Of a stretch of 64,000 nucleotides of DNA, positions 1 to 64,000 are shown piece by piece; positions within the stretch are counted from its first letter, which is position 1, and the number at the start of each line of letters is the position of its first letter. The notes beneath the pieces were generated by a model. That model ran no database searches. It saw nothing but the letters and a program-made list of their open reading frames with translations, and was not told the DNA's origin. Location: contig JANJGN010000034.1 in assembly GCA_026770705.1 (NCBI GenBank), positions 4,650,001 to 4,714,000 on the forward strand, read 5' to 3'. The position numbers were made by a program, and so were the translations under genes. Source of the DNA: Isurus oxyrinchus. Lineage: Eukaryota.

Positions 1-159
1 GATAGAACTGCAAAATCCACTGCTACTAAGCTTGAAGTGCTATGACAAAGACATGGTAGGTAGAGTTGTGTGGCAACTGGAAAACTGGTTTATTTGATAA
101 GATGTTTGGTAGAAAAAACGGTAATGTGATGTGTAAAATGCGTTCGTTGTAATTTTCAG

Positions 160-195
160 AGATACAAAAGCTCAACAAAAATGTTGAAGCAATAG
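160..195 (+). CDS. 36-nt microexon, (E)IQKLNKNVEAI
   Basis: aattttcag|AGATACAAAAG...GCAATAG|gtgagc; phase 1-1. Confidence 0.85.
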   Translation, partial: RYKSSTKMLKQ

Positions 196-3100
196 GTGAG
201 CAAAATATTAAATATTAAGTATGCAGCGAAAATATATCGTAAAATAGATTTAATCATTAATTTAACCATGTGGCATGTAATCACTCCAGTGTTGACGGCA
301 CATTTTGCCCAGTTTGGCATTCCTATACATTACAAAGCCTTGGATGGCGAGTGGTAAATAAGCGACAGGGAGTTTCTTTAAGTATGCAGTCAGTTGCAAT
401 GAAGTTCAAGAAAGGAGGGTGTCAATGCTTTGTGGTTGCTAGTGAGTCCAGCAGAGCCTGAAAATTTCTGTCCTTGAGTTATTTGGTTGAAGAGATCAGA
501 TATGATTGAGTTCAGCTATTGCGGATATGGAACATGGGTGCTTTAAATTAAAATGTAAAATCGACAATCCGGGACAATGGCATCACCATTGGAGACGAGA
601 TAGAGTGGCAATAAATTTGCATCGGAATTTATAGTAGCGATTCAGTTTGCTTTAGATCAGGCATCATAACTGTTCGGCCTGGGTGGTTTGTAGAATTTGT
701 GAGTCTTGGTGCAGACCTCATAACGCAAAAAAAACTATAAAACATTTGAGCCAACGTCCTAGATTATAGTCAGATAGGGGTGAGTGATATTATTGGTGAG
801 AATAAGTGCATGAACATTTGGAGGAAGAGATCATGCTGTTGTTAGTTCTAGTGGATCTGTGAAAATTTGGATTGTCCTGCCTTTCTGTTATGCACATAGG
901 TTGGAATGAAATACGTTATTGAGAGAGATTCGATAGGAGTCCGTTCAAGAAGGGTCGAACACTGAGACGATTCAGCAAATCAAAGATAAGGCGCAACATG
1001 CCAAGATTAATCAGAAATAAACAGTGGACAACAAAGTAAGTTAAAAATTGCTTTAGACCAAATAAAGTGGCTTAATAGGCTGACAGAACAAGCAATACAA
1101 TCGAATGATTGGGAGATTAGAATCAACAAAAGTGTGATCAAGAAAATGATCAGAATTGGGAAAGGAAGGGGCAGGAAATCCAACGAGAATCAGCAAGGCG
1201 AATTTTTGAGAAGTTTCTTTATGAATGTGAAAAAAAGGGAAAATATTAGGAAAGGAAACTATCAGCACATTTCAGGCGGGGAGAAGATAACCTGTAAAGG
1301 GGAACCGGACAATTGCGGAGAAGCTAACATTTTCTTAGTGTCTCTCTTCAAGGAGGATTACCCAGAAAATTTCCCAGTAATACTAGGGGACCAATAGACT
1401 TATGAAAAAGACAACAGGAAGGAATCAGTATCTTTCAAGAGGCGATACTCGCAAAAAAAATAAATAAAACAATTGGATTGCTGTTTGATAAAAATAAATA
1501 TTGTACCAAATGAGTAGCAATTCCGATTATTGAAAATGGAAGTTATTGAAATAGAGAATACATTCGTGGCTACCTTTCAAATTTCTATATATTTTGGAAA
1601 GATTGCTGCAGACTCTAAATCACCTAATGTAGCCCAACTACTCATGAAGGGAGGGAAAGAGTACCACTGAGTATCGACCAGTTATTTTGACATCAATAGT
1701 AGGGAAATTGCTCGAACAAGTCTACTTATGAAAGGGGAATCATGCCTGATAATGCTGTAGGAGTGATTTGAATATGTTGCTTGCAGCATAGAGATAGGAG
1801 AAATAATTGTCATGGTGTATTTGAATGTTCAGGATAAGTACCTTAAGATAGAAAAAAAATGATTGGTTTTGTTGTTAATATGAATTGCAAATTGGTTAAA
1901 GAATAGAAAAGAAAGCTAGCATTAAGCAGTTAATTGTCAAGTTGGCTGGTTGTTACTAGAGCGGCATCACAATGAACAATGCACGGGACACAGCTGTTCA
2001 AAATCTGTATAAATGACTTGGATGTGGGGGCCAAATGTAAAATTTCCAAATATACTTATGACAAAAAACTAGGCGGGAATCTGTATTGTGAGGAGAATGC
2101 AAGGAGGCATCAAAAAGATGCAAAAAGATTAAGTGAATGAGCAAACACATTTGTTGGAAGATGAATCGCTTTCAATTGATGAACTTTGGGAGGGAGTTAG
2201 AGAGAGGAGAAAGAGAGAAAGAGAGAGAGAGAGAGAGATAATTCCTTAAACGGTGAGAGGTTGGCAAGTATTGATGTGCAAAAGTATCTGGTTCCTTGTG
2301 CACGAATCAATGAAAGTCAGCATACAGGTGAAGGGCGCAATTAGGAATTCACATGACGCATTTGCATCTAAGTGTTTTGAGTATGGGGTTAAGTATGTTC
2401 TTCTGCAGTAAAACAGAACTTTGGTGACAACGCACCTGGGCTAATATGTATAGTCTTGGTCTCAATACCTAAGGAAGAATGCATCTGCAATAGAGTAAGC
2501 GTAGCAGATGGTCACCTGAATATGTCCTGCAATGGCAGGATTGCCTTCTGAGAACGGTTTGAATATTCTGGCCCTATATTTTCCAGAAATTCGTTGAATA
2601 AGAGATGTCATTGTAAAGTACAAAATTATTGCACGGAATCACAGGATAATTGAGGAAAGGAGCCTGGGACTAGAGAGATAGTGTCAGAATAATTGGCAGG
2701 GCATTCATGAGTGCAATGACAAAGAATTCCTTAATTCATGAACTCTCGGAATCCTCTACCCCAGAGGTCTCAGGAATCTCAATTATTGAACATGTGCAAG
2801 ACAGGAAACGACAGATTTATGGATATCAATGACATCAATAGGCATGGGTAAAATGGAGAAAAAGGGGGAAGAGTTAGTTGATCCGCCAAGATCTGTCTGA
2901 ATGACCAAGCACACTCTATGCGGCGAGTGGTTTACTTCTACCCCTAACCACAATATTCGCACGTTATAGCCCATGGTCTAAAAGGAACAAGAAAAACAAA
3001 GTTATGAAAGCAGATATAAAAGAAGAAACCGCCTATTAGTTCATGCATGTAATATTTAGCCAGAGAAATTTTCATGGTGGAGTTAAAGGGTCTTGCTTTA

Positions 3101-6100
3101 AGGAGTCGTGCTCTTTCTGATCTGCATTATTGTCCTGGTCAGTATTGCACAGGGAATCATTTGGAATTATTTAATGAAATGCAACTCAACAGCGTTCTGA
3201 TTTCCAAGGAGGAGTGTGTAGGACTTCAAAAGTATATGAGCACGTTTTATATTATGGACAACAGAGCGGAAGATTAAACTTAAAGCAAGGAAGTATGAAG
3301 TGATTAGTTTTTCAGGACGAATGCGTAGACATGATATAAAATAAAAAGGTCAACGCTCAAGAGAATGCAGGAGAAGCGAAACCTCGGTTTCTCCATGAAT
3401 ACATCAGTTTAGCTGGCACAGCAGGTTTATAACACGAAGAATAAAACTTGGGCAATTCGAGGTCTTTTGCTCAATTGTGGCATTGAAAATAAAAACAAGG
3501 AAGCCACTTTAAGCCTTCAAAATAAGCGCCAAGTGGAATCCCGTTTCAAGTTCTAAAACTACCTTCAGTAAATTTGAGAAGGCTTTGGAAAGAACGTGCA
3601 CGGAAAACGGACATCACAAAAATAGTGGCAGGGATGACGATTTACATTTACATTGGCAGACCGGAGAAGTTAGAACTTGAAGTTGAGAAGTGAAAGTTGA
3701 GAGGGCAAATCACTGTGGGAATTAAATTTATAAGAGGGCTGTCCAAAAAAGATTAGAATCAAATTAAGTTTCCAGCAGTGGAGGATTGTGGAGAAGAAGC
3801 AGAGCTGGGAGTTACTTGGCAAAAAAATTCATTGGCAGCATGAAGATTATTTTTTTAACTCACGCAACAAGTGGTTTGGCTGACAAAGACAATGACAACG
3901 AATTTTATGGATGAAAGGAATTGCGTATGGGGGAAGGCAGGACAGTGGCAACAAGTAAAATGATCGACAGGGAACAGCCGCATGCGTGACGGGACGAATG
4001 CTCCCTTATTATTTTGCAAAGAAATTTATAATTCTGTGACCCTGCCAGTTAACAATGCATGACATAATTTGTGACTGTGACTGAAACATCCACCTGAACT
4101 ATTGAATATAAAACCTGCCTGTGGGTCAATTTGGAGATTTTCAAAAGTAGGTAGAGTCAGGTGGATCTCATACGGATGAGAACACTTATTATTGAATTCT
4201 CTCATCTTTCTATGAGCATTTCTACAAAATCATTTGTCCATGAAATACTTTACAGGTGTTATTGCATGTCGGCCACGTTTTCCAAAATAACAACATTGCA
4301 TGAATTAAACATGCCCTGAAATGAAATGGCATACATGAGACAGTTTGCAGCAACTTCCAACAAGCCTTTACTTGCTTGGCTGAAAACATAAATGAAGTAC
4401 ATATCTGCATGCTCTATCGGGCCAAATGCAAAACAAATCGAAAACAAAAAAAACGCGTTTCATTAGTAATGTTATGAACGAAATGTAGTGAAACAGATCA
4501 AATCAAAGCACAGGTGGCAACGTCTGGAATATGAGGCGTACTATTTTATGATTGTGCAGGGTCTGGCTGAAATATTACCCGTAAAACATTGCTCATTTTT
4601 GTTCTCCGCAAGCAATAATAAATTTGTGGCCTGGAAGTGAAGCAGAAGAGGCCATTGACATTCCGATTTTCAATTCTCGTGTTTCTCATAAATGGGTAAA
4701 AATATTTGTTTTCAAGAAAAATAAGAGGAGCGTGTTTGTGGAGCTGCTTTCACTGAAATTGAAGGCAGAATAGAGCGTTATTTTTCTGCTCCAGTTCGAA
4801 ACTTCGTATATTACAAGGTGGATGAGAAGGTTTCAGCGTTGTTTTAAAGAAACATGCGTTAAGACAGGTTTATGTCTTAAGGTGGTTCTCTCCTTCCTCC
4901 CCCACACCACCCCGCCCATTGCCTCCAGCCCCCGCACCCAGGCACCCTTTAAAAAAAGGTCCTCTGGATCAATCTGACAGCATGAGTGTTGAATTCCTCA
5001 GGAGATTGCTGCAGCAATCTATGGTTGAGTTGGATATCCTGCCTTACTAAAGATGGGGATATGAGCAATATTTCAACATGAGTGCACTCTTTGACTATTT
5101 GTACTCACCTAGACATGTTGGAGAGGGAATTCAAAGATAAACTGTCCCCAAACTGCCATGTAAGTTGAATGTGTATGTTTGCCTCTCCCATGCGGAGTTC
5201 AAGGTGTGTATTTTTCCAGGGCCAATGGCAGCCTCTAAAACAAATAGTGTCCAGTTAGTAACCTACTGGTTTTAATTCAATCATTAAAGTGTCCCTCATT
5301 CTAAAATAATTGCTTCATATATGTTAACATACGAACATATGAATTCAAAGCAAGAGTACATCACTTTGCTCCTCTCGACAGCTTCGCCATTCCCTGCTAT
5401 AATGACAGTTCTAATTGTAGGTTCCCAACTGTACCCGATAATCCTTCACTCTCTTGTTGATGATGGATCCATTATCCCAGTCTTAAAATATTCAACTACC
5501 CAGCATCCAGTGCATCTTGAGAATGATAAATCTAAAAACTCACGACCACCTGAGAGAATGCAAAATAATTTATCATTATCCCTGTTTAACATTGCAGATC
5601 TCTAAGTTTTATTTAAAATAGACCACTGCTTATAGACTCTGCCACAGGTTGAAAAACCCCTATCCAAACGCAACCTGACAAGACAAGTAAGGATATTATA
5701 TGTTTCAGTCATGTCACCTTTTCGTCTTCCAAACTCCAGAGGAACAAGCCCAGCCTGTAGACCCGTTGCCCATAATACCAGCTAAGCAATCTCGGTAATA
5801 GTCTACCTATCCTTCCCTGAACTTCGTCTAAAGCATGTACATCCTTCCATAAACAAAAATGTCATTTCTGAAAACAACGATGTCCCCAGTGTCCTGGTAA
5901 ACTAAAGAATATCATCCCTACTTTTATATTCTATTCCCTTTGCAACGAAAGAATCCATTCTATTTGCTTTGCTAATTGGTCACTATTCCTGGCCTTTTGT
6001 GATGTTGCACTAGGACACCCAGATCCCTCTGAACCAAAGAGCTCTGCCACCCTTCACAATTTAAGTTATATGCTCTATTATTCTACCTGCCAAAATGGAC

Positions 6101-9100
6101 AATTACACGTTTGCCCAAGCTCTACTCCATTTTCCTGATGTTTGTGCACTCACTTAAATTTAAGCTCCCATTCGATCTTCTTCACAACTTACTTTCCTAT
6201 TTATCTCTGTGTCATCACCAAACTTTGCAACCATAACTTCGGTCTCTTCATCAAGGACTTTTTTAAAAATTCCAAAGAGCTGAGGATCTCATGACACACA
6301 ACTGGTTACAACCTGTCAACCAGGGAATAAGCATGCATGCCTCATCTTAGTTTAATACTTGCCAGACGATCTTCCATCTGTGCCACTCCGTTAACTCCTA
6401 ATCGTGGGATTTGATTTTCCACAGTAACCTTCGCTGTGGCATCTTATTACTGGCATTCTGGAAATGTTAGCAGAGTACATCGACTGTGGCTCCTTCAAAG
6501 AGCTCTAATAATTGGTGAACAATTATTTCCTTTGCTCAAAACCATGGTGAATCTCTTTAACTGCATAAAATTTCCCTCCACTAACATGTTTAGTAATTGA
6601 TGCCAGTTCCTGGTGTTCCCTCTCCCACCAGTTTTGAAGAAATTAGTTGGATTATCTTTTTTCAAATCTAATGAGTATTTCCAGGAATGCAAAGACGTTT
6701 GGAAAAAAAGAACTTAATCATTATATACAATATATAACAAGACAAGACAATTGAAGGTGTGGTTAAAATATAACAAATGCACGATCAGCATACTCTGGAA
6801 CTACTATGAAAAGTTCTGAGCTTAACACTTTATTAAACATATGTTTATCTCCGAGGCAATATAACATACATTTTCCAGAATGTTATGTAAAAAAACAAGG
6901 GGCTGAAATGTAAATAGAGAAGCCAAAAAATTGCAGTGAATATTCTGCAATTTACAAAGCTGAGGGTAGATTTGATCTGGTTTACCATCTATGAAGGCAG
7001 AAATACACTATATGCAGTTTCAGAGGGATTCAGGGCAAAGGGAATCATTTTATTATTTAAAAAAATGGAATATGCGATTTCATGAGGTACATTTGGAAAC
7101 CATGCCATACAGAAATTATTTTCGAAAGTTGACCGTCTCTTTCCCTACTGGCTGTCATTCATGATCAGCTGTTCAATTACAGTTGAAGTTGATGTAAGTT
7201 TGCCACACAAAAGTATTAATGGGCAGAGTGAAAATTCCAATATAGACAACTTTCTCTCGAATCAGCCATGAGCCCACTCAATAATGCAAAATTTTCGAAT
7301 AGTAACTAGCATAATCATATTTATATGTTTCAAGATATTTGAAGTATGATTCATTTGTTCTTTTTGTCGTTAGTGCTTTCTATAGTGAGGCTCAGTGACA
7401 ATTGTTGTTTGTTGCAACTAGGAAAACTAAAAGTCTATTTATATGTCTGCCTTGATTCGCAGAATTCTCAAGGAAAGGTAAGGATATGAATGTGATTGCA
7501 ATACAATCCTGAGGTAGAGATGCTAGTTGAGGAAAACCTAATCAGCATTCAAATATTATTGTAGATTGATACCTTGTGTGGCGAAAGGCAAAGACATTGA
7601 GATTTGCTCGGGAAGTATAAACACAAACCCACTCCCCCACCCCCGCACCACACAACCGGGTGTGTTATCATCCATATTGTCCCATTAGAGAAGGCAAATT
7701 TATCATCAATTCACTTTGTTATGCCTGACCTGCAGTTGAGGCGCAATTCCAATTATGTTTACATATTTTAATGTCTTGCTCGACACAAAACTAAGTAAAA
7801 GTCCAAATCCAGTACATTTCAAATGTTCTGATCTTTCGCAATGCTGCACAAATTACAACCGAATTGACCTGACACTGTCTGACATTATTGTTAACCAATA
7901 TTGTTCGTACCTGAGGTCCCTTGTGGATTTAATTGTCTAATATTTAATGTTCCAGAATTCTATTTTTTTTTAAAATTTAGGAAAACTAGTCTTCAATAAG
8001 ACATGCTCCGGCCTTCTGTTCGGTTAAATTTTACAATAAAGAAACAGAAAATAGTTCCTAAACACTGCTGGGCATCTTTAAACTGCGGAAATAAAGACAT
8101 GTATTTTTAAAATTGGAGCTAGGCAGTTCAGCAACGATTCCAGCAGTATTTGGTCCCAAAATTGAGAAGTGGAAATGTTGAAAGCCTCCAAAAAGCCATT
8201 GTCACCGCTATTTGCTTGGAATGGGAACACATGATTGAGCTATGTTTGTAGTGCAGGAGTGTCAAGTGACATTGAATCAAGTCAGGCAGTGGAAATTAAT
8301 TTCAATCTCGTCAATTATCTAATTATACGGAGGAATATGAAAGAAGAGCTGACAGTCTGAATCCAACTCTTAAACGGACAATATTTTTTTCCAATAATGT
8401 AGACATGACTGTTTTTCACCATTACTTCTGCTCTCCTGTGTGACCTATGTTTTCATTTTTTTCCTTGTTCTGGTAGTGCAGCATCTCATAGACACTTATT
8501 TCATTCTTTCTGCAAAGCTCATTAAAATCAAATTTCAATCATTGTGGATCAATAAAATGCAACGATACTGAAATAAGTCAGGGAAGTGGGAATATATGGA
8601 ATGCTCCTTCAGAATGCAAACGTAAACTCGATGGATAATCGACTCCTTTTGCACTGTAAAGGATCTCAGGTGCTTTGCAAACGTGTCAAAATTCAAGGTT
8701 TTAAATGAACCCTTTACGGCATGACACTTGATCATTATTTTTCCCCATTATTATTTTAGAACTCGAAGCAAAGATAAAGATTGAGGGTGAGAAGAAAAAA
8801 ACATGGCAAAATACGAAGCTCCCATTACATAAGCAAACCTTTCGGGCCTAAACCCTTCAATAAGGTTTTCCCTCATTGATGCGTTGTGCCGATTTCAACC
8901 CTAGTGAACACTATTTTCTCTTTGATTTAATATGTTACATACTCAGCCAGCACATATGAAAAAATGGGAAAAAGTATGGCAAGTGCATTGTGGCAATTGA
9001 ATAAACGGGATTTGTTATACCAGTCACCCAATAAATACTCTGTTTGCGATTGTGTTTTTTTTTGCACAAATAGAGCTGAGTAACTGGCAAAACATATGGT

Positions 9101-12100
9101 CCAGCCAATATTGTATTAATACAACTTTGCTATTTTGTACACTGATCCTGGACATTTCCTTAGGTCACGTCATATCTATGCCTTGTTGTTTAATTCTGAC
9201 CTGTGCTTTCAATAGCCTCCATGACCTTGCCTCCAACTCATAAACACTGCCATTTCTGCATTCACACTGGTTGCTATCCTTGAATTCTATACGTTTGGTA
9301 GTCACTTATATCGGTTGCTCCACCACTGTTGCTCATGGTTCAGCATCATGGGCTATCAGATTGCAATAATATCCCTGAGGGATAGCTTTAAGAAAATCCT
9401 AAAATCCAACATTGGAGACAGAACTTCTGGAATCCGGTCCTAACAGTTCTCTGTCCCCCTGTTTAAATGTTTATCTAACAAGCAATAGACACAAGTGTAT
9501 TAATGCATGCTTTGGTTATATATCTCTTTTTCCCTGCATTAAATTATAGATGGGCGGACACTGGAAAAAAATGCAGGTAATATGCTGAGATAAGTAATTT
9601 TGGTGTTATGTCTCGTATGTTGGTCAGGTATTATATCACAACGGTGCTCTATTCAGCTTTGAATTATTTTGGAAGAGGAAAATCCAGTGTAGCTAAGGGA
9701 AAATTGGCGTTCTGTCANNNNNNNNNNNNNNNNNNNNNNNNNNNNNNNNNNNNNNNNNNNNNNNNNNNNNNNNNNNNNNNNNNNNNNNNNNNNNNNNNNN
9801 NNNNNNNNNNNNNNNNNNNNNNNNNNNNNNNNNNNNNNNNNNNNNNNNNNNNNNNNNNNNNNNNNNNNNNNNNNNNNNGCTTTACTCTGCTATGTTTTCG
9901 TTCCAAACAAGGGGGCATACGGGGCCTCAGGTTAAAGAATCATTCGATTCATGACGCTTCTAAATGTGCTACACACTACAAGTATCTGACTAAAGTCATT
10001 TTCCTTAATCTAAACAACAAGTCTCTGGAGTCGAATTTGTAACAAAAACATAATGATTCAGAGTGCAGACATGAATCTGCTCGGTGAACGCTGATGTCAA
10101 TATATTCCGCCTCTCACCTTCAAAATCGTATGGATCGTTTCATGTCTCCTTTTCAAATTTGTAAACGGCTTGCATTAATGCAGGTGGGGAAAAATAACAA
10201 CGGTTGTGAAATTACTGCTGAAATGCAAATGATGCCTGTTCTTCCTCGATGCATTACAGAAATAGCAGCTTTGAAGAAAAACCTGAAAGATTCAGGTGAG
10301 CACAAAAATGAAATCGAAACTCCAGAGTGAAACAGGTGATTTCGCCCTGAAACTCCAGATCGTTTCTGCCGTTTAGTGCGATAAAGGTTGATATGTGAAC
10401 GAACCCACTTGCCCAAAATTGAACATTTGTGTAAATACATTCGGAAAAAAAAATAGGACGATATTTTGTAAAGGTATCAATCAAAAGTAAATTCTGCACG
10501 CAGAAGAAAGTCCCAGATTTACATTAGCTTCTGCCTATAAAATGTTTCACATCTACACTTCAAAAGAAATCAGGCTAAATTATTTTTAGTTATAATTTAA
10601 AATCACAAACTAACGAAAAGGTCTCAGTTCTTACTCAGATTTCTCTTTGCTCTGACAAACCTCCCCTTCAGTATTTTATTTTATATCTCCAGATAACACA
10701 ATCATAGTTCCTCTAAGTTCTACTCTTCTTGAGTAATTGGAGTCCAGTTATCATTCAATAAATCTACCTTATTGCAATACCTCCAATTTTAACAAATCCA
10801 CCCTAATGGGTTTTGAACAGAATTGAGCACAGCAAACAATTTATCTTCCAACGAGGAATATGCATAATTTAAGAATGAATTCCAATTCCTTATTTTGTTT
10901 TCAGTTATGTATCAAGAGCAGGTTAAATTCATCCCTGCGTAATTATAAGCGCAAACATGTTTTTCAAAGTTTAGAAGGCACAATGTATAACTGCTTCTCT
11001 AGTCTCACCATTCATTTGTTTATCCACTGGAGCCTCTGCGAATCCATATCTTTTCCACAGCTGTGGTTGCACATAATATATTAGCCGCTAGGACCATAAC
11101 TCCAGTCATTTTCGTGTTGTCCCTCAATGTCACAATGATTCGGCAACGGTTACTTAACATGGAATACCTGTCTCCTAAATAACCACGTCAGCAACATGTT
11201 TGCCTCCGTAACTTGTGCGGTATTTCCTTGAATTAGCTTAATCTATGTGAGCGTCGCTGTCAAGGTCAGTTTCTGTGGCCAATCTAATTGCCCTTCAGAA
11301 GCACATAGTGGGAAAATATTTGAACCCCTGTCATTCATATACTTACAGAGCTGGTAGGAATAGAATGCATGGTATTTTGCCAAACTACAATGAAGGGACA
11401 GCAATATATTCAAACCAGGATACCTTTCGCAATCTCTACTAATCTCCTTGCTGCATCAGGCTTGAATCTCTGTCAAGAATGCTTGGTCCGAGATCAGGAC
11501 ATGCCGGGCCCTCGGTACAGAGACTGTGGATGAACAAAATTTCATTTGGCTGTTCTTTTAAAATGTGCCATATATCTCCAATCTTGAGTTATCAGGACCT
11601 AATGAATGTGAACCGTTTAGCAGGCATAGCAGAAGAAGGAGGTCATTCTTTTCTCCTCGAGGGCAATGTGGTGGGCACTCATAAAGTTAATAGGGAAGGC
11701 AGAACCATCTCTCAAAAAGATAGATTTGGAATGGCCGGTTATCTGCTTCGCCCTCCTCTTGAATCATAGCCACCTGCTGCAGGGAAATTTCCACAGATAG
11801 ACCCTTAAAGCCTTATGGAGGTTGATCAGCGATGGCACCACTCAGCCTGAATGTTGTTGGGCATTGCTGACGATTTGGATTGATTTGATTTTTTGCTGTT
11901 ATTGCCATCAGTGCTTCTCCCATGTGTAGCATTGTTTCATTACATCAGCAAAGTCTGCAGGTTATAAACAAAAGGAAAATTCCTTGACTATGTTAACTTG
12001 ATGCCATAAAATGTCGTCGTGCTGCAAATGTTGATTTGCAGCAAATAAGAATATTATCCGGTTGCTTGGCCAGTAAGTGTGGAAAATCTCAGATTTTTGC

Positions 12101-15100
12101 CACTATTTCTGTGATGCCGATATGGAGGACGTTGTAGGAACTGCCGTTTATTTTTCAATGTCAAGATCGATGCTAGGCTATCCCTCCGTTTCATTTTTCC
12201 GCAGTATTAATATTCGCTGCAGAAATTTAACAAGGATCAATTCTTGATCTGCATTTTTGGAGGGCAGTTATGATTCTTTGGCGTTTTGTAGCTCAGGATA
12301 ACCATGCTCTGTAAATGACACAAGGGTGATGAGAGATTCTCTTTTCAAATTACGTTTTGCAACCGAATGAGCTTTTCGGACAATCAGGTAGCATTTGTTT
12401 TAGTATGTTAGCAAATGCATTAAACCCCACCAGCTGTTGTGATAGGACTTGAACTCGCGCCTCCAGAACATGAGTTAGTGCTCGGCATTAGTAAATCATT
12501 AACATTAAATTTAGGTGAGAATTCATACAGCAGGGAAGTGATTCTACCGTCGTAGTAATTTATTTTGCTAAAGGCTTTGCTCCCGGTGCTCTCAGAACTG
12601 GGCGCCTTGCCGAATATTTCAGTTCCGACAAGGAGCACAAAGGCTGAAAACCCTCCAGAACCCTTTTCATATCTGTTCAGGCCTCTTCGAGACTTCCCTA
12701 ACCCTGACACTAGGTAGGGAGAATATTATGTGAAGCTCCCAACCGGACATAGGGAGAAAGACAAACATTTTCTGTATTTTATTTGTTCAATTACACATTA
12801 ACACGGAATTAAACTTCCGTTCTAAGTTCATTTCGGTACACCGATGCCCACAATACCATGGTGATCATTTGTTTTTCGTGCAAATGTATTTTTTTTTCAC
12901 AGGTAGAGAGCTTTATATTTCCATGATGGAATAAGTTAATACACATTTTCGTTCCCAATTTCAATGCAGAGTTGATTATTCTGTAAATTAATGTCCGTGC
13001 TTCATTGGTTCAGATCATTTGCTCCCTTGTGAGGTGTGACCAAAGTTTGGAATCCAAATTCCTGAACACTTTATCTGTACGTTCCATGGTGCAGATGGGG
13101 CGCTTTTGGTTTCAATGCAACTTGAGGCTGCAGTTACTAAGATAGGAACTTAAGCCGTGGATTTAGGCATCACTAGTTAAGCCTAACTACTTTTACAGAT
13201 CCGAGAACCAAGTATTAAAAAGGGTTTCAACACCGTTGAGAAGTCGAGGTGAAGTAGATTGGCCTCGTTGGTGAGATAGTTTCGATAGGTAGTGATGAAA
13301 CAATGTCTAGGATGATGAGGAGAATTAATAGGAGTCTACAATTGGCAGTATTTTTGATAGAGAAATTATTTAAAATCAGCTTTCTCCACCAGTAGGCTGT
13401 AGATTAAAATAAACTTACCGTTCAGCACCTTGCTTCCAAGCCGGCTCATTCCAAAGGAAGAAAATCATTCCCATTGTGTATAAAGCTTAGCATTTTATTT
13501 CCCTCTTTTTTCCATCCAATTTCCATTTGAGTCAATGATATAGCTCGAAATCAACCACGGCTGCAGGCTATGTAATTTTCAACCCCATTGTAAGGAAGTT
13601 CTATCTCATATTACTGTTTTATACATCCCTGCGTATAATATGTGCATTTTCACTCGATACCTCAATGTTCTGAGCCCCAGATCGCATGTCCGTTTATTAC
13701 TGCTTTAGCAATATGCCATGCTAACTTCCAAGTGCCAAGGAAAATAAGCAAATAGCACAACTGCTCTTGAAGACTAATGTGAGCAGTGCCATTTTTTTTG
13801 CTTCATGACCCTATTGCTTATGCCAAAATGCAGTCTCGTTATTAACTTTCACCCTCCAGAATTGAGTCTATACTCTGAGGCTTTTATATTTCTGTCTGAA
13901 ACTTCTAGTATAGTCCTAAAGGTATAAATCACATAAACTTCGTTATCATCAGAAAATATTGAGAATTTGCAATGTGTTTCAATATCCTAGTGATTTAACA
14001 TACAACGTAGAACACTGCCTTCTGTGCTTCGCCATCCAACGACACCTAGGTTTGGCTTGACTACATCTTCATCTTGTTCGAATATTCAGAACCTGATCCG
14101 AAAACATGTCTTCCAAAATGATCACCGCTTATTTGCCGTTGCATTTCTCATGTAACTGCTTTCATTTGAGCCTGGGCAGTTTCCCTGGCATGCAACTGAA
14201 GATAGCAGTGTGCTTATTTAAATGTTTTCTGCCAGTTTAACTTTATGCCTTAATTTACATTAAACAGAGGGCAATATTTATGACACTTTTCAAAACGACA
14301 ATATGATTATATTGATAATCTCTTTTATTACTCGAGAATTTTTATGATATAAGATTACATACCGCAAATTGTGGTGGACACACGGTTTAATATAAGCTTC
14401 AAAAGGTAATTGAAAACCATTTGCTAAAGAAAAACATAATCAAACATGGGGGTTGTAGAAAGAGCAGTGAAAGTGAAGATTTCAACAAGCCAGGTATGAT
14501 GAACCATATTGTCTTGGCATATGCTGTATGATTTCAACAGGTGTTTTTTTTTATAATAATCATGACATTGTCATATTTTAAAACAGAAGAACATCTGAGG
14601 AAGAAGAATAAAGGTAACCAGCTGCCAGGGTCCCTTGTGGTTCATTTAAAGACAATCAAATTAATCATCTTATATTCCATGCACAAAAGCTATCGAAGGT
14701 TTCCTGTTTGTTCTGAATATCTTGCATCAAAACCTCTCATGTCAATGAGTGGAAGTTGAGCCTTTCGCCTGTATTTCCATATAGAATAGAACTGGAAGGT
14801 TCAAGGTGCTGAATTATTCTGGAACTTCGGCCTCCCAGTTGATCAGCCCAACTCCTTGGAGAACTGGCTGATGGTCTCACGGGGGTGCTGCAAGATTCAA
14901 GAAGAAAACTTTATTTTGTTTATCCCCATTCCCATCAGCCATAGAACCTGATGCAAAAGAAAAACCCTTTAAAGCAGGCATAGTGTATTCACCATGGTTC
15001 AATCACGGCACTGTAAGCTATCTCCACGTACCCAACCACAGCCCAGGCGACTACCATTTAAGGCCGTTAATACTCACACCCTGGCTGAACCTACTTCTAT

Positions 15101-18100
15101 CCAAGTCCCCTTCTACAACCAACACGCAACTGCCTCCGATTTCCATTCCTCTCCCCTAAGAGGCACACCACTGTTATTAGTTCCGTCGATGGTGGTCGAC
15201 GGCTGTTTGTCTTTGTTGTGGTGGGCTGCGTTAATGGAACTGGGAAGAGGCGGTGACGGGAAGGGTCCAAACCCTGTGCGTGGATGTTTAGCTGGCTTCT
15301 GCAATGCGGGAGTAGGAATGGTGCAGCGGATGTGACGGTTTGTGCAAAGCATGATGGATTATGGCGAGTTGGCAGTTAGGAGAGCCAGAAGCTTATGGGG
15401 AACTCAAATGCAAAAAATGGATAGAAATATATTTTCAGCTATTTAAAGAAAATAAAGCACCAAATACAATTGTTAAATGCGATTGCATGCATTTCCTATC
15501 TTGCTCAAAGTTAAGAGAATCCTGGAAAAAACATTGCTTCCGACAGTGAATTTGAGGATTAGGTCCACTTCATTTGAGCACAATTTGAGAAGAAAATGGC
15601 GGTGATGAAAGATGCAGAAATTCCTCTAGATAATGGGACCAGTGATAACAAAATTTAGATCCGAGAATACTTTGGTGGAGTTGGGGCTGTGCTATTTGGC
15701 AAACAGAAGATTAGTTGGGAATTCATAGATGTGATCAAAGTTATGTAGCATATGCCCAGTGTAAATAGATAATAATGGTTTGCGTTTGTTGAAACATAAA
15801 GAACCAGGCAGCTGTTATACAGTGGTTTAAAAAAGAGCAATGGCACCAAAGGAAAACAAGGCAAGGCTTCGCAACCCCACATTGTAACTCAAAGAAGCAA
15901 TATATGGAACCATTCTGGAAAATCTGCCCTCCAATTTGCATGGGCATTAGCATCCACTCATAAGTGTGTTTTGCAGAACTGTTCCCAATCTTCAAGTTGG
16001 GACCTGACCAAAGATTTTAATAGGGTCAGCATCACGCCACTGTTTTTATATAAATATTGCATTATTTATGAAGTTCCGCACCCATGACTGTTATCAAATC
16101 ATTGTATAAACCTGCGCTACCACCTTCAAATATCGATGCACATGCACACCCAATCCCTCTGTTCCTGAATGCTCTGTGGTGAAGTCACGTTATAGGCTTT
16201 TTTTTCTTGTCCCTCATTCTTCCAAATGCATCACCTCGCTCTGACAAGTATTACATTTTTCTTGTCACCTGTCTGCATTTTCTGCCATTTCTTTCGTCAC
16301 TTCCTCTAGTGTATCAACATTTTGTTGCATGAATTTGGAATCATTTCCATTGTTTCCCATAGCTGCAAGGTTGGTATAATTGGCAAATTTTGAAAATATA
16401 GATGTTTTCATCATGAACTAGGTTATATACAGAGGGGATCCCCAAAAAATTCCCTGGCATTGATAACTTTAATGGGGTGTGGGGTGTGGTGGAGAGCGAA
16501 CCAATGACTACTCATTAACGATTAGAGAAAAAAAAAACAACCTTTCATAAGATTTACTATTATATATCCGTAAGACATTTTTATTCAGTTGTGCACTTGG
16601 CATTATATTCCCTAAACTCAATTTTGCAAACCAGACTTTAACCTGATAGCATTTTAAAGTTAACGTAAATTCCATGAAGACAGAATCCTCCACATTCCAT
16701 TCATTAATCCCCCGCCCCCACCCCGCCCACCACGCGCCCCCCGCCAGTTCATGAAAATAATTGTACTTGAACACTGAAGAACCATCTACATTTGTCAATT
16801 CCACACACTTTTACCCTAAATTAACTCAAACATCTCCAGGTGCCTTTTGATTTTTTTTTTCCATCCGGATAAATGCTTCCAAATAAAATGCTTTAGTTGC
16901 TCGGAAGGTCCTTGCATCCTTTTTTGAATAAGAATTTGATATTCATCATTGTATTACCCGCATTAATCTCCCCCACAACCAAATATGTTACATAATCAAA
17001 ACAATCACTTGTGATATCTAACTTCTAACATCCTTTACCAAGCCAGTGGACGAGGTGAATTATCTACCCTAAATGTTGCCAGGATTTCAAATAGTGCCTC
17101 TTTGACTGATGAGGCCAACAGCATATGTATCCAATCACAGTTAACATATTAGTATGTGATGTCGTCTGTCAAATTATGCTGAATGCCATTCGAATTTCTT
17201 GCTCGCACTTAGCCAGTCCTATTTGCGTCTGCTTCCCCCATCTCAGCATATTCTACTAGACTTGTTTCTGACTTGTGAACTCAGCTAGCATGCTGCATTC
17301 TCCCGTCATAATTTACCTCTTTGTTTTTTTGTTATTTGCTTATATATTTAGATACTTATTTAGAGTGGCTTCTTGATTGATTGAACGACTGATTGACTGA
17401 TTAAATGATTATTGTTTCCTCATGTTCACTATTTAGCTCCTCATCCATGAAACCACATTGTGGTTTGCTGGCACAGCGCCCTTCTGGGAATGAACTGAGA
17501 ATGCCATCAGAATCAGCTCTTCCGTAAAGATTGCATATTGTTCTGTTCATGTTTTTCTTTTCTTTCTCTGGTAACATTTTGCCTTGGCGAATTGCCTTCT
17601 CCTGGCATGGAAATACGTTATTTTTCCACATAGGACGTTTCATGTTAGATTGATTTGTGTTCTTCTCCATTACAGATCCAAATCTTATGATAGGATTATT
17701 ACTTGCATTGAAACATTTCCCCTCAGTCACTTGGTCCAGTTGGCCAACTTGCTTTCCCAGCAGCAGATGTAACATTGCTTTCTCCATTGGTGTGCCAGGA
17801 CATACTGATTCAGGAAGTTCTACGTAACATAGCTACAAAATTCATTCCTAGTCCCAGTAACATTTATCCTAACAGGATCTCAATGGATGTTTGTGTAATC
17901 GAGTTCCCAAAGTGACCACACTGCACTTGTTTCTCATCCCTGTGACTTTTCAGATAATTTCTCCTATATCACAGGCTCGCTTCCGGGGAGCAAATATAAT
18001 GCCCCAAGTACTGTGACATGAGTTTATTTTATTTTTATGATGCTGAACTCTAAACAAATTTTTTGAGTCCATGCACCTTGAAATAACTCATCCTGGACGG

Positions 18101-21100
18101 TGGCGAGTTAAATGGGCAAGTGTTGCATTTTCTGTGGTAGCTTGGGAAGGTGCTGTAGGAGGACTTGAGGAGTTGTGTGTGATGGAGGATTGAATGAGCT
18201 ATCCCAGAGGGAAGAGGCCCTACAGAAAATCATCAGTGGGTGTGGAGGGGGGAGATGTGTTTGGTTGCATTCATGCTTAAGTTGATGAAAATGTCGTAGG
18301 GTGACCCTTTCTATGCAGAGGCTAGTGGGGAGAAACTTGAGGACAAGAGGGACCCTATAATTGTTCTGGGAGGGAGTGGACATTGAATGGCAGAGGGGTG
18401 AGAGATTGGTCGGGCACGGTTGATGTCCCAAAGAATCACTAACGTTAGGAAGCCTCGGTTATTAAAGAAGGAATATGTGTCAGAAACGCTGTTATGGAAC
18501 ATTGCATCATCAGAAAAGTAGGGACAGAGGGGAAAAGACCTGAGAGAATGGCTTGGTTCCATTACAGCAAGCAAGGTGTGAGGAGCTATAATTGAGGTAA
18601 CTTTGGCAGTCGGTGGGCTTGTAATAAATATTGGTGGACAGCCTATCCCCAAAAAGTTAGACAGAGAGGAGAAGGAAGGGAAGGAAAATAAGGGCTCTGG
18701 ACGATGTGAATTAGATGGAGCGGTGGTGATTGGAATCAAAGTTGATATGTTTTGTCCAGTTGCAAACGAGAGCATTAAGCTGCACCAAAATATTTGTCGT
18801 TGTGCTGGAGATAGAGTTGTATGAGGAGGCCTGAGTAGCAAAGGACAAGGAATGTTCCACATACCCAATAAAGAGACAGGCATAATTGGGTAACCAGATC
18901 AAAAATCTTTTATTTGGATGAAGAACTTTTACAATATATCTATGCACCTGAGGTTCTCCAACCCTGGAAACAATGTCATGAAACTTCAGGTATCCTCTAA
19001 TCTCAGCATATCTTCCCTAACATTCGGAGTCAATATCTCGAAATATAGCACTCATTGAACTGCAAAGCTCTTGTTTTATGCTTTGTGAAATACTGAATGT
19101 AGCTTTCATACCTACCTGCTTTACATAGCGTTTGATAAATGTCAGGATGTTCTATGTTTTATATTCCTCATTCTCAAATTTCCTGCATCTTAAACGGCTT
19201 ATGAATATGTAAGACCAGGCCAATTTCCTCTGCCCATCAGTGGACGTATAGCCTTTATTTTTCTCCTGTCTCTGTGTTCATCCAAAAAAAGGAAGATTTG
19301 ATATTTGTTTGCATTAAGTTTCACGAGCCACGTGTTCCGTCTCTCTAAGCATTTCAGAAAATATTTGTTTTTCTTGCTAATTTTCAGAATATTTTCAAAG
19401 TTTCTTCCAAGTCCCCATCCGGCTCATTTTTTTTTAAAGTCTCCATTATTAGTACTTATCAGGAAGAGCGGGGTTAATTACACTGACCTCTGGGGAATGT
19501 CTGTATAAGTCATAATTCTTGTTGAATCACAAGCATTAGCTATTACAATTGGATTTGCGTCACTGAGTCATCATCTTACTTATGCTGCCAATCTCTCTTT
19601 TAGCCATGAGCTTTAACATACTTCATAAGTATGTTGCTCAGCATTTTAAAATAGGGCTGTTTCAAACTCATTTGCATCAACTCAACAAAATGTTCCGTTG
19701 CCTAACATACAGAAATGAGGGACTGAACGTAATACAATTTACTTAAAAATTAACCTGTTCAAAAAGTTTTGGCAAAATTTTTGACGAATTTGAACTATGC
19801 AATCGTCAAGTCAGCATAAATTTCACGATCTAAATGGGACCTGGAAAGACCACACCTTTCGACACCTAACATGAGAACATACGGGCAAGTAAATTGTTAT
19901 TAAATTGTATATAACGCTATTTGGGCTAAACATAAAGTAGAAACATTTCTGGTCATTGCATGTCAGGAAAGGTCTCACAACATTAACGAGGAGACAAAGG
20001 AGGCTTCCGAAGGTAAGGTACTAACAGGAATAAACGACTTTAGCTGTGAAATAACAATATATAGGCTGAGTTGTTTTAGATGCAAAAGAAGGGACTGATT
20101 AATGTCACGGTGTATAGAATCATGAGGGAAACACAACACGTAGTTAAGGTGGATGATTTTCTCTTTGCAAATCAACAAGGGATCATTTACTTCAATAAAC
20201 CAATCAGTATTTAAGAGGCAGTTTGGTAATGTTATTTTTTCAACCAGATTTAAATGGAGATCTGCTTTTTTAGGATGGTGTTTGGAAAAACCTTCTCCAT
20301 ATGTATCTATGTATGTATTCATTTCCTCACTTACTACTTCTCTTCAAAGACCTATTGCAAAAGAATGTGTCATTGATGTTCAGAACATCCAACAACTCTC
20401 TCCTCCCATTGAACGATCTATTTATTATCGGTTTTCTTTTTCAGAAATAGAAGAAGTGAATGTGCTTTTTGCTGAATGCAGTAAGCAGATAATGTTAAAT
20501 TCACGTGATTTAATTGTTAAATTATTAATCATGTGATAGAAAGGTTACCAACAAAGAAGGTGTTTCTTTCAATGAGTAATTCCAAAACAAGTAACCATGA
20601 ATAGATGCTCCTCACCACTATCTGCTGTAGGGATTTCAGTTGAAATTATATTGACAAGAGGTTAGAATGTGCAATTCGCTTTCCCAGGGGGTAGTCCACG
20701 TGAAGGATGCAGACATCGTTATGCAAAAGCTAAGCACTGTGGATTCACTACATAGTGCAAACAGGGTTGGATGGCTTAGAAATGAAAGGCGGGAACTGCG
20801 TTCTAAATAGAGAAGTGGAGTATATGGATAGAAATGCAATGCATTCTGATGTCAGTCATATAGCATGTTATCCTTCCGTTCACCAAGTAAAATTTATTAT
20901 TTTGTCTAATATTGCAATGTGTAGAAATATTGTGCCTTCATATTTAAGGACAGTAGCTTCCGGCTCATATTCTCCTAAAGTAGAAGCACAAAATGGGTGA
21001 TATCAACTCAGCCACTCATTAGACATACAGTATGATATTCAGTTCGTTTGCTTAATTGCATATTATTTCACGGGAAATGATCGTTGTTGACTAGGCTATC

Positions 21101-21826
21101 ATTCTTATCATCTGCCCATAATTGCTCATCAGAAGTTAATGGCGAGCTGCCTTCTTGAGCAGTGGTCCATTTGGAGCTGGTGCTTCCAAGATTCTGTATA
21201 GGAGGGAGGACAGGAATCATAATTCCAATTCACGTTTGTGTACAGGTTGAACGCTAACTTGCTGGAGAGGGTGTTTCCATGTAGCAGCTGCCCTTTTTCC
21301 TTCTAGATGGTAGGCATCGTGGGTTTGTACTTCGCTGTTAGGGACCCTTGCTGAGTTACTGCAATGGAACTTGCAATTCATACACACTGTGGCAACTATG
21401 GGTCCCTGATGGATTAAGTGGATTTTGGTGGTGGTGTGTAGGGTGCCAATCAAACGGGATTATTTTGTCCTGCGTGGTACAGAGCTTCTAGAGAGTTGAT
21501 GGTGCTATACTCATCCAGGCAACTGCACTTAACTAATGTGTTTCCAAGACCAACGAAAAAAAATTGGGTGAAGGGTGCTGGCATAGTGGTATTATCTCCT
21601 GACCAAGAAAATTCAGCTCCAGGGTAATTAATTTCGAACACCTGAACGTGTCCCACAACAGCATGCAAAATCCAACACCGTCTCCTGCAAATTGATCTCC
21701 AAGCTAAAATAGATATCAAATTAATTGCTAAACATTGTTGGAACTACATGTTTGACGGTTGAAGTTATTATTATTTCATTATATTGCAGAATGTGTACTT
21801 CAGTGGCTGTGCCAGCATCCTGTGCA

Positions 21827-21860
<34 letters not shown>

Positions 21861-24800
21861 TAGATAGATATATATGTGTATAAATATAATATATTGATCA
21901 TGATAACAGAGAGTGTGTGTGTAAATTTACTGTTAATTTTGATATTGCATTTTTTAACAAAACAAAGAAATAGAAATTCATATTTAGTTTAATTTTATTT
22001 CCGAATGTTAATCAAAATCTGGGAAGAAAGTTTTTATTTTGCCTTACGTTGTGAGCCTGATTAGATTGGGCAGGAATTCTGTGTTGTGTCTCTGAAACCA
22101 CACGACTCTGTCGATATTAGGCAGAGTTAGCATTTAAGTAATGTACCCCCAATTGAGGATTCAGAACAGCCAGGCACAGCGTCAAAATAAATGGAAGACA
22201 ATGTAGTATATAGTTGAGGATAAATGTACTTATGGACAGCATAATGAATATTTGGATGTATGTGCTACAGTGGATTATAGTTGTTCCATAACTAAATTTC
22301 ATTAATCCTGAGGTGGCTATGTGAAGTTGTAAGCAGATATATTCTCTGGTGTGTCCATATTGACGAATATTTCCGACATTGTCACCCTATAGAATCGTTG
22401 TAATAAGAACATTTTGCAATTGAATGTAACTTATTTCCCCCTCAAAATAGCTGTCCTTTCAAACCTTTATTCTCTTGATTCTCCGTCAGAATAAACTGAC
22501 GCTTCAAAAACGTTAGGGTGTAAAGGCTTAATATTTCACAGATTTGCTGATGACTGAAGAGAGTAAACCATGGCATTCAGGTCTGCCAACATTTTAACGT
22601 ATGAATTGGCTATAGATGTCATTTGTTTTTTTTTTGCTTTCAGTTTTGATGCCTGAAAGCACGTTTTCTTCTGTCGTGGCAGTATTTAATGCATAGTCGA
22701 CTTCACCATTTCCCTTTGTAATAAAAAACAGTCTAACAGCAGTGAAAATCGACGTTTGCATTTCAAAACATCGTTGAGGACGAAATATGGGCGTCCAGCA
22801 TTTCTTCTTGTTCAGCTACCTTGCCAAACAGAGAATATGTTGGTGTTTCTAAGAAATCCAACCTGAGGACTGCAAACAGAAAGTGAAGTTGTCTTACTTG
22901 ATCAGCACCACAATATAAGCAAGATTCCCCCCTCTTTATAACTTATCGAAAGTATGTACACTTAAATCGCTGGTTCATGACTCTAAATAGTTTCAAATGA
23001 TTTTCAGTCAATGAAGCAACGGATTGCGCTGTACTCTCTTGGTTAATGTTAGAAAAGCAGCAGCGAATTTGTGGGCAGCAATGCACTGGCGGCCTCAGTA
23101 TCGATTAAACAATGTATCCAATGCTGATAGTGATATTATTATTATTATTAATGTTATTATATTGTATTGAATTTTGATATAACAAAACTGTAACGTTCAC
23201 AAGCTCCGTTATGGGTACATGCGTTATTATTAACTCATTATTATTAACATTAAAATTTGTGTGGAGATGGACTATTTTTATTAGCATAACAAATAATCAC
23301 ATGGTTGCAAATCGCATATGTATAAATGTAAATATTAACTGTAAAAATATAATAATGTTTCTGCTAAATACATTCATATTTGTTGTATCGTTTTTAAAAT
23401 ATTCATTATTCCCATTTATTATTAGATTCAAAGATGAAAGAGAAGCTACAAGGTATTGGCATCAAAGTGGGAACATTTTTTATAAATATTGTTTTCCATA
23501 TTTGAGGATGATTCCTGGTTGTTGGAACATGTCTAAGCTGTAAGGAATTTCATTTTACTCTATGGGCCCTCACGTGATTGAAGTTAGCTATATGGGCTCG
23601 GCTTTGACATTCACATAACAGGCAGTTCATGATTTTTTGAGAAAAAAAATACTGAAACTGAAGGTGCAAATGGTTACATAATAACCTGCAACGCCTAACT
23701 CCGCACACACAGACACAGAAGGATGCACATGCATGGACACACAACACCTCCCCATTCAATATTGCACAAATAGTAGCACAACAAGGCCGATGCAGCAGAA
23801 AAAAAAGAGTAACATTAAGGCAGATTTGAAGAGCTGAAATTGTTGCATTCACTTTTGACTCCAGACGTTTGTAGAGTGCCAATTCCAAAGAAGAGGTGTA
23901 TTTATTGCACTTGCTTTGCATGAGAATGATGCAGCAAGGCGAGGTGAGAATGTTGAGCGGGGGAGCACAGTGGAGACTTAAACCAACAAGCCATATGAGC
24001 CTTATGGTCATACTTTTGTGACAAAAACGGGCAATCTGTATAAAAACAAAAAAAACTGCGGATGCTGGCAATCCAAAACAAAAACAGAATTACCTGGAAA
24101 AACTCAGCACGTCTGGCAGCATCGGCGGAGAAGTAAACAGTTGACGTTTCGAGTCCTCATGACCCTTCGACAGAACTTGATTTCGAGTCCAAGAAAGAGT
24201 TGAAATATAAGCTGGTTTAAGGTGTGTGTGTGGGGAGCGGAGAGATAGTGAGAGAGAGAGCTGGTTGTGTGGACAAACAAGCAGTGATAGAAGCAGATCA
24301 TCAAAAGATGTCAGCGACAATGGTACTACAGAACACATAGGTGTTAAAGTTAAAGTTGGTGATATTATCTAAACGAATGTGCTAATTAAGAATGGATGGT
24401 AGGGCACTCAAGGTACAGCTCTAGTGGGGGTGGAGAAAGCATAAAAGATCTTAAAATATTTAAAAATAATGTAAATAGGTGGGAAAATAAAAAATCTATC
24501 TAATTTATTGGGAAAAACAGGGAGGGAAAACAGAAAGGGGGTGGGGGCGGTCTGTCCGGAAGAATAACCCAAACCTCCCTGTCGCTTGCCATTTTAACAC
24601 TCCACCCTGCTGTCTTGCCCACATGTCTGTCCTTGGCTTGCTGCATTGTTCCAGTGAAGCCCAACGCAAACGGGAGGAACAACACCTCATCTTCCGACTA
24701 GGCACCTTACAGCCTTCCGGACTGAATATTGAATTCAACAACTTTAGGTCGTGAGCTCCCTCCCCCATCCCCACCCCCTTTCTGTTTCCCCCCCCCCCCC

Positions 24801-27800
24801 CCTTTTTTCCCCAATAAATTATATAGATTTTTCTTTTCCCACCTATTTCCATTATTTTTAAATATTTTAAAATCTTTTATTCTCCCTCCACCCCCACTGG
24901 AGGTGTACCTTGAGTCCCCTACCATTCATTCTTAATTAGCACATTCGTTTAGATAATATCACCAACTTTAACTTTAACACCTATGTGTTCTATTGTACCA
25001 TTGTCGCTGACATCTTTTGATGATCTGCTTCTATCACTGCTTGTTTGTCCACACAACCACCTCTCTCTCTCTCTATCTCTCCGCCCCCCACACACACACC
25101 TTAAACCAGCTTATATTTCAACTCTTTCTTGGACTCGAAATCAAGTTCTGTCGAAGGGTCATGAGGACTCGAAACGTCAACTCTTTTCTTCTCCGCCGAT
25201 GCTGCCAGACCTGCTGAGTTTTTGCAGGTAATTCTGTTTTTGTTGCGGGTAATCTGTACATTGATATCCAGTCAATGCTCATCTCACAAAGGTAGAGAAA
25301 GCCACATTGTCAGCTGCAAATTCAGCATTCTAAATTATAGGATCTAAACGTAAAACACGTTTAATTTTCAAGGATCTGAAATTGTGAGAAGGAAGAAGCT
25401 TGATAGATTTTTAGGAAAAAGGACTGTTGTTGCATCGCCTTTTTTTGTGTGGAATAGTGCGAAGAGAAAAGGGCGAGTTTCCTCAGTAGGAAGCTGAGGA
25501 TCGGAATAAAATGTTATTGATTCAATGCTGACTTCATTGTGTTAGAAAGTAGGTCAAGAACCATATGGTTGTTTCTGGAATGGCACTGCAGTTGAGCCCA
25601 TTTACCATGAAATGTTTATTGAATTCGGGGGCCGCTGGGGTGGAAGGTACCAGGAAGGGGAGGCTCAAAATTATTGTGCAAGAGGAGAGATTGGATGAGT
25701 GCAGAAATCAATGAAATATCACAGAGTGATGAACGCTTTCGCCAGATTGAAGAGGCATGACTGGGTTGGGGAGAGAGAGTGGTGGTGGTGGTGGGGGTGG
25801 GGGTGGGGGGGGGGGGGGGGGGGGCAGATAGGTGGGGGGATGGAATCCCGCAGATGAAATTGAAATAAGCTATATCAGAAGGAGTACAAAGGAAGGTTAG
25901 ATCTTTGAACAAATGTGAAGGAGGCAAAGAAGCTTAGAGATGAAACAGGATTCTTAATGGAATTGGGGTGTGAGAAAATGTAGCATGATAGATGTAGACG
26001 TGTGTATACTTGTGGTGAATGTCAGCTCATGCCCTACCTCCAGAAATGCAAGACAGAGAAGCCCTGGAAGTGAAGTAAAGGTTTGAGGTCTTTCATTTGA
26101 AGGGACAAGGTTTTTAATTAAATCTATAAATGAAATCTTGAATTCTGTGGGAAGACTAAGGAGCACTTACACAGATGTCAATACAATCGGGGGAGAAAGA
26201 AAGTGGGATGGAGCCTGAATAGGACTGGAAAGCGGCAGGCTCCATATTAGCAATAAAAATGCATGCAAACATCAAATTATTCAGGCACCCAAAGCAACAC
26301 GTTTTACTTGAACTAAGCAAGTAGCTTTGAAGGTGAAGATGTTTAAGTTGAGATAAAGTTTGACCATTCAGAGGTGGTTACTGCTGTTTGGGGACTGATT
26401 GGGACAGCTCTGCAGACACCAGCAGATTTGTCCCAGACCTTCCTTGTCGTGTATCGGTTTAGAGGTATCTGAGATTTATGGTTAGAAGGAAATGTTTAGG
26501 GCAAATAGAATTGAAATCTGATTTATTGAAGCCCTGAATTAAATGAGAGATGGATATAGATCGTTACAGTTTGGCCAAGGGGAGAAAATATGGAGCCTAA
26601 ATATGAAGACCTAATTTGAGTTGGCAGGAACTGCCTGAAGAAATGGATCATCTAGGGCTGTCACCTTGAATGGGTTTTGGAAAATAGGTAGAACTGGGAT
26701 TTTTTGGGTTGGGCACGCTGAAGATGGAAGCGGTGGATAGAAGAGATTCAGGCCAGATGATGTCAGCTACTTCAATCCACGCAATTAGTTGACATTAGTC
26801 AATGATGTCTTGGTCAATGTGTGGGCAGGATTGAAGGCTGGATGTGTAAGCATTTATGCTCTACTATCTACTGATCAGTAAGTCCCAAAAAGAGCTCCAA
26901 ATATGATGATAATTGCTTATCAACTGAGAGAACCGAGTGCCAGCAATTCTGAAGGAGATATTAAGGATTGAGCCAGGGTATCAAATGAGTTGAAAGATCA
27001 GAGGTAACGCCAGGTGTTTTCCATGTAAAGATCTAGAGAGTGTACGACCCTAGAGAGAAGAGTTCATCTCCAGGGGAACAATTTTGCAACATCTCAAACG
27101 GCTCGTGAAACAGGGAAAATTCATTGTCGAATGAGTGGAAACAGAACTGAAGGCGCAAAATTCCTAGTATTGGGGACCTGAGCGGATTAAGTGGGTTATA
27201 GAAGTTTTGTTCTCATTATTTATGTTTGGCAGCTATACCGCCTCTGTGCTTTCCTTCCTCTGCGGAAGTCAGGAAAGGATAGATATTTTACCTTACTATT
27301 TGCTGCTTTTCTGACATATTTGTTTCATTCTATTGCTGTGCTCATGCACTGCTGAAGACTGTCACTCACAGTAACTCAGGTCCTGGCAGGCCTGTATTCC
27401 TGAGCTTGCACTGTAAATTTTGAGCTTGTGTTTGTTTTATTTGAATACCAACAGTTCAACGTCTATGGAAACTTGCTACACTAGCGCAGGGGAATAGGGC
27501 AATATTAACGCTACTTTGGTCCTCAATTGTAAGGAATATAAACATGGATTCATTGCAAATCAAGAAGCCACTGTTCACTACATTGATGAGGTTAGTTGAC
27601 CAAAAATGGAATTTTTAATAAGTATTTGTATACTAGCTGGAGATTATAACAACAAGAGATGACCTCATTGACACATATTTTCTGATGAAGCTGCAAAGGG
27701 GAATACTGAAGTGCTCTTGCTTTTGTTTATAATATATACTATAGGGGTGCTGTCTATGGATATAATATTGCTCATTTTTGAGTGAGCTGTGGACGGCCGT

Positions 27801-30800
27801 CTAAACTCAACAATCTTTCAAATTTGAAATTCCCTATCCCACCAGATTGTATGCTATTTGTCACGGATTCATTTAACGTTGATGTGGGCAGATCTTCAGT
27901 CACACAGGGAGCGAATGAATCTGGAATGCACTGCAAAATGGAGTTGACAGGGAAGATCAGTTTCCACTACGAAGTCTCTGTAGATTAGTTTTGAACTTAT
28001 TAAACAGTGGGCAAGAATCATTGAGCGGCGCTCTAGCGTCCTGTCTCTACTCCTAATATATTTCAAATCGTTACTTGCATGGTTCAATTTTATTACTGTT
28101 GAAGTGATTGGAATTTGATCCAATGAAATCGGACTCACTACTTGTTTTCCTTTCTTCGCTGTGGAATCATTCGGATCAATGGTAACGAGTTGGCCTGAAT
28201 GGCATGAAATGGACACTTAATGCAAACACATATGTAGGCATTCAAAGGAAGGGCAGTGGATCTATCAACCCTGCCTCAAACTTGATTTTGGCAACCTGGC
28301 TTAAGGCATCACTTTGACTGCTCTGATTGTGTATTCTCCTGGATGACACAAGCAGACTGAGAATGAAAGGAAACATGAAAGGGGGGAATAAAAACGAATG
28401 AGACTAGAAATAATGCTGAATCTCTTAAGGGACAGAAACGTACTGAACCATTATCCTGAGCATGTTGTGAAAAGGAGAACGGTCATTGTTTTAAGATAGG
28501 AAAATTCTGACTCTGGACGCATCCCCAGACCCTTTGTATATTGTTCCAAAAATTGTTGCCTGATTTCTGCGAATTTTGATTAAAAAAGCAAAACTGCAGG
28601 AAAATATTTCAGCAGTTTCACAAAAACTCAACGAATTAAGGTTTCAAAAAATGTTGTTTTTCAAATGCGTTTTTTTTTTTGTAACTCAGGTGGATCCTAG
28701 ATGGTGCTTTGGAAAACTTTTATTCTGATGAGTCTTTGATCACCATTGGGATGTTTTTTTTATTTTAAATAAAAATCTGGTGCAATGTTTCGTGAGATAT
28801 TGCTTAGCTATTAGGCACCAGGGAAGAAGTGGTTTCTTTTTGTTATCAGTGTTGCTCGCTTTTCTTATTTCCAGTTTGTTTGTTTCAATGAACAAGAAAA
28901 ACTATCTCACTCCACAATCAATGACATTCACTATGTTGTTTGAAATAAGAAATAGAATCTTTGAAAAGAAAATTTGGAGATGCAGGTTAGTGCAATTTAT
29001 AGGATATCACCTGTCGGCTCTGCTGCATATACTAACACGCTGTAGTTATTCCTTTTTTTCCCCTTTGTTAAATGTATAATTTATTTTGCGGTTAAAAACC
29101 TTTTGCAAGTTTTCAGGAGGCACAACAACAGCCATTGTCAAACTAAAACAAACAACTGGCGATGTTATGGATCTGAAATGAAAGAGCAAATGGTACAAAG
29201 AATTCACAGAGTAAGTAATATTCCAGCAGAGGAAAATCAACATAACAATTCATTGTGGTGAACTTTCATTTGACATGAACGGATTTTAACCTTTCCCACT
29301 TTATAAGTACGTATGAACGCAGACAGAATGCAGGACTGAGGGCGAAAATGATAAAAAGCTTGGGATAGGGCTAAACAGAATAATGATTTATTGACAAGTT
29401 TCGTTTCACAATGCGAAAAGTCACAGTATTTGGAGGAGTCAACATAGTTCAGGTGAGATGTCAATAGCACCAATTGTTCCTTGACCAGTGCATGCTCTGT
29501 TAGCAATCTTTAGTGCTACTTGCGACCCGACATAGCCTTACACATTATTGAATGCAGGAGGCTACAAAATGTGAAGACCTTTTTTCTGCACGTTTCAGTA
29601 AGAGTTTTTTGAACAATAGAGTAAGGCAAGAACATAATGCAAAAAAAAAAGTCATTTCCCCAGATAAATATAGAACCTAAGCACAAAATGACACTTCATA
29701 GTGTGGTCACTCATCAGCAAGAATAATTATATTGAAATGCGCTGACTTAATTTTCTTAGTTATAGCGGCTTCAGTTTCTGAAACTGCACAGGATCTCAGG
29801 ATGTCCCATGCTCTTTACAGCATATTACGTGCATGCTGAAGTATTATATTGAGTGAAGACAACGTTTAATATTCATGCAACATTTCGCACAAAATAGAAT
29901 GCTATACTTCCCATTCCATCTGTTTCACAATGTTGGCCATTCAGAGATAAATAATAATCTGCGAGACGAGATAGATCACTACAATTCGGTTTCGCAGTAA
30001 TGCTATGGAATATTTAGCACAAAGGCAGAACAGTTGCCAGGGATCCATGGATTCGGTTTAACGTCAGGAGTTCTGTCAGTCCCACAACATTTCGAGTCCG
30101 GTGTTGTCAATCTAATTATCTGATGTCAATACTCCTGGGCGAAACATGAATCCAAAATCTTCTTACTGGGTGTTGAAATTAGCATTCATGTCCCAAGCCT
30201 CCTCCTCAATATGTAAATGTGAGAGAAATGATACAGCTCCCAAGAGGAAGAAAAAAACAGCATGCATAAGTGTTTGTTCTAATATTGCATTATACCTTTC
30301 TCCATGGAAATATCACAGATTCTTTTAAACACTCTCTAAAATGTTAAAAGCCAAATTTCTTCAATTTTTCGCCGTTATTGAAGTTTGAATTCCATACAAT
30401 TTTGCAATGTTCCAAGCTTATACGTACTTTGGAATGAGAATTTCAAATGGCATGTTTATGCATTGATATCAATGCAGAATTTGACCAAAACATATTGCTT
30501 ATACTAGATTTTGATTTGAGCCTTTGCTCAACCAGTAGCTGTATCACGGCTGTTATATTGTTTGTAGTTCCAAAACCGAATCTATTATATCGGCTGAGAC
30601 CTTATTTGGCGTTGAAATCATTGCATCATCAGTAGCTATGCTGCTCGACAGAGCGTTAGAAACATAAATATTTTGGAGCATGAACCAAAGGATATATTAT
30701 AATTGGCAGAGGCCGTATTTCCCAAACACACTGACCAAAACAATTCTCAAGAGCTTTTATGCTATAACTTTATATAAAATTCCATGACGGTTTATGTGAG

Positions 30801-33800
30801 CTTTATGTAATATAGCCAAACACAAATCAATAAATTGAACATCAAGCATTGTGTATTCAGGCCGTTTTAATTAATAATCTGAAACTAAAACAAAACTTGG
30901 GTGTTGTTTTTTATAAAAATTGCAGTTGAATTTCACGTTAAGTTTGAAATCTGAAACAACAATCTTGATCTTAGACTAAAGGTCATGACAATACATTCCA
31001 TCATCTCAAATTGATTTGAAAAACTGCAATTGAGCACAAGGCTGTGGCTCACTCAGGAAGTGAAGGATTGTAACTGTTTAAAAAAAAAAGAGGTATTTAC
31101 GTTTGCAATTAAGGAAAGTCTGAGGTCTGCAAATGCCTGTAACTTATCAATGAAACAATAAAAAAAACATAAACACTGGAAAATATAGAAGAGCCGAGCA
31201 ACCAGTTTGGAAGAAGAGATAAAAGAAAAACGACAGATTATAACATTTGGAATTTTATAAAAAGGAAGGGAATATCAAAGAAGCAGAAGCATGTTTGTTT
31301 ATTATGGGGAATGACGAAGAGGCAGATGTATTGTGGGAATTTATTTTTTCTTTCTTCACTGTAGAATACTGTTACTTAGCCATGGATAACACGGGTGCTA
31401 AAATTAATTGTGGAAATGAAAGTAATTATGAATAGCTGAGACAGAAAAAGGAACCTGAATAAGCTTAACATACTCAAAAAAAAGGAAATATCTAAGAGCA
31501 AATTGCATATTTCAGTGGCCTCCAAAAAGTTATACCTGTGGAGAGAGTGGATACTCTGGCTGTGATCTTCCATTAAACATACCTAGATTCTAAAGTGTAA
31601 TCAGCTAAATGTATGATATGAAATGCAACATCGCAAGTCAGCAAAGGGACAGTTAGAAAATTAACGAATTACAGGTCAGTCAGTTTGAGATCTGTGGTCG
31701 GGGAAATCTTCAAATTCAATTTCCAGAACATATAGGAATGATAATAGAAAACGGTAGCATGGACAAAATGAACATAGTTCTATCGAAGAGAAATATTGTT
31801 TCACAAATTTCTTAAAGTCTCTGTGGATGCGGCTATGGGGATTGATGATGGGGAACCAGTAGATGTAGTATACCTAGGTTTTTTAAATGGCCTTCAATAA
31901 ACTGCCACAGAAAAGGCAATATAAATTCACCAAGATGAGAGGGCAGTGCTTTGGCATATTTGGATGATTTGCTAATGGAAATGTTGCAACGGAAAGTAAA
32001 AAGTTAAAGGGGCCAAGGCATTGTGGTGGCATGAGAAGGGGTTCCTTCCACGAGTTAGGTAAAGTTGAAAATGCACCAGAGTCATAGGATAATGTCTTGA
32101 TCGTTTTGGACCGAGAACATGAAACATTGTTTCTCCCAAAATGTTGTAAGAATATGGAATTCCTTAAGTCAGAGGATTATGCATGTTGACGGTGTGTAAG
32201 GGTTGTATAGAAAGATTGGGGGTCTCTCATGGGATACCGCAATATCGGGAACAGAAGGAAAGGAGTAGAGTTGTAGCCGCAGGTTGTCAGGATCGTTTTC
32301 AATGTCAGACCTGCCTCGAATGGACTAATGGCCTACTAACGTGTTTTGTGCTATTTTGTCATTCTGACAGTTAATCAAAAGGAGCATGAAATGTTCTGAA
32401 CTTCATGTTTTGTATGGTCTCAGATGACTCAGCAGCCAATCTCCTGAGTCGTGTTTCTTTGACCAATGAACACAGGAGAACTCGTGACGAATTTGATATC
32501 ATGAAAAGTTTTGAGGTCTATCCTTAGGATTTACAAGCCAAAGGACTGCTGTGCTGTCGGAAAGTGCTGTGCTTCTGGTGAATAATTGCTCAGATGCTTC
32601 ACCTCCACGCTCATCTCTCGTGGAAAATATCCCTTGGCGATATTTTGAATAAAGGCAAGAGAGTATTCCACTGTGTGCAATAAATGCATGACTAAATGAA
32701 CTTCACTGAAAGATCGTAGATTGTTTGTGAATTATCACTTTCCTGTTTTTGTGATACGGGATTAGAGAAATTTGATGTTGTGAGTAATTTACTTTGCTGT
32801 AAATCGTATTTGATATTCCTGAAATTTCAAAAATCACTACAGAGATGTGCTTCGATCATTTTTTTTACCATATAATGTTAACTATCCCATTCAACTTGCT
32901 TTAGAAAAATCTTTCCATGAGAAAGAAATTGGTAAGTTTTCAATACGTTTCTTGGCATCGCATCACGTTTTTTCAAACATTTTTTGATTCATGTCGTATA
33001 ATGAGCTGGAGTATATCCAGTAGAATAATCATGGCCTTACCAGATTAATAACGAGATTTCATTATCCCATTCCCAAGAAAAGAGATTGTGGATTGAAGTT
33101 CAGTAACCCAAAGCAATCTGCAATTAACAGTGTTGGCAAACATGGAGCTATTGAATCAGTGCAAAAATAATTGCTTCTAAGACGCATCTCAGGCGTGTAA
33201 TGAGTCTCTCCATGCCCACAGAAATATAGTTGGTTAGGGCATGACCTTTTTAATCGTCTTGCACATTGTCCAGCTATTTTAACCCAATACAGAAAATAAA
33301 AAAAATGTGTAAGAGCAGACGCACTATGGAACTTAGATCTAACATCCAATCTAGACTGAACAACGGCACCAACAGCCGCGTGGACTGTGAAAATTTCTAA
33401 ACACTCTCCTATGGATACATCGGCCAAAACCTTGTAGCTTCCTTTCTCAGAGTAGGCAGGCAAGAGCCTCCTCTGTTTGTAACTGATATTTTTGAAGCAT
33501 TTGCAACCATTTTCGAAAAACTTTTGCCAATGTTTTTGCTCACCATAATAGAACAAATCAGGAGTCTGACTGAATAACCCGCATTTGCCTAGATGATTAC
33601 CGCTCTTACACCATTGCAGAACACTAAAGCTTCTAGGATGAGGGCGTCTTCCTGAATGACAAACCCGTTCCCCTCTGATACAATAATCTACAACATGCAT
33701 CGCAGTACCTTATCAAGGTTACTTGGACAAACCCACTCAAACCCTTATCCTGTAGCACCTAGAGGGGTGAACAGCCTTGAAAGAACTGATGAACAGGCTT

Positions 33801-36800
33801 GACAATTATTTCATTCGAGTAGTAACCGAGGCAGACTGCAATATACGCCATTCAACATAGTACAATGTGTATTTATAAATTTACGTGAGTTAACGTGCTG
33901 GCGGTGTAAGCTAAATTGAATATAAGTTTAATAGATATAAAAACAAAGAAAACTATGGATGCTGGAAATCCAAAACAAAAACAGAATTACCTGGAAAAAC
34001 TCAGCAGGTCTGGCAGGATCGGTGGAGAAGAAAAGAGTTGACGTTTCGAGTCCTCATGACCCTTCGACAGAACTTGATTTTGAGTCCAAGAAAGAGTTGA
34101 AATATAAGCTGGTTTAAGGTGTGTGTGTGGGGGGGCGGAGAGATAGAGAGAGAGAGAGGTGGTTCTGTGGACAAACAAGCAGTGATAGAAGCAGATCATC
34201 AAAATATGTCAGCAAAAATGGTACAATAGAACACATAGGTGTTAAAGTTAAAGTTGGTGATATTATCTAAACGAATGTGCTAATTAAGAATGGATGGTAG
34301 GGCACTCAAGGTACAGCTCTAGTGGGGGTGGAGGGAGCATAAAAGATCTTAAAATATTTAAAAATAATGGAAATAGGTGGGAAAAGAAAAATCTATCTAA
34401 TTTATTGGGAAAAAAAAGGGAGGGAAAACAGAAAGGGGGTGGGGATGGGGGAGGGAGCTTACGACCTAAAGTTGTTGAATTCAATATTCAGTCTGGAATG
34501 CTGTAAGGTGCCAAGTCGGAAGATGACGTGTTGTTCCTCCAGATTGCGTTGGGCTTCACTGGAACAATGCAACAAGCCAAGGACTGACATGTGGGCAAGA
34601 GAGCAGGGTGGAGTGTTAAAATGGCAAGCGACAGGGAGGTTTGGGTCATTCTTGCGGACAGACCGCAGGTGATCTGCAAAGCGGTTGCCCAGTTTACGTT
34701 TGGTCTCTCAAATGTAGGGGAGACCACATTGGGAGCAACGAATGCAGTAGACTAAGTTGGGGGAAATGCAAGTGAAATGCTGCTTCACTTGAAAGGAGTG
34801 TTTGGGTCCTTGGACGGTGAGGAGAGAGGAAGTGAAGGGGCAGGTGTTACATCTTTTGCGTGGGCATGGGGTGGTGCCATAGGAGGGGGTTGACGAGTAT
34901 GGGGTGATGGAGGAGTGGACCAGGGTGTCCAGGAGGGTGCGATCCCTACGGAATGCCGATAAAGGGGGTGAAGGGAAAATGTGTTTGGTGGTGGCATCAT
35001 GCTGGAGTTGGTGGAAATGGTGGAGGATGATCCTTTGAACGTGGAGGCTGGTGGGGTGATAAGTGAGGACAAGGGGGACCCTATCATGTTTCTGGGAGGG
35101 AGGAGAAGGCGTGAGGACGGATGTGCGCGAGATGGTCCGGACATGGTTGAGGGCCCTGTCAACGACCGTGGGTGGAAAACCTCGGATAAGGAAGAAGGAA
35201 GACATGTCAGAGGAACCGTTTTTGAAGGTAGCATCATCGGAACAGATGCGAATAAGGCGAAGGAACTGGGAGAATGGGATGGAGTCCTTACAGGAAGCGG
35301 GGTGTGAGGAGCTGTCGTCGAGGTAGCTGTGGGAGTCGGTGGGTTTGTAATGGATATTGGTGGACTGCCTATCACCAGAGATTGAGACAGAGAGGTCAAG
35401 GAATGGAAGGGAAGTGTCAGAGATGGACCACGTGAAAATGATGGAGGGGTGGAGATTGGAAGCAAAATTAATAAATTTTTCCAAGTCCCGACGAGAGCAT
35501 GAAGCGGCACCGAAGTAATCATCGATGTACCGGAGAAAAAGTTGTGGAAGGGGGCCGGAGTAGGACTGCAACAAGGAATGTTCCACATACCCCATAAAGA
35601 GACAGGCATAGCTGGGGCCCATGCGGATACCCATAGCCACACCTTTTATTTGGAGGAAGTGAGAGGAGTTGAAGGAGAAATTGTTCAACGTGAGAACAAG
35701 TTCAGCCAGACGGAGGAGAGTAGTGGTGGATGGGAATTGTTTGGGCCTGTGTTCGAGGAAGAAGCTAAGGGCCCTCAGACCATCCTGGTGGGGGATGGAG
35801 GTGTAAAGGGATTGGATGTCCATGGTGAAGAGGAAGCGGTTGGGGCCAGCGAACTGGAAATTGTTGATGTGACGTAAGGTGTCAGAGGAATCACGGATGT
35901 AGGTGGGAAGGGACTGGACAAGGGGAGAGAGAAGGGAGTCAAGATAACGAGAAATGAGTTCTGTGGGGCAGGAGCAAGCTGAGACGATCGGTCTACCGGG
36001 GCAGGTCTTTTTGTGGATTTTGGGTAGGAGATAGAAGCGGGCCATCCGAGGTTGGGCGACTATCAGGTTGGAGGCTGTGGCAGGGAGATCCCCAGAGGAG
36101 ATGAGGTCCGTGACCGTCCTGGAAACAATGGCTTGATGTTCAGTGGTGGGGTCATGTTCCAGGGAGAGGTAGGAGGAAGTGTCTGCGAGTTGACGCTCAG
36201 ACTCCGCGAGGTAGAGGTCAGTGCGCCAGAAAACAACAGCACCACCCTTGTCAGCGGGTTTGATGACAATGTCAGGGTTGGACCTGAGAGAATGGAGTGC
36301 AGTAAGTTTAGAGAGAGACACGTTAGAATGGGTGAGAGGAGCAGAGAAATTGAGACGACTAATGTCGCGCCGACAGTTCTCAATGAAAAGATCAAGAGAA
36401 GGTAAGAATCCAGAGGGAGGGGTCCAGGTGGAGGGAGAAATTTGGAGATGGGTAAAAGGATCTGTTGAACTGGGAGAGGACTCCTGCCCAAAGAAGTGAG
36501 CCCGGAGCCGAAGACGGCGAAAGAAAAGTTCAGTATCATGCCGAGCCCGAAATTCATTGAGGTGAGGGTGTAAGGGTATGAAACTAAGTCCTTTGCTGAG
36601 CATTGAACGTTCAGCATCGGAAAGGGGAAGGTCAGGGTGTATAGTGAATATACGGCTGGGCTGGGATTGGAAGATGGGGTGGGGATGGAGGAACAGGCTG
36701 GGGTGGAGGGTCCTAGATGGGTGTTGGTGTCGATGAGTTGTTGGAGCTTGCGTTCCTTAGCAGTTGAGAGAAAGAGAAAAAGTTTCTTGTTGAAGCGTCG

Positions 36801-39800
36801 GATGAGCCGCAGGAACAATCCCCATCCACCACTGCTCTCCTCCGTCTGGCTGAACTTGTTCTCACGTTGAACAATTTCTCCTTCAACTCCTCTCACTTCC
36901 TCCAAATAAAAGGTGTGGATATGGGTACCCGCATGGGCCCCAGCTATGCCTGTCTCTTTATGGGGTATGTGGAACATTCCTTGTTGCAGTCCTACTCCGG
37001 CCCCCTTCCACAACTTTTTCTCTGGTACATCGATGACTAGTTCAGTGCCGCTTCATGCTCTCGTCGGGACTTGGAAAAATTTATTAATTTTGCTTCCAAT
37101 CTCCACCCCTCCATCATTTTCACGTGGTCCATCTCTGACACTTCCCTTCCCTTCCTTGACCTCTCTGTCTCAATCTCTGGTGATAGACTGTCCAACAATT
37201 TCCATTTCAAACCCAACGAATCCCACAGCTACCTCGACTACAGCTCCTCACACCCCGCTTCCTGTAAGGACTCCATCCCATTCTCCCAGTTCCTTTGCCT
37301 TCATTGCATCTGTTCCGATGATGCTACCTTCAAAAACGGTTCCTCTGACATGTCCTCCTTCTTCCTTAACCGAGGTTTTCCACCCACGGTCGTTGACAGG
37401 GCCCTGAACCGTGTCCGGCCCATCTCCCGCGCATCCGCCCTCAGGCCTTCTCCTCCCTCCCAGAAACATGATAGGGTCCCCCTTGTCCTCACTTATGACC
37501 CCACCAGCCTCCGCATTCATAGGATCATCCTCTGCCATTTCCGCCAACTCCAGCATGATGCCACCACCAAACACATCTTCCCATCACCCCCCTTTTCGCA
37601 TTCCGTAGGGATCGCTCCCTCCAGGACACCCTGGTCCACTCCTTCATCACCCCCTACTCCTCAACCCCCTCCTATGGCACCACCCCATGCCCACGCAAAA
37701 GATGTAACACCTGCCCCTTCACTTCCTCTCTCCTCACCGTCCAAGGGCCCAAACACTCCTTTCAAGTGAAGGAACATTCCACTTGCATTTCCCCCAATTT
37801 ATCTACTGCAATCATTTCTCCCAATGTGGTCTCCTCTACATTGGAGAGACCAAACGTAAACTGGGCAACCGCTTTGCAGAACACCTGCGGTCTGTCCGCA
37901 AGAATGACCCAAACTTCCCTGTCGCTTGCCATTTTAACACTACACCCTGATCTCTTGCCCACATGTCTGTCCTTGGCTTGCTGCATTGTTCCAGTGAAGC
38001 CCAACGCAAACTGGAGGAACAACACCTCATCTTCCGACTAGGCACCTTGCAGCCTTCCGGTCTGAATATTGAATTCAACAACTTTAGGTCGTGAGCTCCC
38101 TCCCCCATCCCCACCCCCTTTCTGTTTCCCCCCTTTTTTTCCACAATAAATTATATAGATTTTTCTTTTCCCACCTATTTCCATTATTTTTAAATATTTT
38201 TAAATCTTTTATGGACCCTCTACCCCCACTAGAGCTGTACCTTTAGTGCCCTACAATCCACTCTTAATTAGCACATTCGTTTAGATAATATCACCAACTT
38301 TAACTTTAACACCTATGTGTTCTATTGTACCATTGTTGCTGACATCTTTTGATGATCTGCTTCTATCACTGCTTGTTTTTCCACACAACCACCTCTCTCT
38401 CTCTCTATCTCTCCGCCCCCTACGCACACACCTTAAACCAGCTTATATTTCAACTCTTCCTTGGACTCGAAATCAAGTTCTGTCGAAGGGTCATGAGGAC
38501 TCGAAACGTCAACTCTTTTCTTCTCCGCCGATGCTGCCAGACCTGCTGAGTTTTTCCAGGTAATTCTGTTTTTGTATATGTTTAATAGATTGGTTCCAGG
38601 GATGAGAAAGTTGCCCTCCGATAACAGGTGGGATTAATTGCGCTTGTGTTTTCTCGACATCAGAAAGTTCAGTGCTGATCTAATTGAAACATAACCGATT
38701 GGGAAGGGGACTCGCCAGGTTATAACATGTATGTTTTTTTTTCAAAAGCAGAGCGAAACAAAACAAGGGCACACATTCTCAGAAATGATTTAATTATATA
38801 AAGCTGAAATGAGGATAAATTTCTGCACTCAAAGTGTATTTATTTTCTTGAAGATTGCCTCTGTGTCATTGCGGAATGTACTTAAGGCTGACAAAGACAA
38901 ATGTTGGTCGCTCAAATGACCTGCAATCTACGGACCTAATACGAATGCACTGATTAGCAAAAGATCAACCATGGTCATATCGCAGGCATTTTGATGGACT
39001 ATTTTTGATGTCTTTAAATACATCTTATATATTCATATAGGTCGATGTATTATTATTTAACTGTAATACAATTTTGTTTTTCCCTTTAATGGCTTCAGAG
39101 CTTCAGCAATGAATGCAGGCCCAGGAATGTATACAGCTTATTTTTCGATGAACTTGATCGGTGCTGAAACGCATAAACCCACAAGACAGGTTGCTTTGAT
39201 GCATAATCCATTTAGATCATAAAGACTAAACATTGAACTAATGAAGTAATTCTACACGACTAAATGAATACTTTACAGGTGAAATGGCACACATCTGTAC
39301 CGGTTATGCCAAAGTATTCAACAGAGGAATATATAGACGTTTGAGTTTAAACATGGACAGCTTAGACCCATTAAGTGCAATTCTTCCGCGATGCGGGATC
39401 TTGGAGATGGTTCATGATTGGTCTTAAGGCAGCAGCTGCAATGTCTCGAAATTCACTATCAAGTTTTCGATACTTTGGCGTGTTTTCGATTCCTGGTGCA
39501 CTGTGAAGCATTAGCAGAACTGTCAGCTTCCTGGAATTATGTTGAATAGATATCAAATTTCAGGCAAACAGAGTTTTATTTCGGTGGTGGAAGTAGCAAA
39601 AGCCACAAGAGAATTCTGCTTCTATGCCATTATCAAACCAATGATCAACAATAAAAATGCGGGGATTGATCAACTTTGAAGCAGTGCAGCCTGGACTATG
39701 CCACCAATCAGCTAACAGTTTTGCAATGGCACTGTCAATACACATGCATGCAGTGGTTGTGCAAATTTCAGAAATGACAGGGCAGACACTTGTAATAGTG

Positions 39801-42800
39801 ATTTTAAGTCTTGCATGGTTTGTAGCCTCACTGCTTCCAACTTATAGTACAACAATTCGTTGGGACAGAATGTTCTGCATGGAGAAGGGAATGAGCGAAA
39901 TATTGTAGCATAGGTTCGTACCAGAAATAAAAAGACAGCGCAAAATGGAAGTCACACGTTAAGAATTTCAGGCAGCCGATCGGAAGTTAAGAAGTCGGAC
40001 CTTGAATGTGGAAAATTCTGCATTATTCACAGTGTCACTTATTAGCGGGTATAGCAGAAGGATCATGGCAACCTTCATTGCGTGGCATGATGCCTTCTGC
40101 ATAACGGGGTTATACAGGTTTTCTGAGCACTACAGCACACCTGCTGCAAGTGACACCTGTTCAATTTGACTGTGTTGCACATAAGTAAAACTGAAACGAG
40201 TGATCGGTGGCCAGGTTTAGTTGTTGTAATGAGAATGGTGCAACACTGAATAGCAAATGACTTGGCATCAAACAGAATGGTAAAACAGGGTAATATCGTG
40301 CATGAACTGATTTGATTGCGCAGAAATACCAGAGAAGGAAGCAAATTGAATTGTTGCAAAACTAGGAGCATGAGGAAATCAAATCATTTGGAAAATGTGT
40401 GAAACGTTTCGCAAAAATGTTGAAATATGAGGTTGATGATCAACAGTGGCCTTCCAAATTATGACGTGCATTAAGCAGGTATTTTTTTTTTTTTAATGTG
40501 ACTGAGACAACTGGATGGTCATTGTCCACGTATTGTTTTATATTCAGAAATGTTTGGTAAGCAAAAGCGGATGTCAGTTGGAAAACTGCTTAGAAAATTT
40601 AAAACATATATATATAGTATTGGATAGAGCGTATGTGATTCTCCCAGCAATGGTTGAATACATGTCATCTTCTTCTCTTACTCCTCCTCCTCCTTCTTCT
40701 TCTTCTTCTTCTTCTTCTTCTTCTTCTTCTTCTTCTTCTTCTTCTTCTTCTTCTTCTTCTTCTTCTTCTTTTTCATTATTTGTAGCCCACTCCTAATTTC
40801 ACTAGTGAATGTCGTGATGACTACCAATGTAACTCGCTGCAGATCATCTGGTGCAGGTATAGCCGGAATACTATAATAGAGCGACACCGATGAACATTAT
40901 GCAGCGACAATGCAGGAACAGAGATATAATTTCAAGTGAAGATGATGTGTGGCTAGGAAGGTAAGTGGCAGGTGGTGCTGTTCCCATTCGTCTACGGCTC
41001 TTTTTCCTGTAAGAATTGGGAGGTGTGTAAGGTGTTGGCCAGAAAGCCTTTTTGAGGTGAGAATTGTGTGTACTACACTGCTGCCAATCTGCATCGGTGG
41101 TGCAAGGAAATAATGTTTAACTGCGGGAAATTGGGTACTGTCCAAGCACACGGCATTTTCCTCAATGCTTTGCGGATTATTAAGGTTTGCCTAATGCACA
41201 CTCATCCAGGGAATGGTCTGAGATCTATTTAACTGACATCACTGGAAGTCAATCTACCACTTTGGTAATAATGGGGTGGTGGACGCCATAACACCCATTA
41301 TGAACTACCAAACAAGGAGATATTATAACGCTGAAACATAATGCTTAATATAATTTCAAATTTAATGTATGCATCATTTTAGCTAAGAAATTCTAATCTT
41401 TGCAGCGGGATCAACGTGTACTGTTAGAAGCATGAATATGATCTGAGAGAATGTCACTGCATAAAACAAAATTGCATCAATGCAACCGCAAAGCATTCAA
41501 TTAAAATGATTGAAAATTAGGGCCTTAGAAATCGAAGTGATACAGCTTTCAATTAACAAAGCTAGGGCATTTCCTTTTCTCACATTATTCCTAATGTAAT
41601 TATGATAACGAATAATTTATCTCTCATATACTTATCTAGTTTATAGTCGTCAGCCCCTTTTAGCCAACATTCCCTAAGTTTCAGAAATTTTGAGCTTTGA
41701 TTGGGTTTAAACAAATTGGCAAAATATTGGAAAAGTCATGTTTTTAACAAGCAAATTGTGCAAGCTCCTTGATTCAATTCCATAATATTGCATCTCATCA
41801 TGGCAGGTGGCGGAGAAAGCAAATCAAATATTTTTTTTTTATATTCTATTTCCTTACTTAGCTGGATGGCAAAAGAAAATTTGCTCTTCACTTCAATCCC
41901 TCCACCAAGATGCGTGTTGCATATTTCCATTACTCTTTGGGGAAACAAGATTCTGCATAATCCCCTATTGGCTTAATCAACGTTTGGTCAACATTCTCAG
42001 CTCTTACTCTTACGTGTCCACTGGCCGGACAATATGTTCCATGTTTACCATAACATTTTTTTTAATTGTGCTAACTAATTCTAATTTGGCCCCTCTAATT
42101 TTTCTCATTTATTGGTAAAGAAAAATGCCAGAACTTTGACCCCTACTGACCTCTTATGTGTTTAGACTCATCTATTCTTCAGTTCCGGGAGAATTCTTGT
42201 ATAAATTACATTTTTGTTTTTCATAGAGAAAGGCCTGAACCAGAAAAATCTTGGTAATTACATGAATTACATACCGGTTATGTGACATGCTGGAATATCT
42301 AACCATTCTCCAATTACACTCCCTACCTACTGTTAAGTTCCATTGACATTTGTAGAGCTGATCATTTGAAGAGCAACATTGGAGGTCACGAAGATTTGCC
42401 GCATTTTTAGCGCTATTGTTCGATGGATGTAATAGTACTTAAATATTGAGAAATGTTCCCCACATTTCAACATCATTGCAGTTTATAGGTCATGCTTAAG
42501 AGAGGTAGGAAGAGGTGTTGAGAGCTATGATAAGGACACCGATAAAGTGAAATTAAATGCGGATCAGCCTGTCAATAAGTGCATACATTGCTCTATAGCC
42601 GGGCAAGATGGGCTACATCCTTACTGTAATAAAATTATATAATTGCGTTATTCAGTTGTAGCATTACTCACTGCTTGATCGCCTATGCATTGGACTCGGT
42701 GCATATGGAATATGTTAAGGAACTAAGAGATGGAGTAAAACAGCTAAATTAATAACAATTGGCATTTTCGATTTTCAAGAAATTGAGTAGACAGAAAATG

Positions 42801-45800
42801 TTGGTTCAATATTTACATTAACTATTTTGTCGTTCTAATTAAAAGGAAGTGCATTTTTATTGCGTAATGTTTATATTTGGGCCTTAGCCACATGACCCCA
42901 CACTCCACTCTGCTGTTCAAAACTTGAGAGAGTTTGTGCTGTCAATGCCACTCCTGATCCTTGACTTCGCTGATTCAAGAAACCAATCCCAGGACGAATA
43001 TTTTATTTTCCCTCTCCGGTGGACATAAATGCTCTCAAGGCGACGTTTTAGAGAAATACAGGGGAGTAATCGAATGTTTATTGTGCAGAATGTTTTCATT
43101 AATCAGCTACAAGTTAGCTTGTTTTTGCATTGAATCAATTGTTCATTTGCAATCAGCGCTGAACGCCATGTCTGCATAGTCCCGAAATTGAAAAAAGGAA
43201 ATATATCGAATAGTTTTGAAGGAATACTGGAACACGTGGAGTATGGATTAACAAATACAATCCAAAAAGTTCTGTAATCCAAATTTAAATTCACTCACAC
43301 ATTCCTGGAGAACTATAGGCATAGCATATAGCCACAGTAAACTCTCAGCTGTGACTTGAAACTGAAAGAAAGACTTTGATGCAAACATTTTTTTCCGACA
43401 TCAGTGTTGCCCATAGGTATGTATTTCCCAGGTTTGGTATCATTATAGGTAATGAAATAGGGGAAAATTTAGATTATTTCTGATGATGTTTCAGTGTTAA
43501 ATGTCGGCTGTGGTACAGCAGAATTTATTTCCCAAACTGAGTAATGAAAAATTTAATGTCCTAGGAGAGATGTTACAATTTGCACAGTGCAAGAATGGAG
43601 CTTCAGTGTCAAATTTTCATTCAATTCTTAGGAGTGGGAATTGAACCCAAGGTCTTTGCACTCAAATAGAAGAGTGTCAACAACTACTGCCTGGCATTAT
43701 AACAGCATTGATTTTCCGGGAGGTTAAAAAAGAAAGAAAAATCTAGAGATTGACTCTCTGAGGCTTGGTTCGTGTTAATCCATGACCAATCATTCAACAG
43801 CAAATTATATCCTGTATGATGATGGATAAAATAATCCCGACAATAGTTTACTGAGAGAAGTGCACAATTTCGAATATCTTAACGACCATCTGTTATGCTG
43901 AGATCTTGATATTCATTTCTACATTAGTCGGTTGATTTGAAGATTAAGGTTGTGTTTCTAATAGGGAGACAGAAAGATTCCCCTTATTTCCTTCTGAACA
44001 CAATGCAAATGGCTCCCATATTACCTGCCTTCTTAGGTGTAAAATTTTCCAAACAATTTTCTTTGAAGATTATTCCTGAAGACATTGATTGGTTTAATTG
44101 TTGCTACTTATAGAAAGCAAGTTGAAGACTCAACAAACAGGTATGCCTTGTTTGCGGATGGTTTCGTGTCAAAAAGTAGAAATGAGAATGCGGACAAAAA
44201 TGTTCATAAAGCAGATAGCATAACCGAGGTGGTGTTAATACCCATAAATAGGAAAACAAAGAATTCTGGTTACCAAACTTTTGGACCACGTATAAAGGCT
44301 TACCATATAGGAAGGATTATGGCAAATAAAAGTGTAAAGTCCTTGAATTTATTCGCAAGCCTGAGGAGATGCAATGTCAAATCAATGGGCTGGCTGCATG
44401 AAAGATACACCTGTTGTTGTGGAATCACAAGTATTCAAACGTGGCAAGGTAAGCTGAAAGCAGGTTATATGGTAAACGTCGAGAAAAATGTAAACCTATC
44501 CATCTCCGTCGCTCAATAAGTTCATGACTTAACTTCATGCTGACTAATACAATTTGGCCCCTTCTACATATGTCTTGACATTCTTAGCAATCAAAAGAAT
44601 GTCCAATGTTTTCCTACAGAACATTCACAGTCCTGTCTAGTCAGTAATTCAAAGCAATAAACCCTGAGCGCGACCAAGGAACTTGTTTCACCTCTGCTGC
44701 GCCGAACATTCCAAATCACATCTTGTATTCTTGTGGCTCTTGGTTCTGCACTGCACAGCTAACCAGAATTCAATCCAGATTGTGTTCTGACAAAGGCGCT
44801 AAAATGATCATTTAACTCAAATCTCATTCTTGTAAATTGTAGGGGATAGACTATGATTCAATCCAGTCGGATGTCTCGCAATGGTCGTCTGCTGCTGGTA
44901 AATGCAAAATGGAATAGCTGCAGTACGTGTCGAGCGGATGACAATTGAGCAATTATAAGGAGCTATATACCATCAGCAGAAATAGAATAGTAGTCAAACG
45001 CAATCACTAAACTTCACTGGTAGGAGTCTTATCCAGTGCAAAGTAAGATGATGGTGGTTGTTAGAATTACGTTGAAAGCCTTATTCTAGTGCTGTTTGCA
45101 TGAGATACTCCTGTTTGTGTGGGTTTAAGCCGACTGTTTCTGTTTCGTTGCACCGTTCAAAGAGGTACTGGTTAGGTTGATTTGCTATGGCAAATTGCCC
45201 AGTAGTGCGTGTGTCATTGTGTGTTCCTCTGCGTGTGTGCCCTGTGATGTACTATAGTTCCATTCTGGAGGTACCTCGCCTAGAACCCATTGCCTGTCAG
45301 GATAAGTGCAAGTTCCCCTCAACTCTGGATCGCTTGAAGAGCTTCCGGGGAAGCGAGTGAGTGAATTATTTTGTGTGTTGTGCTAGACCAAATATTTTCA
45401 GACATGACACCAATACCAATAACCTTCCATCAATAATATTGTCAGAAGCAGGGAGGTTCCCTGATGATTGCCCGATTTAATTACCATTCACCCGCATACA
45501 GAAAGGCACAGGAAATAGTCTGCCTTAGGGATCTAGTAGAGTTATCTTTTCTATTACACAATTTGCCAGGGAATGCCGACCTCTAACGTGAAAATCTTTC
45601 CAATTCTCCCCTTGCATTTGAAAGATATTGCCATCGCTGCATCACTGACCATGGACATATTTGGGATTCGGATTTCGGATTCAAATAAATGGGCAGCCAT
45701 ATATGCGTTTTATGTCCAGCAACAAACCAGACTTTGATTATTCTATGCCGAGTCACTCAGTGCTGATACAACAAATCATTTTCACAATCGTCAAAGCGTA

Positions 45801-48800
45801 ATTTAGGAGAGTGACGGACTAGCTCCACCTCCCTGAATGAATGCATTTTCACAACATTCAAAAGTCTTGAAGCCAACCAGGGGAATGCAGCCCATTTGAT
45901 CTACAGTTCGTCTGACACTTTGAACAGCATCTCCTGAAGCTTCGAATGCACAATGACTTCGAACTGTGACATTGGCAAAGTGCACAGCACAAGTACACCA
46001 AGCATCCTTCAACATACTTACGTAAACAAAAGCTTTATCATCTACAATGATAATGTGAGTTGACTCAGGGTGTCATCACCATTTGTGACTGCCTCTTTGG
46101 AAGATGCCTCTCCATCCATGTTTGCCAATGGCTTGCGATTACTAATCCAAACATGAAAGCTTCACTTAGTGTGATTTCAACCTGACCCATTTGGACATGC
46201 ACCCAACAATCCAGTGAGCTTTGCTTCCTTGCTTAACCAAAAGGTTCCTTTGCCTTCAATGATCGAATTTGCGTCAGGTCCCAGTTTGTGCCTCCTGCCC
46301 ACCAAACTAACAGATATTACAATGCCAATCCATTCTTCCACAGAAGCTGAAAAACTGAACAGCGACCTCGAAGATTGTGGTAAGTCATAAAAACTGCAGC
46401 CAACGATGCTTATCTGTCACAAAGACCCGCTTATTCACGCCTCTATCACGATTCCACAAAAATTCGAAAGTATAAACAGGCATTCTGTCCAACTAGTTGC
46501 TTCTGGGCTTCATATTGTACTCGAGGCTCCTCTAGCAGCTTGTTTCAAAGCCAACCAGCATCTCCTTCAAATCTTTCTTTACTCATAGGCATGTCTACTT
46601 ACTATGTGCATAAATCCTATTTGTCTCAACCAGTCAATGGCATTGGCTTCCCACCCTCTTTTCACATATAAATGGCTATCATATTATCAGTGGGTTTAAG
46701 GTGTTTAAATAAAGACTAATGTTTGTTTTTGGGACATATTTTTAAATTCAAGAACCTTCCTCTTGTACCCCTCTCCTACATTCAAAGAGCTTACCATTGA
46801 TCAGTGAAATGGACAATCAGCTTTTTCGACTATATCTCTTTGGTTTCGAAAGTTTTTTTTATTACATATGATGGTGACCCGATGTTTGCAGAGAAAAAAA
46901 AAAGTACAATTAGGGACAACACTGAAAAAGTTAGCGAGGTGACATCAACCACAGATGCTTCGCTCAGAGATATGGATCCCTGCAACAATGAAGTAGGGCA
47001 TACAGCATCCTGTATAGGAAGCATTTTCTATTTTTTCTCAGCAGCTACCTAAATAGTCCATCTACATCACTCTTTCTTCGGCGTTACGATAATCAAGCCC
47101 CACCCACACCCCACCCACTCAACACATTTTCCATGCTTTAGCAATTGAAGAGGAACACTGAAACAAGAGGTGTATTATTGCCCATTCGTGCCTGCGGCAC
47201 AATTCACCACGAAGGTTGTTGACCGACAGCATTTCATCATTAGGCGTATTTGACCGATGTCCTTTAATATTACTGACAATGTGAACGGGCAGCATAGTGA
47301 CTAGTAGGTATAAATTCATTTCCACTATAGCCACTGAAGAAATTGGACAGTATAATTTAGTGAATCTTATTGTTTATGTTACTTGAACAATTATGCATGT
47401 TTTCTTAGAATTAAAGTTCTCCAATAATCAAAAGGGTAAGGGTAGAGTTACTTTAATTGTTCAATATATACTAATTACTTGTTATAATTATGAGCATTCT
47501 TCAAGTTATAAGAAAGTACTTTTTTTTTTACTCTGTGACATTCAGTTAAAAGGAATATGCGCAGAGCATCATTGTGGCTGCTGATACATTCGAAAATCAT
47601 TCTCTGGCCGTTGTCACATCAATCACTATTGCCCCTGTCCACAATTATTTATGCAGCCCAATTATGTTGCTCCTCTAGGCAGGGATATTCCATTCTGGCT
47701 ACGAACGAAATGGGATAGCAAAATCTTTCAATGGCAGGCCCGGATTATGTGGTGAATTCGGACGAAGAGAGGGCACGGCCCCATTTAGGACAGTACCTAT
47801 GCCAAGAGGTAATGTTATGAACGCCTCAAGTGTTTCATTAAATTAATGGATGCGTGATTGCGTCCGTGAATGTTTGAAGGAGTGAGTGAGAGAGTCATTC
47901 TGTGTGTGAGAAAGTAAGTAGGCTATGGGTCGTGTTAGTGGCTGAATGAGTGTTTCAGTGAGTCGGTTCATAACTATCGGATCGAGGGGATGGGAGAGGC
48001 ATGAGTGGATGGGTGTCAGATAGGTTGAATGGCCCGTCGGACGTGCCATCACCACGAATCTTGTCTGGCTCTGTCAAGTAGATGATAGCCAATTCAGTTC
48101 AGAGAGATTGATAACTCCGCTTATTGGGGGAAGGAGTGCCGATTGTGGAGATCCTTGCAGTTTTAGTGAGCAATTCCTAATTACGCCAGAGATTAAGCAG
48201 CATAGGTTTACCAGAGCAATATTTAGGGTAAGGTCCATGACGTGAGCGCAATCTGCATCTGACAATCAGGGGTATATGCTGAAAAGAGCACATGTGTGCC
48301 AAATGTCAGCCGTTCCGATTTTAAAATGCCCAGGACAATACGTTCTGGATGGTAAAATTAAAGGTCCAGTATTTGATTGTGGCTTGGTTGATGAACGAGG
48401 GAATTGCTTATTGATTAATTGAGATAATGGATAAATTAATGTCAGAGTGGGGAAATTGGAAACAGTAGTGCCTTGGGTCGGTGGATGCACAGTTTGTGTA
48501 ATTATTTTAACGTGTTCCTTAACAGCACATGAGCGTCTCTCAATAAGCCACCATTGACTGTCCACGCAAAACTGACCTTGAAATTAAGGAGTTGATCTGT
48601 CTTCTTCAGCCTCTTCCGTCCACGTGGTGCTGGTCCATCCACAGTGATTTGGGAAGGGATGTCCAGAATTTGGACCCAGTGTCAGTGAGTAAATGGTGAC
48701 ATGGTTCAACGTAGCATCATGTGTACCTCCAAGCAGAAATTACATCTGGTCTTGTTTCCACGCATTTGTCCCAATCTTTCTAGTTGTTGAATGTCGTGTT

Positions 48801-51800
48801 CTAGGAAGGAGCTGTCGAATTAACCTTAATCAGTAGTTGCGTTGCCTAATTTAATGGCATAATTCTGCCAATGTGCATCTTCCTTGGAGTGGATGAGTGA
48901 CTAACGTGATTGGGGGGCTTCTTTTCCTGGTTAACCTCGAGCAGTTTGAGGGTTTTTGAAGATGTACTCACTGTACAGGCAGACACTATTCCATCACATG
49001 TCCAATCGTGCCTTGCTGATGGTGCATGTGTTTTTTGGAGTCGAGAGATGATTTTGTCGCTGCCTAACTTCCCAAACCTGACTTGATCTTGCATAAGCAT
49101 TTTTAATAAGGATCGACAATTTAAAGTTATGAAAAATTTAACTCCCAGTATGTTAAGAATAGGGGATTCTGCGTCGCTGATTTCATTGAATGCCACGGAG
49201 AGATCCCTAAATTCTTTGTTGTAGGGACCAGTTATTTCCTGACTTTTGTTTTACTTCCAACTTTGCAGTTCCAGCCTCAATGTTGTACAGGTCAGATTGG
49301 ATATGGAAATGGATTGCTTCACTATCTGATGAGTCATGTGGTTCACTGTGCAATCCACAGTGAACATCAAGGCTTCTGACGATTTGTGGTCACAATTATA
49401 CTCATTGTATCAGCTGGATCAATTTGGTTGGAGGGCGTTTGTGTGGGCGGGAACAGTCAGTTGGGTCAGAATGAAAGTCCAGTCTGTCTTGTATTTGGCT
49501 TGGGGGCAGTTGGGTCTTGTAAGTGTCTATTGAGAGTGATTTGGGAGTTCGACTGGTGGACAGGGGTGCAGGGCTTAGTCGTGGACCTAACACACATCCC
49601 AAAGAAGAAACAAAAATATAACTTTCGCCCTTTCAAAAAAAGCAACTTACCACTGCTCCCGATTTCATACCGCACAGCAAATTTGACTTCCATCTTGCAA
49701 CTGTCCTTTCCATTCCATTCGTTCATATTTGTTGTGAGATAATTTATCAAATGTAGGGCACAACTCCAGAGGGAGTTCATGAACAAATTGATTTTGTTGG
49801 TTATGCACATGAACAATTGAAAATGTAATATACGTTTGCTGCACTTGTTAATAAAACTTGTATCATCTCAGGCACAGAGCAAAATACTAAGGAAACTAAA
49901 TTTCTATAGACAGAGGCGCGTCCTCAACTTGGATTGTTTCAAATTCTGGGTGCCACTCTTCTGAAGGATGTGAGGGCATTAGATATCATTCATAAGGCGA
50001 TTTCACAAGAATGTTTCCAATAATGCTGGGCTTCATTTGTGTAGAAAGCTTACAGAAGTTTGGATTGTTTTTTTTTGAGGATGAGAAGATTGAAAGTCGA
50101 TGTCATACAGATATTCAAGGCTCTGTAGGGAAAACTAGTTTCATTGATGGAAGTATCAAGAAGAGCACAACACTGATGTAATTTAATTGGCAAATGAAGC
50201 AAAGCCATCCTGAGGTTAATCATTTTTCCTAAGATCTGTGGTTAAGATGTAAAATACACTGCCTCAGGTCTTCGTGGAGGAGTGGCCTAGTGAGGCACTA
50301 ATGAAGGAATTGAATTAATTTCTGAAAATAATGATTGTGCAGTGCCATGGTGAGAAGATGGGAGAAGATGCACAAGGTACCTTTGGAGATACAACACACA
50401 AACAAAGGAAAGTTTGGTTTTTCCTGGTGATGTATGCATTGTATAATTCTTTGTGACGGTATTAATTAAACTTATTCAAGATTTGATGTTTTCACAGGGT
50501 GAAAGATGGGCCTTATAGAGCATTGAAGTAGAATGACCCACAGTTAGGAAAGGCAACTATACGTGCTTCTGCATTTGATAAACAATGGTAGGACTGAAAG
50601 CTGGAAAAAATAGAGTTGTGGGCATAAACAGGTTTAGAGATGATCTGGATATATGATACTTTTTCTGTATGCAGCACAAGACAAATTTGACACATGCTAC
50701 ATTGGGTTTGTAATTTATTTGATATGTTCGTTGGTGTATATAAAGCGGGGCTCCTTTCTGATAACATTAAGTTCTTGCATGTATCTAGCCCCTACACCGT
50801 CACAAAGTATCCCATGTCACTTCGCAGAAGAATTATCAAAATGTTATTCAAAGCAACATAATGAGATAAGCTGCTTAATAACTCCTGCGAAAAAGCCACT
50901 TTGACCATGTTTCTCAATTAAGGTAACTATATAAATAAATGTTGAACTGAAACCAATCGTTCACTACATTTATATTTGCTACAAAACATAATTTTTTTAA
51001 AAAAGCCTCTAAAACATCAATGGCAAAAAAAGTTGTCTGGGCCCATGCCTGCAATTTCCTTTCAACAGGAAAACTGATATCAAAAGCAACTGAATGCAGC
51101 AGGATTGAATATCAATAAACTTTTAATGCAAACGAGTTCCTGAACAATGCAAGACAGATGTCTTCATATTGACACCATAAAACATGTAAGCATTATTATT
51201 GTGATTTGTCACCAACTCTATTAATTACGACAGTCACAAAAAACGTTCTGGTGGCCAACGTTTCTTTTGTCTACACATGACAGTTTTCTTCATGAGCTAC
51301 CTATCAATTTTCCTAATTGGGACGCCACCCATCTGTTTGTGCACTACCAGATTCTGCGTGCTCCAGTTACACAAATGTGCCACAATTCTGTTCGTTCCAC
51401 TTTACCACCTTTTTTTTCATGTAGGCTTTTCATATTTTATATTCAAAGGCTCATTATTTCTTCATTTTCAGCGATCGAGAAACTGAAGGAGAAGGTGAAG
51501 TATCTCGGTGGGTGAAGCATATTGCATTCATGCTCCTTTCGAAACCAGAAATGCTGCTGTCTTGGTTTTTGTGTCCATGATGAATTTTTGTAGTGAAACA
51601 CGTGTTAAGAATATTGTTTTCAGCTATTTTTCCGTAAAATGAATTATATTGTTATGTTACTATTCAAAAATATGAGATCCATGCATAAATTTCGAAATAG
51701 TTGTGCAAATATTATTACTGTAATGTGATATTTTCATATTTGAAATGGTGAATCAGTGTAGGCATTAAGCATAGTAATGGTGCTTCCGTCAACAAGAAAT

Positions 51801-52690
51801 GCCTCTGTGGGCCAGATGCTCCTCCATAAATTTAAGCAAGCAATCAAGACACTTATTACTCAGTGCAGTACTGTGGGAGGGATTCACTGTGGTTCTTCCA
51901 TGTCCCATCCTTTCTTCTGACGTGGATACATACGAATTAAAGTCATTATTTTTCAGGGGAGCAAGGAAGAACCCTTAGTGTCATGCATATATTTTTACTT
52001 GCACAGCGGGCCTGGACACAGAATACGTGGTAACTCATCTCAAGGCTGTGTAATTCAGCGCCCAGTGCTTCAACTGCTACCTGGTTTCCAGCATGAAATT
52101 ATTTCCGAGATTACAAATGCATTCAAATAGCTTTAAAATGTTTTGAAATGTGCAGAGGTTCTGAAAGGCAGAGCGATTAAAGTATGTCTATCTTTCTGGG
52201 TTATTTCGTTTGCACATTAGTAATTTGTTGTTCCTTCCTACTTCCTTCTCACTTTCCTTCTCGCGGCCTTCTTGAATATATCTCATTCCTAATCTATTTG
52301 ATAACTTGCACCTGCCCTTCAAATATTGAGCAACATCATACGTCACCCACAGGACATATATATCACCAAAGGGTCACTTGAGTAATCCTAATGCCTGTAT
52401 AATTATTCCTTTTAAATTATGTCTCCAATAGATCAAAAATTAAGTATGAAGGACACTGGTAAGGATTTATTGAAGATGATTCTTTGCTGGAACACCGGAT
52501 AATTGCATCGAAAATAATTGCATTTCACCGAGATGTCAACATTTAACTGTACAATTTATGTAGCACCACCCCCCACCCCCCACAACTCTTTTTTCTGTCT
52601 CTACATTTCTCTCACTTTCTCTGGCTTTATATCTTCCTATCTATATATCTATCTATCTCTAAGATCTCTCTATCCATCTATCTATCACTT

Positions 52691-52759
<69 letters not shown>

Positions 52760-55700
52760 TTATCCTATGGGTTAAAGCTGATCAGCAACTTGGAGAACTC
52801 CCCTCTGCCTCAGTAAGTCTTAGATATTGTAGACAAATATATATTAATATTTTTGTTGAAATTATAACAAAGCCATATTCCCTTCATGGAACTTGAGAAG
52901 GCTGCTGCAATTCTTTATGGGCAGGAACATAAATCCATCAGAATTTTACTGAGATATAGGCAAATAAATAGCGGATGCTGGAAATGCCAAAAAAAATCAC
53001 AAACTACCTGAAGAAAACGCAGCAGGTGTGGTAGCATATGCATAGAGGTGTAGAGTTAACATTGTGAGTCCAAATGAGCCTTCAACAGTCAATTCGCCGA
53101 ACCCACCCACACTAGGGCCATCTGCCACTTGCTTGTCCTGCTTGCTCCCTTTAATGTCACCATTAACACATTCCTTATATAACATCACCATCGTCAACAC
53201 AAATTTGTCCTTTTGTCTATGAAGTCTTTGGCGATCGCTCTTCTTTGCCTCTGCCTATGATTGGTTCTCTATCCAGCTCTACCTGTCCCAACGATCCTAA
53301 ACCAGCTTATATTGCACCTCATTTCTCTATTTCCTTCGGTCTGATAAAGAGTCATACGGAGTCGAAACCTTAAAAGTATTCCTCTCCACAGATGCTGTCA
53401 GGCCTTCTGAGTTTTTCCAACAGTTTTTATTTTTGTTTTGGATTTCCAGTATCCACAGTGTTTTGTTTTTACAGTATTACATGTCTGCACTCACATGGAT
53501 GGACGAATTCCTTCAATAAATTTCAGAACTAAACAATTTATCGAACTATCTCACATGTGTAAGAACAGACATCATTTGTTCAACATTCTGTCACATTGAT
53601 GTGCGTAATGAAACATAGTGGCCTTCCCCTGTAGCTAACAACAAGAAACTATTTGTTCTGTGTTTAATTTAATCCCTATGTATCCAGTTCGTTATTTCAA
53701 TATTCAGAGTGACTCGATATTTGATTTTACCATACCGTGTGCTGTATTTCACATTAAACCAGCCATCAATGCATTTTGATGTCACAACATGCAACGCAAA
53801 ATTATACTTTTAATCCCTAGAATGCCAACAATTAAACAACATCGTTGAAGCTAAAGGTACTTGAATTTAATGTTTGTATTTTGTTGCTGCTCAAATGTTA
53901 ACTTCAGGTTCCTTAATTCTTCGAAGTATCAGAGTGGGTTAATTTGTCAACAGAGTTCTTTATTTCTAGAGGAATAGAATTATAATAATTAAGCTACCTA
54001 AACGCTTCAGCATTGCTGTTGGCAAAGAATAATTAAAAGGTAATAGGCGGTAAGATCTCCCGTAGTTGGAGTCATGGTGAGCTAAAAGCAAGATTGTTGT
54101 TGTTGTTAGAGTCAATAATATTCATGTGCCAGATGTTAGATACATCAATTGCTAATGGTAGTGATATAGTCTCATAAAACCTCAGTTATTTCATACAACG
54201 CCTCCACTTCCACATTCAGTGATGTTTGCAGTGTTGTGTACCATCAGGATCTTGAAGATAACGAAGTACTACATGCCTGCATGTAACAAGCATGGGGAAT
54301 ATTCAGGCATGCACTAATTATTCTCAGGTCACAATTGCATATTCTCAGTGCCAGAAAATGAACATCATCAAGAGGAGAGAATCAGTGCCCGTCTAAACAA
54401 ATTGTATGGCCATTGCTGAATCCCTCTTCGCCAAAATCCTCTGTTGATTAAAGAAAAAAAGAGGCAAGCGTGTAAATGCTATGACTGAATCGAAAAAGCA
54501 TAGGCCAGAGATTCAGCTGCAATTAATTAAATTTCTGATTTTTGAAAGCCATTTTTTCTTTGACGAGCCAAAATTCAGTAGCATGCTGGAATGATGTTTT
54601 AGCTTTATGAACGATTGCATCTCCAACGTCACTTAAGACACTCGATGCCAATAAGGGTTAAAGAGTCATCATTATTGGCATTTTAAGCAATTATTTATTA
54701 ATTTACTGGCATTACCGCTGGCACACAGTGGTAGGAGTATGTGCTATCTAGATGGTACACTTCAGAAAAAAAATATATTAAACCCCCTTCAGCTGAAACA
54801 AATGAACTCACACGCTTTATAATCTGGATGAAAACGGGGAATAGAAATATGAGAAAGCTGCCTCCAGAAATCTCTATCCGAAGCCACACAAAGTTCCACC
54901 TTTTACTTATTTAACAGTTCCTTCAGTAAACCTGCGTTAAAGTCCTGGAAGCAATACCAAAACTGGATTGCAGCGCTGTCTCCACAAGTTCGATAGCAAA
55001 ATTCACAAGGCAGCTCCCTTCCTTACATTACAATTACGGGCAAACAACACATGTTGGACTTGCTAATAGGTCCAGTATAAAGAAATGATAAAAATAATAA
55101 AATAAACACAGTAGGTGGCTGTAACTTAATACTTTCTTAGGTCATTGTGCTCTCTTTAAAAATATGCAGAGGACAAAGATTGATTTAGAGGGAGGCTGCG
55201 TGGGAATTCCGACTTACAAGGGTGATGGCAGGACTGAAAAGTGATAGCTAACACGGGAAAAAAAATAAACAGCTGTCAATGTATTGTCTAAAAAAGTCGA
55301 GATATAACAGATTTGGAGACGTTGGGGACCGGAAGTGGGGGGCAGTGTTGGAGGGGTGGGGATAACTCTAAAGTGTGTAGCAGATTATGAATCAGCTCGA
55401 TAAAATAGCAGTATATAGGAGCCTTCTGCTTGTGCAGAACCCAAACTGAAGGGCTAGAAATTTAAGGCAAATAATATTAAAAATCTAAACTGAAAGCTGG
55501 TGCAATCGAGGAGTGAATGATATTTCTGATATGATACTAGACAAATGGTAACATTTTGGAAATTTCTAAGAAAACTGGCTAGTTGACGTGAATAGAGAAA
55601 TGCTGGAGCTAACTAGACAAAAGTTGTGAAATGAACGGTAGTATATTTTTGTATTGTGTGATGAATTATGCAGAAATGAGGTTAGTTTTATCCATAAATA

Positions 55701-58700
55701 CAAACATAGCAATCATGTGCCGACGTCTAACAATTATTATTATTTCCAAGATCTTAACCTCATCGACAAGAAATGCAGATTGCTGTTATGGGCTGTAGAA
55801 TAATGACATTTTCAAGACAGAATCACCTCATGGCTTCAATGAGTAGTTCAAATAATTCCAGTTTACACTTTCTTCCTGCAATTGCACGTTATGTATCTTC
55901 CCTTTGAATGTTAATGTTGAAACGGTTTCTACTGCCCTCTGCATCGCACGTCGTACAAACTTTTGGATCTAAAGCGTTTCCTGATCTCAACTTTGCCTTT
56001 TCAGTCGAATTGATGTAATTTTTATCCATTCGTTACCAACACTTTTGCCAATGTAACTGATGTTTTCCTATATAATTAGACTAAAATGATTATCACACTA
56101 TATATGCAGTAATCCGTTCTCTACACAGAAAGAGCCCACGTTGCCTCACATCTCCCAAAACAGATCTCTCACCTTTTGCAGTATCCTGCTAAATTCCAAT
56201 GCCTTGCTACCAAGCCTACTACATCCCTCCGAACTTGTGGCGTCCATAACCACAGCCTGTCATTTACGTGATGCTGAAAGTTTGATTTTAATGTGAAAGC
56301 GCAGAGGTCTTATATTTTCTCAGCTGCTCACTTTAAATGGAAGACACTAGTGTCCAGAACACAAAGTGAGAAATTTGTAAGCAAACTGAGAACACTTAAG
56401 TCAAATATCGTTAACATAACGAATATTCTTCGTTAGACAAAGCATTAGCAAAGAAAGAAAAAGGTAAGCTTCAACTTATTGTTAAAAAAATAGTTTTGCT
56501 ATTGCATCTTTGGCTAACGTTAAAACACCTTATGAATTTATTCACGGTATTCAACAGTAGTCGATAGGTCCAATGTACTTCGCAATTTTTGAATGACTTA
56601 ATTACGTGGCTGTTCTTCCTAGCTTGCAAGAATAAATAAATTCCCATCGTTACTTTAAATGCTTACCCTCAATGTTTACAATCTGCATGTCATGCTATGA
56701 TAGAGAACACTTTGCTGAACCGCACGGCTACAAAAATGACCAAACATGCTGTTAAGAAATTGCAATGTAACACAAAAAGCCTTGATAACAAATTGGGTTG
56801 ATTCGGGGGTTGTGGGTGTGTGTCGAGCTCAGGAGGAATAGTCGTTGAGGGAAACTAGCCCATCCAGAGTTAGGCAAACTCTGCTTAAATTAATTTTGGA
56901 CAATTGCGTTTGGATAAGGGCAAAACGCATCAGGATAAAGATATTGCCTATGGAAGGAATTTTGCACAAATTCATCAGAACCAATACGGTCTAAAACCTT
57001 TCGATGAAATTCCTGATTTAATTACAAATTTGCTGAATGAATGGAAGTTATCACTCCTCATAAAATAATTGGATATCATCTGCTTTATTCTACGTTTTAT
57101 GGGGAAAACAGCCTTTTTCAATTGTCTGCTTCAGACATTTTCTCCTCATTTAAGAGATACCACTTTTACGAACAGCTAAAGTTAGTCTATCTATTTCTCC
57201 ATGTGGCGATTTTTTTGTGGCTGCTGGCGCCGTTGAGATTTTCCGGTCCTTTTGAAGTCAATGAAGTTCTGATCATTTTCGTTTTCCAGTCTGGCTCTTA
57301 AAATTCCATTTATGTCTGTCGTTCACATTTTGCACAGCGTGTTTCACTTGTGACCTTCTTCGAATTTCCCAAAGTGCGACGCCAAAGACTGATATGACTC
57401 AGTTTTTGGAGTTTTCAAACCTGAATTAATGAATAGTGTTACTACTGCAGGCTGATCTTATGTCTAAAGCCTAAGTGAATTTCTGATCTTTTCGTCCAAT
57501 TGTGACAATACTGAGCACAAGTTGGCAGATCAGCTTTGTTACAATTATAATTTTTAGAGCAGAGAGGGATTTCCCTGATTTACGGAGACAAAAATAATGG
57601 ATATGTGTCATAACTTTCAAGGTTTATTTACATACTTTGAATGCTTATTAACAATTACTTAATAACAGCTTATAGATGAAGTTAGGGCGGCCATATAGCA
57701 ATCTGCCAAACTGAAATATTTTCATTGCTGCACCAGAATTGGAGAAACAGCGAAGGATTCAAATGGAATTTGGTGAGTTGAAAGACGTCGTTGTTCAGAA
57801 CCCAGAAGCGAACTTATACATTTGCCGACGATAAAACGTATCTCTTCCTCAAGGAAGCATATCGTTACACTCTCGAGAGCGCTTATGGACCACGTTTGAT
57901 CGTTTATTTTCGTCTGAATTTGAACACATTTGCAATAAAGAACGACAAAGATCACACAGCAGAGACACATCATTGCTTAACTTATAGTAACGCAGATCTC
58001 ATTCGCTAGAGATATATATTGGGCTTTCCAGCAGGAACAATTGTCTCCCAGGTTCAAATCCAGTCGGTGAAGACCATCCAACTGGTGTTAAGATGTGTAG
58101 CTGTTGGAATATGGTGTAATCATCCACAACAATAGATTGGCTCATGAGACATCAAATGACCTAGGACAGACTCCACTAATGCATCAACTGAGCACTATCA
58201 ATTAAATTTGACAGCAGGGCAGGTCAGGAGAAACTGGACATATGAGCAAAATTTTGCAAATTAGTTTTTTTTTAAGGCGTGCCTTTAAGAAGCAGAGATA
58301 GGCATACATGTTTGGATACAAAATTATAAAACTCAAGTCCTAAGGGGATGAAGGCTCTGTCACCAATTTGCAACAATAAAAAAAAACCTGATATCCAGGA
58401 TTTGAAAGAAAATGCTGCAGGGCTGAAATCAATTGATACTTTCTAAGCAGAGGAGATGATTTTTTAGGGAGACACAAATCTGCAATTTTTATATAATAAT
58501 TTGTTCTGTATTCGAGTTTCTGCATGGTAACATGGAGCTGTAGTCTCCCAGGTTGTGTGAAAGGTCTGTGGCGGGAAATACGATATGCAATGCTGATTGG
58601 CAATATATCGACCATACAATTCGTAGACGCTGCACAGAAAATCAGAAAACTAACATTTTTTTTTTACATGTCAGTTCACACAAGATACTATTAATCCAAA

Positions 58701-60485
58701 TGTGCTGCTTATCGTTCCCACAGTAATTTGATGTATCTCTCACAGCAACAGTCATATTCATTGAATAATAGACATTCCCAACAGTGAAGAAGGACATCCG
58801 GTCCATCAGATGCACACTGGCTGTAAAAGAATCATCTAGCCCTTTCACGCTTTCAAGATGTTGGCCACAGCCTTGTAATTTTTCTGCCACTTCAGTTGCA
58901 CATACATTTGCATAATGGTATCACGGTTTCTTACTCTACCACCATTTCAGATATTAATGTTCCAGATCCCCCCCCCCCCCCCCCCAACACCCCAAAATCC
59001 CGCCTTTCACCACCACCCCCCGCCCCGGCACCCTCCCTCCCCACCCTCTGTGTCCAGGTTAATATGCATTGGGATGTACTCCTGGGCTCCGGCTTCTCAC
59101 CATAAATATATAACCCAGTGCACAGATCGGTCAAACAAGAAGGAGACAGTCTTACAGCCACTCTACATTGACTTCTTATAAATTCATGCACTTCAGTTAA
59201 ATCTCTCCTCTGCAACTATCAAAGAAAGCAGTACTAAACTTTTTTTTTTTCCCCAGCAATTACTCTTACTACATTCTCGAGCATATTAGCCTTATTGTGA
59301 CAGTATGGCTGGCAAAATGTCAACCAGATATGCAGCCGAGGACTAACTCGTTATTTATAGAATTCATCCATAGCCTTCTCACCCGGATTTGTTATGCCTA
59401 GTCTAAACAAAGAAAATAATTCAATTACAAATTCTTTCTGGGCTGTGGCGCCACTGCCTTAGATAAAAAAAAATATGCTCAAAAAGACCAAGCTGACTTT
59501 TCAGGGAACAATCACATTCCCGTCCAAACCTCTGAAATGAATTGGAACATTCAAAATTTACAAATCAAACCCCGGAGACTCCTTTGCTACATAATCGTGG
59601 AAGAAAACTAAATTATGTAAAATAGGTAGCAGTGCAGCTGCTATTCTGATATATTGTGATCTTGCAGCAAGCAATCAATTCGCTCTGCAATTGATCGGAT
59701 GAAAATTTGAAGTCTGAATTTACGAGGGCACGAGAGTGAAAATAAGGTGCTATGAATGTCTAAATCCTGAAACATCGCTGGTGAATGATAAGAAGTTCAG
59801 AACAGATACTCGCGAAGTTGGAAATGCATGTAAATCAAGAAAAATCATGCATTGCTTGCTAGGGCCACTTGACGTCTCGAAGCTGTGAACATCCAATGGG
59901 GTAAACGTTATAAGAATTGCAAGGATGGGACCAGAACCTAACTGTCATAACTGTCATGGAAGCCTGAGCAGTCTACGTCACCTGTCACTGTAAATAATGT
60001 TACCCACGAATGTGTTGCAAGCAGCTATAATTACAAGTGGTTGCAAAAGTCGTGAGTGAGAGGACTATTTTTCTGAATGTGGTGCAGGTGAGACCAAGCA
60101 CCCTTGGGTATGATGAAGGAGATTCTGAACAACATAATTGTCGCTGCAAATTCAGAGCATGATCTCATAGGAAGTGCATGAGACACAGGACAAATGATGA
60201 ATTTGAGGCCAAGTTGGAGCGGTGTAAGAGGGATGATAAATATATAAATGCATTATGCTGATAACATGTAATCTCTTGTGGATGATACAGAGAGGAAACG
60301 TGAGGTATACTTAATGGTCTACTCCTCTTATCTAAATTAAAAGTAATTATTTGAAAACCCCTAAATAATTTTCAACGCCGGTGCTGGTCCTCCTTTGACA
60401 TGCTCTGTGAATGTGTTTATCAAATGAAAATATTTAAATGTTTTTTTGTTGCTTGCAGAAGAAAACTTGAGCTCGAAAAGCAAAG
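160..60485 (+). CDS. Multi-exon host gene (partial, both ends outside window) encoding a long heptad-repeat coiled coil from alternating 36/27-nt microexons
   Basis: 18 AG...GT-bounded exons of exactly 36 nt (8) or 27 nt (10), all phase 1-1. Joined translation has no stop: EIQKLNKNVEAI-ELEAKIKIE-EIAALKKNLKDS-EEHLRKKNK-EIEEVNVLFAEC-NSKMKEKLQ-EIESLKRKFGDA-EKSFHEKEI-EKGLNQKNL-ESKLKTQQT-EAEKLNSDLEDC-ELKFSNNQK-AIEKLKEKVKYL-DQKLSMKDT-ECQQLNNIVEAK-DKALAKKEK-ELEKQRRIQMEF-EENLSSKSK. Confidence 0.85.
430..2950 (+). mobile_element. Degraded CR1-type LINE (ORF2 RT remnant to 3' end); boundaries approximate
   Basis: YRPVILTSIVGKLLE at ~1672 and LFKICINDLDVGAKCKISKYTYDKKLGG at ~1994 match CR1 RT motifs (YRPVSLTS..GK, FADDTKLGG); many stops and frameshifts. 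Confidence 0.8.
2198..2238. repeat. (GA)n microsatellite
   Basis: Direct reading. Confidence 0.9.
3180..4040 (+). mobile_element. Degraded CR1 3' fragment
   Basis: Decayed post-RT CR1 pattern (ECVGLQK..., KYEVISF) followed by CR1-like 3' sequence. Confidence 0.55.
5560..6710 (-). mobile_element. Degraded CR1 fragment
   Basis: Reverse strand near 6208-6232 reads VAKFGDDT (FADDT motif); ggacacccagatccctctg is typical of CR1 in antisense. Confidence 0.65.
7463..7477 (+). CDS. Candidate 15-nt microexon (E)FSRK
   Basis: ccttgattcgcag|AATTCTCAAGGAAAG|gtaagg; strong donor and frame-preserving, but does not fit the 36/27 period. Confidence 0.35.
8760..8786 (+). CDS. 27-nt microexon, ELEAKIKIE
   Basis: ccccattattattttag|AACTCGAAGC...ATTGAGG|gtgaga. 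Confidence 0.8.
9718..9878. other. Assembly gap (161 N)
   Basis: Run of n. Confidence 1.
10260..10295 (+). CDS. 36-nt microexon, EIAALKKNLKDS
   Basis: cttcctcgatgcattacag|AAATAGCAGC...GATTCAG|gtgagc. Confidence 0.85.
14587..14613 (+). CDS. 27-nt microexon, EEHLRKKNK
   Basis: tattttaaaacag|AAGAACATC...AATAAAG|gtaacc. Confidence 0.8.
18090..18890 (-). mobile_element. Degraded Penelope-like element fragment (RT C-terminal part)
   Basis: YACLFIGYVEHSL, SDDAMFHNSVSDTYSFFNNRGF and RVPLVL align by eye to the PLE ORF at 34708-36603. Confidence 0.8.
20445..20480 (+). CDS. 36-nt microexon, EIEEVNVLFAEC
   Basis: gttttctttttcag|AAATAGAAG...GAATGCA|gtaagc. Confidence 0.85.
21080..21530 (-). mobile_element. 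3' fragment of an abundant CR1/L2-group LINE
   Basis: Recognisably similar to copies at ~11250, ~40900, ~48570-49390 and ~62950-63940 (-) and ~44870-46140, ~54050-55060 (+). Confidence 0.6.
21830..21875. repeat. (TA)n/(TAGA)n microsatellite
   Basis: Direct reading. Confidence 0.9.
23426..23452 (+). CDS. 27-nt microexon, NSKMKEKLQ
   Basis: cccatttattattag|ATTCAAAGATG...CTACAAG|gtattg. Confidence 0.8.
24139..24177 (-). ncRNA. Minimal type I hammerhead ribozyme motif (PLE pseudo-LTR)
   Basis: Exact reverse complement of 25144-25182. Confidence 0.7.
25144..25182 (+). ncRNA. Minimal type I hammerhead ribozyme motif (PLE pseudo-LTR)
   Basis: AGUU-CUGUCGA-A-GGGUC(AUGAG)GACUC-GAAAC-GUC^AACU: stem I AGUU/AACU, 5-bp stem II, palindromic ACGU stem III, GUC cleavage triplet. 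Confidence 0.72.
25560..27250 (-). mobile_element. Old, highly diverged Penelope-like RT relic (different subfamily); boundaries approximate
   Basis: Reverse strand 26210-26266 = ACIFIANMEPAAFQSYSGS, and upstream LNLNIFTFKATCLVQVKRVALG; cf. ACLFMGYVEHSLLQSYSGP and LTLNNFSFNSSHFLQIKGVAMG in the young ORF. Confidence 0.7.
28950..28985 (+). CDS. 36-nt microexon, EIESLKRKFGDA
   Basis: gttgtttgaaataag|AAATAGAATC...GATGCAG|gttagt; weaker acceptor but fits period and motif. Confidence 0.78.
29750..30200 (-). mobile_element. Degraded tRNA-derived SINE (DeuSINE-like)
   Basis: Resembles antisense of copies at ~32500-32860 and ~51780-52200; recognised by eye only. Confidence 0.45.
31250..32350 (+). 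mobile_element. Degraded CR1 LINE
   Basis: NYRSVSLRSVVGEIF (~31668) and DDGEPVDVVYLGF (~31844) match CR1 RT motifs. Confidence 0.75.
32500..32860 (+). mobile_element. Degraded SINE (DeuSINE-like)
   Basis: gtgctgtcggaaagtgctgt...atcccttggcgatattttgaa...gtaaatcgtatttgatattcctga pattern. Confidence 0.45.
32905..32931 (+). CDS. 27-nt microexon, EKSFHEKEI
   Basis: tcaacttgctttag|AAAAATCTTT...GAAATTG|gtaagt. Confidence 0.85.
34036..34074 (-). ncRNA. Minimal hammerhead ribozyme motif
   Basis: Identical to the other three young copies. Confidence 0.7.
34708..36603 (-). pseudogene. Penelope-like reverse transcriptase + GIY-YIG endonuclease ORF, 5'-truncated, with premature stop in the YIG motif
   Basis: IKPADKGGAVV, FYLLPKIHK, GRPIVS, DIQSLYTSIP, GVAMG, RYIDD, FLDL, then LVYCIRCSQCGLPYI*; GGA>TGA relative to the right-arm copy. 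Confidence 0.93.
36813..38093 (+). pseudogene. Second (inverted) partial PLE RT/endonuclease copy with stops and frameshifts
   Basis: Reverse-complement match to the left arm; YIDD is followed by TAG at ~37038; intact YIGETKR at ~37837. Confidence 0.9.
38476..38514 (+). ncRNA. Minimal hammerhead ribozyme motif
   Basis: agttctgtcgaagggtcatgaggactcgaaacgtcaact. Confidence 0.72.
40548..40556 (+). CDS. Candidate 9-nt microexon, EMF
   Basis: tattgttttatattcag|AAATGTTTG|gtaagc; 9+27=36 restores the 63-nt period. Confidence 0.5.
40681..40770. repeat. (CCT)4(TTC)~25 trinucleotide repeat
   Basis: Direct reading. Confidence 0.95.
42227..42253 (+). CDS. 27-nt microexon, EKGLNQKNL
   Basis: tttttgtttttcatag|AGAAAGGCC...AATCTTG|gtaatt. 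Confidence 0.82.
43480..43692 (-). mobile_element. tRNA-derived SINE 5' part
   Basis: ggagtgggaattgaacccaaggtc...gagtgtcaacaact reads as an antisense tRNA-like head (B-box GGTTCAATTCC). Confidence 0.55.
44114..44140 (+). CDS. 27-nt microexon, ESKLKTQQT
   Basis: gttgctacttatag|AAAGCAAGT...CAAACAG|gtatgc. Confidence 0.82.
44870..46140 (+). mobile_element. Degraded CR1/L2-group LINE interrupted by a SINE
   Basis: FPDDC (FADDC-like) at ~45458; similar to other copies in the window. Confidence 0.55.
45088..45340 (+). mobile_element. V-SINE-like element nested in the LINE
   Basis: tttgcatg...gtgtgggttt...ggttaggttgatt...aaattgccc...gtgtgccctgtgatg resembles the vertebrate V-domain SINE core and tail. 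Confidence 0.6.
46344..46379 (+). CDS. 36-nt microexon, EAEKLNSDLEDC
   Basis: ccattcttccacag|AAGCTGAAAA...GATTGTG|gtaagt. Confidence 0.88.
47409..47435 (+). CDS. 27-nt microexon, ELKFSNNQK
   Basis: atgtttttcttag|AATTAAAGT...CAAAAGG|gtaagg. Confidence 0.82.
48570..49390 (-). mobile_element. Degraded CR1/L2-group LINE 3' part
   Basis: Reverse strand near 49345-49368 = MFTVDCTV (FADDC motif relic). Confidence 0.6.
49740..50450 (+). mobile_element. Degraded CR1 3' fragment
   Basis: cctcaacttggattgtttcaaattctgggtgcc (RPQL..C.QFW-like) followed by CR1 3' UTR-like sequence. Confidence 0.55.
51472..51507 (+). CDS. 36-nt microexon, AIEKLKEKVKYL
   Basis: tttcttcattttcag|CGATCGAGA...TATCTCG|gtgggt. 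Confidence 0.85.
51780..52200 (+). mobile_element. Degraded SINE (DeuSINE-like)
   Basis: cagtgcagtactgtgggagg...gaggttctgaaaggc pattern shared with 32500-32860. Confidence 0.45.
52432..52458 (+). CDS. 27-nt microexon, DQKLSMKDT
   Basis: atgtctccaatag|ATCAAAAAT...GACACTG|gtaagg. Confidence 0.85.
52694..52758. repeat. (CA)n(TA)n microsatellite
   Basis: Direct reading. Confidence 0.95.
52960..53472. mobile_element. Older short inverted PLE-terminus element C with a degenerate hammerhead (53341-53372)
   Basis: Both ends resemble PLE termini in opposite orientation (gcggatgctggaaat... / ...ggatttccagtatccacag); ctgataaagagtcatacggagtcgaaacc; no clear TSD. Confidence 0.7.
53821..53856 (+). CDS. 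36-nt microexon, ECQQLNNIVEAK
   Basis: acttttaatccctag|AATGCCAAC...GCTAAAG|gtactt. Confidence 0.82.
56437..56463 (+). CDS. 27-nt microexon, DKALAKKEK
   Basis: atattcttcgttag|ACAAAGCAT...GAAAAAG|gtaagc. Confidence 0.85.
57737..57772 (+). CDS. 36-nt microexon, ELEKQRRIQMEF
   Basis: ttttcattgctgcaccag|AATTGGAGA...GAATTTG|gtgagt. Confidence 0.85.
60459..60485 (+). CDS. 27-nt microexon, EENLSSKSK
   Basis: ttttttgttgcttgcag|AAGAAAACT...AGCAAAG|gtaaat. Confidence 0.85.
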
Positions 60486-62949
60486 GTAAATTACTGAACA
60501 CGTTTCAAGAAAATTCACAAAAATTACTCCGAATATGTTCTGCTACTTTAATTAATCACACTCTGATACCTCATATGTCCTCACATCGTACACATTAGAC
60601 ACATAGGACCGTTTTGGCATGGAAGGAGGTAACCCCGTCAGAGAATCCAAACAAAGCATCTATAACACAATCCAATCAAGACCTGTTCACTTCCATGGTC
60701 TTGTAGGCAGACCATTCTTTTTTCACTAGCGCTCATTTTTGAATTTATTTTGAATTTATGAGTCATCTCCGTTTTGATAACATTCGTTGAATATTGAATC
60801 TCATTTTCTTTACCACAAGCTGGCCATAAAAGTTGATCCTGGCTAACCACCCACTCAAACCCTACGTGCCTTCTCAACACTACCCTCAACAACCTGAAAC
60901 TCCTCACCAAAAAATTAAAAGTGCGTCCCTGTTATAAACATGGTATGGCTACCACTTGTATTTCTCTATTGCAAAACAGCTTGCCTAATATTTGTGTACC
61001 TCTTTCAATTATCCAAACAAATTCGTTTGCTCCAAGAACAGATCTGTGCTCCCCAATGTAACATTGTATGTGTAAAAGCTTATTTCCGAAGCCAATCCTG
61101 TAGATAAATCTGCAAAGTCTGCCCATACTTCCTTAATAGTAGTGCCCAGATTTATATTTGTATTCTAACTGCATAATTATAATTCTTTGGCATAGCTTAT
61201 CTGATTTAGTGCCTACTGCATCCATTGATCAAGCAGAAGGCCACGGCTTTGATAATTACTCTATCAACATTTTTATTCATATGCAAATATCTATGCATGT
61301 GAGAAACCGCAGGTTGTTTTGCCTGTGCATTTTCTAGAACTATACAATTGCCTTTTAGACAATGCTGTCTCTACCTATTCTAACTGCCAAAAAAAATGTT
61401 CCCCTAATAATTTCATTAAATCCCTTCTGTCATTATTCGGCACCACATCATGGTAGCCACGTAGTGCCATTGGATTCGATTTATAGAACCTTCAGTGAAT
61501 GACACAGCATCATGAAAGGAAAAGAGAAAGGGGAAGAAAAATTAAGAGAGAGAGAGAGAGAAAGTTTGGGGTGTCTAGATTCCGGGGTCGGGAGGAAGGT
61601 TGGGGACTAGCGAGGCCGGGGAGGAAAAGGTACGGAGATGGTGTGCATGGTGCCAGCTACTACTGATAAGCAATCTTTACAGTAATATTTGCCACGATTC
61701 ACCTAATTTCATTTTGCGTTCCATTTATCCTAACGTGCAGTGGTGCCCAGTTGTTTGTGTCTTGGATTTAATAACTAGCGTTCCACATGATAATTTACAA
61801 AATGTTTCCTTAAAGCCCACATAAGCAAAATTTTCCTATTGCCCTTGCTCAACTACAAATATTGTGTCATGAAAAAATCGTCAATTATATCAGTCAATAC
61901 CGATTTTCTTTTCTCTTATAAATTAGTTACTTAATACAAATCTCCAAACCAGTCTCTTTTCGCAGCACTAGCTCAACTTTCTAAAAATTACTGAAGACTG
62001 ATATTAAAGTGGATGGCCTGCTGTCCTAAACACTTCTTTGTACATGTTCGTCAACATCCTGGAAAGTTAACCATTCCAATTAAATGAAAACTCATGGAAG
62101 TGATATGTCATTCTTATGAATGTTTGATGATATTTATCAATATTAACCCAATGATTAAATTGCAATTATTTTTTTCCCAAAGTGATCTGCAAATCTTGGT
62201 CCAATATGTTTCCCTTCTTCCTCAGCACCAAATTCAACTGTGCAGCTTTTTCAGTTGTTTTGAAACATGTTTGTGAATTGTCTTCTTTTGATAATACTGC
62301 TGAAATTCCTGGCGATTATTAACTTATGTTCTAGCAAAATGCATGCACTTAAAGCCCCTTGGCGCCATAATTCTATAGTTCTTGCACAGCCCAATGATAT
62401 CACTGCAGATTTGATTCTCTATTTCTCTCTCTCTCTTTCATTCCCTCTATCTCTCTCAGTTTCTCTCTATCTCTCTCTCTCAAAAACACATACAATCACA
62501 TAATTTTGAGAACTGTCGAATATCTCAATGAGCATGACGGCACCTTAAAAATGTCTATCCAAACATGTAAAGATTTTGTCTCCACGATGTATTTGGCCCA
62601 GTGTAATATTTGAGAAACTTCCTTAATTAGGCATGGCCGCGACATACTTTAATTACTTATTTTTTATCCGTGCTCTACCTTTCCTGTAAACTTCAGATCC
62701 TTAAACCGCTAAACTTGCAATCCCCACTAGTTTCAAACCACTTTTCTATCAGTGTCAGGAAGTGATTTTACCAGTAGGCTTTCTGCCGTTTTAGCACATT
62801 AACAATGTTTACCGTGCTGTGTTCAAACACGCATGTATTCACTTCCTATATCTCCATTATTGATCGGTCTCTAAGTGATTCAGAATGATTTTGTTATTCA
62901 TGTGATGCATTCTTTTCTGACAGTCTCAGAATTTTTCCAATTCCCTAAT

Positions 62950-63940
62950 TGTGATTCAGAAAGTGCTTCGAATTCCGTGAACCACTGCACTTCTTCTGGT
63001 GCTTTTATACAGACAGTAATCTTTGGCAGTTATTTCCAAGAATATTTTTTTAACCCGGCGATAATGATGGAGTGGCGATATTATTCCAGGCCGGGGCCAT
63101 CTCTGGCTACGTGGACAGCGTCAATGGTATGCTGCTTCCACGCATCTGTTTCCCTTGATTTGTCAGTTGGTAGGTGTCTGTATTATTCAATAGCATCTCC
63201 ATTGTTTCTTGTATGTAGCATGCTCAGGTGGTTGCCGTATTTTGCAGGGGGATTGTGATGTTAATTTATGATAAACTCGTTAGGATCAGGCCTGTTGCGT
63301 GTTTTGAATGCTGCCGATTTTCCTGTCTGTTCTGGGAATGACTCCTATCTAGTCATGTGGTAGCATCCGTATTGTCCTTTAAGTTTTTTTCTTGTAGATA
63401 GTGGACCTAATTCTATGAGTCAGTGAATCCAAGTGTAAGAACAGGATTTTCAGAATATGACTTGCAATGTTCATAATATTTACACTGTTAGACCATTGCA
63501 TGTGTCTGGGTGAAGACAACCACTGGGCTTTTGATACTGGTGGATTCAATGATAATAATTGGTTGAGGAGTACAGCAATATGATTAAGTTCTCTCTTGTT
63601 GGAGTATCTAATTGCCTGGTACTTCTCCCGTGCAATAGACACCTGTCACGTAGCGGCCCAAGATTGAAATTCGTATAGGTAATGCCACTCACAAGCATAA
63701 ACTGCTTCTGCATCCAATAGGTCTTCAATAGTACCACCCTTTTTGCGAGCAGGTGAAAACATATGTGCATTTCAACTTATGCTGGAGGGATGAACATTTT
63801 TCCAGCAATAAATATGCTTGAACCTATGACAATAGCTTAAGGAAGTCCTTCAATGTTTCTTACTGTCTGAGCTGAATGACCACAAACAAGCCAAATCATC
63901 TGGTTTGGATAGTTATGAATACAGCCAGTGGATAATTGGA
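62950..63940 (-). mobile_element. Degraded CR1/L2-group LINE 3' part
   Basis: ttctctcttgttggagtatctaattgcctggtac and neighbouring sequence; similar to 48570-49390. Confidence 0.6.
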
Positions 63941-64000
63941 GAATATTCGCCTTGGATTCCATTGAATTTAATTTTGCAATCGGTCCTTCATGGCACAGTG

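Follow-up and report, generated by a model that had tools for sequence, protein, structure and literature searches.

Eighteen microexons of 36 or 27 nt, scattered through the analysed 64,000-nt stretch of Isurus oxyrinchus DNA (the window), bear the hallmarks of genuine coding exons. They are probably phase-1 exons of a + strand array of about 811 kb, spliced together with about 170–220 like exons to encode a very long coiled-coil rod with a C-terminal B30.2 domain. The array is a new variant of the BG/butyrophilin-tail design, with a putative function.

A sequence-only reading of the window had listed 18 AG/GT-flanked microexons of 36 or 27 nt in phase 1-1, alternating except for one 27-27-27 run. 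All 18 segments were found on the + strand (first at 160–195, last at 60459–60485; eight of 36 nt and ten of 27 nt), each with AG before and GT after it, and with introns of 924–9295 nt between them. Alternation was broken only by the run 32905–32931, 42227–42253 and 44114–44140. Segments are given below with peptide, flanking bases, splice score and profile match.

160–195, + strand: 36-nt phase 1-1 microexon, IQKLNKNVEAI; cag/gtgagc; score 1.9+9.8; 36-nt profile rank 2, E 1.9e-4
8760–8786, + strand: 27-nt microexon, LEAKIKIE; tag/gtgaga; score 3.6+9.0; 27-nt profile match
10260–10295, + strand: 36-nt microexon, IAALKKNLKDS; cag/gtgagc; score 4.6+12.0; 36-nt profile rank 1, E 4.7e-8
14587–14613, + strand: 27-nt microexon, EHLRKKNK; cag/gtaacc; score -1.3+6.8, acceptor weak; profile match, E 0.17
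20445–20480, + strand: 36-nt microexon, IEEVNVLFAEC; cag/gtaagc; score 6.4+5.2; profile match
23426–23452, + strand: 27-nt microexon, SKMKEKLQ; tag/gtattg; score 1.8+4.2; profile match
28950–28985, + strand: 36-nt microexon, IESLKRKFGDA, weakest acceptor; aag/gttagt; score -6.4+7.9; 36-nt profile rank 6
32905–32931, + strand: 27-nt microexon, KSFHEKEI, opens the 27-27-27 run; tag/gtaagt; score 2.3+8.4; profile match
42227–42253, + strand: 27-nt microexon, KGLNQKNL; tag/gtaatt; score 4.1+4.3; 27-nt profile rank 2
44114–44140, + strand: 27-nt microexon, SKLKTQQT; tag/gtatgc; score 1.0+8.6; profile match
46344–46379, + strand: 36-nt microexon, AEKLNSDLEDC; cag/gtaagt; score 4.1+9.5; profile match, E 0.01
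47409–47435, + strand: 27-nt microexon, LKFSNNQK; tag/gtaagg; score -0.8+9.5; profile match
51472–51507, + strand: 36-nt microexon, IEKLKEKVKYL; cag/gtgggt; score 5.1+7.2; profile match, E 0.016
52432–52458, + strand: 27-nt microexon, QKLSMKDT; tag/gtaagg; score -1.3+10.0; profile match
53821–53856, + strand: 36-nt microexon, CQQLNNIVEAK; tag/gtactt; score 0.0+5.2; weak profile match, E 28
56437–56463, + strand: 27-nt microexon, KALAKKEK; tag/gtaagc; score -2.6+10.9; profile match
57737–57772, + strand: 36-nt microexon, LEKQRRIQMEF; cag/gtgagt; score 2.8+8.8; profile match (E 3.8, noise level)
60459–60485, + strand: 27-nt microexon, ENLSSKSK; cag/gtaaat; score 6.8+7.7; 27-nt profile rank 1
9550–9576, + strand: candidate extra 27-nt exon, GRTLEKNA, left out of counts; tag/gtaata; score 0.5+6.9 (7.4); same frame open; weak profile match, E 13

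The candidate at 9550–9576 may or may not be part of the series. In every listed window exon the first two bases close a codon and the last base, a G, opens the next one, so that the introns are in phase 1-1. Spliced together, the 18 exons gave 558 nt, of which the offset-2 frame holds 185 codons and no stop, in agreement with the stop-free frame of about 186 aa proposed earlier; the other two frames hold 22 and 14 stops. Splice scores below 8 were obtained for 4 of the 18 exons (14587, 23426, 28950 and 53821), the acceptor of 28950 being poor. For the 36-nt exons missing from the 27-27-27 run, the sole candidate (42349–42386, weak profile match, E 3.5) was rejected, as it contains an in-frame TGA and has no GT at the right distance.

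For the strand and shuffle controls of the window, segments had to exceed 8 on a simple splice score, and composition was left unfiltered. Eight 27-nt and six 36-nt segments passed on the + strand, versus two and two on the - strand, and other lengths of 12–150 nt gave about two each on the + strand (estimated by eye from the table). The same frame was open in 14/14 high-scoring + strand segments, whereas the four passing on the - strand all had a stop in that frame. Dinucleotide shuffling of the window (n = 100) left 1.57 open segments on average and never more than 4, compared with 14 observed; the earlier reading withstood its own shuffle comparison. Profiles built solely from exons outside the window were used for an additional recovery test. 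The 36-nt profile recovered 8/8 window exons, six of them as its top six matches and two, 57737 (E 3.8) and 53821 (E 28), at noise level; with the 27-nt profile, all ten window exons were among the 12 top matches. Taken together, these four controls exclude a chance origin of the window segments.

Exons are conserved above introns, and the third codon position is the least conserved. Among 18 paralogous exons of the Cys class, identity was 0.67 in the exon versus 0.28–0.36 in the intron beyond 20 nt; within codons it was 0.70 at the first, 0.76 at the second and 0.56 at the third position. Window exons showed 0.47 identity versus 0.27–0.28 in the intron, and 0.35–0.36 at third positions. Hydrophobic periodicity at 3.5 residues had a power of 2.67 (shuffles: mean 0.18, maximum 1.30; reached by 0/2000). 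Together with the exon controls and the shared frame, this period bears out the claim of a hidden gene encoding a heptad coiled coil. The core positions assigned to each 21-residue unit (2, 5, 9, 12, 16 and 19) held over the first 84 residues, where two core slots were occupied in 11/12 and 5/12 cases; after the 27-27-27 run the heptad register moves by +4.

The exons belong to a same-strand, same-phase array (G000:C34:4005537-4817027) that stretches from about -644 kb to +167 kb in window coordinates. The window covers 8% of it, and the 18 exons, for which the earlier reading gave about 186 aa, make up about a tenth of its exons. The array begins with a five-exon start module and later passes into a stretch where the exons are 21 nt long; its last exon, present once, encodes B30.2 (PRY/SPRY) and carries a stop codon. 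A scan from -650 kb to +168 kb (window coordinates) for segments whose splice score exceeded 10, composition being unfiltered, yielded 78, 46 and 23 segments of 36, 27 and 21 nt on the + strand versus 9, 9 and 10 on the - strand. One frame was open in 74/78, 43/46 and 22/23 of the + strand segments across 818 kb. With a composition filter, + and - strand counts for the three length classes (36, 27 and 21 nt) were 39 vs 11, 90 vs 7 and 59 vs 3; other lengths of 12–99 nt showed no comparable enrichment under this filter, the strands differing at most about 2-fold.

The 5' module consists of a 111-nt phase 1-1 exon at C34:4005537-4005647 followed by 36-, 27-, 36- and 27-nt exons (-644463 to -628034). 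Its exons recur in unchanged order at +209457 to +232340, shortly beyond the B30.2 exon, as the start of the next gene copy. The joined 78 residues of the two modules align gap-free at 59% identity (E 2e-28), and their introns do not align. The 5' module and the B30.2 exon each occur once within the array span. A 36-nt 'exon' containing DPLNVEA, tried as a gene-start marker, recurs at -334.8 kb and +220.8 kb; it was discarded as a dispersed repeat (69% over 1.2 kb). Two further B30.2 exons on C34 each have an array of this kind before them on their own strand: the 100 kb upstream of the one on the + strand contain 11 segments of 27 nt and 14 of 36 nt (opposite strand 1 and 0), and the 100 kb upstream of the one on the - strand contain 13 and 6 on its own strand (opposite strand 0 and 6). 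Linkage to the MHC was not seen, as 0/31 MHC class I matches were on C34 and 31/31 on C21 or C16.

For the 3' end, 59 + strand ORFs of at least 130 aa from -300 kb to +364 kb were compared with Pfam. The sole match was L042:2455-3024 (SPRY, E 3.4e-14, 53.4 bits, cut-off 26.3). This exon, at C34:4816507-4817027, has the acceptor ttttacag in the right phase and ends in a TAA stop, and tblastn found no second B30.2 copy within 1.064 Mb. The Pfam PRY model did not match it, yet its residues 1–157 align to the B30.2 domain of BTN3A1, the best match by sequence among solved structures (E 4.7e-20). An AlphaFold model of the exon (pLDDT 86.5) gave TM values of 0.73–0.80 to whole PRY-SPRY domains of TRIM proteins and BTN3A1, with TRIM structures as top fold matches and a TM of 0.78 for BTN3A1; at the level of this predicted model the B30.2 fold of the terminal exon is confirmed. 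A search for larger relatives of the exon in a word-indexed protein database returned a single distant match.

Sharks, rays and a chimaera supply all the closest relatives of the B30.2 domain, each of them an automatic model. Identity was 61% (catshark), 51% (bamboo-shark), 49–50% (skate) and 43% (catshark) for annotated models, and all relatives of at least 43% identity that carry an organism name in the databases are shark, ray or chimaera, which fits the suggested chondrichthyan restriction. The following models belong here.

XP_055510696, skate: automatic name 'TRIM69-like'
XP_042192744, chimaera: automatic name 'nuclear-pore anchor-like', 1697 aa
XP_038668997, catshark: automatic model with coil and B30.2
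XP_069775384-90, electric ray: automatic name 'A33-like'

Most of the relatives' models are short (221–372 aa) or represent the B30.2 exon alone. The two closest shark models are the B30.2 exon without the rod, and the expectation that annotation would miss the rod was therefore correct. This gene type is present in databases only as misnamed fragments, and the names are misleading; a literature search brought up no publication on this gene type.

An alignment of the last five microexons and B30.2 with the skate model P0152 showed 47% identity over 229 columns, across splice junctions. The first 41 of these residues (four microexons) aligned without gaps (20/41 identical), and a local alignment of 35 of the 41 scored 98 (shuffles: mean 36, maximum 67; reached by 0/2000). 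As judged by this alignment, the last four microexons are homologous to the skate rod. The joined peptide of the window, recommended earlier as a BLASTP query, gave no clear match: its 185 residues reached 28.1 bits against the 159 retrieved proteins, not above shuffled queries (up to 31.6), and their local alignment to the skate rod was marginal (score 77; reached by 1/500 shuffles). In Pfam, the relatives P0152, P0010, P0026 and P0076 matched SPRY only, with no Ig, RING or B-box. P0152 and P0076 open directly with about 17 hydrophobic residues; the three other coil-B30.2 relatives inspected lacked a clear start of this kind. With the closest B30.2 domains (36–61% identical), a rod directly before B30.2 and no Ig, RING or B-box in Pfam, the array gene appears by sequence to belong with this unnamed cartilaginous-fish family of coil plus B30.2 proteins.

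It is unlikely that the array is exon-derived DNA that does not form a single giant message, its exons being used in small subsets or from several promoters, or persisting as decaying relics. In favour of this reading, four small species-labelled sequencing runs mapped to window positions 42000–61000 covered nothing but a repeat near 53100–53470 and showed no joints, and four window exons have weak splice scores. A recent 7.3-kb tandem duplication in the array, 99.2% identical, indicates fast turnover. P0152, the closest annotated relative, has only 295 aa and about 100 rod residues, therefore transcripts may use few exons or the P0152 model may be incomplete. Subset use or decay is opposed by the frame kept open in the high-scoring segments across 818 kb, by introns at random identity where exons are not, with third codon positions least conserved, and by the single 5' module and single B30.2 exon in the span. 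Given a shared strand and phase, with one module at the 5' end and one at the 3' end, the whole array of about 811 kb would be one transcription unit.

For the N-terminal end, 108 + strand ORFs of at least 75 aa were collected upstream of two gene starts, covering 55.5 kb before the 111-nt exon of gene A and the whole 42 kb between the gene A B30.2 exon and the gene B 111-nt exon; 0/108 matched any Pfam family. Open frames of Ig-V exons normally exceed 100 aa. No Ig family was found in these 108 or in 58 other array ORFs of at least 130 aa, a scan blind to Ig exons broken into frames below 75 aa or located beyond 55 kb upstream. Among the 59 and the 108 ORFs there was no zinc-finger family (RING or B-box), within the same limits of frame length and distance, and no Lectin_C, though lectin exons too short for the ORF-length threshold could be missed. 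The scans upstream of the 5' modules did not identify a transmembrane exon. Inspection of the flanks, as the sequence-only reading had advised, was hence successful for the B30.2 exon downstream and not for Ig-V, transmembrane or lectin exons. The most 5' conserved exon opens with only about 8 hydrophobic residues. A scan for ATG-bearing phase-1 first exons in the sequence before each 5' module yielded no candidate in common, and a pair of first-exon look-alikes, both starting MLH, was dropped because their flanks lack homology. By tblastx, the two upstream regions shared only the 111-nt and 36-nt exons plus stop-containing matches. The peptide of the 111-nt exon matched only itself in its own genome, and its 42-aa contiguous translation had no match in the protein database. 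As the scans revealed neither a start codon nor a first exon, the N-terminus and any membrane anchor are guesses from two relatives.

The proposal that the gene is a true butyrophilin or BG gene, of which the upstream signal, Ig-V (and Ig-C) and transmembrane exons were missed, is improbable. It draws on BTN3A1 as nearest solved B30.2 sequence, on the short hydrophobic stretch opening the most 5' conserved exon and on heptad microexons, a hallmark of butyrophilin and BG genes in the accessible part of PMC4046983; the absence of any Pfam match in the 108 upstream ORFs and the two relatives that begin with a hydrophobic segment and no Ig domain argue against it. A BG/butyrophilin-like tail is nonetheless the nearest design, as suggested at the outset, since the array ends in a B30.2 exon and BTN3A1 is its best solved sequence match. 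Chicken BG genes, including the BG10 or zipper-protein type, likewise encode a long cytoplasmic coiled coil from tiny symmetric exons of one or a few heptads each, vary in exon number between copies and form tandem families that grow and shrink by duplication (accessible parts of PMC4046983 and PMC8813856). Their heptad exons are 21 nt, sometimes 24 nt, long and number 13–36 per gene (PMC4046983, same part), whereas the main unit of the shark array is the 36+27 pair, with an estimated 170–220 exons over about 811 kb. BG genes have a signal, an Ig-V exon, a transmembrane exon and no B30.2; in contrast, the shark array ends in B30.2 and an Ig exon was not found. Butyrophilins (BTN3A1, BTN2A1) resemble it in having a cytoplasmic heptad region followed by B30.2. 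They possess two Ig domains, a transmembrane segment and few heptad repeats (accessible parts of PMC4046983 and PMC12841164), whereas the predicted shark rod would comprise hundreds of heptads, and no ectodomain exon was found in the scanned ORFs.

That the gene is a TRIM (RING, B-box, coiled coil, B30.2), its coiled coil having grown enormously, is very improbable. Automatic names of relatives (TRIM69-like, TRIM39-like, TRIM58) and the best fold matches, which are TRIM B30.2 structures, point that way, and TRIM proteins (TRIM7, TRIM10, TRIM15, TRIM21) also have a coiled coil followed by B30.2. However, TRIMs carry RING and B-box and a modest coiled coil in ordinary exons (accessible part of PMC8813856), and neither RING nor B-box was found in the scanned upstream ORFs or in the four relatives compared with Pfam. 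Scarcely credible is a CD23-like type II C-type lectin receptor stalk, which the 21-residue repeat resembles, or a chance product of A-rich sequence, for which the AT-richness could speak: the array terminates in a B30.2 exon with a stop and no lectin domain follows it, and chance is refuted by the shuffles and the signal-free - strand. The lectin-like stalk considered in the earlier reading is accordingly abandoned. CD23 is a type II lectin with a stalk of 21-residue repeats on 63-nt exons. It shares with the array a three-heptad unit encoded exon by exon, but the shark unit is split 36+27.

The array exons would together form a coiled coil of about 1700–2200 residues. Because all exons are symmetric (phase 1-1), any of them could be skipped or duplicated in frame, and the 36+27 pair (21 residues, three heptads) would be the register-keeping unit; the length of the rod would hence be determined by splicing and by unequal crossing-over. 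By analogy, the protein would act like the cytoplasmic part of butyrophilins and BG proteins, a dimerising rod holding a ligand-binding B30.2 head at a set distance, perhaps measured from a membrane, since two annotated relatives start with a hydrophobic segment. Its most likely role would be innate immune sensing.

If expressed as predicted, cartilaginous fishes own a family among the most exon-rich genes known, with rods far beyond any BG/butyrophilin tail and units whose design preserves frame and heptad register. Such a family would offer a natural system for how coiled-coil length is encoded, evolved and perhaps splice-regulated, and would bear on the origin of heptad tails in MHC-linked BG/BTN genes and on the target of an 'orphan' B30.2 head carried by a long rod. 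Standard annotation shrinks these genes to a lone B30.2 exon or misnamed 'TRIM-like' fragments, and shark TRIM/BTN gene counts need to be revisited, as do gene-free 'deserts' hundreds of kilobases wide. As a tentative extension, in which we place rather low confidence, the 0.8-Mb gene might be a splice-programmable molecular ruler: a library of about 200 cassettes, from which cells would put together rods of chosen length and in which 36+27 pairs keep the register and single exons shift it, rod length setting the reach of a B30.2 sensor from its anchor. This would be a cartilaginous-fish innate-immune design without described counterpart, ancestral or parallel to BG/butyrophilin tails. Predicted isoforms of the relatives, which are automatic predictions, differ by exactly 9, 7 or 6 residues.

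All 18 segments that the sequence-only reading had named as microexons between window positions 160 and 60485 were found on the + strand, each with AG before and GT after it, and its observation was confirmed for positions, splice dinucleotides, sizes, phase and open frame. The exons were 36 nt (n = 8) or 27 nt (n = 10) long and alternated with the sole exception of the run 32905/42227/44114 (27-27-27). Each was symmetric (phase 1-1): the first two bases finish a codon and the last base (G in all) opens the next. Joined, they gave 558 nt with one frame open over 185 codons (22 and 14 stops in the other two). The joined peptide was devoid of proline and had a 3.5-residue hydrophobic period, which was reached by 0 of 2000 shuffles. 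The heptad register moved by +4 at the 27-27-27 run, the shift expected if two 12-residue exons had been lost. A masked N run (9718-9878, 161 N) lies between exons 8760-8786 and 10260-10295, and a candidate extra exon (9550-9576) sits just before it.

Segments were ranked by a simple, home-made splice-site score, on which all size estimates for the array rest. At score >8, the + strand of the window contained eight 27-nt and six 36-nt segments and the - strand two of each; other lengths from 12 to 150 nt occurred about twice each (estimated visually from the tabulated counts). All 14 high-scoring + strand segments were open in the same frame with K/E/L-rich peptides, and none of the four on the - strand was open in that frame. 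Dinucleotide shuffles of the window (n = 100) yielded on average 1.57 open segments (maximum 4), versus 14 observed. Profiles built solely from exons outside the window recovered 8/8 36-nt exons, six as the top six matches and two at noise level, and 10/10 27-nt exons among the top 12 matches. Conservation was exon-specific: window exons of one size class were 0.47 identical to each other, with third codon positions least conserved (0.35-0.36), and introns beyond 20 nt were at random level (identity 0.27-0.28; random 0.26). The microexon feature in the window is real.

The window is AT-rich (GC 0.35-0.43). Short AG/GA microsatellites (2224-2267 and 61537-61586) were a source of spurious AG..GT segments in the raw scan. 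A GC-rich block (34000-38000, GC 0.50-0.52) belongs to a dispersed repeat with copies at approximately -335.8, +219.8, -688, -632 and -620 kb relative to the window start (about 66-72% identity, up to 1.2 kb); it yields false 36-nt candidates, and its long ORFs matched no Pfam family. A high-copy repeat (53100-53472; summed word depth in thousands, many loose ends) was nearly the sole part of window positions 42000-61000 covered by contigs of four public runs.

The window corresponds to C34:4650001-4714000 of the 4.98 Gb host genome, and 700 kb upstream and 300 kb downstream of it were scanned as well (1.064 Mb in all). Exons of this kind continue through both flanks with strand and phase unchanged. 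From -650 to +168 kb, 78 (36 nt), 46 (27 nt) and 23 (21 nt) + strand segments scored >10, of which 74, 43 and 22, respectively, were open in the one frame; the - strand contained 9, 9 and 10. Other lengths from 12 to 99 nt showed no comparable enrichment in the array span. The array is sectioned as follows.

Start of array, + strand: 36/27 exons.
About -580 to -467 kb (contig positions 4070000-4183000), + strand: 21-nt exons, e.g. LKKKEE, LRKCQE.
After the 21-nt section, + strand: 36/27 exons again.
-98 to -25 kb, + strand: 36/27 exons forming a four-exon, 42-residue unit with Cys at a core position.

The exon size of the 21-nt section is the BG-like one of a single heptad, as against the 36/27 pairs elsewhere. 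A tandem duplication of 7.3 kb with 99.2% identity lies shortly before the window (-24395 to -9629, contig positions 4625605-4640371); it doubles a 27-nt and 36-nt exon pair and represents either very recent array growth or an assembly artefact. At score >8, 214 open segments were found on the + strand of the array versus 42 on the - strand. Since this excess is about 172 and 14 of the 18 window exons pass the same threshold, the array is estimated at 170-220 exons or roughly 1700-2200 rod residues, a prediction and not a count.

Only one of 59 + strand ORFs of at least 130 aa (-300 to +364 kb) matched Pfam (SPRY, E 3.4e-14). It lies in DNA piece L042, is preceded by an in-phase acceptor (ttttacag) and terminates with TAA. 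The next array begins after a microexon-free gap of about 40 kb. The ends are marked by the following features.

-644463 to -628034, + strand: 5' module of the window's array, a 111-nt phase 1-1 exon, then exons of 36, 27, 36 and 27 nt.
+166455 to +167024 (L042:2455-3024), + strand: terminal B30.2 (PRY/SPRY) exon.
+209457 to +232340, + strand: 5' module of the next array, with five matching exons in unchanged order.

The two joined modules were 59% identical over 78 residues with no gap (E 2e-28), and the DNA between their exons was alignable solely at dispersed repeats. Neither a further copy of the five-exon module nor a second copy of the array's B30.2 exon was found in the 1.064 Mb. Because the span holds a single one of the collinear 5' modules and a single B30.2 exon, the stretch from -644 to +167 kb (about 811 kb) was treated as a single gene, with the next array as a tandem paralogue of it. 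Counted from the 5' end of this array, the window falls between 79% and 87% of its length. The array's 3' end is firm; its 5' end is putatively placed by collinearity with the paralogue. No start codon was found upstream of the 5' modules. None of 108 ORFs of at least 75 aa upstream of either module matched a Pfam family, so nothing pointed to Ig, RING or B-box exons; in the paralogue's case the ORFs searched came from the whole 42-kb intergenic interval.

By sequence, the closest solved structure to the B30.2 exon was the BTN3A1 B30.2 domain (E 4.7e-20, residues 1-157), followed by TRIM58, BTN2A2, TRIM21 and pyrin. An AlphaFold model of the exon (pLDDT 86.5, pTM 0.84) matched whole PRY-SPRY domains of TRIM10, TRIM7, TRIM15 and BTN3A1 (TM 0.73-0.80). 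HMMER retrieved 2469 relatives with E up to 0.001 from 1.84 billion representatives. Among ten matches looked up, the five closest single-domain named relatives were cartilaginous-fish models (little skate, small-spotted catshark, chimaera, electric ray). Relatives carry automatic names such as TRIM69-like, TRIM39-like, TRIM58, A33-like and nuclear-pore anchor-like, and in Pfam they have SPRY and no Ig, RING or B-box. A word search added models made up of the B30.2 exon alone, from cloudy catshark (61% identity) and bamboo shark (51%). Two of the five coil-B30.2 relatives (skate, 295 aa; chimaera, 1697 aa) begin with about 17 hydrophobic residues followed directly by the rod; the other three have no such start.

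An alignment of the array's last five microexons plus B30.2 with the skate model spanned 229 columns at 47% identity. Four consecutive terminal microexons matched its rod with no gap (20/41 residues identical), and their local alignment (35/41 residues) scored 98, versus a maximum of 67 in 2000 shuffles. No other cross-species evidence supports the predicted splicing order, and this homology bears on the 3' end rather than on the window exons. The window peptide was not above shuffles against the relatives' rods in BLASTP, and its local alignment to the skate rod was marginal (1/500 shuffles reached the score). In the ray and chimaera genes, predicted isoforms differ by cassettes whose sizes are exactly 6, 9 and 7 residues.

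A lectin-like stalk, one of two readings proposed earlier, is not supported, as the array ends in a B30.2 exon with a TAA stop. The other, a BG/butyrophilin-like tail, holds in part: heptad microexons and a terminal B30.2 with BTN3A1 as best solved sequence match speak for it, and the lack of an Ig exon among the upstream ORFs speaks against it. Chicken BG tails have 13-36 exons of 21 or 24 nt (PMC4046983), and butyrophilins have few heptads and then B30.2 (PMC4046983, PMC12841164). No description of microexon-built coil-B30.2 genes in cartilaginous fishes was found in the main texts of the open full-text literature searched. New for this genome are both array ends and the result that no Ig, RING or B-box exon was found in the fully searched intergenic interval, together with the homology of the terminal microexons to the skate model and the hydrophobic N-termini of two relatives.

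With phase-1 introns throughout, skipping or duplicating any exon would leave the reading frame intact. The register would be kept by a 36+27 pair (21 residues, three heptads) and shifted by single exons, which would explain both why the sizes alternate so strictly and why the register stutters where three 27-nt exons follow one another. If all array exons were spliced into one message, a rod of about 1700-2200 residues is predicted. The rise of a coiled coil is about 0.15 nm per residue; the rod, if all coiled coil, would be roughly 250-330 nm long with the B30.2 head attached. By analogy with butyrophilin and BG tails (PMC4046983, PMC8813856), it would dimerise and present B30.2 to a ligand, perhaps while anchored in a membrane. 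The exon number and the sizes rest on the home-made splice score and, like the single transcript and the function, are predictions.

The closest B30.2 paralogues in the genome were four exons on the window's contig.

6.396 Mb, + strand: B30.2 paralogue, 59% identity.
7.496 Mb, + strand: B30.2 paralogue, 58% identity.
2.709 Mb, - strand: B30.2 paralogue, 40% identity.
3.474 Mb, - strand: B30.2 paralogue, 44% identity.

For two of them, at 6.396 Mb and 3.474 Mb, the preceding 100 kb contained microexon arrays on the matching strand. The tandem paralogue spans contig position 4859457 onward (+209457 to beyond +363 kb); the B30.2 exon at 6395830 probably belongs to it, in which case the gene would be about 1.5 Mb long. 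About 140 more distant B30.2 copies (27-40% identity) lie mostly on contig C21. MHC class I matches were found on C21 and on a further contig, C16, and none on the window's contig. Dense B30.2 clusters at C21:82-118 Mb lie beside the MHC class I matches (about 93.6-100.3 Mb), and this is presumably the genome's MHC region, rich in TRIM and BTN genes.

What the first reader, a model, noticed from the sequence alone, without database searches (positions are those of the whole stretch)
160..60485. Two-level splicing code: any exon can be skipped in frame, but only 36+27 pairs preserve coil register
All exons are symmetric multiples of 3, so skipping any of them keeps the frame. However, 12 aa and 9 aa are not multiples of 7 while 21 aa is. 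Pairwise skipping would change rod length in 21-residue steps, and single skipping would insert a register break or hinge. This could act as a splice-tunable molecular ruler (inference).
Basis: inference. Interest (0 to 1): 0.7.

Follow-up and report, generated by a model that had tools for sequence, protein, structure and literature searches.

The report
Shark micro-exon rod keeps heptad register
The tiny exons are a slice of a very long cartilaginous-fish gene predicted to build a coiled-coil rod ending in a B30.2 binding domain, and its seven-residue pattern is likely kept in step by selection on which exons survive in the DNA, not by a splicing code that skips them in pairs.

Summary
Observation largely confirmed; proposed mechanism not supported. 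The window holds 21 phase-1 micro-exons: 8×36, 11×27, one 15 nt and probably one 9 nt. Together they give 203 aa, exactly 29 heptads. They lie inside an ~810-kb gene with about 220 such exons and a terminal B30.2/SPRY exon, one of five B30.2 paralogues on the contig. The 36+27 = 3-heptad arithmetic holds, but 21, 15+27 and probably 9+27+27 also keep register. Register is visibly under selection in the DNA. In a duplicated block, 12 of 15 runs of same-length neighbours keep exactly one live exon, and exon deaths cut register breaks from 19 to 9 (random: 23). Of 18 loss events, 13 are single exons, and 10 of these leave the register intact. All four internal RefSeq isoform differences in relatives are single 6- or 9-aa pieces; none is 21 aa. 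A regulated pairwise-skipping ruler remains untested at RNA level and gets about 10%. This scan has reported the gene family before, on this and other genomes; my paper searches found no description. The new part is the register-repair evidence.

The parts
1..64000 (+). the whole window lies inside one ~810-kb gene. Parts outside the window (coordinate = C34 position minus 4,650,000): 111-nt 5' exon at -644463, likely the second half of a signal peptide; duplicated block of 121 micro-exons at -225 to -24 kb; stop-containing 27-nt exon at +151745; terminal B30.2/SPRY exon at +166507-167027
   Evidence: 5' exon; block; stop exon; SPRY, E 3e-14
160..195 (+). 36-nt phase-1 micro-exon, enters at heptad g
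   Evidence: 36.4 bits; paralogue twin
7463..7477 (+). 15-nt micro-exon; with 8760 makes 42 nt = 2 heptads
   Evidence: twin at C34:6236248 is the best of 14,097 AG sites (27 of 43 letters, next 26) and lies in the matching intron
8760..8786 (+). 27-nt micro-exon of a second type (hydrophobic position 2, GTGAG donor like the 36-nt class)
   Evidence: twin
9550..9576 (+). 27-nt micro-exon, enters at heptad e
10260..10295 (+). 36-nt micro-exon
14587..14613 (+). 27-nt micro-exon
20445..20480 (+). 36-nt micro-exon (the one that ends in A)
23426..23452 (+). 27-nt micro-exon
28950..28985 (+). 36-nt micro-exon (AAG acceptor)
32905..32931 (+). 27-nt micro-exon; no twin detected in the paralogue
   Evidence: 20.3 bits
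40548..40556 (+). probable 9-nt micro-exon, likely a collapsed 36-nt exon; 9+27+27 = 63 nt
   Evidence: only splice pair above 11.5 in the 9.3-kb gap (17.8), but 5 pairs as strong occur on the reverse strand in 811 kb; donor side most like the paralogue's 36-nt exon at the same place, 16 of 29 letters, next 15; moderate support only
42227..42253 (+). 27-nt micro-exon
   Evidence: weak twin (E 0.25)
44114..44140 (+). 27-nt micro-exon; no twin detected by blastn
46344..46379 (+). 36-nt micro-exon
47409..47435 (+). 27-nt micro-exon (low model score)
   Evidence: score 5.6; twin at 74% exon identity
51472..51507 (+). 36-nt micro-exon
52432..52458 (+). 27-nt micro-exon
53821..53856 (+). 36-nt micro-exon (low model score)
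   Evidence: score 7.5; twin at 81%, E 5e-11
56437..56463 (+). 27-nt micro-exon
57737..57772 (+). 36-nt micro-exon
60459..60485 (+). 27-nt micro-exon

Best explanation
The window is a slice of an ~810-kb cartilaginous-fish gene whose roughly 220 phase-1 micro-exons are predicted to splice into a long coiled-coil rod ending in a B30.2 domain, and its heptad register is likely held by purifying selection on the genomic exon set rather than by regulated pairwise skipping. Shown: the exons, their a/d pattern, the terminal domain, and the non-random pattern of exon loss. Inferred: most exons are included most of the time. A 36-nt exon runs from heptad g to e, a 27-nt exon from e to g, and a 21-nt exon from g to g, so the message has to alternate. 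When a duplication or deletion puts two same-length exons side by side, one loses a splice site, shrinks or is skipped alone. Rod length then changes mainly over evolutionary time, by DNA duplication and loss in whole-heptad units. Residual alternative splicing is likely single-exon and leaky. Also inferred: the protein is likely secreted, since it has a hydrophobic N-terminus and no Ig or transmembrane domain was found.
For: Register across the gene: 36 breaks in 217 junctions, shuffle mean 107.8, minimum 82 in 5000. Window chain: 203 aa = 29 heptads, all eight 36-nt exons in one phase, a positions 83% hydrophobic, spectral peak at period 3.500, above all 5000 exon-order shuffles. Coding constraint against the paralogue over the 18 pairs I supplied: mismatches 52, 30 and 63 of 164 at codon positions 1, 2, 3. 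Duplicated block: 26 of 121 exons broken, breaks fall from 19 to 9, random deaths give 23.2±3.5, p=1e-4. Exons with a same-length neighbour are broken in 16 of 32 cases against 11 of 89 (Fisher p=4e-5); without the first copy of the 26.7-kb duplication, 14 of 28 against 10 of 81. Of 15 same-length runs, 12 keep exactly one exon, and which member died differs between runs, with different lesions. The two recent multi-exon duplications are whole-heptad units: 7.4 kb = 63 nt, and 26.7 kb = 0 mod 21 when broken exons are counted. RefSeq isoforms of relatives differ by lone pieces of 9, 6, 9 and 9 aa; two of these move a junction into register (16 to 7, 27 to 21 residues). Hydrophobic N-termini in 3 of 7 relatives examined. 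No Ig, RING or B-box family in 63 open frames upstream of the two 5' exons.
Against: Everything said about splicing rests on DNA and on predicted database models of short, distant relatives. Register is not perfect: 25 of 91 distances between 36-nt exons are not 0 mod 7; 5 of 18 loss events leave a break; counting intact exons only, the 26.7-kb unit is 6 mod 21; only 29 of 51 windows of 84 aa peak at 3.5, and only 1 of 12 in the elephant-shark model. One Narcine isoform difference is out of register with or without the piece (26 vs 17). Deaths in the block share ancestry, so the p-values are too small. The 9-nt exon was picked after the fact, and splice strength alone does not separate extra candidates from background (42 forward vs 45 reverse). 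The death pattern fits equally if surplus exons were first excluded by splicing and then decayed. The ATG exon was not found, and 4 of 7 relatives' models lack a hydrophobic start. An Atlas cluster named 'isoform X51' (score 0.79, a lead only) suggests many isoforms in some similar proteins.
Confidence: 0.65

Rival explanations
1. One reading: a regulated splicing code skips 36+27 pairs together and tunes rod length in 21-residue steps, as a molecular ruler.
For: The arithmetic holds: 14 of 20 adjacent pairs in the window are 63 nt. Three of 18 genomic loss events are multiples of 63 nt (63, 63, 126). Chicken BG tails vary in length by splicing, though by intron read-through (PMC5938342, passages).
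Against: 0 of 4 internal isoform differences in relatives is 21 aa. 13 of 18 genomic losses are single exons. Introns in the window range from 0.7 to 7.6 kb with no regular pairing into short and long. In-frame skips escape nonsense-mediated decay, so no RNA-level proofreader of heptad phase is known (recalled).
Confidence: 0.1
2. Leaky, unregulated single-exon skipping along a megabase pre-mRNA yields a mixed population of rods. Register is selected only for the commonest isoform, and local breaks are absorbed as stutters, hinges or beta-layers.
For: Lone 6- and 9-aa differences among RefSeq isoforms. Atlas clusters of long coiled-coil+SPRY proteins with 79-137 members and high isoform numbers (leads). 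Built-in discontinuities are conserved between paralogues (27-27 runs). Insertions of 3, 4, 1 or 5 residues can be accommodated, and 2 or 6 form beta-layers in trimers (PMC4786415, digest and passages).
Against: At 5% independent skipping only 44% of copies of the window's 21-exon chain would stay in net register (simulation), which sits badly with the strong genomic selection on register. This rival partly overlaps with the best explanation.
Confidence: 0.17
3. The gene holding the window is decaying, or makes a rod without its B30.2 domain, because a stop lies in a 27-nt exon a few exons before the terminal exon.
For: In-frame stop with canonical AG/GT at +151745, whose counterparts in two paralogues are open. 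31 of 249 exons are broken.
Against: Only 3 of 223 exons with AG..GT/GC carry a stop, against 5 of 29 splice-broken ones. The B30.2 frame is open. Breakage is concentrated on surplus exons. Leaving out +151745 restores 36-27 alternation, and its acceptor is pyrimidine-poor.
Confidence: 0.08

Closest known systems
Chicken BG (B-G) genes and the BG-derived zipper protein
   Same: Long coiled-coil tail written in many small symmetric exons (21 nt, a few 18 or 24; 13-38 per gene), copy number varying between genes and haplotypes, alternative splicing of the tail (PMC4046983, PMC5938342; passages read). The gene here also has 20 exons of 21 nt.
   Different: BG has an Ig-V domain and a transmembrane exon and no B30.2. 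Here there is a B30.2, no Ig domain was found, there are about 220 exons over 810 kb, and the main modules (36, 27) are not whole heptads, so exon order matters.
Butyrophilins (BTN3A1 and relatives), intracellular part
   Same: Short heptad exons followed by B30.2 (PMC6790196, PMC12841164; passages). BTN3A1 is the best solved match for the skate relative (E 6e-23), including the Trp-bearing segment just before the domain. Single-heptad-exon skipping is reported for macaque BTN3A.
   Different: BTNs have IgV, IgC and transmembrane domains and only a few heptads; none of these N-terminal domains was found here.
Automatically named chondrichthyan models: XP_055510696 (skate, 295 aa), XP_042192744 (elephant shark, 1697 aa), XP_069775384-90 (Narcine), XP_038672306-10 and XP_038668997 (Scyliorhinus), XP_060706632 (Hemiscyllium)
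   Same: Same B30.2 subtype (shared LWN motif; 49% identity over the domain for the skate protein), coiled-coil repeats of 9 and 12 aa, SPRY/PRY as the only Pfam families above or near cut-off.
   Different: Labelled TRIM-, A33-, butyrophilin- or nuclear-pore-anchor-like by similarity only; most are far shorter than the genomic array here.
TRIM proteins with C-terminal PRY-SPRY
   Same: Coiled coil followed by B30.2; TRIM B30.2 domains match at E 5e-19 to 1e-14.
   Different: No RING or B-box found in the gene or in the seven relatives scanned.

Membership tests
Butyrophilin (BTN/BTNL) | C-terminal B30.2 (PRY-SPRY) domain | tested here: met
   SPRY, E 3e-14; best PDB match BTN3A1
Butyrophilin (BTN/BTNL) | short heptad exons before B30.2 | tested here: met
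Butyrophilin (BTN/BTNL) | extracellular IgV/IgC domains | tested here: not met
   no Ig family in 63 open frames of 84 aa or more from 45 kb and 42 kb upstream of the two 5' exons (frames crossing 10-kb borders were not tested); none in 7 relatives
Butyrophilin (BTN/BTNL) | transmembrane helix | tested here: inconclusive
   best 19-residue hydropathy at most 1.6 in 7 relatives; the hydrophobic start could be a signal peptide or anchor; ATG exon not found
Chicken BG | long tail of many small heptad exons | tested here: met
   218 intact exons on the strict list
Chicken BG | single Ig-V domain, transmembrane exon, no B30.2 | tested here: not met
   B30.2 present; no Ig
TRIM | RING and B-box | tested here: not met
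   21-nt exons, 15+27 and probably 9+27+27 also keep it
   only a proxy: 0 of 4 internal isoform differences in RefSeq models of relatives
   needs long-read RNA and protein work

The most novel reading that the evidence does not exclude
A family of megabase genes in cartilaginous fishes builds secreted, probably disulfide-braced coiled-coil rods of 300 nm or more from hundreds of micro-exons that are not whole heptads. Heptad phase acts as a second reading frame: it is enforced by one-of-two exon choice and repaired by compensating losses (here a 36-nt exon shrunk to 9 nt plus one 36-nt exon lost, 63 nt in all). Isoforms in living tissue obey that phase and vary the reach of a B30.2 tip.
Probability: 0.2. 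Interest if true: 0.8.

Novelty: new variant of a known kind. Interest (0 to 1): 0.52.

Why it matters
The gene offers hundreds of natural replicates of exon duplication and death in which reading frame is never at stake, so selection on protein geometry (heptad phase) can be seen on its own. That makes testable whether splicing respects structural register beyond the triplet frame. The family is also nearly invisible to annotation, and the neighbouring paralogue may hold about 400 exons.

Tried and rejected
RNA: no RNA holder listed. Runs X1, X3 and X4 behave as DNA of a relative at about 93% identity, and the listed pieces of X7 lie on repeats. Whether the 9-nt exon is conserved in that relative stays open. 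Homodimer prediction of the skate relative gave no verdict. Three word-indexed searches for long homologues found no long model of this subfamily; the 1697-aa model came from the HMMER search. Search for the ATG exon: several candidates, none shared between paralogues. The one Ig-like motif upstream of the 5' exon has no Pfam match. Decayed 36-nt exons in the window's 27-27 gaps: best local scores no more than 2 above reverse-strand controls. Splice strength alone as a finder of extra small exons: rejected, forward equals reverse. Candidates 12042 (27 nt), 40254 (36 nt), 43405 (12 nt) and 2409 (15 nt) were left out for low model score or no convincing twin; including 43405 or 2409 would break the exact 29-heptad sum. 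Collagen and tandem-repeat explanations do not fit: no Gly-X-Y runs, no relevant tandem arrays. Rfam: no hits. Literature: 0 papers for three family-directed term sets; listings show none on this family or on heptad-register splicing by title and abstract start. Subscription journals and supplements were not seen.

Full report
Observation. The window is G000:C34:4650001-4714000 in a 5-Gb genome. Coordinates outside 1-64000 below are C34 position minus 4,650,000. A generic splice scan with recalled weights finds 9 segments of 27 nt and 5 of 36 nt on the + strand and none of either on the - strand. Over 618 kb, a splice-only spectrum peaks at 27 (58) and 36 (74) against 1-12 for other lengths and 2 and 6 on the reverse strand; that model was trained on these exon classes, so it is partly circular. 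With the window's exons held out of training, 18 window segments score above 14 bits against a reverse-strand maximum of 8.4. My final window list has 21 exons: I dropped 12042, added 47409 and 53821 on paralogue evidence, and added 7463 (15 nt) and 40548 (9 nt).

The gene. The array runs from a 111-nt phase-1 exon at -644463 to a single B30.2/SPRY exon at +166507-167027, about 810 kb. The strict inventory has 249 micro-exons, 218 intact (107×27, 91×36, 20×21) and 31 broken. With my additions there are 220 intact exons, 2206 aa, about 330 nm at a recalled 0.1485 nm per residue, with 4 prolines. Five related B30.2 exons lie on the contig at 2.71, 3.47, 4.82, 6.40 and 7.50 Mb. Micro-exons were seen in the 20 kb next to four of them; for the 3.47-Mb one only further off, at 3.7-3.97 Mb. 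The next paralogue starts with a twin of the 111-nt exon at +209457; these two are the only copies the genome search found. Relatives are chondrichthyan RefSeq models with automatic names. The best solved match is the BTN3A1 B30.2 region. No Ig, RING or B-box was found. Three of seven relatives begin with a strongly hydrophobic stretch, and 35 of 92 intact 36-nt exons have Cys at the d position. Both fit a secreted, disulfide-braced rod; this is inference, and the ATG exon was not found.

The register. Hydrophobic frequency is 0.89, 0.88, 0.72 and 0.44 at positions 2, 5, 9 and 12 of the 36-nt class, 0.79 at position 4 of the 27-nt class and 0.95 at position 2 of the 21-nt class. So 36 runs g to e, 27 runs e to g, and 21 runs g to g. 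The gene has 36 breaks in 217 junctions against a shuffle mean of 108, and 66 of 91 distances between 36-nt exons are 0 mod 7. In the window the 36/27-only chain is out of phase twice. Adding the 15-nt exon (15+27 = 42) and the 9-nt exon (9+27+27 = 63) gives 203 aa = 29 heptads with all eight 36-nt exons in phase. Spectral power at period 3.5 rises from 7.9 to 10.3 with the 15-nt exon and to 11.7 with both. The 15-nt exon has a twin in the matching intron of the paralogue (best of 14,097 sites, 27 vs 26 of 43 letters). The 9-nt exon is less secure: equally strong splice pairs occur 5 times in 811 kb on the reverse strand, and its likeness to the paralogue's 36-nt exon at that place is slight (16 vs 15 of 29). 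The paralogue has 36-nt exons where the window has 27-27-27. If the 9-nt exon is real, this lineage lost 27+36 = 63 nt in two steps. Over 18 exon pairs that I matched to the paralogue, mismatches are 0.32, 0.18 and 0.38 at codon positions 1, 2 and 3.

What keeps the register. In the duplicated block at -225 to -24 kb, 26 of 121 exons are broken. Breaks fall from 19 with all exons to 9 with intact ones; random deaths of the same sizes give 23.2±3.5 (p=1e-4). Exons beside a same-length exon are broken in 16 of 32 cases against 11 of 89. Of 15 same-length runs, 12 keep exactly one exon, 2 keep both and 1 keeps none; the first member died in some runs and the second in others, by different lesions. 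Of 18 loss events 13 are single exons (10 in register, 3 not) and 5 span several exons (3 in register); three are multiples of 63 nt. Shared ancestry inflates these p-values; dropping the first copy of the 26.7-kb duplication leaves 14 of 28 against 10 of 81. The 7.4-kb duplication carries exactly 63 nt; the 26.7-kb one is 0 mod 21 with broken exons counted and 6 mod 21 without. Two exons with stops and canonical GT donors (-63893, +151745) sit next to a same-length exon, so leaving each out alone restores alternation.

Splicing proxy. Among RefSeq isoforms of three relatives, the internal differences are 9 aa (elephant shark, just before the domain), 6 and 9 aa (Narcine) and 9 aa (Scyliorhinus); an older model also lacks 7 aa. 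N-terminal differences were not counted. None is 21 aa. Two move a junction into register and one is out of register either way; exon borders there are inferred from peptide motifs. These are predicted models of short, distant family members, not transcripts of this gene.

Mechanism. Shown: exon set, heptad pattern, terminal domain, biased exon death. Inferred: near-constitutive inclusion, protein-level selection on splice sites, length change by DNA duplication. The same death pattern would arise if surplus exons were first excluded one-of-two by splicing and then decayed; that is still single-exon choice, not pairwise skipping. Coiled-coil theory softens 'register break': insertions of 3, 4, 1 or 5 residues can be absorbed and 2 or 6 form beta-layers in trimers (PMC4786415: digest section and passages). 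A second kind of 27-nt exon that appears to replace a 36-nt one (minus 3 aa, a stutter) recurs in both paralogues.

Comparison and novelty. It works like a greatly extended BG or BTN heptad tail (PMC4046983, PMC5938342, PMC6790196, PMC12841164; passages only) but fails the Ig test for either family and the RING/B-box test for TRIM. Searches returned no paper; listings showed none on this family. Supplements were not seen. Earlier notes of this scan, read after my reading was formed, describe the same family here and in other genomes; they are not independent support. Verdict: real exons and a real register constraint; the proposed splicing code is unsupported; new variant of a known kind; interest 0.52.

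Noticed in passing
G000:C34:4859457-6396330 (window +209457 onward): The next paralogue appears to span about 1.54 Mb. Micro-exons were found in all 10 sampled 10-kb stretches and at about 0.26 per kb at both ends, which extrapolates to about 400 exons, near or above titin's 363 (recalled), if it is one transcript.
   Followed up: partly
window -579502 to -467693 (upstream of the window): A block of 20 exons of 21 nt, one heptad each as in chicken BG, in two flavours (Lys or Cys at d), inside the same gene.
   Followed up: partly
window -23268 to -9876 (upstream of the window): A near-identical 7.4-kb tandem duplication carrying one 27+36 pair; very recent, or an assembly artefact.
   Followed up: no
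G000:C34:6396401-6506400: No twin of the 111-nt 5' exon was found after the 6.40-Mb B30.2 exon, although 21-nt exons resume at 6.459 Mb. The third + strand gene has a different start, or is an alternative 3' end.
   Followed up: partly
window 34708-36756 (-): Open frame of 682 aa with a reverse-transcriptase domain (RVT_1, E 1e-8) and a Cys-rich tail; looks like a Penelope-type retroelement (name recalled), with fragments at 18.2-18.9 kb and 36-38 kb.
   Followed up: partly
G000:C21:82-118 Mb: A very large cluster of other B30.2 exons: most of the 150 scored matches lie here.
   Followed up: no
window 9718-9878: A 161-base N stretch lies in the intron between exons 9550 and 10260; an exon under it cannot be excluded.
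   Followed up: no
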